Positions 1 through 64,000 of a stretch of DNA of 64,000 nt are shown here, one piece after another (the first letter of the stretch is position 1; each line of letters opens with the position of its first letter). Position numbers and translations under genes: made by a program. The notes under the pieces were generated by a model. It was not told where the DNA came from and did not search any database. It saw only the letters and a program-made list of their open reading frames with translations. Source of the DNA: Anthoceros angustus (taxonomy: Eukaryota > Plantae > Anthocerotophyta); assembly GCA_010909165.1 (NCBI GenBank), contig MU008162.1:2167601-2231600 (forward strand), in the 5' to 3' direction.

Positions 1-265
1 ACCGCAAACCTAATAGTACGTTCTAAGAAATTCCCAAAGGCAAACGACTAGCGAGTTGGAAGGGCTAAACTACATGTCGTCTATTTGGCCAGCCCGCAAC
101 GCCTTAGGGCAACGGAATCCCATCCCACAACATTGCGGCTTCACTCGTTTGTATCCTAGTTCGCAGTAACAGGCCACCGTTACACACATGGGTGTTTCAA
201 ATTGGCATGGAGTAGTGGAACCACGTCATGAGGATTTATGAAGGTGTCCGCGTATGGCAACATCG

Positions 266-355
266 AAAATCAAGGTCACCTTTATCGCAAGAAGAAAATC
301 CAAGGTCACCTTGGAAGAAAATCCAAGGTCACGCGGCAGCAAATCAAGGTCACCT
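266..355. repeat. Sub-repeat A: 4-6 x AAAATCCAAGGTCACC with short variable linkers (present in every unit)
   Basis: Directly visible. The core CCAAGGT-C-ACCTTGG is a 15-bp palindrome when followed by TTGG. Confidence 0.95.
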
Positions 356-688
356 TTGCTGCAACACAAGCTCAAATTGGGCTTCAAGGGTCTTACTAGC
401 CATTGGCAAGGTCATCCAAACCACCGCCGCAACAAAACCAACAAGTTTCTACCGCACCCAAGTTAAGATTTTGAGTAGAAAATAGGTTGGAGACCCAAGG
501 AACAATGTTTCTTTTGCCTCTTCACAAATTAGATGCAATTGATAATTTGGGGCTGCAGCTTACTAGTATCTCCACGCCCAGCCCCACCTGTTGTGTTCAT
601 AAGCTGGAGTGAAAACTGGAGAAGTGTTCAAAATTCTTCCGGATCTTGCTAATCTGGCACTGTAGAACTCCTTCTTGCTGCATCCAGG

Positions 689-843
689 TATGGCCCTGAC
701 CATCCCAAGTGGCTAGGCCCCTTCTCCGCCAACACTCCATCATACGAAGGAGAATTCCGCTGGCTACGACTGCGGCCGGGCCTATCCGCGACCGAGACAT
801 TCGCCAAGAACAGGGAGTTGGAGGTGATCCATGCTGGGCTATG
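689..843 (+). pseudogene. LHCB: Captured fragment of chlorophyll a/b-binding protein (major LHCII, Lhcb1/Lhcb2/LhcbM type)
   Basis: The frame from 689 reads [23 protein letters not shown]...[19 protein letters not shown], and TGGGCTATG (WAM) follows at 835-843 in a shifted frame. This matches the LHCII motif [56 protein letters not shown]. There is no transit peptide and no C-terminal helices. Confidence 0.93.
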
Positions 844-1255
844 TCGTGGAGTGCCGTGCGTGCGGGGGACACTAAATCGGTCCGAAATGCCCAAATCCGA
901 TCGGAGCTTGGAACATCTCGGTTCTTCCTCATCTTCGATTTGAGGAATCCTCGTAGGACGTTGACTTGAGACACCGAGATAGGACTTGCTCGGCACATTT
1001 GTAACTATTTATTTTACAAAGCACAGAATTTATTGAAAAAAAAGGTGGCTATATATGTGGTATATGGGTTCACTAATTATCGTATTGAAAAGTAATCGTG
1101 TGATTACCTATAGATGTTATGCACTCTTCAAGGCTATAATTCCAACCTTTCATAGAGCTTATTTGGTTGATCGGAATCATAATAATCCAAGATAAAGTCT
1201 TATTCTTTATCTTTCATTTGACTTCTGAGGACAAAAGCCAATCCAAGACAAAGTT

Positions 1256-1817
1256 ATGGGTCTTTTGAACTGCTTTGTAATCTTCCACTTGACTTACAAG
1301 AACAAATTATTATGAAGTATATGAGTAATGTCGAGCATGGCAAAATTGGAAGTATGTTCCAAAACTCACACTTTGCACATTAACATATGGGGATTTATGA
1401 ATGGAGATCCAAATACGTAAATCATGGCTTATCAAATATTATTATCACTTCCACATCTTGTGACATCCATTGTTCTCTATTGCCTCTATGAAGTCAACTT
1501 TAGACCCTACCATGATGAGATGCTAATTAGTAATAAAGTTTTAGTTGACGAAGATAGAGTTAAAGATATGGTTGAAAGTCTCAATGAGCTTTATGTATGG
1601 TCAAATCTCCCAAAAGTTCAAGCCATCATCACCTTTGAAAAGGAAGTCACATATGAAGAATTTGTGTATCCACTGTAGAATAATGTTTCGTGGTCACATA
1701 CAAGCAAGCATGCATGGAAAGGGACGATATATGCCCATTATAACTCTTGGACTAGGAATAATGAAATCTTGAATCAACAATGCCCCCCATGAAACCATTC
1801 CACAAGCTATGCCATGA
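1256..1817 (+). pseudogene. Copy of unknown ~187-aa ORF (interrupted as assembled)
   Basis: Core MAYQILL...EEFVYP at 1424-1678 with flanks homologous to 19303-19864. Confidence 0.45.
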
Positions 1818-1951
1818 AACCTGTATACTTCCTTGCCTCTCTAGCTGCTGGCTCTAGAGTCCCGAGTCCTGGCAGTGTGCGTGTCGTGGCCATGGATACA
1901 ACAAATAAGTCCTATATATTTCGTAGCAATATTAATTCCAGGTGCTTGCTA

Positions 1952-2165
1952 TGGAGAAGACACTTCATTCAGTCAACATGTGGAGAAGAGCCTCGATTCC
2001 AAATGCTTGCTATGGAGAAGACACTTCTCGATTCCAGTATGTGGAGAAGAGCCTCGATTCCACTGATTCGTTGTGGAGAAGGATCCGATTCCATTCAGGA
2101 GAAGACACTTCGACTCTAGCGTCGTGGAAGACACTTCGACTCTAGTTGCTCGTGGAGAAGGCGCT
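1952..2165. repeat. Sub-repeat B: 5-7 x TGGAGAAGACACTTCGA(TTCC/CTCTAG), ~27-40-bp period (every unit)
   Basis: Directly visible; core dyad GAAG-ACA-CTTC. Confidence 0.95.
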
Positions 2166-2186
2166 TCTTGATAGAGTGCATGCCAT

Positions 2187-2310
2187 GGCCATGGATACGA
2201 TAAATTAGTCCATTAACGTCTAGATCCGATCAAGCTTGGAGCCTCTACCGTGGCCATGGATACGACAAATTAGTCAAGTAATGTCTAGATGCGATCAAAG
2301 CTTGGAGCCT
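2187..2310. repeat. Sub-repeat C: ~63-bp tandem pair TGGCCATGGATACG..AAATTAGTC..CTAGAT.CGATC.AAGCTTGGAGCCTCT
   Basis: Directly visible; a third partial copy is at 1887-1911. Confidence 0.9.
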
Positions 2311-2564
2311 CTTGGGTTCTTCCGGCCATTCGATCTAAGTAATCAGTAAGGACATTCTCTTGAGAGACCAGTAAGGACGTGTTGGGCACGTTTGTAACTT
2401 TTATTTTATAAAGCCTTAAATTTATTAAAAACAAAAGAGGATATGTTGTAAATCGATAAGATAATTATTGCAATCGATGTGCATCCTTGTAGAATAATGC
2501 TTTATAGTCACGTATAAGCAAGATCGTAAAGGGACCATAAAAATATTTCAAGGTGAGGGCAATG

Positions 2565-2770
2565 GAGTCACCATCCAATAGTTTAAGCAAAGAATTTCAA
2601 GGCGTAACCACGAGTTACCATCAAATGGTCTAAGATAGGCGTAAGATTGGCTCAAGATAGCGAGATATTTCTAAGGCGAGGACGATGAAGTCACCATCAA
2701 ATGTTTTAAGCAAAGAATTTCAAGGTAACACAGAGATAGTTACCATTAAATGATGGCTCAAGATAGTGAG
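2565..2770. repeat. Sub-repeat D: ~120-bp tandem pair AGTCACCATC..TTTAAGCAAAGAATTTCAAGG..AGTTACCAT..GGCTCAAGATAG
   Basis: Directly visible in every unit. Confidence 0.9.
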
Positions 2771-2934
2771 ACTTTAACGGAAGATCTTCCCACTTGACAG
2801 TCTCCCAATGCTACGTAGTGGCTCAATCTTGGGAAGAAAATATTAAAACCAATACCTCAACCTTTTGATACGTAATAGAGAAGAAGAAAAGACACTTACT
2901 TAACCCTTAAGACACAATCCTACGGTCTCAAGCG

Positions 2935-3061
2935 ATTGAGAAAATGTATTACTTCATTTACCCATTCGTGGTATTATGTGACTTCATGGCTCCCGCCTCC
3001 AAAAATTTGAGAAACGTATTACTTCATTTACCCATTGGTGGCATCATTGGACTTCATGGAG
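2935..3061. repeat. ~70-bp tandem pair TTGAGAAA..GTATTACTTCATTTACCCATT..GACTTCATGG
   Basis: Directly visible in every unit. Confidence 0.85.
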
Positions 3062-3519
3062 TGACATCTCTCAGTTCCCATCTTTTGTCTTTGCTTCTCA
3101 TATCATTTTCCTTTTTGTAAATAGATAAGAATCATTTTACTTTGCTTTTGATACCACTTTCGCTACAAAGCTTGGAAGAGGACATAGTAATATTAAAATA
3201 TTCAATGAAACATATAGAATCAAGAAATTTATGTCTAATGCATCAACATCTATTCATCGGGCATAAGTCTAGTATAGTCTTCATTGACCGGTGGTCCTTG
3301 GGTCCTATTTTAGATCGGCACTTAACGACTATCGTCCAAAAAGAGGCGGATCACCGACGTGGTCAAAAAAATGCCTTGCTCAGTATCATATTTGTGAATG
3401 GCAGGTTAGTAGTACATATGGGAAGGTGAAAGTGAAGTTATCTACTAAAAGCTTTTCCTTTTGCTCCATCCTTATGGATAAACATGTCATGTATGAAGAT
3501 CATCGAAGCTTATCTTGTT

Positions 3520-3625
3520 AGAGAATTTGAGACTTTATATGTAGATATTTCAAAGTGTAGAGAATTTGGAGACTTTACATAGATATTTCAAAGTGCAAAG
3601 AATTTGGTATTGATATTTCAAAGTG
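3520..3625. repeat. Sub-repeat E: 3 x (AGAATTTGG..)GATATTTCAAAGTG
   Basis: Directly visible. Confidence 0.9.
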
Positions 3626-3802
3626 TACATCAAGTCCCGTGGAAGTTTAATGTTTGATATGGAGTAGGCCGTAGGGCACTAACAATCAAGTGGCGCATAA
3701 GGGCATGATTTATAATCCAGGGCCATGGAGCTAGGAATGGATGCCACCCAGTACTGATCCCCAAGGACGCTTTCAAGACTGTGGAGTTCCAAGAACCAAG
3801 TG

Positions 3803-3898
3803 CATGCCACTCCTTGAAGGGAGGACCACAAGAAGTATATCACCCATGAAGTGCATGCCACTCCTTGAAGGAGGACCACAAGAAGTATATCACCCATG
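3803..3898. repeat. Sub-repeat F: 2 x ~51-bp CATGCCACTCCTTGAAGG(G)AGGACCACAAGAAGTATATCACCCATG
   Basis: Directly visible; contains the palindrome CTCCTT-G-AAGGAG. Confidence 0.93.
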
Positions 3899-4859
3899 TC
3901 AAAGCGTTGACCCCTAATTGACGGGCTTTTTCTAGGATCTTTTAATCGAATAAATCTGAAAATTACCCTACTAAGCTACACATATTTTCACTTCTGATTA
4001 TTGAGGACCTTGTTGAATTCTTGAGTTATTGCGTGCTTAACTTGCCTCGATCATGTCTCGTATCGGGAGTGCACTCCTCCTTCTTGAGTCCATGCACACA
4101 TGACAACTATGCCACTAAGGTGTCCTCAAGCCCGCAATGAGTGTTCATCCTCGCTTATGGAGGAGGCCTTCCGATCCTTGACTGCAAACCTAATAGTACG
4201 TTCTAAGAAATTCAAAGGCCCGAACGACTAGCGAGTTGGAAGGGCTAAACTACATCTTTATTTGGCGATCCCGAACGCCTTAGGGCAACGGAATCCCATC
4301 CCACAACATTGCGGCTTCACTCGTTGTATCCTAGTTCGCAGGTAACAGTGGCCACCATACACATGGGTGTTTCAAATTGGCATCGTGGAGTAGTGGAACC
4401 GACTGTCATGAGGATTTATGAAGGTGTCCGCGTATGGCAACATCAAGAAAATCCAAGGTCACCTGCGCAAAATGTCACCAGAAAATCCAAGGTCACCAGC
4501 GAAAATCCAAGGTCACCTTAGCTGACAAAATCCAAGGTCACCTTTGCTGCAACACAAGCTCAAATTGGGCTTCAAGGGTCTTACTAGCCATTGGCAAGGT
4601 CATCCAAACCATCGCCGCAACAAAACCAACAAGTTTCTACCGCACCCAAGTTAAGATTTTGAGTAAAATAGGTTGGAGACCCATGAACAATGTTTCTTTT
4701 GCCTCTTCACAAATTAGATGCAATTGATAATTTGGGGCTGCAACTACTAGTATCTCCACGCCCACCCCATTGTGTTCATAATGGAAAACCGGAGAAGTGT
4801 TCAAAATTCTTCCGGATCTTGCTAATGGCATCAGTAGAACTCCTTCTTGCTGCATCCGG

Positions 4860-5016
4860 TATGGCCCGACCATCCCAAGTGGCTAGGCCCTTCTCCGCCA
4901 ACACTCCATCATACGGCGGGAGAATTCTGCGACGATCGCGATGCCGGGCCTATCCGCGACCCCGAGACATTCGCCAAGAACAGGGAGTTGGAGGTGATCC
5001 ATGCTGGGCTATGCTG
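4860..5016 (+). pseudogene. LHCB: Lhcb fragment, array copy
   Basis: [35 protein letters not shown], partly visible in ORFs 4847..5044 and 4690..5112. Confidence 0.92.
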
Positions 5017-5425
5017 TGGAGTGACAGGGTTGCGTGGACACTAAATCGTCCAAATGCCCAAATCCGATCGGAGCTTGGAACATCTCTCGTTCTTCCTCAT
5101 CTTTCGATTTGAGGAATCCTCGTAGGACGTTGACTTGAGACACTGAGATAGGACTTGCTCGGCACATTTGTAACTATTTATTTTACAAAGCGCAGAGTTT
5201 ATTGAAAAAGAAGGAGGCTATATATGTGGTATATGGGTTCGCTAATTATCGTATTCAAAAGTAATCGTGTGATTACCTATAGATGTTATGCACTCTTCAA
5301 GGCTATAATTCCAACCTTTCATAGAGCTTATTTGGTTGATCGCGAATCATAATAATCCAAGATAAAGTCTTATTCTTTATCTTTCATTTGACTTACGAGG
5401 ACAAAAGCCAATCCAAGACAAAGTT

Positions 5426-5981
5426 ATGGGTCTTTTTGAACTGCTTGTAATCTTCCACTTGACTTACAAGAACAAATTATTATGAAGTATATGAGTAATG
5501 TCAAGCATGGCAAAATTGGAAGTATGTTCCAAAACTCACACTTTGCACATTAACATATGGGGATTTATGAATGGAGATCCAAATACGTAAATCATGGCTT
5601 ATCAAATATTATTATCACTTCCACATCTTGTGACATCCATTGTTCTCTATTGCCTCTATGAAGTCAACTTTAGACCCTACCATGATGAGATGCTAATTAG
5701 TAATAAAGTTTTAGTTGACGAAGATAGAGTCAAAGATATGGTTGAAAGTCTCAATGAGCTTTATGTATGGTCAAATCTCCCAAAAGTTCAAGACATTATC
5801 ACCTTTGAAAAGGAAGTCACATATGAAGAATTTGTGTATCCACGTAGAATAATGTTTCGTGGTCACATACACAAGCATGCATGGAAAGGGACGATATATG
5901 CCCATTATAACTCTTGGACTAGGAATAATGAAATCTTGAATCGAATGCCCCCATGAAACCATTCCACAAGCTATGCCATGA
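5426..5981 (+). pseudogene. Copy of unknown ORF
   Basis: Core ORF 5594..5956. Confidence 0.45.
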
Positions 5982-8900
5982 AACCTGTATACCTCCTTGC
6001 CTCTCTAGCTGCTGGCTCTAGAGTCCCGAGTCCTGGCAGTGTGCGTGTCGTGGCCATGGATACAACAAATAAGTCCTATATATTTCGTAGCAATATTAAT
6101 TCCAGGTGCTTGCTATGGAGAAGACACTTCCTGATTCCAGCTGCTCGCTGTATGTGGAGAAGACAGTTCCTGATTCCAGCTGTTCGTTGTGGAGAAGACA
6201 GATCCGATTCCAAATTGCGTTGTGGAGAAGACACTTCGACTCTAGTTGCTCAGTGGAGAAGACACTTCGACTCTAGCATTTCGTGGAGAAGACACTTCGA
6301 CTCTAGTTGCTCAGTGGAGAAGACGCTTCTTGATAGAGTGCATGCCATGGCCATGGATACGATAAATTAGTCCATTAACGCTCTAGATCCGATCAAGCTT
6401 GGAGCCCTCTACCGTGGCCATGGATCGACAAATTAGTCAAGTAATGTCTAGATGCGATCAAAGCTTGGAGCCTCTTGGGTTCTTCCGCCATTCGATCTAA
6501 GTAATGCTGTAAGGACATTCTCTTGAGAGACCGAGTAAGGACGTGTTGGGCACGTTTGTAACTTTTATTTTATAAAGCCTTAAATTTATTAAAAACAAAA
6601 GAGGATATGTTGTAAATCGATAAGATAATTATTGCAATCGATGTGCATCCTTGTAGAATAATGCTTTATAGTCACGTATAAGCAAGATCGTAAAGGGACC
6701 ATAAAAATATTTCAAGGTGAGGGCAATGGAGTCACCATCCAATAGTTTAAGCAAAGAATTTCAAGGCGTAACCACGAGTTACCATCAAATGGTCTAAGAT
6801 AGGCGTAAGATTGGCTCAAGATAGCGAGATATTTCTAAGGCGAGGACGATGAAGTCACCATCAAATGTTTTAAGCAAAGAATTTCAAGGCGTAACAGAGA
6901 TAGTTACCATTAAATGATGGCTCAAGATAGTGAGACTTTAACGGAAGATCTTCCCACTTGAGTCTCCCAATGCTACGTAGTGGCTCAATGGGAAGAAAAT
7001 ATTAAAACCAATACCTCAACCTTTTGATACGTAACGAGGAGAAGAAGAAGAAAAGACACTTACTTAACCCTTAAGACACAATCCCACGTAGCTTGCCTCC
7101 AAGCCATTGAGAAAATGTATTACTTCATTTACCCATTCGTGGTATTATGTGACTTCATGGCTCCGCCTCCAAAAATTTGAGAAACGACATTTCATTTACC
7201 CATTGGTGGCATCATTGGACTTCATGGAGTGACATCTCACTGTTCCCATCTTTTGTCTTTGCTTCTCATATCATTTTCCTTTTTGTAAATAGATAAGAAT
7301 CATTTTACTTTGCTTTTGATACCACTTTCGCTACAAAGCTTGGAAGAGGACATAGTAATATTAAAATATTCAATGAAACATATAGAATCAAGAAATTTAT
7401 GTCTAATGCATCAACATCTATTCATCGGGCATAAGTCTAGTATAGTCCTGCTCATTGACCAGGTGGTCCTTGGGTCCTATTTTAGATCGGCACTTAACGA
7501 GACTATCCGTCCCAAAAAGAGGCAGGACTGGCCCGACGGGTCAAAAAATGCCTTGCTTCAGATCATATTTGTGAATGGCACGGTGAGTAGTACATATGGG
7601 AAGGTGAAAGTGAAGTTATCTACTAAAAGCTTTTCCTTTTGCTCCATCCTTATGGATAAACATGTCATGTATGAAGATCATCAAGCTTATCTTGTTAGAG
7701 AATTTGGAGACTTTATATGTAGATATTTCAAAGTGTAGAGAATTTGGAGACTTTACATAGATATTTCAAAGTGCAAAGAATTTGGTATTGATATTTCAAA
7801 GTGTACATCAAGTCCCACCGGAAGTTTAATGTTTGATATGGAGTAGGCCCGTAGGGCACTAACAATCAGGCATAAGGGCATGATTTATAATCCACAGGCC
7901 ATGGAGCTAGGAATGGATGCCACCCACAGAATCGATCCGTCCCAAGGACGCTTTCAAGACTGTGGAGTTCCGTGAACCAAGTCGCATGCCACTCCTTGAA
8001 GGAGGACCACAAGAAGTATATCACCCATGAAGTCGCATGCCACTCCTTGAAGGGAGGACCACAAGAAGTATATCACCCATGTCAAAGCGTTGACCCCTAA
8101 TTGACGGGCTTTTTCTAGGATCTTTTAATCGAATAAATCTGAAAATTACCCTACTAAGCTACACATATTTTCACTGATTATTGAGGACCTCGTTGAATTC
8201 TTGAGTTATTGGCTTAACTTGCCCCGATCATGTCTCAGACGGGAGTGCACTCCTCCTTCTTGAGTCCATGCACATGACAACTATGCCACTATGACCGCCC
8301 TCAAGCCCGCAATGAGTGTTCATCCTCGCCTCGCTTATGGAGGAGGCCTTCCCGATCCTTGACCGCAAACCTAATAGTACGTTCTAAGAAATTCCCAAAG
8401 GCCCGAACGACTAGCGAGTTGGAAGGGCTAAACTACATGCTGTCTATTTGGCAGCCCGCTAACGCCTTAGGGCAACGGAATCCCATCCCACAACATTGCG
8501 GCTTCACTGCTTTGTATCCTAGTTCGCAGTAACGACAGGCCACCATACACATGGGTGTTTCAAATTGGCATCGAGTAGTGGAACCGACCGCCATGAGGAT
8601 TTATGAAGGTGTCCGCGTATGGCAACATCAAGAAAATCCAAGGTCACCTTGGCAAAATCCAAGGTCACCTTGGTCAAAGAAGAAAATCCAAGGTCACCTC
8701 AGCAAAGAAGAAAATCCAAGGTCACCTTTGCAGCAGAAAAATCCAAGGTCACCTTTGCTGCAACACAAGCTCAAATTGGGCTTCAAGGGTCTTACTAGCC
8801 ATTGGCAAGGTCATCCAAACCATCGCCGCAACAAAACCAACAAGTTTCTACCGCACCCAAGTTAAGATTTTGAGCGAAAATAGGTTGGAGACCCAAGGAA

Positions 8901-9077
8901 CAATGTTTCTTTTGCCTCTTCACAAATTAGATGCAATTGATAATTTGGGGCTGCAGCTTACTAGTATCTCCACGCCCACCCACTGTGTGTTCATAAGTCG
9001 GAGTGAAACCGGAGAAGTGTTCAAAATTCTTCCGGATCTTGCTAATCGCAATGAGAACTCCTTCTTGCGCATCCGTG

Positions 9078-9231
9078 TATGGCCTCGACCATCCCCAAGT
9101 GGCTAGGCCCCTTCTCCGCCAACACTCCATCATACGAAGGAGAATTCTCGACTACGATCGATGCCGGGCCTATCCGCGGACCGAGACATTCGCCAAGAAC
9201 AGGAGTTGAGGTGATCCATATCATGGCTATG
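9078..9231 (+). pseudogene. LHCB: Lhcb fragment, array copy
   Basis: [18 protein letters not shown] in ORF 9079..9402; ETFAKN..EVIH follows after indels. Confidence 0.9.
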
Positions 9232-9652
9232 CCGTGGAGTGACAGCAGTGCATGCCATGGCCATGGATACTACAAATCGGTCCAAATGCCCAACCGATCG
9301 GAGCTTGGAACATCTCGGTTCTTCCTCATCTTCGATTTGAGGAATCCTCGTGAGGACGTTGACTTGAGACACCGAGATAGGACTTGCTCGGCACATTTGT
9401 AACTATTTATTTTACAAAGCGCAGAGTTTATCGAAAAAGAGAGGCTATATATGTGGTATATGGGTTCGCTAATTATCGTATTCAAAAGTAATCGTGTGAT
9501 TACCTATAGATGTTATGCACTCTTCAAGGCTATAATTCCAACCTTTCATAGAGCTTATTTGGTTGATCGCGAATCATAATAATCCAAGATAAAGTCTTAT
9601 TCTTTATCTTTCATTTGACTTACGAGGACAAAAGCCAATCCAAGACAAAGTT

Positions 9653-10212
9653 ATGGGTCTTTTTGAATGCTTTGTAATCTTCCACTTGACTTACAAGAAC
9701 AAATTATTATGAAGTATATGAGTAATGTCAAGCATGGCAAAATTGGAAGTATGTTCCAAAACTCACACTTTGCACATTAACATATGGGGATTTATGAATG
9801 GAGATCCAAATACGTAAATCATGGCTTATCAAATATTATTATCACTTCCACATCTTGTGACATCCATTGTTCTCTATTGCCTCTATGAAGTCAACTTTAG
9901 ACCCTACCATGATGAGATGCTAATTAGTAATAAAGTTTTAGTTGACGAAGATAGAGTCAAAGATATGGTTGAAAGTCTCAATGAGCTTTATGTATGGTCA
10001 AATCTCCCAAAAGTTCAAGACATCATCACCTTTGAAAAGGAAGTCACATATGAAGAATTTGTGTATCCACCGTAGAATAATGTTTCGTGGTCACATACAA
10101 GCAAGCATGCATGGAAAGGGACGATATATGCCCATTATAACTCTTGGACTAGGAATAATGAAATCTTGAATCACAATGCCCCCATGAAACCATTCCACAA
10201 GCTATGCCATGA
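9653..10212 (+). pseudogene. Copy of unknown ORF
   Basis: Core ORF 9821..10075. Confidence 0.45.
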
Positions 10213-13174
10213 AACTGATACTTCCTTGCCTCTCTAGCTGGCTCTAGAGTCCCGAGTCTGGCAAGGTGTCGGGCCATGGATACAACAAATAAGTCCTATA
10301 TATTTCAGAGCAATATTAATTCCACTTGCTATGGAGAAGACACTTCGATTCCATTCAGTATGTGGAGAAGAGCCCCGATTCCACTGCTCGTGGAGAAGAC
10401 AGATCCGATTCCAAATGTCACCGTGAGAAGACACTTCCGACTCTAGCCTGTGGAGAAGACACTTCGACTCTAGTTGCTCGTGGAGAAGACGCTTCTTGAT
10501 AGAGTGCATGCCATGGCCATGGATACGATAAATTAGTCCATTAACGTCTAGATCCGATCGAAGCTTGGAGCCTCTACCGTGGCCATGGATACGACAAATT
10601 AGTCAAGTAATGTCTAGATGCGATCAAAGCTTGAGCCTCTTGGGTTCTTCCGCCATTCGATCTAAGTAATCTGTAAGGACATTCTCTTGAGAGACCGAGT
10701 AAGGACGTGTTGGGCACGTTTGTAACTTTTATTTTATAAAGCCTTAAATTTATTAAAAACAAAAGAGGATATGTTGTAAATCGATAAGATAATTATTGCA
10801 ATCGATGTGCATCCTTGTAGAATAATGCTTTATAGTCACGTATAAGCAAGATCGTAAAGGGACCATAAAAATATTTCCAAGGTGAGGGCAATGGAGTCAC
10901 CATCCAATAGTTTAAGCAAAGAATTTCAAGGCAACTACTGAGTTACCATCAAATGGTCTAAGATAGGCGTAAGATTGGCTCAAGATAGCTAGATATTTCT
11001 AAGGCGAGGACGATGAAGTCACCATCAAATGTTTTAAGCAAAGAATTTCAAGCGTCATGAGAGATAGTTACCATTAAATGATGGCTCAAGATAGTGAGAC
11101 TTTAACGGAAGATCTTCCCACTTGGTCTCCCAATGCTACGTAGTGGCTCAATGTCGGAAGAAAATATTAAAACCAATACCTCAACCTTTTGATACGAACG
11201 TGAAGAAGAAGAAAAGACACTTACTTAACCCTTAAGACACAATCCTACGTAGCTTCCTCCAAGCCATTGAGAAAATGTATTACTTCATTTACCCATTCGT
11301 GGTATTATGTGACTTCATGGCTCGCCCAAAAATTTGAGAAACGACATTTCATTTACCCATTGGTGGCATCGTTGGACTTCATGGAGTGACATCCTCACGT
11401 TCCCATCTTTTGTCTTTGCTTCTCATATCATTTTCCTTTTTGTAAATAGATAAGAATCATTTTACTTTGCTTTTGATACCACTTCGCTACAAAGCTTGGA
11501 AGAGGACATAGTAATATTAAAATATTCAATGAAACATATAGAATCAAGAAATTTATGTCTAATGCATCAACATCTATTCATCGGGGCATAAGTCTAGTAT
11601 AGTCTGCTCATTGACCAGGTGGTCCTTGGGTCCTATTTTAGATCGGCACTTAACGAGACGGCCCGTCTCGAAAAGAGGGGATCGGGACGTGGTCAAAAAT
11701 GCCTTGCAGTATCATATTTGTGAATGGCACGGTTAGTAGTACATATGGGAAGGTGAAAGTGAAGTTATCTACTAAAAGCTTTTCCTTTTGCTCCATCCTT
11801 ATGGATAAACATGTCATGTATGAAGATCATACTGAAGCTTATCTTGTTAGAGAATTTGGAGACTTTATATGTAGATATTTCAAAGTGTAGAGAATTTGGA
11901 GACTTTACATAGATATTTCAAAGTGCAAAGAATTTGGTATTGATATTTCAAAGTGTACATCAAGTCCCTGGAAGTTTAATGTTTGATATGGAGTAGGCCC
12001 GTAGAGCACTAACTGTGGCGTACAAGGGCATGATTTATAATCCACAGGGCCATGGAGCTAGGAATGGATGCCACCCACCGTCGATCCGTCCCAAGGGCGC
12101 TTTCAAGGCTGGAGTTCCAGTGAACCAAGTCTGCATGCCACTCCTTGAAGGAGGACCACAAGTATATCACCCATGAAGTGCATGCCACTCCTTGAAGGGA
12201 GGACCACAGAAGTATATCACCCATGTCAAAGCGTTGACCCCTAATTGGGCTTTTTCTAGGATCTTTTAATCGAATAAATCTGAAAATTACCCTACTAAGC
12301 TACACATATTTTCACTTGATTATTGAGGACCTCGTTGAATTCTTGAGTTATTGCGTGCTTAACTTGCCCGATCATGTCTATCGAGTGCACTCCTCCTTCT
12401 TGAGTCCATGCACACATGACAACTATGCCACTAAGGTCCTCAAGCCCGCAATGAGTGTTCATCCTCGCGCCTCGCTTATGGAGGAGGCCTTCCGATCCTT
12501 GACCGCAAACCTATAGTACGTTCTAAGAAATTCCCAAAGGCACGACTAGCGAGTTGGAAGGCTAAACTACATGCTGTCTATTTGGCCAGCATCATGAACG
12601 CCTTAGGGCAACGGAATCCCATCCCACAACATTGCGGCTTCACTCGTTTGTATCCTAGTTCGCAGTAACACAGGCCACCGAACTACACATGGGTGTTTCA
12701 AATTGGCATCGGGAGTAGTGGAACCGACCATGAGGATTTATGAAGGTGTCCGTATGGCAACATCAGCAAAATCCAAGGTCACCTTGGCTGCAAAATCCAA
12801 GGTCACCTTGGGTGCGGCACAAAATCCAAGGTCACCTTGGCTGCAGCAAAATCCAAGGTCACCTTTGCTGCAACACAAGCTCAAATTGGGCTTCAAGGGT
12901 CTTACTAGCCATTGGCAAGGTCATCCAAACCAACCTTTCAACAAAACCAACAAGTTTCTACCGCACCCAAGTTAAGATTTTGAGCGAGAAAATAGGTTGG
13001 AGACCCAAGGAACAATGTTTCTTTTGCCTCTTCACAAATTAGATGCAATTGATAATTTGGGGCTGCAGCTACTAGTATCTCCAGACCCACTGTTGTGTTC
13101 ATAAGAGTGGCGGAAGTGTTCAAAATTCTTCCGGATCTTGCTAATCGCGTAGAACTCCTTCTTCTGCATCCGTG

Positions 13175-13233
13175 TATGGCCTGACCATCCCCAAGTGGCT
13201 AGGCCCTTCTCCGCCAACACTCCATCATACGAA
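13175..13233 (+). pseudogene. LHCB: Lhcb fragment truncated at an internal junction
   Basis: [17 protein letters not shown], then a jump to another part of the unit at ATCATACGAAG. Confidence 0.85.
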
Positions 13234-14603
13234 GCTTATCTTGTTAGAGAATTTGGAGACTTTATATGTAGATATTTCAAAGTGTAGAGAATTTGGAGAC
13301 TTTACATAGATATTTCAAAGTGCAAAGAATTTGGTATTGATATTTCAAAGTGTACATCAAGTCCCGCACCGAAGTTTAATGTTTGATATGGAGTAGGCGT
13401 AGGGCACCAACAATGGCGCAGACAAGGGCATGATTTATAATCCATGTGGCCATGGAGCTAGGAATGGATGCCACCCACCCGAGCATCGATCCGTCCCAAG
13501 GGCGCTTTCAAGACTGTGGAGTTCCAGTGAACCAAGTGCATGCCACTCCTTGAAGGAGGACCACAAGAAGTATATCACCCATGAAGTGCATGCCACTGAA
13601 GGGAGGACCACAAGAAGTATATCACCCATGTCAAAGCGTTGACCCCTAATTGACGGGCTTTTTCTAGGATCTTTTAATCGAATAAATCTGAAAATTACCC
13701 TACTAAGCTACACATATTTTCACTTACGATTATTGAGGACCTCGTTGAATTCTTGAGTTATTGCGTGCTTAACTTGCCTCGATCATGTCTCAGACGGGAG
13801 TGCACTCCTCCCTTCTTGAGTCCATGCACACATGACAACTATGCCACTATGATCCTCCTCAAGCCCGCAATGAGTGTTCATCCTCCGCCTCGCTTATGGA
13901 GGAGGCCTTCCCGATCCTTGACCGCAAACCTATTAGTACGTTCTAAGAAATTCTAAAGGCCCAACGACCAGCGAGTTGGAAGGGCTAAACCACATGCCGC
14001 CTATTTGGCGTGATCCGCGAACGCCTTAGGGCAACGGAATCCCATCCCACAACATTGCGGCTTCACTCGCTTTGTATCCTAGTTCGCAGTAGACAGTGGC
14101 CACCGTTACACATGGGTGTTTCAAATTGGCATCGGGAGTAGTGGAACCGATCGCCATGAGGATTTATGAAGGTGTCCGTATGGCAACATCAAGAAAATCC
14201 AAGGTCACTCGCGGAAGAAAATCCAAGGTCACCTTGGTCGCAAAAGAAAATCCAAGGTCACCTTGGTCACAGCAAAGAAAATCCAAGGTCACCTTTGCTG
14301 CAACACAAGCTCAAATTGGGCTTCAAGGGTCTTACTAGCCATTGGCAAGGTCATCCAAACCACGCCGCAACAAAACCAACAAGTTTCTACCGCACCCAAG
14401 TTAAGATTTTGAGCGAAAATAGGTTGGAGACCCAAGGAACAATGTTTCTTTTGCCTCTTCACAAATTAGATGCAATTGATAATTTGGGGCTGCAGCTTAC
14501 TAGTATCTCCACGCCCAATTGTGTTCATAAGTCGGAGTGGCGGAGAAGTGTTCAAAATTCTTCCGGATCTTGCTAATCGCGTAGAACTCCTTCTGCATCC
14601 GTG

Positions 14604-14759
14604 TATGGCCTGACCATCCCCAAGTGGCTAGGCCCTTCTCCGCCAACACTCCATCATACCGAAGGAGAATTCCGCGACTACGATCGGCCGGGCCTATCCG
14701 CGACCCCGAGACATTCGCCAAGAACAGGAGTTGGAGGTGATCCATGACTGCGGGCTATG
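14604..14759 (+). pseudogene. LHCB: Lhcb fragment, array copy
   Basis: Same motif as 689-843, with GGAGAATTCCGCGACTAC and GAGACATTCGCCAAGAAC. Confidence 0.9.
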
Positions 14760-15169
14760 CGTGGAGTGATGCAGCGCGTGGCTGTGACACTACAAATCGT
14801 CCGAAATGCCCAACCGATCGGAGCTTGGAACATCTGGTTCTTCCTCATCTTCGATTTGAGGAATCCTCGTAGGACGTTGACTTGAGACACCGAGATAGGA
14901 CTTGCTCGGCACATTTGTAACTATTTATTTTACAAAGCGCAGAGTTTATCGAAAAAGAGAGGCTATATATGTGGTATATGGGTTCGCTAATTATCGTATT
15001 CAAAAGTAATCGTGTGATTACCTATAGATGTTATGCACTCTTCAAGGCTATAATTCCAACCTTTCATAGAGCTTATTTGGTTGATCGTAATCATAATAAT
15101 CCAAGATAAAGTCTTATTCTTTATCTTTCATTTGACTTACGAGGACAAAAGCCAATCCAAGACAAAGTT

Positions 15170-15729
15170 ATGGGTCTTTTGAATCATTTGTAATCTTCCA
15201 CTTGACTTACAAGAACAAATTATTATGAAGTATATGAGTAATGTCAAGCATGGCAAAATTGGAAGTATGTTCCAAAACTCACACTTTGCACATTAACATA
15301 TGGGGATTTATGAATGGAGATCCAAATACGTAAATCATGGCTTATCAAATATTATTATCACTTCCACATCTTGTGACATCCATTGTTCTCTATTGCCTCT
15401 ATGAAGTCAACTTTAGACCCTACCATGATGAGATGCTAATTAGTAATAAAGTTTTAGTTGACGAAGATAGAGTCAAAGATATGGTTGAAAGTCTCAATGA
15501 GCTTTATGTATGGTCAAATCTCCCAAAAGTTCAAGACATCATCACCTTTGAAAAGGAAGTCACATATGAAGAATTTGTGTATCCACCAGAGAATAATGTT
15601 TCGTGGTCACATACAAGCAAGCATGCATGGAAAGGGACGATATATGCCCATTATAACTCTTGGACTAGGAATAATGAAATCTTGAATCAGCAATGCCCCC
15701 ATGAAACCATTCCACAAGCTATGCCATGA
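15170..15729 (+). pseudogene. Copy of unknown ORF with open C-terminal half
   Basis: ORF 15337..15729 reads through YPPENNVSW...CPHETIPQAMP*. Confidence 0.5.
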
Positions 15730-18700
15730 AACCTTATACTTGCCTCTCTAGTCACCGGGCTCTAGAGTCCCGAGTCTGGCAAGCAGCGTGTCGTGGCCAT
15801 GGATACAACAAATAAGTCCTATATATTTCGTAGCAATATTAATTCCACTGCTATGGAGAAGACACTTCCGATTCCACCGTCATTTGTATGTGGAGAAGAC
15901 AGATCCGATTCCACTGCTCGTTGTGGAGAAGACAGATCCGATTCCGGCCATTGTGGAGAAGACACTTCGACTCTACCGCCGGAGAAGACACTTCGACTCT
16001 AGTCATGTGAGAAGACGCTTGATAGAGTGCATGCCATGGCCATGGATACGATAAATTAGTCAAGTAATGTCTAGATGCGATCAAAGCTTGGAGCCTCTAC
16101 CGTGGCCATGGATACGACAAATTAGTCAAGTAATGTCTAGATGCGATCAAAGCTTGGAGCCTCTTGGGTTCTTCCGCCATTCGATCTAAGTAATCTTTGT
16201 AAGGACATTCTCTTGAGAGACCGAGTAAGGACGTGTTGGGCACGTTTGTAACTTTTTATTTTATAAAGCCTTAAATTTATTAAAAACAAAAGAGGATATG
16301 TTGTAAATCGATAAGATAATTATTGCAATCGATGTGCATCCTTGTAGAATAATGCTTTATCACGTATAAGCAAGATCGTAAAGGGACCATAAAAATATTT
16401 CCAAGGTGAGGGCAATGGAGTCACCATCCAATAGTTTAAGCAAAGAATTTCAAGGCGAAGAGTTACCATCAAATGGTCTAAGATAGGAAGATTGGCTCAA
16501 GATAGCGAGATATTTCTAAGGCGAGGACGATGAAGTCACCATCAAATGTTTTAAGCAAAGAATTTCAAGGCGAACTGCTGGAGATAGTTACCATTAAATG
16601 ATGGCTCAAGATAGTGAGACTTTAACGGAAGATCTTCCCACCGATCTCCCAATGCTACGAGTGGCTCAATGGGAAGAAAATATTAAAACCAATACCTCAA
16701 CCTTTTGATACGTAACGTAGGAGAAGAAGAAGACACTTACTTAACCCTTAAGACACAATCCTCGTAGCTTGGTCTCCGATTGAGAAAATGTATTACTTCA
16801 TTTACCCATTCGTGGTATTATGTGACTTCATGGCTCGCCTCCAAAAATTTGAGAAACGTATTACTTCATTTACCCATTGGTGGCATCGTTGGACTTCATG
16901 GAGTGACATCTCTCACTTCCCCATCTTTTGTCTTTGCTTCTCATATCATTTTCCTTTTTGTAAATAGATAAGAATCATTTTACTTTGCTTTTGATACCAC
17001 TTTCGCTACAAAGCTTGGAAGAGGACATAGTAATATTAAAATATTCAATGAAACATATAGAATCAAGAAATTTATGTCTAATGCATCAACATCTATTCAT
17101 CGGGGCATAAGTCTAGTATAGTCTGCTCATTGACCGGTGTCCTTGGGTCCTATTTTAGATCTAAGACTTAACGAGTCTGCCCCAAAAAGAGGGCAGGATC
17201 TGGGCTGGACGTGGTCAAAAATGCCTTGCTTCGTATCATATTTGTGAATGGCACGGTTAGTAGTACATATGGGAAGGTGAAAGTAAGTTATCTACTAAAA
17301 GCTTTTCCTTTTGCTCCATCCTTATGGATAAACATGTCATGTATGAAGATCATCTGAAGCTTATCTTGTTAGAGAATTTGGAGACTTTATATGTAGATAT
17401 TTCAAAGTGTAGAGAATTTGGAGACTTTACATAGATATTTCAAAGTGCAAAGAATTTGGTATTGATATTTCAAAGTGTACATCAAGTCCCGCACGAAGTT
17501 TAATGTTTGATATGGAGTAGGCCCGTAGGGCACTAACAATCAAGTGCACAAGGGCATGATTTATAATCCACAGGCCATGGAGCTAGGAATGGATGCCACC
17601 CACCGAAATCGATCCGCCCCAAGGACGCTTTCAAGACTGTGGAGTTCCGTGAACCAAGTGCATGCCACTCCTTGAAGGAGGACCACAAAGTATATCACCC
17701 ATGAAGTCTCGCATGCCACTCCTTGAAGGAGGACCACAAGAAGTATATCACCCATGTCAAAGCGTTGACCCCTAATTGACGGGCTTTTTCTAGGATCTTT
17801 AATCGAATAAATCTGAAAATTACCCTACTAAGCTACACATATTTTCACTCGATTATTGAGGACCTCGTTGAATTCTTGAGTTATTGCGGCTTAACTTGCC
17901 CCGATCATGTCTCGTGACGGGAGTGCACTCCTCCTTCTTGAGTCCATGCACACATGACAACTATGCCACTATGATCGCCCCTCAAGCCCGCAATGAGTGT
18001 TCATCCTCGCTTATGGAGGAGGCCTTCCGATCCTTGACACCGCAAACCTAATAGTAATGCTCTAAGAAATTCCCAAAGGCCCGAACGACTAGCGAGTTGG
18101 AAGGGCTAAACTATGTCACCTATTTGGCCAGCGAACGCCTTAGGGCAACGGAATCCCATCCCACAACATTGCGGCTTCACTCGTTTGTATCCTAGTTCGC
18201 AGTAACCAGGCCACCGCTACATGGGTGTTTCAAATTGGCATCGGGAGTAGTGGAACCGACCGCCATGAGGATTTATGAAGGTGTCATGGCAACATCAGAA
18301 AATCCAAGGTCATTTTGCAGAAGAAAATCCAAGGTCACCTTAGAAGAAAATCCAAGGTCACCTTGGCTGAACAAAATCCAAGGTCACCTTATCGCAGTAA
18401 GAAAATCCAAGGTCACCTTTGCTGCAACACAAGCTCAAATTGGGCTTCAAGGGTCTTACTAGCCATTGGCAAGGTCATCCAAACCATCGCCGCAACAAAA
18501 CCAACAAGTTTCTACCGCACCCAAGTTAAGATTTTGAGCAGAAAATAGGTTGGAGACCCAAGGAACAATGTTTCTTTTGCCTCTTCACAAATTAGATGCA
18601 ATTGATAATTTGGGGCTGCAGCTTACTAGTATCTCCACGCCTAGCCCCACTTGTGTTCATAAGCTGGAGTGAAAACTGGAGAAGTGTTCAAAATTCTTCC

Positions 18701-18747
18701 GGATCTTGCTAATCTGGCACCGTAGAACTCCTTCTGCTGCATCCGTG

Positions 18748-18893
18748 TATGGCGACCATCCCAAGTGGCTAGGCCCTTCTCCGCCAACACTCCATCATAC
18801 GAAGGAGAATTCACCACGATCGCGATGCCGCCTATCCGCGACCCCGAGACATTCGCCAAGAATGTGGAGTTGAGGTGATCCATACCGGGCTAT
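18748..18893 (+). pseudogene. LHCB: Lhcb fragment, array copy
   Basis: Same motif as 689-843. Confidence 0.88.
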
Positions 18894-19302
18894 CTGTGGA
18901 GTGACGCGCGTGGCCGTGACACTACAAATCGGTCCAAATGCCCAAATCCGATCGGAGCTTGGAACATCTCCGGTTCTTCCTCATCTTCGATTTGAGGAAT
19001 CCTCGTAGGACGTTGACTTGAGACACCGAGATAGGACTTGCTCGGCACATTTGTAACTATTTATTTTACAAAGCGCAGAGTTTATCGAAAAAGAGAGGCT
19101 ATATATGTGGTATATGGGTTCGCTAATTATCGTATTCAAAAGTAATCGTGTGATTACCTATAGATGCACTCTTCAAGGCTATAATTCCAACCTTTCATAG
19201 AGCTTATTTGGTTGATCGGCGAATCATAATAATCCAAGATAAAGTCTTATTCTTTATCTTTCATTTGACTTACGAGGACGAAAGCCAATCCAAGACAAAG
19301 TT

Positions 19303-19864
19303 ATGGGTCTTTTCGAATCTGTTTGTAATCTTCCACTTGACTTACAAGAACAAATTATTATGAAGTATATGAGTAATGTCGAAGCATGGCAAAATTGGAA
19401 GTATGTTCCAAAAACTCACACTTTGCACATTAACATATGGGGATTTATGAATGGAGATCCAAATACGTAAATCATGGCTTATCAAATATTATTATCACTT
19501 CCACATCTTGTGACATCCATTGTTCTCTATTGCCTCTATGAAGTCAACTTTAGACCCTACCATGATGAGATGCTAATTAGTAATAAAGTTTTAGTTGACG
19601 AAGATAGAGTCAAAGATATGGTTGAAAGTCTCAATGAGCTTTATGTATGGTCAAATCTCCCAAAAGTTCAAGACATCATCACCTTTGAAAAGGAAGTCAC
19701 ATATGAAGAATTTGTGTATCCACCGTAGAATAATGTTTCGTGGTCACATACAAGCAAGCATGCATGGAAAGGGACGATATATGCCCATTATAACTCTTGG
19801 ACTAGGAATAATGAAATCTTGAATCGAATGCCCCCATGAAACCATTCCACAAGCTATGCCATGA
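19303..19864 (+). CDS. Best-preserved copy of an unknown ~187-aa ORF with F-box-like N-terminal motif (may be intact; apparent stops adjoin CG sites)
   Basis: One frame from ATG 19303 reads MGLFESVCNLPLDLQEQIIMKYMSNVEAWQNWKYVPKTHTLHINIWGFMNGDPNT*IMAYQILL...EEFVYPP*NNVSWSHTSKHAWKGTIYAHYNSWTRNNEILN. The two stops (ACG-TAA 19468, CCG-TAG 19726) are GAA and GAG in other copies (51274; 15589). Confidence 0.5.
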
Positions 19865-22800
19865 AACTGATACTTCCTTGCCTCTCTAGCGGCTCTAGAG
19901 TCCCGAGTCCGGCAAGCAGCGTGTCGTGGCCATGGATACAACAAATAAGTCCTATATATTTCGTAGCAATATTAATTCCGTGCTTGCTATGGAGAAGACA
20001 CTTCGATTCCGCTGCTGATGTGGAGAAGAGCCTCGATTCCAAATTGCTCGCTGTGGAGAAGATGATCCCGATTCCACCGTCACTGTGGAGAAGACACTTC
20101 GACTCTAGTCAGGAGAAGACGCTTCCTGACTCTAGCTGCTCGCTGTGGAGAAGACTCTTCTTGATAGAGTGCATGCCATGGCCATGGATACGATAAATTA
20201 GTCCACTAACGTCTAGATCCGATCGAAGCTTGGAGCCCCTCTACCGTGGCCATGGATACGACAAATTAGTCAAGTAATGTCTAGATGCGATCAAAGCTTG
20301 GAGCCTCGTGGGTTCTTCCGGCCATTCGATCTAAGTAATGCTGTAAGGACATTCTCTTGAGAGACCGAGTAAGGACGTGTTGGGCACGTTTGTAACTTTT
20401 TATTTTATAAAGCCTTAAATTTATTAAAACAAAAGAGGATATGTTGTAAATCGATAAGATAATTATTGCAATCGATGTGCATCCTTGTAGAATAATGCTT
20501 TATCGTCACGTATAAGCAAGATCGTAAAGGGACCATAAAAATATTCAAGGTGAGGGCAATGGAGTCACCATCCAATAGTTTAAGCAAAGAATTTCAAGTA
20601 ACCACGAAAGTTACCATCAAATGGTCTAAGATAGAAGATTGGCTCAAGATAGCGTAGATATTTCTAAGGCGAGGACGATGAAGTCACCATCAAATGTTTT
20701 AAGCAAAGAATTTCAAGGCAGAATCAAGAGAGATAGTTACCATTAAATGATGGCTCAAGATAGTGAGACTTTAACGGAAGATCTTCCCACTTGACAGCCT
20801 CCCAATGCTACGTAGTGGCTCAATCTTTGGGAAGAAAATATTAAAACCAATACCTCAACCTTTTGATACGTAATGAGAAGAAGAAAAGACACTTACTTAA
20901 CCCTTAAGACACAATCCTACGTAGTCGGTCTCCAAGCCATTGAGAAAATGTATTACTTCATTTACCCATTCGTGGTATTATGTGACTTCATGGCTCCGCC
21001 TCCAAAAATTTGAGAAACGTATTACTTCATTTACCCATTGGTGGCATCATTGGACTTCATGGAGTGACATCTCTCATTCCCATCTTTTGTCTTTGCTTTA
21101 AACATTTTCCTTTTTGTAAATAGATAAGAATCATTTTACTTTGCTTTTGATACCACTTTCGCTACAAAGCTTGGAAGAGGACATAGTAATATTAAAATAT
21201 TCAATGAAACATATAGAATCAAGAAATTTATGTCTAATGCATCAACATCTATTCATCGGGCATAAGTCTAGTATAGTATCATGAGGGTCCTTGGGTCCTA
21301 TTTTAGATCGACTTAACGAGACCGCCCTCAAAAGAGGGCGGATGGGCCTGACGTGGTCAAAAATGCCTTGCTTCGTATCATATTTGTGAATGGCACGGTT
21401 AGTAGTACATATGGGAAGGTGAAAGTGAAGTTATCTACTAAAAGCTTTTCCTTTTGCTCCATCCTTATGGATAAACATGTCATGTATGAAGATCATACAA
21501 GCTTATCTTGTTAGAGAATTTGGAGACTTTATATGTAGATATTTCAAAGTGTAGAGAATTTGGAGACTTTACATAGATATTTCAAAGTGCAAAGAATTTG
21601 GTATTGATATTTCAAAGTGTACATCAAGTCCCGACCGGAAGTTTAATGTTTGATATGGAGTAGGCCCGTAGGGCACCAACAACCTGCGGCGCATAAGGGC
21701 ATGATTTATAATCCACGTGGCCATGGAGCTAGGAATGGATGCCACCCACCGCATCGATCCGTCCCAAGGACGCTTTCAAGACTGTGGAGTTCCAAAGGAA
21801 CCAAGTCTGCATGCCACTCCTTGAAGGAGGACCACAAGAAGTATATCACCCATGAAGTCGCATGCCACTCCTTGAAGGAGGACCACAAGAAGTATATCAC
21901 CCATGTCAAAGCGTTGACCCCTAATTGACTTGTTTTTCTAGGATCTTTTAATCGAATAAATCTGAAAATTACCCTACTAAGCTACACATATTTTCACTCG
22001 ATTATTGAGGACCTCGTTGAATTCTTGAGTTATTGGCTTAACTTGCCCGATCATGTCTCAGACGGGAGTGCACTCCCTTCTTGAGTCCATGCACACATGA
22101 CAACTATGCCACTATGACCGTCCTCAAGCCATTGAGAAAATGTATTACTTCATTTACCCATTCGTGGTATTATGTGACTTCATGGCTCCCCGCCTCCAAA
22201 AATTTGAGAAACGACTTCATTTACCCATTGGTGGCATCATTGGACTTCATGGAGTGACATCCTCATCGCTCCCATCTTTTGTCTTTGCTTCTCATATCAT
22301 TTTCCTTTTTGTAAATAGATAAGAATCATTTTACTTTGCTTTTGATACCACTTTCGCTACAAAGCTTGGAAGAGGACATAGTAATATTAAAATATTCAAT
22401 GAAACATATAGAATCAAGAAATTTATGTCTAATGCATCAACATCTATTCATCGGGCATAAGTCTAGTATAGTCTGCTCATTGACCAGGTGGTCCTTGGGT
22501 CCTATTTTAGATCGGCACTTAACCAGACCGTCTCCCCTCAAAAGAGGGCGAGGATCGGGCTGGACGTGGTCAAAAATGCCTTGCGTATCATATTTGTGAA
22601 TGGCACCTTAGTAGTACATATGGGAAGGTGAAAGTGAAGTTATCTACTAAAAGCTTTTCCTTTTGCTCCATCCTTATGGATAAACATGTCATGTATGAAG
22701 ATCATACTGAAGCTTATCTTGTTAGAGAATTTGGAGACTTTATATGTAGATATTTCAAAGTGTAGAGAATTTGGAGACTTTACATAGATATTTCAAAGTG

Positions 22801-24979
22801 CAAAGAATTTGGTATTGATATTTCAAAGTGTACATCAAGTCCCGACGGAAGTTTAATGTTTGATATGGAGTAGGCCGTAGGGCACTAACAATGGCGGCGC
22901 ATAAGGGCATGATTTATAATCCATGGCCATGGAGCTAGGAATGGATGCCACCCACCCGAGCATCGATCCGTCCCAAGGACGCTTTCAAGACTGTGGAGTT
23001 CCAGTGAACCAAGTGCATGCCACTCCTTGAAGGAGGACCACAAGAAGTATATCACCCATGAAGTCTCGCATGCCACTCCTTGAAGGGAGGACCACAAGAA
23101 GTATATCACCCATGTCAAAGCGTTGACCCCTAATTGACGGGCTTTTCTAGGATCTTTTAATCGAATAAATCTGAAAATTACCCTACTAAGCTACACATAT
23201 TTTCACTTCTGATTATTGAGGACCTCGTTGAATTCTTGAGTTATTGCGTGCTTAACTTGCCCTGATCATGTCTCGTATCGGGGAGTGCACTCCTCCCTTC
23301 TTGAGTCCATGCACACATGACAACTATGCCACTATGACTGTCCTCAAGCCCGCAATGAGTGTTCATCCTCGCTGCCTCGCTTATGGAGGAGGCCTTCCGA
23401 TCCTTGACACGCAAACCTATTAGTACGTTCTAAGAAATTCCCAAAGGCTGAACGACTAGCGAGTTGGAAGGGCTAAACTACATGCTGTCTATTTGGCCAG
23501 CATCCGCGAACTTTTAGGGCAATGGAATCCCATCCCACAACATTGCGGCTTCACTCGTTTGTATCCTAGTTCTGTAAGCAAAATACCACACATGGGTGTT
23601 TCAAATTGGCATGGAGTGGAACCGACCGTCATGAGGATTTATGAAGGTGTCCGCATGGCAACATCAGAAAATCCAAGGTCACCTGCGAAGAAAATCCAAG
23701 GTCACCTTGGCCGCAAAAGAAAATCCAAGGTCAGGCGAAAAATCCAAGGTCACCTTTGCTGCAACACAAGCTCAAATTGGGCTTCAAGGGTCTTACTAGC
23801 CATTGGCAAGGTCATCCAAACCACTGCAACAAAACCAACAAGTTTCACCGCACCCAAGTTAAGATTTTGAGCGAGAAAATAGGTTGGAGACCCAAGGAAC
23901 AAGTCTGCATGCCACTCCTTGAAGGAGGACCACAAGAAGTATATCACCCATGAAGTCTCGCATGCCACTCCTTGAAGGGAGGACCACAAGAAGTATATCA
24001 CCCATGTCAAAGCGTTGACCCCTAATTGACGGGCTTTTCTAGGATCTTTTAATCGAATAAATCTGAAAATTACCCTACTAAGCTACACATATTTTCACTC
24101 GATTATTGAGGACCTCGTTGAATTCTTGAGTTATTGCGTGCTTAACTTGCCCGATCATGTCTCAGACGGGAGTGCACTCCTCCTTCTTGAGTCCATGCAC
24201 ACATGACAACTATGCCACTATGACCGCCCTCAAGCCCAAGAATGAGTGTTCATCCTCACCGCTTATGGAGGAGGCCTTCCGATCCTTGACCGCAAACCTA
24301 ATAGTACGTTCTAAGAAATTCCCAAAGGCCCGAACGACTAGCGAGTTGGAAGGGCTAAACTACATGCTGTCTATTTGGAGCCCGCCGAACGCCTTAGGGC
24401 AACGGAATCCCATCCCACAACATTGCGGCTTCACTCGTTTGTATCCTAGTTCGTGTAACGACAGGCCACCAGTGCTACACATGGGTGTTTCAAATTGGCA
24501 TCGTGAGTGGAACCGACCGTCATGAGGATTTATGAAGGTGTCCGTGTATGGCAACATCAGCAAAATCCAAGGTCACCTTGGTCGGGCAAAATCCAAGGTC
24601 ACCTTTACGCAGCAAAAGAAAATCCAAGGTCACCTTATCGCGAGCAAAATCCAAGGTCACCTTGCTGCAACACAAGCTCAAATTGGGCTTCAAGGGTCTT
24701 ACTAGCCATTGGCAAGGTCATCCAAACCATCATGCAACAAAACCAACAAGTTTCTACCGCACCCAAGTTAAGATTTTGAGCAGAAAAAAAGGTTGGAGAC
24801 CCAAGGAACAATGTTTCTTTTGCCTCTTCACAAATTAGATGCAATTGATAATTTGGGGCTGCAGCTTACTAGTATCTCCACGCCCAGCCCCATTGTGTTC
24901 ATGTCGGAGTGAAACCGGAGAAGTGTTCAAAATTCTTCGGATCTTGCTAACTGCAATCAGAACTCCTTCTTGCATCCGG

Positions 24980-25136
24980 TATGGCCCGACCATCCCAAGT
25001 GGCTAGGCCCTTCTCCGCCAACACTCCATCATACCCGGGAGAATTCCTGGCGACTACGATCGCGACCGGGCCTATCCGCGGACCCCGAGACATTCGCCAA
25101 GAACAGGAGTTGAGGTGATCCACATCATGGGCTATG
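24980..25136 (+). pseudogene. LHCB: Lhcb fragment, array copy
   Basis: Contains CCTGGCGACTAC (PGDY) and GGCCTATCCGCGGACCCCGAGACATTCGCCAAGAAC ([12 protein letters not shown]). Confidence 0.93.
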
Positions 25137-25556
25137 CCGTGGAGTGACAGTGCGTCTGTGGCCGTGACACTACAAATCGGTCCGAAATGCCCAAATCCGA
25201 TCGGAGCTTGGAACATCTCTCGGTTCTTCCTCATCTTTCGATTTGAGGAATCCTCGTAGGACGTTGACTTGAGACACGAGATAGACTTGCTCGGCACATT
25301 TGTAACTATTTATTTTACAAAGCGCAGAGTTTATCGAAAAAGAGAGGCTATATATGTGGTATATGGGTTCGCTAATTATCGTATTCAAAAGTAATCGTGT
25401 GATTACCTATAGATGTTATGCACTCTTCAAGGCTATAATTCCAACCTTTCATAGAGCTTATTTGGTTGATCGTATAATCATAATAATCCAAGATAAAGTC
25501 TTATTCTTTATCTTTCATTTGACTTACGAGGACAAAAGCCAATCCAAGACAAAGTT

Positions 25557-26115
25557 ATGGGTCTTTTGAACTGCTTGTAATCTTCCACTTGACTTACAAG
25601 AACAAATTATTATGAAGTATATGAGTAATGTCAAGCATGGCAAAATTGGAAGTATGTTCCAAAACTCACACTTTGCACATTAACATATGGGGATTTATGA
25701 ATGGAGATCCAAATACGTAAATCATGGCTTATCAAATATTATTATCACTTCCACATCTTGTGACATCCATTGTTCTCTATTGCCTCTATGAAGTCAACTT
25801 TAGACCCTACCATGATGAGATGCTAATTAGTAATAAAGTTTTAGTTGACGAAGATAGAGTCAAAGATATGGTTGAAAGTCTCAATGAGCTTTATGTATGG
25901 TCAAATCTCCCAAAAGTTCAAGACATTATCACCTTTGAAAAGGAAGTCACATATGAAGAATTTGTGTATCCACCGTAGAATAATGTTTCGTGGTCACATA
26001 CAAGCAAGCATGCATGGAAAGGACGATATATGCCCATTATAACTCTTGGACTAGGAATAATGAAATCTTGAATCAAGAATGCCCCCATGAAACCATTCCA
26101 CAAGCTATGCCATGA
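25557..26115 (+). pseudogene. Copy of unknown ORF
   Basis: Core ORF 25724..25978. Confidence 0.45.
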
Positions 26116-29100
26116 AACTCAGATACTTCCTCCTCTAGCCGCTCTAGAGTCCCGAGTCCCGGCAGCGTGTCGTGGCCATGGATACAACAAATAAGTCCTA
26201 TATATTTCAGCAATATTAATTCCAGCTTATGGAGAAGACACTGGATTCCAGCTGTGATGTGGAGAAGAGCCTCGATTCCACTGTTGTGGAGAAGATGATC
26301 CTCGATTCCATTATTGCGGAGAAGACACTTCGACTCTAGTCACCCGTGGAGAAGACACTTCGACTCTAGTCGTCACCGGAGAAGACGCTTCTTGATAGAG
26401 TGCATGCCATGGCCATGGATACGATAAATTAGTCCATTAACGCTCTAGATCCGATCGAAGCTTGGAGCCTCTACCGTGGGCCATGGATACGACAAATTAG
26501 TCAAGTAATGTCTAGATGCGATCAAAGCTTGGAGCCTCTTGGGTTCTTCCGCCATTCGATCTAAGTAATGCTGTAAGGACATTCTCTTGAGAGACCGAAA
26601 AGGACGTGTTGGGCACGCTTTGTAACTTTTATTTTATAAAGCCTTAAATTTATTAAAAACAAAAGAGGATATGTTGTAAATCGATAAGATAATTATTGCA
26701 ATCGATGTGCATCCTTGTAGAATAATGCTTTATAGTCACGTATAAGCAAGATCGAAGGGACCATAAAAATATTCAAGGTGAGGGCAATGGAGTCACCATC
26801 CAATAGTTTAAGCAAAGAATTTCGGAACTAATGTAGTTACCATCAAATGGTCTAAGATAGGCGTAAGATTGGCTCAAGATAGCGAGATATTTCTAAGGCG
26901 AGGACGATGAAGTCACCATCAAATGTTTTAAGCAAAGAATTTCGCTAATCACAGTAGATAGTTACCATTAAATGATGGCTCAAGATAGTGAGACTTTAAC
27001 GGAAGATCTTCCCACTTGATGCCTCCCAATGCTACGAGTGGCTCAACGTCGGAAGAAAATATTAAAACCAATACCTCAACCTTTGATACGTGAACGTAGG
27101 AGAAGAAGAAAAGACACTTACTTAACCCTTAAGACACAATCTCTATTTAGCCTCCAAGCGATTGAGAAAATGTATTACTTCATTTACCCATTCGTGGTAT
27201 TATGTGACTTCATGGCTCCCGCCTCCAAAAATTTGAGAACGACATTTTACTTTACCCATTGGTGGCATCATTGGACTTCATGGAGTGACATCTCTCATCG
27301 CTCCCATCTTTTGTCTTTGCTTCTCATATCATTTTCCTTTTTGTAAATAGATAAGAATCATTTTACTTTGCTTTTGATACCACTTTCGCTACAAAGCTTG
27401 AAGAGGACATAGTAATATTAAAATATTCAATGAAACATATAGAATCAAGAAATTTATGTCTAATGCATCAACATCTATTCATCGGGCATAAGTCTAGTAT
27501 AGTCTGCTCATTGACCAAGGTGGTCCTTGGGTCCTATTTTAGATCGGCACTTAACGAGACCATCTGTCCTCGAAAAGAGGTGGATCTGGGACGTGGTCAA
27601 AAAATGCCTTGCTTCTTGTGATCATATTTGTGAATGGCACGTGAGTAGTACATATGGGAAGGTGAAAGTGAAGTTATCTACTAAAAGCTTTTCCTTTTGC
27701 TCCATCCTTATGGATAAACATGTCATGTATGAAGATCATACAAGCTTATCTTGTTAGAGAATTTGGAGACTTTATATGTAGATATTTCAAAGTGTAGAGA
27801 ATTTGGAGACTTTACATAGATATTTCAAAGTGCAAAGAATTTGGTATTGATATTTCAAAGTGTACATCAAGTCCCGCATCCGGAAGTTTAATGTTTGATA
27901 TGGAGTAGGCCCGTAGGGCACTAACAATCAAGGCGCATAAGGGCATGATTTATAATCCATGTGGCCATGGAGCTAGGAATGGATGCCACCCACCGAATCG
28001 ATCCGTCCCAAGGACGCCAAGACTGTGGAGTTCCAAGAACCAAGTCTGCATGCCACTCCTTGAAGGAGGACCACAAGAAGTATATCACCCATGAAGTCTC
28101 GTATGCCACTCCTTGAAGGGAGGACCACAAGAAGTATATCACCCATGTCAAAGCGTTGACCCCTAATTGACGGGCTTTTTCTAGGATCTTTTAATCGAAT
28201 AAATCTGAAAATTACCCTACTAAGCTACACATATTTTCACTCGATTATTGAGGACCTCGTTGAATTCTTGAGTTATTGCGGCTTAACTTGCCCGATCATG
28301 TCTCAGACGGAGTGCACTCCTCCTTCTTGAGTCCATGCACACATGACAACTATGCCACTATGACTGCCCCTCAAGCCCGCAATGAGTGTTCATCCTCGCC
28401 GCTTATGGAGGAGGCCTTCCGATCCTTGACTCGCAAACCTAATAGTACGCTCTAAGAAATTCCCAAAGGCCCGAACGACTAGCGAGTTGGAAGGCTAAAC
28501 TACATGCTGTCTATTTGGCCAGCATGAACGCCTTAGGGCAATGGAATCCCATCCCACAACATTGCGGCTTCACTCGTTTGTATCCTAGTTCGCAGTAACG
28601 ACAGGCCACCATACACATGGGTGTTTCAAATTGGCATCGGAGTAGTGGAACCAATCCATGAGGATTTATGAAGGTGTCCGATGGCAACATCAGCAAAATC
28701 CAAGGTCACCTTATCGCAGAAGAAGAAAATCCAAGGTCACCTTATCGCAGAAGAAAATCCAAGGTCACCTTGTCGCAGACAAAATCCAAGGTCACAGCAA
28801 AGAAAATCCAAGGTCACCTTTGCTGCAACACAAGCTCAAATTGGGCTTCAAGGGTCTTACTAGCCATTGGCAAGGTCATCCAAACCACCGCAACAAAACC
28901 AACAAGTTTCTACCGCACCCAAGTTAAGATTTTGAGCGTAAAATAGGTTGGAGACCCAAGGAACAATGTTTCTTTGCCTCTTCACAAATTAGATGCAATT
29001 GATAATTTGGGGCTGCAGCTTACTAGTATCTCCAGCCCCCACCGTTGTGTTATATGAAAACCGGAGAAGTGTTCAAAATTCTTCCGGATCTTGCTAACTG

Positions 29101-29123
29101 CACAGAACTCCTTCTTGCATCCG

Positions 29124-29282
29124 TGCCTCGACCATCCCCAAGTGGCTAGGCCCCTTCTCCGCCAACACTCCATCATACCAAGGGAGAATTCTCGACACGA
29201 CCGCGACAGCCTGGGCCTATCCGGACCCCGAGACATTCGCCAAGAATGTGGAGTTGGAGGTGATCCATGATCATGGGCTATG
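29124..29282 (+). pseudogene. LHCB: Lhcb fragment, array copy
   Basis: Same motif as 689-843. Confidence 0.88.
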
Positions 29283-29684
29283 TGGAGTGACGTGCGTGCG
29301 TGGACATAATCGTCCAGAAATGCCCAACCGATCGGAGCTTGGAACATCTCGGTTCTTCCTCATCTTCGATTTGAGGAATCCTCGAGGACGTTGACTTGAG
29401 ACACCGAGATAGGACTTGCTCGGCACATTTGTAACTATTTATTTTACAAAGCGCAGAAGTTTATCGAAAAAGAGAGGCTATATATGTGGTATATGGGTTC
29501 GCTAATTATCGATTCAAAAGTAATCGTGTGATTACCTATAGATGTTCTGCACTCTTCAAGGCTATAATTCCAACCTTTCATAGAGCTTATTTGGTTGATC
29601 GCTAATCATAATAATCCAAGATAAAGTCTTATTCTTTATCTTTCATTTGACTTACGAGGACAAAAGCCAATCCAAGACAAAGTT

Positions 29685-30243
29685 ATGGGTCTTTTGAATG
29701 CTTGTAATCTTCCACTTGACTTACAAGAACAAATTATTATGAAGTATATGAGTAATGTCAAGCATGGCAAAATTGGAAGTATGTTCCAAAACTCACACTT
29801 TGCACATTAACATATGGGGATTTATGAATGGAGATCCAAATACGTAAATCATGGCTTATCAAATATTATTATCACTTCCACATCTTGTGACATCCATTGT
29901 TCTCTATTGCCTCTATGAAGTCAACTTTAGACCCTACCATGATGAGATGCTAATTAGTAATAAAGTTTTAGTTGACGAAGATAGAGTCAAAGATATGGTT
30001 GAAAGTCTCAATGAGCTTTATGTATGGTCAAATCTCCCAAAAGTTCAAGACATTATCACCTTTGAAAAGGAAGTCACATATGAAGAATTTGTGTATCCAC
30101 CGTAGAATAATGTTTCGTGGTCACATACAAGCAAGCATGCATGGAAAGGGACGATATATGCCCATTATAACTCTTGGACTAGGAATAATGAAATCTTGAA
30201 TCAAGAATGCCCCCATGAAACCATTCCACAAGCTATGCCATGA
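29685..30243 (+). pseudogene. Copy of unknown ORF
   Basis: Core ORF 29851..30105. Confidence 0.45.
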
Positions 30244-33200
30244 AACTCAGATACTTCCTTGCCTCTCTAGCCGCTCTAGAGTCCCGAGTCCCGGCAACAG
30301 GTGTGGGCCATGGATACAACAAATAAGTCCTATATATTTCGTAGCAATATTAATTCCAGCTTACATGGAGAAGACACTTCGATTCCAGTCACTGTATGTG
30401 GAGAAGATGCCTCGATTCCACTGCTCGTTGTGGAGAAGATGATCCCGATTCCAAATGTCACTGTGGAGAAGACACTTCTCGACTCTAGTCGTCAGTGGAG
30501 AAGACACTTCTCGACTCTAGTTGCTCAGTGGAGAAGACGCTTCTTGATAGAGTGCATGCCATGGCCATGGATACGATAAATTAGTCCATTAACGTCTAGA
30601 TCCGATCAAGCTTGGAGCCCTCTACCGTGGCCATGGATACGACAAATTAGTCAAGTAATGTCTAGATGCGATCAAAGCTTGAGCCTCTTGGGTTCTTCCG
30701 CCATTCAATCTAAGTAATCCGTAAGGACATTCTCTTGAGAGACCGAGTAAGGACGTGTTGGGCACGCTTTGTAACTTTTATTTTATAAAGCCTTAAATTT
30801 ATTAAAACAAAAGAGGATATGTTGTAAATCGATAAGATAATTATTGCAATCGATGTGCATCCTTGTAGAATAATGCTTTATCGTCACGTATAAGCAAGAT
30901 CGAAGGGACCATAAAAATATTTCCAAGGTGAGGCAATGGAGTCACCATCCAATAGTTTAAGCAAAGAATTTCAAGGCGTAACCACGAGTTACCATCAAAT
31001 GGTCTAAGATAGGCGTAAGATTGGCTCAAGATAGCGAGATATTTCTAAGGCGAGGACGATGAAGTCACCATCAAATGTTTTAAGCAAAGAATTTCAAGGC
31101 AGAACCGCAGAGATAGTTACCATTAAATGATGGCTCAAGATAGTGAGACTTTAACGAAGATCTTCCCACTTGACAGTCTCCCAATGCTACGTAGTGGCTC
31201 AATGCTGGGAAGAAAATATAAAAACCAATACCTCAACCTTTTGATACGTAACGTAGAAGAAGAAAAGACACTTACTTAACCCTTAAGACACAATCCCACG
31301 AGTCTCAAGCGATTGAGAAAATGTATTACTTCATTTACCCATTCGTGGTATTATGTGACTTCATGGCGCCTCCAAAAATTTGAGAAACGTATTACTTTAC
31401 CCATTGGTGGCATCGTTGGACTTCATGGAGTGACATCCTCCTTCCCATCTTTTGTCTTTGCTTCTCATATCATTTTCCTTTTTGTAAATAGATAAGAATC
31501 ATTTTACTTTGCTTTTGATACCACTTTCGCTACAAAGCTTGGAAGAGGACATAGTAATATTAAAATATTCAATGAAACATATAGAATCAAGAAATTTATG
31601 TCTAATGCATCAACATCTATTCATCGGGCATAAGTCTAGTATAGTCTGCTCATTGACCGGTGGTCCTTGGGTCCTATTTTAGATCGGCACTTAACAGACC
31701 GTCTAGTCCCAAAAGAGGGCAGGATCGGGCCCGGACGTGGTCAAAAATGCCTTGCTTCGTATCATATTTGTGAATGGTGAGTAGTACATATGGGAAGGTG
31801 AAAGTGAAGTTATCTACTAAAAGCTTTTCCTTTTGCTCCATCCTTATGGATAAACATGTCATGTATGAAGATCATACGAAGCTTACCTCCATTGAGAAAA
31901 TGTATTACTTCATTTACCCATTCGTGGTATTATGTGACTTCATGGCTCGCCTCCAAAAATTTGAGAAACGACATTACTACTTTACCCATTGGTGGCATCG
32001 TTGGACTTCATGGAGTGACATCTCTCATGCTTCCCATCTTTTGTCTTTGCTTCTCATATCATTTTCCTTTTTGTAAATAGATAAGAATCATTTTACTTTG
32101 CTTTTGATACCACTTTCGCTACAAAGCTTGGAAGAGGACATAGTAATATTAAAATATTCAATGAAACATATAGAATCAAGAAATTTATGTCTAATGCATC
32201 AACATCTATTCATCGGGCATAAGTCTAGTATAGTCTGCTCATTGACCAGAGTGGTCCTTGGGTCCTATTTTAGATCGGCACTTAACTCTAGAGCACCGTC
32301 TCCTCAAAAAGAGGGCAGGATCGGGACGTGGTCAAAAATGCCTTGCTTCATCATATTTGTGAATGGCACCGTAGTAGTACATATGGGAAGGTGAAAGTGA
32401 AGTTATCTACTAAAAGCTTTTCCTTTTGCTCCATCCTTATGGATAAACATGTCATGTATGAAGATCATCAAGCTTATCTTGTTAGAGAATTTGGAGACTT
32501 TATATGTAGATATTTCAAAGTGTAGAGAATTTGGAGACTTTACATAGATATTTCAAAGTGCAAAGAATTTGGTATTGATATTTCAAAGTGTACATCAAGT
32601 CCACGGAAGTTTAATGTTTGATATGGAGTAGGCTGAGGGCACTAACAATCGCGCATAAGGGCATGATTTATAATCCATGTCCATGGAGCTAGGAATGGAT
32701 GCCACCCACCAGTAATCGATCCGCCCCAAGGACGCTTTCAAGACTGTGGAGTTCCAAAGGAACTAAGTCTCGATGCCACTCCTTGAAGGAGGACCACAAG
32801 AAGTATATCACCCATGAAGTCTCGATGCCACTCCTTGAAGGGAGGACCACAAGAAGTATATCACCCATGTCAAAGCGTTGACCCCTAATTGACGGGCTTT
32901 TTCTAGGATCTTTTAATCGAATAAATCTGAAAATTACCCTACTAAGCTACACATATTTTCACTTCGATTGAGGACCTCGTTGAATTCTTGAGTTATTGCG
33001 TGCTTAACTTGCCCCGATCATGTCTCGACGGGAGTGCACTCCTCCTTCTTGAGTCCATGCACACATGACAACTATGCCACTATGACCGCCCTCAAGCCCG
33101 CAATGAGTGTTCATCCTCGCCGCTTATGGAGGAGGCCTTCCCGATCCTTGACCGCAAACCTATTAGCACGCCTAAGAAATTCCCAAAGGCCCCGAACGAC

Positions 33201-33847
33201 CACAGTTGGAAGGGGCTAAACCATGCCGCCTATTTGGCCAGCCCGAACGCCTTAGGGCAACGGAATCCCATCCCACAACATTGCGGCTTCACTCGTTTGT
33301 ATCCTAGTTCGCAGTAACTATTGTGGCCACCAAAGCTACACATGGGTGTTTCAAATTGGCATGGAGTAGTGGAACCGACCGTCATGAGGATTTATGAAGG
33401 TGTCCGCGTGGCAACATCGGCAAAATCCAAGGTCACCTTGGTGCAGAAAATCCAAGGTCACCTTGTGCAGAAGAAAATCCAAGGTCACCTTGGCTGCAAA
33501 ATCCAAGGTCCTGTGACAAAATCCAAGGTCACCTTTTGCTGCAACACAAGCTCAAATTGGGCTTCAAGGGTCTTACTAGCCATTGGCAAGGTCATCCAAA
33601 CCACTTGCCAACAAAACCAACAAGTTTCTACACCAAGTTAAGATTTTGAGCGGAAAATAGGTTGGAGACCCAAGGAACAATGTTTCTTTTGCCTCTTCAC
33701 AAATTAGATGCAATTGATAATTTGGGGCTGCGCTTACTAGTATCTCCACGCCCACGTTGTGTTCATAAGCTAGGAGTGAAAACCGGATAAGTGTTCAAAA
33801 TTCTTCGGATCTTGCTAATGCCTGTAGAACTCCTTCTTTGCATCCGG

Positions 33848-33995
33848 TATGGCCTCGACCATCCCAAGTGGCTAGGCCCCTTCTCCGCCAACACTCCATC
33901 ATACAGGAGAATTCCCGCGACTACGACGGCGGGCCTATCCATGACCCCGAGACATTCGCCAAGAAGGAGTTGAGGTGATCCATGCTGCGGGCTAT
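33848..33995 (+). pseudogene. LHCB: Lhcb fragment, array copy
   Basis: [21 protein letters not shown] in ORF 33791..33973. Confidence 0.9.
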
Positions 33996-34806
33996 CGTGG
34001 AGTGGCAGCGTGCCGGGGACACTAAATCGGTCCAAATGCCCAAATCCGATCGGAGCTTGGAACATCTGGTTCTTCCTCATCTTCGATTTGAGGAATCCTC
34101 GTAGGGCGTTGACTTGAGACACCGAGATAGGACTTGCTCGGCACATTTGTAACTATTTATTTTACAAAGCGCAGAGTTTATCGAAAAAGAGAGGCTATAT
34201 ATGTGGTATATGGGTTCGCTAATTATCGTATTCAAAAGTAATCGTGTGATTACCTATAGATGTTATGCACTCTTCAAGGCTATAATTCCAACCTTTCATA
34301 GAGCTTATTTGGTTGATCGTGAATCATAATAATCCAAGATAAAGTCTTATTCTTTATCTTTCATTTGACTTACGAGGACAAAAGCCAATCCAAGACAAAG
34401 TTATGGGTCTTTTAATCTTTGTAATCTTCCACTTGACTTACAAGAACAAAATCCAAGGTCACCTTGCAGCAGCAAAATCCAAGGTCACCTTGCTGCAACA
34501 CAAGCTCAAATTGGGCTTCAAGGGTCTTACTAGCCATTGGCAAGGTCATCCAAACCACCGCCGCAACAAAACCAACAAGTTTCTACCTGCACCCAAGTTA
34601 AGATTTTGAGCGGAAAATAGGTTGGAGACCCAAGGAACAATGTTTCTTTTGCCTCTTCACAAATTAGATGCAATTGATAATTTGGGGCTGCAATTACTAG
34701 TATCTCCACGCCCACCTGTTGTGTTCATGTTTGAGTGAAAACCGGATAAGTGTTCAAAATTCTTCCGGATCTTGCTAATCTGCACAGAGAACTCCTTCTG
34801 CATCCG

Positions 34807-34960
34807 TATGGCCTCGACCATCCCAAGTGGCTAGGCCCCTTCTCCGCCAACACTCCATCATACCCGGGAGAATTTCGGCGACTACGACGCGACGGCCTAT
34901 CCATGGGACCCCGAGACATTCGCCAAGCAGGAGTTGAGGTGATCCACATCATGGGCTATG
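34807..34960 (+). pseudogene. LHCB: Lhcb fragment, array copy (within ~960-bp duplication)
   Basis: [30 protein letters not shown] in ORF 34750..34971. Confidence 0.92.
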
Positions 34961-35370
34961 CAGTGGAGTGAGCGTGCCGTGGCTGGACATTAAATCGGGT
35001 CCAAATGCCCAAATCCGATCGGAGCTTGGAACATCTGGTTCTTCCTCATCTTCGATTTGAGGAATCCTCGTGAGGACGTTGACTTGAGACACGAGATAGG
35101 ACTTGCTCGGCACATTTGTAACTATTTATTTTACAAAGCGCAGAGTTTATCGAAAAAGAGAGGCTATATATGTGGTATATGGGTTCGCTAATTATCGTAT
35201 TCAAAAGTAATCGTGTGATTACCTATAGATGTTCGCACTCTTCAAGGCTATAATTCCAACCTTTCATAGAGCTTATTTGGTTGATCGTGAATCATAATAA
35301 TCCAAGATAAAGTCTTATTCTTTATCTTTCATTTGACTTACGAGGACAAAAGCCAATCCAAGACAAAGTT

Positions 35371-35930
35371 ATGGGTCTTTTGAACTGCTTTGTAATCTTC
35401 CACTTGACTTACAAGAACAAATTATTATGAAGTATATGAGTAATGTCAAGCATGGCAAAATTGGAAGTATGTTCCAAAACTCACACTTTGCACATTAACA
35501 TATGGGGATTTATGAATGGAGATCCAAATACGTAAATCATGGCTTATCAAATATTATTATCACTTCCACATCTTGTGACATCCATTGTTCTCTATTGCCT
35601 CTATGAAGTCAACTTTAGACCCTACCATGATGAGATGCTAATTAGTAATAAAGTTTTAGTTGACGAAGATAGAGTCAAAGATATGGTTGAAAGTCTCAAT
35701 GAGCTTTATGTATGGTCAAATCTCCCAAAAGTTCAAGACATTATCACCTTTGAAAAGGAAGTCACATATGAAGAATTTGTGTATCCAATCGAGAATAATG
35801 TTTCGTGGTCACATACAAGCAAGCATGCATGGAAAGGGACGATATATGCCCATTATAACTCTTGGACTAGAATAATGAAATCTTGAATCAAGAATGCCCC
35901 CATGAAACCATTCCACAAGCTATGCCATGA
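35371..35930 (+). pseudogene. Copy of unknown ORF
   Basis: ORF 35539..35886 reads through YPIENNVSW. Confidence 0.45.
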
Positions 35931-38900
35931 AACCTCAGATACTTCCTTGCCTCTAGCCGGCTCTAGAGTCCCGAGTCCCGGCAGGTGGTCGGCCATGGAT
36001 ACAACAAATAAGTCCTATATATTTCAGAGCAATATTAATTCCACTGCATATGGAGAAGACACTTCGATTCCACCGTCAGATGTGGAGAAGAGCCTCGATT
36101 CCAAATGCTCGTGGAGAAGATGATCCTCGATTCCACCTACTGCGGGAGAAGACACTTCGACTCTACCGTCACTGTGGAGAAGACACTTCCTCGACTCTAG
36201 TTGCTCGTGGAGAAGACGCTTCTTGATAGAGTGCATGCCATGGCCATGGATACGATAAATTAGTCCATTAACGCCTAGATCCGATCGAAGCTTGGAGCCT
36301 CTACCGTGGCCATGGATACGACAAATTAGTCAAGTAATGTCTAGATGCGATCAAAGCTTGGAGCCTCTTGGCCCTTCCGCCATTCAATCTAAGTAATGTC
36401 AGAAGGACATTCTCTTGAGAGAGTAAGGACGTGTTGGGCACGTTTGTAACTTTTATTTTATAAAGCCTTAAATTTATTAAAACAAAAGAGGATATGTTGT
36501 AAATCGATAAGATAATTATTGCAATCGATGTGCATCCTTGTAGAATAATGCTTTATAGTCACGTATAAGCAAGATCGTAAAGGGACCATAAAAATATTTC
36601 CAAGGTGAGGGCAATGGAGTCACCATCCAATAGTTTAAGCAAAGAATTTCAAGCAAGCGTAACAGAGTTACCATCAAATGGTCTAAGATAGGCGTAAGAT
36701 TGGCTCAAGATAGCGAGATATTTCTAAGGCGAGGACGATGAAGTCACCATCAAATGTTTTAAGCAAAGAATTTCAAGGCGTAACCAGAGATAGTTACCAT
36801 TAAATGATGGCTCAAGATAGTGAGACTTTAACGGAAGATCTTCCCACTTGACAGCCTCCCAATGCTACGTAGTGGCTCAATGTCAAAGAAAATATTAAAA
36901 CCAATACCTCAACCTTTTGATACGTAACGAGAGAAGAAGAAAAGACACTTACTTAACCCTTAAGACACAATCCACGTAGCTGGGCCTCAAGCGATTGAGA
37001 AAATGTATTACTTCATTTACCCATTCGTGGTATTATGTGACTTCATGGCTCCCGCCTCCAAAAATTTGAGAAACGACACTTCATTTACCCATTGGTGGCA
37101 TCATTGGACTTCATGGAGTGACATCTCACTGTTCCCATCTTTTTGTCTTTGCTTCTCATATCATTTTCCTTTTTGTAAATAGATAAGAATCATTTTACTT
37201 TGCTTTTGATACCACTTTCGCTACAAAGCTTGGAAGAGGACATAGTAATATTAAAATATTCAATGAAACATATAGAATCAAGAAATTTATGTCTAATGCA
37301 TCAACATCTATTCATCGGGCATAAGTCTAGTATAGTCCTGCTCATTGACCAGGTGGTCCTTGGGTCCTATTTTAGATCGGCACTTAACGACCCGTCTGTC
37401 CCGAAAAAGAGGGCGTGGATCCTGGACGTGGTCAAAAATGCCTTGCTTCAGATCATATTTGTGAATGGCACGTGAGTAGTACATATGGGAAGGTGAAAGT
37501 GAAGTTATCTACTAAAAGCTTTTCCTTTTGCTCCATCCTTATGGATAAACATGTCATGTATGAAGATCATAAGCTTATCTTGTTAGAGAATTTGGAGACT
37601 TTATATGTAGATATTTCAAAGTGTAGAGAATTTGGAGACTTTACATAGATATTTCAAAGTGCAAAGAATTTGGTATTGATATTTCAAAGTGTACATCAAG
37701 TCCCTGGAAGTTTAATGTTTGATATGGAGTAGGCCCGTGAGGGCACTAACAATCATGCATAAGGGCATGATTTATAATCCATGTGGCCATGGAGCTAGGA
37801 ATGGATGCCACCCACCCGAAAGTCGATCCGCCCCAAGGACGCTTTCAAGACTGTGGAGTTCCAGTGAACTAAGTCTCGCATGCCACTCCTTGAAGGAGGA
37901 CCACAAGTATATCACCCATGAAGTCTGCATGCCACTCCTTGAAGGGAGGACCACAAGAAGTATATCACCCATGTCAAAGCGTTGACCCCTAATTGACGGG
38001 CTTTTCTAGGATCTTTTAATCGAATAAATCTGAAAATTACCCTACTAAGCTACACATATTTTCACTCGATTATTGAGGACCTCGTTGAATTCTTGAGTTA
38101 TTGCGTTTAACTTGCCCCGATCATGTCTCGACGAGTGCACTCCTCCCTTCTTGAGTCCATGCACACATGACAACTATGCCACTATGACTGCCCCTCAAGC
38201 CCGCAATGAGTGTTCATCCTCGCCCGCTTATGGAGGAGGCCTTCCCGATCCTTGACCCGCAAACCTAATAGTACGCTCTAAGAAATTCCCAAAGGCCCGA
38301 ACGACTAGCGAGTTGGAAGGGCTAAACCATACGCCGCCTATTTGGCCGCAGTCCGAGCCTTAGGGCAACGGAATCCCATCCCACAACATTGCGGCTTCAC
38401 TGCTTGTATCCTAGTTCGCAGTAACGATAGGCCACCAAGCTACACATGGGTGTTTCAAATTGGCATCGGGAGTAGTGGAACCGACCGCCATGAGGATTTA
38501 TGAAGGTGTCCGCGTATGGCAACATCAGCAAAATCCAAGGTCACCTTATCGCGAAGAAAATCCAAGGTCACCTTGGCGCAGAAGAAAATCCAAGGTCACC
38601 TCAAAGCAAAATCCAAGGTCACCTTATGCAGCAAAATCCAAGGTCACCTTGCTGCAACACAAGCTCAAATTGGGCTTCAAGGGTCTTACTAGCCATTGGC
38701 AAGGTCATCCAAACCACCGCAACAAAACCAACAAGTTTCTACCGCACCCAAGTTAAGATTTTGAGGAAAATAGGTTGGAGACCCAAGGAACAATGTTTCT
38801 TTTGCCTCTTCACAAATTAGATGCAATTGATAATTTGGGGCTGCAGCTTACTAGTATCTCCACGCCCACCGTTGTGTTCATAAGCTAGAGTGAAAACCGG

Positions 38901-38963
38901 ATAAGTGTTCAAAATTCTTCCGGATCTTGCTAATCGCGAGAACTCCTTCTTGCTGCATCCGTG

Positions 38964-39114
38964 TATGACCATCCCAAGTGGCTAGGCCCCTTCTCCGCCA
39001 ACACTCCATCATACGAAGGAGAATTCCTGGCGACTACGATGCGCCCGGGCCTATCCGCGGACCCCGAGACATTCGCCAAGAACAGGAGTTGGAGGTGATC
39101 CATGCTGGGGCTAT
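38964..39114 (+). pseudogene. LHCB: Lhcb fragment, array copy
   Basis: [16 protein letters not shown] and ELEVIHA are all present, with single-base indels. Confidence 0.93.
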
Positions 39115-39521
39115 CTGTGGAGTGCAGGTGCGTGCGTGGCAGGACACTACAAATCGGTCCAAATGCCCAACCGATCGGAGCTTGGAACATCTCGGTTCTT
39201 CCTCATCTTCGATTTGAGGAATCCTCGTGGGGCGTTGACTTGAGACACCGAGATAGGACTTGCTCGGCACATTTGTAACTATTTATTTTACAAAGCGCAG
39301 AGTTTATCGAAAAAGAGAGGCTATATATGTGGTATATGGGTTCGCTAATTATCGTATTCAAAAGTAATCGTGTGATTACCTATAGACTCTTCAAGGCTAT
39401 AATTCCAACCTTTCATAGAGCTTATTTGGTTGATCGGTGAATCATAATAATCCAAGATAAAGTCTTATTCTTTATCTTTCATTTGACTTTCTGAGGACAA
39501 AAGCCAATCCAAGACAAAGTT

Positions 39522-40077
39522 ATGGGTCTTTTGAATCTTTGTAATCTTCCACTTGACTTACAAGAACAAATTATTATGAAGTATATGAGTAATGTCAAGC
39601 ATGGCAAAATTGGAAGTATGTTCCAAAACTCACACTTTGCACATTAACATATGGATTTATGAATGGAGATCCAAATACGTAAATCATGGCTTATCAAATA
39701 TTATTATCACTTCCACATCTTGTGACATCCATTGTTCTCTATTGCCTCTATGAAGTCAACTTTAGACCCTACCATGATGAGATGCTAATTAGTAATAAAG
39801 TTTTAGTTGACGAAGATAGAGTCAAAGATATGGTTGAAAGTCTCAATGAGCTTTATGTATGGTCAAATCTCCCAAAAGTTCAAGACATTATCACCTTTGA
39901 AAAGGAAGTCACATATGAAGAATTTGTGTATCCACTTTAGAATAATGTTTCGTGGTCACATACAAGCAAGCATGCATGGAAAGGGACGATATATGCCCAT
40001 TATAACTCTTGGACTAGGAATAATGAAATCTTGAATCGCAATGCCCCCATGAAACCATTCCACAAGCTATGCCATGA
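39522..40077 (+). pseudogene. Copy of unknown ORF
   Basis: Core ORF 39686..39940. Confidence 0.45.
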
Positions 40078-40250
40078 AACCATACTTCCTTGCCTCTTCA
40101 CAAATTAGATGCAATTGATAATTTGGGGCTGCAGCTTACTAGTATCTCCACGCCCATTTCACCGTTGTGTTCATAAGCTAGAGGAACTGGATAAGTGTTC
40201 AAAATTCTTCCGGATCTCTGCAATCAGAGAACTCCTTCTTGCTGCATCCG

Positions 40251-40404
40251 TATGGCCTCACCATCCCCAAGTGGCTAGGCCCCTTCTCCGCCAACACTCC
40301 ATCATACCCGAAGGAGAATTCACTACGATCACAGCACCGGGCCTATCCGGACCCCGAGACATTCGCCAAGAACAGGAGTTGGAGGTGATCCATACCGGGC
40401 TATG
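40251..40404 (+). pseudogene. LHCB: Lhcb fragment, array copy (within ~1.29-kb duplication)
   Basis: Same motif; EGEF..GLS..ELEVIH in ORF 40109..40441. Confidence 0.88.
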
Positions 40405-41189
40405 TGGAGTGACAGCAGCGTGTGCGGCTGTGACATTATAAATCGTCCGTAAATGCCCAAATCCGATCGGAGCTTGGAACATCTCGTTCTTCCTCATCTT
40501 CGATTTGAGGAATCCTCGAGGACGTTGACTTGAGACACCGAGATAGGACTTGCTCGGCACATTTGTAACTATTTATTTTACAAAGCGCAGAGTTTATCGA
40601 AAAAGAGAGGCTATATATGTGGTATATGGGTTCGCTAATTATCGTATTCAAAAGTAATCGTGTGATTACCTATAGACTCTTCAAGGCTATAATTCCAACC
40701 TTTCATAGAGCTTATTTGGTTGATCGGTGAATCATAATAATCCAAGATAAAGTCTTATTCTTTATCTTTCATTTGACTTTCTGAGGACAAAAGCCAATCC
40801 AAGACAAAGTTATGGGTCTTTTGAATCTTTGTAATCTTCCACTTGACTTACAAGAACAAATTATTATGAAGTATATGAGTAATGTCAAGCATGGCAAAAT
40901 TGGAAGTATGTTCCAAAACTCACACTTTGCACATTTGTAACTATTTATTTTACAAAGCGCAGAGTTTATCGAAAAAGAGAGGCTATATATGTGGTATATG
41001 GGTTCGCTAATTATCGTATTCAAAAGTAATCGTGTGATTACCTCTAGATGTTGCACTCTTCAAGGCTATAATTCCAACCTTTCATAGAGCTTATTTGGTT
41101 GATCGGCGAATCATAATAATCCAAGATAAAGTCTTATTCTTTATCTTTCATTTGACTTACGAGGACAAAAGCCAATCCAAGACAAAGTT

Positions 41190-41742
41190 ATGGGTCTTTT
41201 GAATCTTTGTAATCTTCCACTTGACTTACAAGAACAAATTATTATGAAGTATATGAGTAATGTCAAGCATGGCAAAATTGGAAGTATGTTCCAAAACTCA
41301 CACTTTGCACATTAACATATGGGGATTTATGAATGGAGATCCAAATACGTAAATCATGGCTTATCAAATATTATTATCACTTCCACATCTTGTGACATCC
41401 ATTGTTCTCTATTGCCTCTATGAAGTCAACTTTAGACCCTACCATGATGAGATGCTAATTAGTAATAAAGTTTTAGTTGACGAAGATAGAGTCAAAGATA
41501 TGGTTGAAAGTCTCAATGAGCTTTATGTATGGTCAAATCTCCCAAAAGTTCAAGACATTATCACCTTTGAAAAGGAAGTCACATATGAAGAATTTGTGTA
41601 TCCTTTGAGAATAATGTTTCGTGGTCACATACAAGCAAGCATGCATGGAAAGGGACGATATATGCCCATTATAACTCTTGGACTAGGAATAATGAAATCT
41701 TGAATGAATGCCCATGAAACCATTCCACAAGCTATGCCATGA
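41190..41742 (+). pseudogene. Copy of unknown ORF (duplicated segment)
   Basis: Core ORF 41356..41703. Confidence 0.45.
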
Positions 41743-42811
41743 AACAGATACTTCCTTGCCTCTCTACCTGGCTCTAGAGTCCCGAGTCCAGCGGTGCGTG
41801 TCGTGGCCATGGATACAACAAATAAGTCCTATATATTTAGCAATATTAATTCGGCCGCTATGGAGAAGACACTTCGATTCCAAACGTCAGTATGTGGAGA
41901 AGAGTCGATTCCATTCGTTGTGGAGAAGAGATCTCGATTCTACCATCGTGGAGAAGACACTTCCGACTCTAGTCGTCATGTGGAAGACACTTCGACTCTA
42001 GTTGCTCAGTGGAGAAGACGCTTCTTGATAGAGTGCATGCCATGGCCATGGATACGATAAATTAGTCCATTAACGCGTCTAGATCCGATCGGAGCTTGGA
42101 ACATCTCGTTCTTCCTCATCTTCGATTTGAGGAATCCTCGAGGACGTTGACTTGAGACACCGAGATAGGACTTGCTCACATTTGTAACTATTTATTTTAC
42201 AAAGCGCAGAGTTTATCGAAAAAGAGAGGCTATATATGTGGTATATGGGTTCGCTAATTATCGATTCAAAAGTAATCGTGATTACCTCTAGATGTTATGC
42301 ACTCTTCAAGGCTATAATTCCAACCTTTCATAGAGCTTATTTGGTTGATCGTAATCATAATAATCCAAGATAAAGTCTTATTCTTTATCTTTCATTTGAC
42401 TTACGAGGACAAAAGCCAATCCAAGACAAAGTTATGGGTCTTTTGAACTGCTTTGTAATCTTCCACTTGACTTACAAGAACAAATTATTATGAAGTATAT
42501 GAGTAATGTCAAGCATGGCAAAATTGGAAGTATGTTCCAAAACTCACTTTGCACATTTGTAACTATTTATTTTACAAAGCGCAGAGTTTATCGAAAAAGA
42601 GAGGCTATATATGTGGTATATGGGTTCGCTAATTATCGTATTCAAAAGTAATCGTGTGATTACCTCTAGATGTTGCACTCTTCAAGGCTATAATTCCAAC
42701 CTTTCATAGAGCTTATTTGGTTGATCGGCGAATCATAATAATCCAAGATAAAGTCTTATTCTTTATCTTTCATTTGACTTACGAGGACAAAAGCCAATCC
42801 AAGACAAAGTT

Positions 42812-43368
42812 ATGGGTCTTTTGAATCTGCTTTGTAATCTTCCACTTGACTTACAAGAACAAATTATTATGAAGTATATGAGTAATGTCAAGCATGGCAA
42901 AATTGGAAGTATGTTCCAAAACTCACACTTTGCACATTAACATATGGGGATTTATGAATGGAGATCCAAATACGTAAATCATGGCTTATCAAATATTATT
43001 ATCACTTCCACATCTTGTGACATCCATTGTTCTCTATTGCCTCTATGAAGTCAACTTTAGACCCTACCATGATGAGATGCTAATTAGTAATAAAGTTTTA
43101 GTTGACGAAGATAGAGTCAAAGATATGGTTGAAAGTCTCAATGAGCTTTATGTATGGTCAAATCTCCCAAAAGTTCAAGACATTATCACCTTTGAAAAGG
43201 AAGTCACATATGAAGAATTTGTGTATCCACCAGAATAATGTTTCGTGGTCACATACAAGCAAGCATGCATGGAAAGGGACGATATATGCCCATTATAACT
43301 CTTGGACTAGGAATAATGAAATCTTGAATCGCAATGCCCATGAAACCATTCCACAAGCTATGCCATGA
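42812..43368 (+). pseudogene. Copy of unknown ORF (duplicated segment)
   Basis: ORFs 42981..43238 and 43102..43368. Confidence 0.45.
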
Positions 43369-46300
43369 AACCCCAGATACTTCCTTGCCTCTCTACCTGG
43401 CTCTAGAGTCCCGAGTCCTGTGTCGTGGCCATGGATACAACAAATAAGTCCTATATATTTCAGAGCAATATTAATTCCACCGCTATGGAGAAGACACTTC
43501 GATTCCAAACGATGTGGAGAAGACACTTCGATTCCAGCCTGTTGTGGAGAAGACACTTCGATTCCACGTGGAGAAGACACTTCGACTCTAGTCGTCATGT
43601 GGAGAAGACACTTCGACTCTAGTTGCTCAGTGGAGAAGACGCTTCTTGATAGAGTGCATGCCATGGCCATGGATACGATAAATTAGTCCATTAACGTCTA
43701 GATCCGATCAAGCTTGGAGCCTCTCGTGGCCATGGATATACAAATTAGTCAAGTAATGTCTAGATGCGATCAAAGCTTGGAGCCTCTTGGGTTCTTCCGC
43801 CATTCAATCTAAGTAATCTGTAAGGACATTCTCTTGAGAGAGTAAGGACGTGTTGGGCACGCTTTGTAACTTTTATTTTATAAAGCCTTAAATTTATTAA
43901 AAACAAAAGAGGATATGTTGTAAATCGATAAGATAATTATTGCAATCGATGTGCATCCTTGTAGAATAATGCTTTATCGCCACGTATAAGCAAGATCGTA
44001 AGGGACCATAAAAATATTTCCAAGGTGAGGGCAATGGAGTCACCATCCAATAGTTTAAGCAAAGAATTTCAAAACCACGAGTTACCATCAAATGGTCTAA
44101 GATAGGCGTAAGATTGGCTCAAGATAGCGAGATATTTCTAAGGCGAGGACGATGAAGTCACCATCAAATGTTTTAAGCAAAGAATTTCAAGGCGAATCAG
44201 AGATAGTTACCATTAAATGATGGCTCAAGATAGTGAGACTTTAACTAAGATCTTCCCACTTGGCGCCTCCCAATGCTACGTAGTGGCTCAATGTCGGGAA
44301 GAAAATATTAAAACCAATACCTCAACCTTTTGATACGTAACGAGGAGAAGAAGAAAAGACACTTACTTAACCCTTAAGACACAATCCTACGTAGCTTCGC
44401 CCAAGCGATTGAGAAAATGTATTACTTCATTTACCCATTCGTGGTATTATGTGACTTCATGGCTCCGCCTCCAAAAATTTGAGAAACGTATTACTTCATT
44501 TACCCATTGGTGGCATCGTTGGACTTCATGGAGTGACATCTCACTGTCCCATCTTTTGTCTTTGCTTCTCATATCATTTTCCTTTTTGTAAATAGATAAG
44601 AATCATTTTACTTTGCTTTTGATACCACTTTCGCTACAAAGCTTGGAAGAGGACATAGTAATATTAAAATATTCAATGAAACATATAGAATCAAGAAATT
44701 TATGTCTAATGCATCAACATCTATTCATCGGGGCATAAGTCTAGTATAGTCTGCTCATTGACCAAGGTGGTCCTTGGGTCCTATTTTAGATCGGCACTTA
44801 ACGAGACCGTCCCTCGAAAAGAGGGCATCTGGCCCGGGACGTGGTCAAAAATGCCTTGCTTCGTATCATATTTGTGAATGGCACGTGAGTAGTACATATG
44901 GGAAGGTGAAAGTGAAGTTATCTACTAAAAGCTTTTCCTTTTGCTCCATCCTTATGGATAAACATGTCATGTATGAAGATCATACAAGCTTATCTTGTTA
45001 GAGAATTTGGAGACTTTATATGTAGATATTTCAAAGTGTAGAGAATTTGGAGACTTTACATAGATATTTCAAAGTGCAAAGAATTTGGTATTGATATTTC
45101 AAAGTGTACATCAAGTCCATGGAAGTTTAATGTTTGATATGGAGTAGGCCCGTAGGGCACTAACAATCAAGGCGCGCATAAGGGCATGATTTATAATCCA
45201 CAGGCCATGGAGCTAGGAATGGATGCCACCCACCCGTCGATCCGTCCCAAGGACGCTTTCAAGACTGTGGAGTTCCAGTGAACCAAGTGCATGCCACTCC
45301 TTGAAGGAGGACCACAAGAAGTATATCACCCATGAAGTCGCATGCCACTCCTTGAAGGGAGGACCACAAGAAGTATATCACCCATGTCAAAGCCGCTGAC
45401 CCCTAATTGACGGGCTTTTTCTAGGATCTTTTAATCGAATAAATCTGAAAATTACCCTACTAAGCTACACATATTTTCACTGATTATTGAGGACCTCGTT
45501 GAATTCTTGAGTTATTGCGTGCTTAACTTGCCCCGATCATGTCTCAGACGGGAGTGCACTCCTCCTTCTTGAGTCCATGCACACATGACAACTATGCCAC
45601 TATGATCGCCCTCAAGCCCGCAATGAGTGTTCATCCGCCTCGCTTATGGAGGAGGCCTTCCGATCCTTGACCCGCAAACCTAATAGTACGTTCTAAGAAA
45701 TTCCCAAAGGCCCGAACGACTAGCGAGTTGGAAGGGCTAAACTACATCCGCCTATTTGGCCATTCACAACGCCTTAGGCAACGGAATCCCATCCCACAAC
45801 ATTGCGGCTTCACTGCTTGTATCCTAGTTCGCAGTAACCATAGGGCCACCATACATGGGTGTTTCAAATTGGCATCGGGAGTAGTGGAACCGACCCCATG
45901 AGGATTTATGAAGGTGTCCGCGTGTGGCAACATCAAGAAAATCCAAGGTCACCTTGGTCGCAAAGAAGAAAATCCAAGGTCACCTTATTGCGAAGAAAAT
46001 CCAAGGTCACCTTGGCTGCAAAGAACAAAATCCAAGGTCACCTTATCGCAGCAGAAAATCCAAGGTCACCTTTGCTGCAACACAAGCTCAAATTGGGCTT
46101 CAAGGGTCTTACTAGCCATTGGCAAGGTCATCCAAACCATCGCTCGCAACAAAACCAACAAGTTTCTACCGCACCCAAGTTAAGATTTTGAGCGTAAAAT
46201 AGGTTGGAGACCCAAGGAACAATGTTTCTTTTGCCTCTTCACAAATTAGATGCAATTGATAATTTGGGGCAGCCTTACTAGTATCTCCACGCCCACCCCA

Positions 46301-46395
46301 CCGTTGTGTTCATAAGCTAGAGTGAAAAGCGGATAAGTGTTCAAAATTCTTCCGGATCTTGCTAACTGCACCGTAGAACTCCTTCTGCATCCGTG

Positions 46396-46550
46396 TATGG
46401 CCCCGACCATCCCAAGTGGCTAGGCCCCTTCTCCGCCAACACTCCATCATACCGAAGGAGAATTTCACATCACGATGGCTGCCTATCCATGACCCCGAGA
46501 CATTCGCCAAGAATGTGGAGTTGAGGTGATCCATGATCATGGCTATGCTG
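46396..46550 (+). pseudogene. LHCB: Lhcb fragment, array copy
   Basis: TATGGCCCCGACCATCCCAAGTGGCTAGGCCCCTTCTCC translates to [13 protein letters not shown]. Confidence 0.9.
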
Positions 46551-46961
46551 TGGAGTGATAAAAGCGTGCTGCATGTGACACTACAAATCGGTCCAAATGC
46601 CCAACCGATCGGAGCTTGGAACATCTCGGTTCTTCCTCATCTTCGATTTGAGGAATCTCGAGACGTTGACTTGAGACACCGAGATAGGACTTGCTCGGCA
46701 CATTTGTAACTATTTATTTTACAAAGCGCAGAGTTTATCAAAAAAGAGAGGCTATATATGTGGTATATGGGTTCGCTAATTATCGTATTCAAAAGTAATC
46801 GTGTGATTACCTCTAGATGTTCTCGCACTCTTCAAGGCTATAATTCCAACCTTTCATAGAGCTTATTTGGTTGATCGGCGAATCATAATAATCCAAGATA
46901 AAGTCTTATTCTTTATCTTTCATTTGACTTACGAGGACAAAAGCCAATCCAAGACAAAGTT

Positions 46962-47522
46962 ATGGGTCTTTTGAATGCTTTGTAATCTTCCACTTGACTT
47001 ACAAGAACAAATTATTATGAAGTATATGAGTAATGTCAAGCATGGCAAAATTGGAAGTATGTTCCAAAAACTCACACTTTGCACATTAACATATGGGGAT
47101 TTATGAATGGAGATCCAAATACGTAAATCATGGCTTATCAAATATTATTATCACTTCCACATCTTGTGACATCCATTGTTCTCTATTGCCTCTATGAAGT
47201 CAACTTTAGACCCTACCATGATGAGATGCTAATTAGTAATAAAGTTTTAGTTGACGAAGATAGAGTCAAAGATATGGTTGAAAGTCTCAATGAGCTTTAT
47301 GTATGGTCAAATCTCCCAAAAGTTCAAGACATTATCACCTTTGAAAAGGAAGTCACATATGAAGAATTTGTGTATCCAATCAGAGAATAATGTTTCGTGG
47401 TCACATACAAGCAAGCATGCATGGAAAGGGACGATATATGCCCATTATAACTCTTGGACTAGGAATAATGAAATCTTGAATCGCAATGCCCCCATGAAAC
47501 CATTCCACAAGCTATGCCATGA
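46962..47522 (+). pseudogene. Copy of unknown ORF
   Basis: Core ORF 47130..47390. Confidence 0.45.
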
Positions 47523-50500
47523 AACTGTAGATACTTCCTTGCCTCTAGTCTGCCTCTAGAGTCCCGAGTCCCGCAGCAGCGGTCGCGTGGCCATGGATAC
47601 AACAAATAAGTCCTATATATTCAGTAGCAACATTAATTCCAGCTGCTGCTATGGAGAAGACACTTCGATTCCAGCACAGTATGTGGAGAAGATGTCATTC
47701 CAAATTCGCTGTGGAGAAGACAGATCCGATTCCAAATACTCAGTGGAGAAGACACTTCACTCTAGTCATGTGGAGAAGACACTTCGACTCTAGTTGCTCG
47801 TGGAGAAGACGCTTTTGATAGAGTGCATGCCATGGCCATGGATACGATAAATTAGTCCATTAACGTCTAGATCCGATCAAGCTTGGAGCCCCTCTACGTG
47901 GCCATGGATACGACAAATTAGTCAAGTAATGTCTAGATGCGATCAAAGCTTGGAGCCTCTTGGGTTCTTCCGGCCATTCAATCTAAGTAATGTGTAAGGA
48001 CATTCTCTTGAGAGATTATAAGGACGTGTTGGGCACGTTGTAACTTTTATTTTATAAAGCCTTAAATTTATTAAAAACAAAAGAGGATATGTTGTAAATC
48101 GATAAGATAATTATTGCAATCGATGTGCATCCTTGTAGAATAATGCTTTATCGTCACGTATAAGCAAGATCGAAAGGGACCATAAAAATATTTCCAAGGT
48201 GAGGCAATGGAGTCACCATCCAATAGTTTAAGCAAAGAATTTCAAGGTAATCCACAGAAGTTACCATCAAATGGTCTAAGATAGGCGGAAGATTGGCTCA
48301 AGATAGCGTAGATATTTCTAAAGAGGACGATGAAGTCACCATCAAATGTTTTAAGCAAAGAATTTCAAGGCGTAACTGCAGAGATAGTTACCATTAAATG
48401 ATGGCTCAAGATAGTGAGACTTTAACGGAAGATCTTCCCACTTGTGGGCCTCCCAATGCTACGAGTGGCTCAATCTTTGGGAAGAAAATATTAAAACCAA
48501 TACCTCAACCTTTTGATACGAACGAGAGAAGAAGAAAAGACACTTACTTAACCCTTAAGACACAATCCTACGTAGCTTCGCCTGGGCGATTGAGAAAATG
48601 TATTACTTCATTTACCCATTCGTGGTATTATGTGACTTCATGGCTCCCGCCTCCAAAAATTTGAGAAACGTATTACTTCATTTACCCATTGGTGGCATCG
48701 TTGGACTTCATGGAGTGACATCTCTCACCGTTCATCTTTTGTCTTTGCTTCTCATATCATTTTCCTTTTTGTAAATAGATAAGAATCATTTTACTTTGCT
48801 TTTGATACCACTTTCGCTACAAAGCTTGGAAGAGGACATAGTAATATTAAAATATTCAATGAAACATATAGAATCAAGAAATTTATGTCTAATGCATCAA
48901 CATCTATTCATCGGGCATAAGTCTAGTATAGTGCTCATTGACCAAAGGTGGTCCTTGGGTCCTATTTTAGATCGGCACTTAATCTAGACCGTCCCCCTCA
49001 AAAGAGGCGGATCGGGTTCGGGACGTGGTCAAAAATGCCTTGTTTCAGATGTATCATATTTGTGAATGGCATCGTGAGTAGTACATATGGGAAGGTGAAA
49101 GTGAAGTTATCTACTAAAAGCTTTTCCTTTGCTCCATCCTTATGGATAAACATGTCATGTATGAAGATCATCTGAAGCTTATCTTGTTAGAGAATTTGGA
49201 GACTTTATATGTATATTTCAAAGTGTAGAGAATTTGGAGACTTTATACAGATATTTCAAAGTGAAAAGAATTTGGTATTGATATTTCAAAGTGTACATCA
49301 AGTCCCTGACCGGAAGTTTAATGTTTGATATGGAGTAGGCCCGTAGGGCACTAACAATCGGGCATAAGGGCATGATTTATAATCCACGAGGGCCATGGAG
49401 CTAGGAATGGATGCCACCCACCGAAAATCGATCCGTCCCAAGGCGCCAAGACTGGGTGGAGTTCCAAAGTGAACCAAGTGCATGCCACTCCTTGAAGGAG
49501 GACCACAAGAAGTATATCACCCATGAAGTCTCGTATGCCACTCCTTGAAGGGAGGACCACAAGAAGTATATCACCCATGTCAAAGCGTTGACCCCTAATT
49601 GACGGGCTTTTCTAGGATCTTTTGTCGAATAAATCTGAAAATTACCCTACTAAGCTACACATATTTTCACTGATTATTGAGGACCTCGTTGAATTCTTGA
49701 GTGGCGCGCTTAACTTGCCTCGATCATGTCTCGACGGGAGTGCACTCCTCCTTCTTGAGTCCATGCACACATGACAACTATGCCACTATGACTGGCCCCT
49801 CAAGCCCGCAATGAGTGTTCATCCTCGCCGCTTATGGAGGAGGCCTTCCAGATCCTTGACCGCAAAACCTAATAGTACGTTCTAAGAAATTCCCAAAGGC
49901 TGAACGACTAAGCGAGTTGGAAGGGCTAAACTACATCGCCTATTTGGCCAGCCCGCGAACGCTTTAGGGCAACAATCCCATCCCACAACATTGCGGCTTC
50001 ACTCGTTTGTATCCTAGTTCGCAGTAACGGTAGGCCACCATGGGTGTTTCAAATTGGCATCGGAGTAGTGGAACCGACCGCCATGAGGATTTATGAAGGT
50101 GTCCGTATGGCAACATCAGCAAAATCCAAGGTCACCTTGGCAGCGCAAAATCCAAGGTCGGTCTAGCAGAATCCAAGGTCACCTCAGCAAAGAATAAATC
50201 CAAGGTCACCTTGCAGCGAAAAAATCCAAGGTCACCTTGCTGCAACACAAGCTCAAATTGGGCTTCAAGGGTCTTACTAGCCATTGGCAAGGTCATCCAA
50301 ACCATCGCCGCAACAAAACCAACAAGTTTCTACACCCAAGTTAAGATTTTGAGTAAAATAGGTTGGAGACCCAAGGAACAATGTTTCTTTTGCCTCTTCA
50401 CAAATTAGATGCAATTGATAATTTGGGGCTGCAGCTTACTAGTATCTCCGCCCCAATTGTTGTGTTCATAAGCTAGAGTGAAAACTGGATAAGTGTTCAA

Positions 50501-50548
50501 AATTCTTCCGGATCTTGCTAACTGCACCTAGAACTCCTTCGCCATCTG

Positions 50549-50697
50549 TATGGCCCGACCATCCCCATGGCTAGGCCCTTCTCCGCCAACACTCCATCAT
50601 ACGAAGGAGAATTCCAAGGCGACGACTGACACTGGCCTATCCATGGACCCCAGACATTCGCCAAGAACAGGGAGTTGGAGGTGATCCATGCACAGGC
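50549..50697 (+). pseudogene. LHCB: Lhcb fragment, array copy
   Basis: [13 protein letters not shown] is intact. Confidence 0.88.
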
Positions 50698-51113
50698 CGT
50701 GGAGTGACAGGTGCGTGTTGGTGGCAGGGGACACTACAAATCGGTCCGTAAATGCCCAAATCCGATCGGAGCTTGGAACATCTCTCGGTTCTTCCTCATC
50801 TTCGATTTGAGGAATCCTGTAGGACGTTGACTTGAGACACCGAGATAGGACTTGCTCGGCACATTTGTAACTATTTATTTTACTGTAGCGAGTTTATCGA
50901 AAAAAGAGGCTATATATGTGGTATATGGGTTCAAATTATCGTATTCAAAAGTAATCGTGTGATTACCTCTAGATGTTGCACTCTTCAGGCTATAATTCCA
51001 ACCTTTCATAGAGCTTATTTGGTTGATCGGCAATCATAATAATCCAAGATAAAGTCTTATTCTTTATCTTTCATTTGACTTTCTGAGGACAAAAGCCAAT
51101 CCAAGACAAAGTT

Positions 51114-51669
51114 ATGGGTCTTTTTGAATCTGTTGTAATCTTCCACTTGACTTACAAGAACAAATTATTATGAAGTATATGAGTAATGTCACATGGCAAA
51201 ATTGGAAGTATGTTCCAAAACTCACACTTTGCACATTAACATATGGGGATTTATGAATGGAGATCCAAATACTGAAATCATGGCTTATCAAATATTATTA
51301 TCACTTCCACATCTTGTGACATCCATTGTTCTCTATTGCCTCTATGAAGTCAACTTTAGACCCTACCATGATGAGATGCTAATTAGTAATAAAGTTTTAG
51401 TTGTGAAGATAGAGTCAAAGATATGGTTGAAAGTCTCAATGAGCTTTATGTATGGTCAAATCTCCCAAAAGTTCAAGACATTATCACCTTTGAAAAGGAA
51501 GTCACATATGAAGAATTTGTGTATCCACCGTAGAATAATGTTTCGTGGTCACATACAAGCAAGCATGCATGGAAAGGGATATATGCCCATTATAACTCTT
51601 GGACTAGGAATAATGAAATCTTGAATCAAGAATGCCCCCCATGAAACCATTCCACAAGCTATGCCATGA
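51114..51669 (+). pseudogene. Copy of unknown ORF lacking the first internal stop
   Basis: ORF 51193..51624 reads ...WGFMNGDPNTEIMAYQ through the site that is TAA in most copies. Confidence 0.45.
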
Positions 51670-54600
51670 AACTCAGATACTTCCTTGCCTCTCTAGTCAC
51701 GGCGGCTCTAGAGTCCCGAGTCTGGCGCGGCGTGGTCGTGGCCATGGATACAACAAATAAGTCCTATATATTTCGTAGCAATATTAATTCCATTTGCTAT
51801 GGAGAGACACTTCCGATTCCACCGTCATTGTATGTGGAGAAGATGGCAGTTCTCGATTCCAAATTGTCACAGTTGGAGAAGATCGATTCCACATCACTGT
51901 GAGAAGACACTTCGACTCTAGCGCTTGTGGAGAAGACACTTCGACTCTGGTTGCTCAGGAGAAGACGCTTCTTGATAGAGTGCGCCATGGCCATGGATCG
52001 ATAAATTAGTCCATTAACGTCAGATCCGATCGAAGCTTGGAGCCCTCTACCGGCCATGGATACGACAAATTAGTCAAGTAATGTCTGATGCATCAAAGCT
52101 TGGAGCCTCTTGGGTTCTTCCGCCATTCAATCTAAGTAATCTGTAAGGACATTCTCTTGAGAGAGAGTAAGGACGGTTGGGCACGCTTTGTAACTTTTAT
52201 TTTATAAAGCCTTAAATTTATTAAAACAAAAGAGGATATGTTGTAAATCGATAAGATAATTATTGCAATCGATGTGCATCCTTGTAGAATAATGTTTCGT
52301 GGTCACATACAAGCAAGCATGCATGGAAAGGGACGATATATGCCCATTATAACTCTTGGACTAGGAATAATGAAATCTTGAATCAAGAATGCCCCCCATG
52401 AAACCATTCCACAAGCTATGCCATGAAACTCAGATACTTCCTTGCCTCTCTAGTCACGGCGGCTCTAGAGTCCCGAGTCTGGCGCGGCGTGGTCGTGGCC
52501 ATGGATACAACAAATAAGTCCTATATATTTCGTAGCAATATTAATTCCATTTGCTATGGAGAGACACTTCCGATTCCACCGTCATTGTATGTGGAGAAGA
52601 TGGCAGTTCTCGATTCCAAATTGTCACAGTTGGAGAAGATCGATTCCACATCACTGTGAGAAGACACTTCGACTCTAGCGCTTGTGGAGAAGACACTTCG
52701 ACTCTGGTTGCTCAGGAGAAGACGCTTCTTGATAGAGTGCGCCATGGCCATGGATCGATAAATTAGTCCATTAACGTCAGATCCGATCGAAGCTTGGAGC
52801 CCTCTACCGGCCATGGATACGACAAATTAGTCAAGTAATGTCTGATGCATCAAAGCTTGGAGCCTCTTGGGTTCTTCCGCCATTCAATCTAAGTAATCTG
52901 TAAGGACATTCTCTTGAGAGAGAGTAAGGACGGTTGGGCACGCTTTGTAACTTTTATTTTATAAAGCCTTAAATTTATTAAAACAAAAGAGGATATGTTG
53001 TAAATCGATAAGATAATTATTGCAATCGATGTGCATCCTTGTAGAATAATGTTTCGTGGTCACATACAAGCAAGCATGCATGGAAAGGGACGATATATGC
53101 CCATTATAACTCTTGGACTAGGAATAATGAAATCTTGAATCAAGAATGCCCCCCATGAAACCATTCCACAAGCTATGCCATGAAACCTCAGATACTTCCT
53201 TGCCTCTCTAGGCTGGCTCTAGAGTCCCGAGTCAGCAGGTGTCGTAATGCCATGGATACAACAAATAAGTCCTATATATTTCAGAGTATTAATTCGGTAC
53301 CTTGCTATGGAGAAGACACTTCCGATTCCATTTCAGATGTGGAGAAGATACCGATTCCACATTCGTTGTGGAGAAGAGATCCTCGATTCTACCATCGCAC
53401 CGTGGAGAAGACACTCGACTCTAGCGCCGTGGAGAAGACACTTCCGACTCTAGTTGCTCTCAAGAAGACGCTTCTTGATAGAGCGCCATGGCCATGGATA
53501 ATCGATAAATTAGTCCATTGCGTCTAGATCCGATCGAAGCTTGGGCCCTGCGGGCATGGATGCGACAAATTAGTCAAGTAATGTCTAGATGCGATCAAAG
53601 CTTGGAGCCTCTTGGGTTCTTCGGCCATTCAATCTAAGTAATCTTAAGGACATTCTCTTGAGAGGCAAAGTAAGGACGTGTTAAGTGTTGTAACTTTTAT
53701 TTTATAAAGCCTTAAATTTATTAAAACAAAAGAGGATATGTTGTAAATCGATAAGATAATTACAAATCGATGTGCATCCTTATAGAATAATGCTTTATAG
53801 TCACGTATAAGCAAGATCGTAAAGGGACCATAAAAATATTTCAAGGTGAGGGCAATGAGTCACCATCCAATAGTTTAAGCAAAGAATTTCAAGGCAACCA
53901 CGAAGTTACCATCAAATGGTCTAAGATAGGCAGAAGATTGGCTCAAGATAGCGAGATATTTCTAAAGCGAGGGCGATGAAGTCACCATCAAATGTTTTAA
54001 GCAAAGAATTTCAAAGCGCGAGAGATAATTACCATTAAATGATGGCTCAAGATAGTGAGACTTTAACGGAAGATCTTCCACTTGAGCCTCCCAATGCTGT
54101 GGTGGCTCAATCTTTGGGAAGAAAATATTAAAACCAATACCTCAACCTTTTGATCGTAACGTAGGAGAAGAAGAAGACACTTACTAACCCTTAAGACACA
54201 ATCTCATCGTAGCTTCAGTCTCAAGATTGAGAAAATGTATTACTTCATTTACCCATTCGGGTATTATGTGACTTCATGGCTCCTGCCTCAAAAATTTGAG
54301 AAGCATTACTTCATTTACCCATTGGTGGCATCGTTGGACTTCATGGAGTGACATCTCTCACTGCTCCATCTTTTGTCTTTGCTTCTCATATCATTTTTTT
54401 TGTAAATAGATAAGAATCATTTTACTTTGCTTTTGATACCACTTCGCTACAAAGCTTGGAAGAGGACATAGTAATATTAAAATATTCAATGAAACATATA
54501 GAATCAAGAAATTTATGTCTAATGCATCAACATCTATTCATCGGGGCATAAGTCTAGTATAGTCGCTCATTGACGGTGTGGTCCTTGGGTCTATTTTAGA

Positions 54601-56200
54601 TCGTACTTAACGAGACCGTCAGTCGAAAAAGAGGGCAGGATCGGGCGGACGTGGTCAAAAAATGCCTTGCTTCAGATTATATTTGTGAATGGCTTGGTGA
54701 GTAGTACATATGGGAAGGTGAAAGTGAAGTTATCTACTAAAAGCTTTTCCTTTGCTCCATCCTTATGGATAAACATGTCATGTATGAAGATCATAATGAA
54801 GCTTATCTTGTTAGAGAATTTGGAGACTTTATATGTAGATATTTCAAAGTGTAGAGAATTTGGAGACTTTACATAGATATTTCAAAGTGCAAAGAATTTG
54901 GTATTGATATTTCAAAGTGTACATCAAGTCCCTTGCTGGAAGTTTAATGTTTGATATGGAGTAGGCCCGTAGGGCACTAACAACTCATGCGCATAAGGGC
55001 ATGATTTATAATCCAGGCCATGGAGCTAGGAATGGATGCCACCACTGCATCGATCCGTCCCAAGGGCGCTTTCAAGGCTGGAGTTCGATGAACTAAGTAC
55101 GCATGCCACTCCTTGAAGGGAGGACCACAAGAAGTATATCACCCATGAAGTCTCGCATGCCACTCCTTGAAGGGAGGACCACAAGAAGTATATCACCCAT
55201 GTGCCGCGTTGACCCCTAATTGACTGCTTTTCTAGGATCTTTTAATCGAATAAATCTGAAAATTACCCTACTAAGCTACACATATTTTCACTTCGATTAT
55301 TGAGGACCTCGTTGAATTCTTGAGTTATTGCGTTTAACTTTCCACGATCATGTCTCGTATCAGAGTGCACTCCTCCTTCTTGAGTCCATGCACACATGAC
55401 AACTATGCCACTATGACCTCCTCAAGCCCGCAATGAGTGTTCATCCTGCCGCTTATGGAGGAGGCCTTCCGATCCTTGACCGCAAACCTAATAGTACGTT
55501 CTAAGAAATTCCCAAAGGCCCCGAACGACTAGCGAGTTGGAAGGGCTAAACTACATCCCTATTTGGCCAGTCCGCCGAACGCCTTAGGGCAAGCGGAATC
55601 CCATCCCACAATGCGGCTTCACTGCGTTTGTATCCTAGTTCGGGTAACGGTGTGGCCACAGGTTACTACATGGGTGTTTCAAATTGGCATCGGGAGTAGT
55701 GGAACCGACGCCATGAGGATTTATGAAGGTGTCCGCGTGGCAACATCAGCAAAATCAAGGTCACCTTATCGCGGAGAAAAATCCAAGGTCACCTTGGTGA
55801 AGCAAAATCCAAGGTCACCTCAAGCAACAAAAATCCAAGGTCACCTTATGGGCTGCAAGACAAATCCAAGGTCACCTTTGCTGCAACACAAGCTCAAATT
55901 GGGCTTCAAGGGTCTTACTAGCCATTGGCAAGGTCATCCAAACCAGCAACAAAACCAACAAGTTTCTACACACCCAAGTTAAGATTTTGAGCGAGAAAAT
56001 AGGTTGGAGACCCAAGGAACAATGTTTCTTTTGCCTCTTCACAAATTAGATGCAATTGATAATTTGGGGCTGCAGCTTACTAGTATCTCCACGCCCAAAT
56101 TACTGTTGTGTTCATAAGCTAGAGTGAAAACTTGGATAAGTGTTCAAAATTCTTCGGATCTTGCTAATGCAATCAGAGAACTCCTTCTTGCTGCATCCTG

Positions 56201-56359
56201 TATGGCCTCGACCATCCCAAGTGGCTAGGCCCCTTCTCCGCCTAACACTCCATCATACGAAGGGAGAATTCTCACAGAGACGGCGACGGCCTATCCATGG
56301 ACCCCGAGACATTCGCCAAGAACAGGAGTTGGAGGTGATCCATGCTCGCGGCTATGCTG
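56201..56359 (+). pseudogene. LHCB: Lhcb fragment, array copy
   Basis: [23 protein letters not shown]. Confidence 0.9.
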
Positions 56360-56771
56360 TGGAGTGTGTATGGTGCGTGCGTGGCCGACACTACAAATCG
56401 GTCCAAATGCCCAAATGGATCGGAGCTTGGAACATCTCGGTTCTTCCTCATCTTCGATTTGAGGAATCCTCGTAGGGCGTTGACTTGAGACACCGAGATA
56501 GGACTTGCTCGGCACATTTGTAACTATTTATTTTACAAAGCGGAGTTTATCGAAAAAAGAGAGGCTATATATGTGGTATATGGGTTCGCTAATTATCGTA
56601 TTCAAAAGTAATCGTGTGATTACCATATAGATGTACTCTTCAAGGCTATAAGTCCAACCTTTTGATAGAGCTTGTTTGGTTGATCGGTGAATAATAATAA
56701 TCCAAGATAAAATCTTATTCTTAATCTCTCATTTGATTTACGAGGACAAAAGCCAATCCAAAGACAAAGTT

Positions 56772-57332
56772 ATGGGTCTTTTTGAATCTATTTGTAACCT
56801 CCCACTTGACTTACAAGAACAAATTATTATGAAGTATGTGAATAATGTCGAAGCATGGCAAAATTGGAAGTATGTTCCAAAAAATCACACTTTGCACATT
56901 AACATATGGGGATTTATGAATGGAGATCCAAATATGAAATCATGGCTTATCAAATATTATTATCACTTCCACATCTTGTGACATCCATTGTTCTCTATTG
57001 CCTCTATGAAGTCAACTTTAGACCCTACCATGATGAGATGCTAATTAGTAATAAAGTTTTAGTTGATGAAGATAGAGTCAAAGATATGGTTGAAAGTCTC
57101 AATGAGCTTTATGTATGGTCAAATCTCCCAAAAGTTCAAGACATTATCACCTTTGAAAAGGAAGTCACATATGAAGAATTTGTGTATCCACGTAGAATAA
57201 TGTTTCGTGGTCACATACAAGCAAGCATGCATGGAAAGGGACGATATATGCCCATTATAACTCTTGGACTAGGAATAATGAAATCTTGAATCACAATGCC
57301 CCCATGAAACCATTCCACAAGCTATGCCATGA
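56772..57332 (+). pseudogene. Diverged copy of unknown ORF
   Basis: ORF 56733..56981 gives MGLFESICNLPLDLQEQIIMKYVNNVEAWQNWKYVPK; the core continues at 56942. Confidence 0.45.
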
Positions 57333-59489
57333 AACTCAGATACTTCTTGCCTCAGCTGGCTCTAGAGTCCCGAGTCCTGGCGGCGTGTAGGCCATGGATA
57401 CAACAAATAAGTCCTATATATTTCAGAGCAATATTAATTCCAATGCTTGCTATGGAGAAGACACTCCTCGATTCCACTGGCCACTGATGTGGAGAAGATG
57501 TCGATTCCAAATTCGTGGAGAAGCAGATCGATTCCGGCCATCTCACTGTGAGAAGACACTTCGACTCTAGCCGTCACCGTGGTGGAAGACACTTCGACTC
57601 TAGTTGTCACGTGGAGAAGGCGCTTCTTGATAGAGTGCGCCATGGCCATGGATACGATAAATTAGTCCATTAACGCTCAGATCCGATCAAGCTTGGAGCC
57701 TCTACCGGGCCATGGATACTAAATTAGTCAAGTAATGTCTAGATGCGATCAAAGCTTGGAGCCTCTTCTTCTCCGCCATTCAATCTAAGTAATCTTTGTA
57801 AGGACATTCTCTTGAGAGACCGAGTAAGGACTTGTTGGGCACGCTTTGTAACTTTTTATTTTATAAAGCCTTAAATTTATTAAAACAAAAGAGGATATGT
57901 TGTAAATCGATAAGATAATTATTGCAATCGATGTGCATCCTTGTAGAATAATGCTTTATAGTCACGTATAAGCAAGATCGAAGGGACCATAAAAAATATT
58001 TCCAAGGTGAGGGCAATGGAGTCACCATCCAATAGTTTAAGCAAAGAATTTCAAGGCAACCACGAGAGTTACCATCAAATGGTCTAAGATAGTGTAAGAT
58101 TGGCTCAAGATAGCGAGATATTTCTAAGGCGAGGACGCGAAGTCACCATCAAATGTTTTAAGCAAAGAATTTCAGGCGAACCAAGGTAGATAGTTACCAT
58201 TAAATGATGGCTCAAGATAGTGAGACTTTAACGGAAGATCTTCCCACTTGACAGCCTCCCAATGCTACGAGTGGCTCAATGTCAGAAGAAAATATTAAAA
58301 CCAATACCTCAACCTTTGATACGTAACGAGAAGAAGAAAAGACACTTGTTTAACCCTTAAGACACAATCCTCATTTAGCTTAGGTCTCAAGCGATTGAGA
58401 AAATGTATTACTTCATTTACCCATTCGTGGTATTATGTGACTTCATGGCTCCCGCCCAAAAAAATTTGAGAAACGACATTTCATTTACCCATTGGTGGCA
58501 TCGTTGGACTTCATGGGTGACATCTCTCAACGTTCTATCTTTTTGTCTTTGCTTCTCATATCATTTTCCTTTTTGTAAATAGATAAGAATCATTTTACTT
58601 TGCTTTTGATACCACTTCGCTACAAAGCTTGGAAGAGGACATAGTAATATTAAAATATTCAATGAAACATATAGAATCAAGAAATTTATGTCTAATGCAT
58701 CAACATCTATTCATCGGGCATAAGTCTAGTATAGTCTGCTCATTGACCAAGTGTGGTCCTTGGTCCTATTTTAGATCGATTTACAGACCGTCTGGCCCCC
58801 GAAAAGAGAGGGGCGGCACCTGGGACGTGGTCAAAAAAATGCCTTGCGTATCATATTTGTGAATGGCACTCGTTAGTAGTACATATGGGAAGGTGAAAGT
58901 GAAGTTATCTACTAAAAGCTTTTCCTTTTGCTCCATCCTTATGGATAAACATGTCATGTATGAAGATCATACGAAGCTTATCTTGTTAGAGAATTTGGAC
59001 TTTATATGTAGATATTTCAAAGTGTAGAGGATTTGGAGACTTTATATAGATATTTCAAAGTGCAAAGAATTTGCATTGATATTTCAAAGTGTACATCAAG
59101 TCCCATCGGAAGTTTAATGTTTGATATGGAGTAGGCGTGAGGGCACTAACAATCGGGCGTGCGCATAAGGGCATGATTTATAATCCATGTGGCCATGGAG
59201 CTAGGAATGGATGCCACCCACCACAGTAATCGATCCGTCCAAGGACGCTTTCAAGACTGTGGAGTTCCGTGAACTGCATATGTGTGGAGTGTGAATTTGT
59301 GTCTAGGGACACCGTGAGGTCCACATTCACCCTCAATGTCGCTTGTAGGCTTAGGATTCGCTCCCAAGGGAATGGTTTGTGCCAAGAGACGCTAACTTCT
59401 ATCGCCATCGACCTTCACCTAAGTCGACTTACTCGCCATCACCCTCTTACCTATCTACTCAACTACTACTACCTCCCGACTTGTCTAAC

Positions 59490-59568
59490 CACCGATCTTA
59501 TTCCACAACCACGATCTTATTCCACGACCACAAATCTTATTCCACGACCGCAAATCTTATTCCACGAT
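59490..59568. repeat. 4 x 20-bp minisatellite ATCTTATTCCACGACC.C.. within the LTR-like insert
   Basis: Directly visible. Confidence 0.9.
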
Positions 59569-60273
59569 CGGTGGTTCTCACCACTACCGTAGTTGTTACT
59601 ACCGAGGTGGGTCCCACGCCAAACCCTAGCGATTTTATTTCCAAGACGGCCTGGATCTCGCCACGCGGCTACCATCGCAGATCGACTTTATTTGACTCCA
59701 CACTTCATGCACACACACACCGATTCCTAGGGACCAAAGTTCCACAAATCCTCAACCGCTCACACACACACAAAGGGCGCCACACTCACACAATTCCACA
59801 AGGAATGCTTTTCCTCTTGTGCACACTTCCACCAACAAGACCGCTTGATTTGGATCCACACAAATCTCCACCGTTAGTCTCTCAATTAGTTCTCCTTCTC
59901 AACTCCTCTTACACCGTGATCGCATGTTGTTCAATCACCCTTCACCCAATCTTCTCTCTCTCTCTCTCGCCTGTGCTTCCACCCACCACACACACACACT
60001 CTCTCAATTTCGAACACAACTGAACAAGGGTGAAGGAAAGAAGAACCCCAAGGCCACAAGAAAGGCGCGAGCAAGCTCCGCACCCGCCGCCGCCAATCCC
60101 TTGGTTTCCTCCTCCTTTGTCAAGATTGCTCTATCACCCCTCCCCCTTGCGGAGCAAGCTCTCGACCACCCCTAGGAGCGCCTCGCGACACCACCTCTCA
60201 CAATTGGACGCTCCAACCAGCCACAGCAGGGGATCTCAACCAGAGTTATCTCGATGTGAGGGGCACAACCAAG

Positions 60274-60283
60274 CCCCTTTATA
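60274..60283 (-). promoter_or_regulatory. Putative LTR TATA box (TATAAAGGGG)
   Basis: Plus-strand CCCCTTTATA lies inside the LTR-like insert, upstream (in minus sense) of a candidate polyA signal. Confidence 0.4.
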
Positions 60284-61272
60284 CAATTGTCAGCCATAGC
60301 CACCGACTTCTGTGTCCTAAAACGGCCGAACGCCAAGAGGCGCCCCTACAATTTTGGACGGCCTTAGGTCCGTGGATGGCATCCTATCCAAAGTTCTATT
60401 CCTAGGATGCCACTACTCCCCGCCCATGTTATCTCCGCACCCTCCGATTTGGTCGCTCGCCCTTCGCCCTTTGCTGAATTTATGGGTCCTCCTTCCTCGG
60501 TCGATCCGGAAAATCCTCCCATAAACTCTCCACTGCTTTTCCATGATCCCAAGTCCCAGCCTCCTCACCAATCCTCCACCTGACCCTCCAATGGTCCATA
60601 TTTGGCCATTGGGCCAAATTTCTGCAACCTTGGGCGCCATGCTCCGCAAAACCTCATCGCCTACAAATTGCTGATAACTCGCCTAATCTCCAACTTGGTC
60701 CCCTGTGGTTTCTTCCTTCCAGAATCGCGAGCTCCCCGCCGCCACTGTGGCCTCGCCTTTATGCCTGCAGCTCGTGCTCGCTGTGGATCGTCTGAGCTAC
60801 CCACGCTGCCAGGCTGCCTTTCCGAGTTCCCTTAGGGTTATATTTCCTAAACTCTACGACGCCAACCGGCTTCCGCTACCACTTCTTCTTCCGCGACCGC
60901 TCCTTCCTTCCACGACCGCCGGCCAACTGCCTTCAAACATAGTCCCAGACACCCCAACAACACCACACACCAGCTCAACTACCGGCTTGGTTCGACCTCT
61001 AGCCTACCGCCAAATATGGGGACCCTCCCACATATATAGACTTTCTATTAGATATTCCGAGACCAAAGGCCAAGGAGTATCGAGTTCATAGTCTAAGGAC
61101 CGATTATTATTCAACCCGTGAAACAACCCAAAACTCATAGGTCAAGGACACTTTCTAGTATAAATATCCCTTCCTACTCATAACCTAGCTCTTGACACCA
61201 AACTTAGCAGAAAAAAACAAAAATCACTCAAAGACAAAATCCAATAGGAGTTTCAAATCGTGATCGCTTACA

Positions 61273-62302
61273 AGATGCCACCTCCTTGGAAGGGAGGACC
61301 ACAAGTATATCACTCCATGAAGTCTCGCATGCCACTCCTTGAAGGAGGACCACAAGTATATCACCCATGAAGTCGCATGCCACTCCTTGAAGGAGGACCA
61401 CAAGAAGTATATCAACGGCGTCAAAGCGTTGACCCCTAATTGACGTGGCTTTTCTAGGATCTTTAATCGAATAAATCGAAAATTACCCTACTGTTTAGCA
61501 CACATATTTTCACTCATTATTGAGGACCTTGTTGGACCCTCTTGAGTTATTGCGCTTAACTTGCCCCCTGATCATGTCTCGTATCGGGAGCGCACCCTCC
61601 TCTTGAGTCCATGCACACATGACAACTATGCCACTATGAGCGTAAGCCTCGTGCAATGAGTGTTCATCCTCACGCCTCGCTTATGGAGGAGGCCTTCGAT
61701 CCGACCCGCAAACCTATTAATACGTTCTAAGAAATTCCCATAGGCCCCAACGATCACCGAGTTGGAAGGGGCTAAACTATACTATCATTTGGCCGCCAGC
61801 TCCACGAACGCAGGGTAACCAATCCCATCCCACAACATTGTGCTTACCTCGTTGTATCCCAGTCATGGTAACTATTGTGGCCACTGCTACACATGGGTGT
61901 TTCAAATTGGCATCGGAGTAGTGGAACCGAATTCTCGCCATGAGGATTTATGAAGGTGTCCTCGTATGGCAACATCAAAATCCAAGGTCACCACGCAAAG
62001 AAGAAAATCCAAGGTCACCTTGGTAAAGAAGAAAAGCCAAGGTCACCTTGGTGCAAGAAGAAAATCCAAGGTCACCTTGGTCACAGTGCAGAAAAATCCA
62101 AGGTCACTTTATCGCAGCAGCAAAATCCAAGGTCACCTTGTCGCAACACAAGCTCAAATTAGCTTCAAGGGTCTTACTAGCCATTGGCAAGAGTCATCCA
62201 AACCATCGCACGCAACAAAACCAACAAGTTTCTACCGCACCAAGTTAAGATTTTGAGCGTAAAATAGGTTGGAGACCCAAGGAACAATGTTTCTTTGCCT
62301 CT
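61273..62302 (+). repeat. Continuation of the 4.15-kb array after the LTR-like insertion (partial, more diverged unit)
   Basis: Resumes in register at the CATGCCACTCCTTGAAGG sub-repeat (3 copies here), passes the ATCCAAGGTCACC block and ends at TTTGCCTCT. Confidence 0.95.
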
Positions 62303-64000
62303 TGTGGACTACTTCCCTTGGGGGTTAGGAATAGGTAGGGTTTTGTTTTTTGTAGGAGTGAAGGATAAAATGAGGCTAAAAAGGGGGAAATAAGCCTGAT
62401 AGCACTGGACGCACTGAGTATACTCCGGACCGAGTGAGGAACGCATCGACCTACTATGGCAGGCGCCGGGTAACGGATAAGTCCGACCCACTCCAGTGAC
62501 CAAAGGTGATAAGTACGCCTGTGAAAGTAACTTAGAGTTGAGCCGTGAGGACTGACCAGGCGACGCCACGTGGGCTCGAGTGGAGGACGGCATGCACCGC
62601 CAGACTGTGAATTTGCCCATAGCAGGTATTCACGCCCGCGACCGCGCGCGGCGAAGGCCGTAGTACGCGCGAAGGCCGTAGCGGAGGCGAAGGTCGGTAT
62701 AAGCCATGCACCGCGCTACGGACAGGAAGAGGCGCCCCGCCGTTACTCAAGGCGGTCAAGGAAGGCGCCGCGCAGCCGAGACAATTTCGCGATCTCTTGC
62801 GCCCGCTCGGGCTCGGGCGTATCTCGTGGACGCCAGACATCCGCGCTGCTGCTCACCGCTGAGGTTGGAGCAACGAACGCGCGAAGAAGGCGCAACGTGC
62901 GCCGGTCTCCGGCAAGCGGCTACAAAGAACCAAGGAGGAGAAGGCGATGGCACCCAAAAGCTCGCGAAGTTTGGGAGCCATGGAACCTCGTGAGCGCAAC
63001 ATTGTGACTCGGCGCTATCCGGACTTTGGGCCCCGAGGAAGGTGAGAATTGCGGAGTGGCATTTGGATGTGTTCCATGGTCCGGACGCTCGCTGTCACCG
63101 TCCGGAGTTCGCCCGAAGATGCGGGCGGTCACAAGGAGGTGCGTCCAAGAACCTCCGGAGGACCCAAGGCGGCGATGGACCTTGAGGTCCCGAGGGCGCC
63201 TACAACCGCCCAAAGGAGGAAGAAGGGGAGGGGTGAGCCCCTCAAGGCGGCGGGGAAGATAGGGCCGCACACGCGATGCCGAGGCTCGACGCAGGACCAC
63301 CAACGGTTGGTCGATCCGACCCGCCGATGGGCCGAGTAAGGGCGGTAGCCCGATCATTGTCCATTGAACCCGCCACCAAGGTGGATCACCTTGGTGATAA
63401 TCACTGGTATTCCCGCATGCGCCGGGGGAAGAGGGCGGACTGGGAAGGATTATCTTCGCCTGCTGGGAGGCCCGCAAGCTCAGACCGAGAAGCCTCGCCA
63501 TCTGGGCCCCCCATACCTCGATCCATGTATGGGGCATTTCGAGCCCCTCAAGGAAGGGAGAGCTTGAGCGGCCCGGAAAGGACCTGAGGCCCGCAAGTGG
63601 AGCGGGCAAGGGCGCCGAGGGAGGAGGCCGATCGTCGAAGGCCAAACGGACCCGGAGGAGGACGATCGGGAGGGATTCCTGACCCATACGTCCGGAACGG
63701 ACCCCTCACCACCTGTGGAAGTATGGAAGAAATTCCCGCCTCCTCCCCGTGCCCCAACCAGCAAGGGCCCAAAGCAGAAGGCCCCGACCCCAAAGAAAAG
63801 CCCACCACCACACAACCATACCGAGGAGCCCCGACTGTGAGGGAGCCAAGAGACGTAAGACCACTTATTAACGGGCACCTCAGACGGTGCCAAGATTCTA
63901 CCCCGCCACCTGAGTGGCAAGAAGCTGAGGAAGTGCAAGGAGGGCAGAGGACGCCTGTGGAGCAGAGGACACCGCAAGAGCCTGACTGAGCCGGGTCCTG
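62303..64000 (+). mobile_element. Probable LTR retrotransposon 5' end (LTR plus start of gag-like region), truncated by the window edge
   Basis: The array stops abruptly at TTTGCCTCT and new GC-rich DNA starts TGTGGACTAC. There is TATAAG at ~62698 and a possible LTR end CAACA at ~63001. ATGGTCCGGACG at 63076 (MVRT, then SLSPSGVRPKMRAVTRR after a 1-nt shift) resembles basic low-complexity Gypsy gag starts. No conserved gag/pol domain is visible. Confidence 0.45.

What the first reader, a model, noticed from the sequence alone, without database searches (positions are those of the whole stretch)
689..56359. A photosynthetic antenna gene fragment (Lhcb) amplified 15-fold inside a 4.15-kb macrosatellite
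Seen: each unit carries ~155 bp encoding [48 protein letters not shown] (14 full copies plus 1 truncated). Known: this is the N-terminal region and start of the first transmembrane helix of major LHCII proteins (Lhcb1/2, LhcbM), which are highly expressed plant nuclear genes. Host-gene fragment capture is typical of Helitrons and Pack-type TIR elements. Inference: the unit is a chimeric non-autonomous element amplified in tandem. As a methylated multicopy repeat it could produce siRNAs matching the real Lhcb family, and it will inflate Lhcb gene counts.
Basis: partly seen in the sequence, partly recalled or inferred. Interest (0 to 1): 0.8.

Follow-up and report, generated by a model that had tools for sequence, protein, structure and literature searches.

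The report
Lhcb gene scrap in plant macrosatellite
A 4.2-kb DNA unit repeated head to tail in a bryophyte-like plant genome carries a dead 155-base scrap of a light-harvesting antenna gene; it is a passenger copied along with the repeat, and most apparent damage in the copies looks like sequencing noise at methylated DNA.

Summary
A head-to-tail array of a ~4.17-kb unit fills window 1-59274 and resumes at 61327-62303. It carries 15 same-strand copies (14 full, 1 cut to 61 bp) of a ~155-bp piece. This piece matches only the N-terminal stretch YGPD...WAM(L) of major LHCII proteins (best PDB hit Arabidopsis Lhcb2, E 1.6e-12). No other part of an Lhcb gene is present, and no other gene or transposon signature was found in the unit.

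Pfam PF00504 does not hit any copy. No copy is in frame across the part that the model covers.

The 8-12% "divergence" between units is not ordinary decay. It sits in small patches at CG and CAG/CTG sites and in homopolymers. Indels outnumber substitutions, and almost every copy reads differently. Outside the patches only 0.5% of columns vary. I read this as long-read basecalling noise on CG/CHG-methylated DNA. The units are then near-identical, and the frame state of the scrap cannot be decided.

All copies share the same boundaries, unit position and R-to-H change. That indicates one capture followed by array amplification.

Helitron, TIR and LTR hallmarks were not found, and the siRNA idea is untested. 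Earlier notes of this scan list other gene-bearing macrosatellites elsewhere in this genome.

The parts
1..59274 (+). Tandem array of the ~4.17-kb unit. It enters the window mid-unit. It holds 7 canonical units and 8 units with internal deletions or duplications.
   Evidence: unit 1 aligned to the window; spacings
689..843 (+). Lhcb-derived piece, copy 1 (reference copy; [32 protein letters not shown] in one frame)
4860..5013 (+). Lhcb-derived piece, copy 2
   Evidence: (89% identity)
9078..9219 (+). Lhcb-derived piece, copy 3
13175..13234 (+). Lhcb-derived piece, copy 4. It is cut after ~61 bp by a 2.75-kb internal deletion of the unit (unit position ~62 joined to 2811).
14604..14759 (+). Lhcb-derived piece, copy 5
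18748..18893 (+). Lhcb-derived piece, copy 6
24980..25136 (+). Lhcb-derived piece, copy 7 (one of two copies that keep PGDY)
29121..29282 (+). Lhcb-derived piece, copy 8
33848..33995 (+). Lhcb-derived piece, copy 9 (in a 959-bp unit remnant)
34807..34960 (+). Lhcb-derived piece, copy 10
38958..39114 (+). Lhcb-derived piece, copy 11 (in a 1.3-kb unit remnant)
40251..40404 (+). Lhcb-derived piece, copy 12
46396..46547 (+). Lhcb-derived piece, copy 13
50549..50691 (+). Lhcb-derived piece, copy 14
56201..56356 (+). Lhcb-derived piece, copy 15
59275..61270 (.). About 2 kb of unrelated C-rich DNA (GC 51%) interrupting the last unit at unit position ~3110. Its limits are approximate.
61327..62303 (+). 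Continuation of the last unit (unit positions 3114-4019) at only 81% identity
62304..64000 (.). GC-rich (61%) foreign sequence that cuts the unit. It is either the array boundary or a large insertion. Its ORFs have no Pfam hit.

Best explanation
What it is: a real, young or strongly homogenised nuclear macrosatellite of a land plant. Earlier notes of this scan say it is probably a hornwort or another bryophyte. Its ~4.17-kb, otherwise non-coding unit once picked up a ~155-175-bp piece of a major LHCII gene, from about (PW)YGPD to WAM(L), and was then amplified head to tail.

How the copies arose: the 15 Lhcb pieces are products of one capture event, multiplied and reshuffled by unequal exchange or replication slippage. 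They are not 15 captures and not genes. The piece lacks a start codon, the transit peptide, all three membrane helices and the pigment ligands, so it cannot make an antenna protein. It is a passenger.

What the divergence is: the array is probably heavily methylated at CG and CHG. Most of the apparent 8-12% divergence and all the copy-specific frameshifts are long-read basecalling or polishing noise at methylated cytosines and homopolymers. True unit-to-unit identity is probably above 99%.

Shown: the array, the copy number, the LHCII origin, the limits of homology, and the clumping of variation at CG/CWG sites and homopolymers.

Inferred: methylation, the noise reading, the single capture, and the amplification mechanism.
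For: Array and copies.

LHCII origin: E 1.6e-12, Lhcb2 best; all 38 hits carry PF00504.

Homology limited to YGPD..WAM(L): tblastn of 38 partial LHCII proteins, which reach up to 100 residues further downstream, hits only that segment of each unit.

Single event: all copies have the same unit position, the same boundaries, and CAT (His) in an invariant column where LHCII has Arg, a CpG-type change.

Nothing else coding; no Rfam or tRNA hits.

Noise reading, from 7 aligned full units:
- 3430 of 4429 columns are invariant, in runs averaging 14.3 columns against 4.4 expected if variation were scattered.
- 86-91% of CAG/CTG and 63% of CG occurrences lie in variable columns, against 9-16% for AT-rich words.
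- 76 of 80 patches of 4 or more columns contain CG or CWG, and most have 5-7 different readings among 7 units.
- 35 of 38 single-base indels are homopolymer length changes.
- Single-column differences are 37 indels against 17 substitutions.
- Outside the patches only 17 of ~3447 columns vary (0.5%): 12 transitions, 6 of them CpG-type.
- CWG observed/expected is 0.39 against 1.02 for the GWC control.

Internal control: every conserved LHCII motif is readable in some copies but in shifting frames.

Background: published nanopore hornwort assemblies used R9/Albacore reads polished with Pilon, and their tandem-repeat scan stopped at a 2-kb period (PMC8075897). Methylation-related nanopore errors are documented (PMC12506013, listed).
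Against: - No raw reads, methylation calls or short-read data could be examined, so both methylation and the noise reading are indirect.
- The sequencing platform of this assembly is unknown to me.
- Systematic basecalling errors might be expected to be the same in every copy rather than different.
- Some variation is real and structured. CCAT instead of CCGC occurs in five right-hand copies, so part of the CG-site variation may be true deamination.
- Structural variants of units could be misassemblies, so the copy number of 15 is only as good as the assembly.
- The source of the piece (the host's own Lhcb gene) was not seen.
Confidence: 0.72

Rival explanations
1. The unit is a chimeric non-autonomous transposon (Helitron or Pack-type TIR element) that captured the Lhcb fragment and was then amplified in tandem, for example by rolling-circle read-through.
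For: Capture of short host-gene fragments with genomic context is typical of these elements (established knowledge). The detectable homology begins at, or within two codons of, the position where Lhcb2-type genes carry their only intron (L001...TG|intron|G TAC GGA). One copy reads pyrimidine tract + CAG|G TAT there. That fits capture of genomic DNA rather than cDNA.
Against: No hairpin+CTRR|TC junction in three units on either strand. Only one weak inverted pair, 21 nt and internal. No Pfam transposase or helicase in 20 tested unit ORFs. No dispersed monomers could be searched for. GC-rich hairpins might be masked by the noise, so the negative result is not decisive.
Confidence: 0.12
2. The array is old and truly ~10% diverged. 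The patches are biological hypermutation at methylated CG/CHG sites, and the Lhcb pieces are independently decayed pseudogene fragments.
For: Variation is tied to methylation contexts. CpG and CWG are depleted. Half of the clean transitions are CpG-type.
Against: Deamination gives C-to-T transitions, not the indel-rich, copy-unique garbles seen. A background of 0.5% variable columns next to 60-90% altered CG/CWG sites is not a known mutational pattern. Homopolymer-length indels (35 of 38) are a sequencing signature.
Confidence: 0.08
3. The array is a regulatory small-RNA source. Methylated direct repeats feed 24-nt (or 21-22-nt) siRNAs that act in trans on the real LHCII gene family.
For: It is multicopy and probably methylated. 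It contains perfectly conserved stretches of about 40 nt of Lhcb-derived sequence. Direct tandem repeats can attract RNA-directed DNA methylation (established knowledge).
Against: All 15 copies are in direct orientation, so no hairpin precursor exists. The piece is 4% of the unit. The host Lhcb sequence is unknown, so identity over 21-24 nt is untested. Silencing of an essential, highly expressed family would be costly. Other macrosatellites in this genome carry unrelated gene pieces (scan notes), which fits passengers better than targeted regulators.
Confidence: 0.05
4. The Lhcb-derived piece is an exon of a chimeric, expressed multicopy gene in the unit. One candidate partner is the downstream ORF MAYQILLSL.., which another first-stage note called F-box-like.
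For: The ORF is readable in at least 8 units with nearly identical sequence. Possible splice-like signals flank the piece.
Against: The ORF has no homologue and no Pfam hit, and its proposed F-box N-terminus has none either. Its conservation is explained by near-identity of all AT-rich stretches. In-frame stops separate the parts.
Confidence: 0.03

Closest known systems
Gene-bearing macrosatellites such as human D4Z4 (3.3-kb unit carrying DUX4; PMC7564105) and other large tandem repeats with embedded genes (PMC4063668)
   Same: A multi-kb unit repeated head to tail, probably methylated and repressed, with a gene-derived sequence repeated once per unit.
   Different: D4Z4 carries a complete ORF. 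Here there is only about 55 codons of one gene end, with no start codon and no complete domain.
Y(V)-chromosome-specific multi-kb repeats of the liverwort Marchantia polymorpha that embed amplified gene copies (Okada et al. 2001; Ishizaki et al. 2002; from my own knowledge, not checked here)
   Same: Bryophyte lineage, with kilobase-scale repeats that co-amplify host gene copies.
   Different: Those copies are intact, male-expressed genes. The chromosomal location of this array is unknown and its cargo is a fragment.
Other macrosatellites noted by this scan in the same genome (ELF1, TFIIB, ALY, kinase, TGS1 units of 2.5-7 kb; s1-697437, s1-270530, s1-253370, s1-697427, s1-688637)
   Same: Same genome, same head-to-tail architecture, the same suspicion of sequencing noise at methylated sites, and a host-gene-derived insert per unit.
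   Different: Those units carry whole or nearly whole (often intronless) gene copies. This one carries a short partial-exon scrap. It is not the 4.2-kb ALY unit, since no SLDDLIK-type motif occurs in any frame.
Pack-MULE / Helitron gene-fragment capture (established knowledge)
   Same: A short fragment of a host gene lies inside non-coding repeated DNA, possibly taken from genomic rather than cDNA sequence.
   Different: No element termini, target-site duplications or transposon proteins were found. Copies are tandem, not dispersed.

Membership tests
LHC superfamily gene (Pfam PF00504, Chloroa_b-bind) | Significant match to the PF00504 profile | tested here: not met
   0 hits at E<=1 for six stop-free translations of six copies. 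An intact natural fragment of the same extent scores 60 bits, so the failure is due to frame breaks.
LHC superfamily gene (Pfam PF00504, Chloroa_b-bind) | Sequence derived from a major LHCII protein (N-terminal YGPDRxKxLGPFS...[13 protein letters not shown] block) | tested here: met
   phmmer against PDB gives E 1.6e-12, with Lhcb2 best. All 38 word-search hits carry PF00504.
LHC superfamily gene (Pfam PF00504, Chloroa_b-bind) | Complete three-helix coding region with start codon and transit peptide | tested here: not met
   tblastn finds nothing beyond WAM(L) anywhere in the window. No upstream transit-peptide match was found.
Macrosatellite (tandem repeat with unit over 1 kb) | Head-to-tail units of constant length aligning over their full length | tested here: met
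   Seven units of 4097-4218 bp align end to end. The array covers at least 59 kb.
Helitron (including tandem Helitron arrays) | 3' hairpin followed by CTRR, 5' TC, and Rep/helicase in autonomous copies | tested here: not met
   No hairpin (stem of 6 or more) + CTRR|TC site in three units on either strand. No helicase or Rep domain. Noise in GC-rich patches limits the power of this test.
Pack-MULE / TIR DNA transposon | Terminal inverted repeats flanked by target-site duplications | tested here: not met
   The only inverted pair is a 21-nt, 81% match with arms 283 nt apart, inside the unit.
LTR retrotransposon tandem array | LTR-sized direct repeats, tRNA primer-binding site, gag/pol | tested here: not met
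   No long direct repeats within the unit. The tRNA-Met PBS pattern gives 1 match against 4.5 expected by chance. No gag or pol Pfam hit.
siRNA-generating silencer locus | Small RNAs from the locus with 21 nt or more of identity to target genes | not testable with these tools
   No small-RNA data and no host Lhcb gene sequence were available. All copies are in direct orientation.

The most novel reading that the evidence does not exclude
This array is one member of a genome-wide set of methylated macrosatellites in a bryophyte, each having trapped a host gene or gene piece. This scan's notes list 36 macrosatellite findings in this genome, with cargo including ELF1, TFIIB, ALY, a kinase and TGS1. 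Such a set might mark a special compartment, such as a sex or accessory chromosome or a centromere substitute in a lineage reported to lack classical centromeric satellites. Within it, the Lhcb-bearing array might feed small RNAs that touch the LHCII family.
Probability: 0.07. Interest if true: 0.6.

Novelty: new member of a known kind. Interest (0 to 1): 0.3.

Why it matters
There are three practical points.

1. Homology-based annotation will report up to 15 spurious Lhcb "genes" or pseudogenes here. They should be masked as one repeat-borne fragment.

2. The piece gives an internal ruler for assembly quality. A very conserved peptide is readable only as a mosaic across copies, and differences pile up at CG/CWG sites and homopolymers. 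Frameshifts and stops in repeated, methylated parts of this assembly therefore should not be taken as biology.

3. It adds one more case to a striking list of gene-carrying multi-kb tandem arrays in this genome. Published hornwort tandem-repeat scans limited to 2-kb periods (PMC8075897) would have missed such arrays. That genome-level pattern is the part worth following up, not this scrap.

Tried and rejected
- **Pfam on the Lhcb piece:** six in-frame pieces gave no PF00504 hit. The reason is explained.
- **Consensus of the piece:** a majority consensus of 14 copies stays frameshifted, because the patches are noise in every copy, so the true frame cannot be recovered.
- **Unit ORF MAYQILLSL.. 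(130 aa):** the word search found no relatives. Pfam gave only sub-threshold chance hits. The proposed F-box-like N-terminus (note s1-686045) has no Pfam hit and is separated from the ORF by a stop.
- **RNA genes:** Rfam and tRNA scans found nothing.
- **Transposon hallmarks:** the Helitron junction scan, TIR/LTR search and PBS search found nothing above chance.
- **Is this the 4.2-kb ALY macrosatellite noted elsewhere?** No ALY-type motif occurs in any frame.
- **Intron-boundary idea:** the 5' limit coincides with the Lhcb2 intron site seen in L001. However, six copies read CCGTG-TATGG, which could equally be P-W-Y-G of an uninterrupted coding sequence. The boundary is therefore uncertain by two codons, and I do not claim an exon-exact capture.
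- **Donor assignment:** Lhcb2 scores best (50.3 bits against about 42-47 for the next-best LHCII chains), but the margin is small. Bryophyte LHCII does not map cleanly onto Lhcb1/2, so I call it only "major LHCII type".
- **P0001's Logan contig:** it could not be fetched.
- **Big representative search:** not used. The protein's identity was not open, and 50% clustering would collapse LHCII.
- **The search of earlier findings by sequence:** blank.


Full report
**1. Observation**

The stretch 689-843 reads, in one frame, [23 protein letters not shown]...[14 protein letters not shown]. blastn of these 155 bases against the window finds 15 copies, all on the + strand, at 82-95% identity. One of them (13175-13234) is cut to 61 bp.

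Aligning the whole interval 689-4859 to the window shows a head-to-tail array of a ~4.17-kb unit. It covers 1-59274 and, after about 2 kb of unrelated DNA, 61327-62303. Seven units are canonical (4097-4218 bp). The irregular spacings come from units with internal deletions (for example unit position ~62 joined to 2811 at 13.2 kb) or internal duplications (for example at 22.1, 23.9, 31.9, 40.9-42.6 and 52.3-53.0 kb).

**2. Is it Lhcb?**

- phmmer of window:689-841 against all PDB chains returns 72 light-harvesting chains. The best are Arabidopsis Lhcb2.1/2.2 (E 1.6e-12, 50 bits), followed by other LHCII chains (Lhcb1, Lhcb2, Lhcb3 and LhcbM types).
- The word search with the 96-aa stop-free stretch 653-940 returns 38 proteins. 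All carry PF00504; those with source names are called chlorophyll a-b binding protein or are unnamed/hypothetical.
- tblastn of these 38 partial LHCII proteins against the window hits only the same ~155-bp segment of each unit. That segment corresponds to YGPD through WAM(L). Nothing matches the downstream GALGCVFPELL...GEAVWFKAG region or any other part.
- Pfam itself gives no hit for six copies. PF00504 begins only at ...PSYLTGEF, so the well-preserved YGPD..SANT block is outside the model. The region inside the model is out of frame in every copy. A natural intact fragment of the same extent (P0002) scores 60 bits.

**3. Rest of the unit**

- Twenty further ORFs and stop-free stretches from the unit give no Pfam family above cut-off.
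- The recurrent ORF MAYQILLSL.. has no relative in the 5.8-billion-protein word search.
- There are no Rfam families or tRNAs.
- The unit is full of short internal repeats with periods of about 25-34, 50-53 and 61-66 nt. It has no terminal inverted repeats and no LTR-sized repeats. It has no Helitron-type hairpin+CTRR|TC junction and no tRNA-Met primer site above chance.

The transposon reading therefore has no positive support here.

**4. Nature of the differences between units**

This is the main new point. In an alignment of the seven full units:

- 3430 of 4429 columns are invariant. They form runs averaging 14.3 columns, against 4.4 expected if variation were scattered. Variable columns are 57% G+C against 39% for invariant ones.
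- The variable columns form 176 patches.
- 91% of CAG, 86% of CTG and 63% of CG occurrences (74-80% for GCG, CCG, CGG and CGC) fall in variable columns, against 9-16% for AT-rich words.
- 76 of 80 patches of four or more columns contain CG or CWG in at least one copy. Most show 5-7 different readings among the 7 units. 35 of 38 single-base indels are homopolymer length changes.
- Single-column differences are 37 indels against 17 substitutions.
- Outside the patches only 17 of about 3447 columns vary (0.5%). Twelve are transitions, six of them CpG-type.
- CWG is at 0.39 of expectation in the assembled array, while the control GWC is at 1.02.

Real decay by cytosine deamination gives transitions shared by related copies. 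It does not give copy-unique indel garbles beside perfectly identical AT-rich stretches.

The pattern fits long-read (nanopore-type) basecalling and polishing errors at methylated CG/CHG sites and homopolymers, which short-read polishing cannot repair in multicopy DNA. Published nanopore hornwort assemblies used R9/Albacore reads with Racon and Pilon (PMC8075897). Methylation-related nanopore errors are documented (PMC12506013). Other agents of this scan reached the same reading on other arrays of this genome (s1-270530, s1-697427).

The Lhcb piece itself serves as a control. Each conserved LHCII motif is readable in some copies, but in shifting frames: [17 protein letters not shown] and EVIH each in 14 of 15 copies, DPETFAKN in 9/15, ELEVIH in 8/15, WAM in 5/15 and PGDY in 2/15. 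A majority consensus does not restore a frame.

I conclude that the units are probably more than 99% identical, that the array is probably methylated, and that the intact-or-broken state of the piece cannot be decided from this assembly.

**5. History**

All copies share the same place in the unit, the same limits, and His (CAT) in an invariant column where LHCII proteins have Arg. This is a CpG-type change that must predate amplification. That means one capture, then amplification. Some real substructure exists: five of the copies from 33848 rightwards read CCAT where the others read CCGC.

The 5' limit lies at or within two codons of the site where Lhcb2-type genes have their single intron. 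This is seen directly in the ENA contig L001, which reads ...ATA TG|gtaaa...gacag|G TAC GGA. Copy 1 reads a pyrimidine tract plus CAG|G TAT there. However, six copies read CCGTG-TATGG, which could be Pro-Trp-Tyr-Gly of an uninterrupted coding sequence. I leave open whether genomic DNA with an intron end or coding sequence alone was captured.

**6. Mechanism and function**

The most likely account has four steps:

1. A short piece of a major LHCII gene was inserted, as filler DNA or through a small duplication or an unidentified mobile element, into a non-coding segment.
2. That segment then expanded by unequal exchange or replication slippage.
3. Ongoing exchange keeps the units nearly identical and creates the partial and duplicated units.
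4. The array is silenced by CG/CHG methylation.

The piece cannot encode an antenna protein. A trans-acting small-RNA role is possible in principle but has no support here. All copies are direct, the piece is 4% of the unit, and the host target sequence is unknown.

**7. Context and novelty**

Macrosatellites that carry gene-derived sequence are known (D4Z4/DUX4, PMC7564105). Liverwort sex-chromosome repeats with embedded genes are another example, cited from my own knowledge. This scan has already noted many gene-bearing macrosatellites on other pieces of this genome. This one is a further, less complete member and is not the 4.2-kb ALY unit. I rate it a new member of a known kind, of modest interest by itself. 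The genome-wide pattern and the assembly-quality lesson are the useful outcomes.

**8. Array edge**

The last unit is interrupted at 59275 by about 2 kb of C-rich DNA. It then continues at 81% identity and is cut at 62303 by 61%-GC sequence without Pfam hits. Whether the array goes on beyond the window is unknown.

Noticed in passing
window 1424-1678, 5594-5956, 15337-15729, 35539-35886, 41356-41703, 51193-51624, 56906-57289 (and 19303-19864): A recurrent ORF (MAYQILLSLPHLV...) is nearly identical in at least 8 units. It was flagged by another first-stage note as an F-box-like multicopy gene. It has no homologue in the word search and no Pfam hit, and in-frame stops flank it. Its conservation is explained by near-identity of all AT-rich stretches of the unit.
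   Followed up: partly
window 59275-61270: About 2 kb of C-rich (GC skew -0.13 to -0.25), CA/CT-microsatellite-bearing DNA is inserted into the last unit at unit position ~3110. Its ORFs have no Pfam hit and no terminal repeats were found. Its nature is unknown.
   Followed up: partly
window 62304-64000: A 61%-GC, A-over-T-skewed sequence begins abruptly inside a unit (unit position 4019). It has long ORFs on both strands but no Pfam hit. It may be the edge of a large insertion or the array boundary.
   Followed up: partly
window 61327-62303: The terminal partial unit is only 81% identical to unit 1, against 88-94% for the others. It may be an edge unit that escaped homogenisation, or it may simply be noisier because it is more GC-rich.
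   Followed up: no
within each unit, e.g. window 1867-2300, 3798-3898, 4446-4550: The unit contains several internal mini-repeats: a 61-66-nt period around TGGCCATGGATACGAC.., a 50-53-nt period around ATGCCACTCCTTGAAGG.., and a 25-34-nt period around AAAATCCAAGGTCACC. Breakpoints of the unit variants may lie in these.
   Followed up: no
Lhcb pieces at 33848, 34807, 46396, 50549, 56201: Five right-hand copies share CCAT where the other copies read CCGC (a double CpG-type change). This is real substructure within the array, despite the noise.
   Followed up: partly
proteins P0004, P0007, P0014, P0016, P0031, P0035: Plant chlorophyll a/b-binding protein fragments are deposited under bacterial names (Escherichia coli, Salmonella, Nitratireductor, Enterobacter) on contigs of 334-407 bp. 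This is evidently plant DNA contamination in bacterial assemblies.
   Followed up: no
L001 480-520: The ENA metagenome contig carrying an Lhcb2-type gene has a frame break right after WAML. As a result its called protein ends at the same point as the piece in this window. That is a coincidence of gene calling, not an exon boundary.
   Followed up: partly
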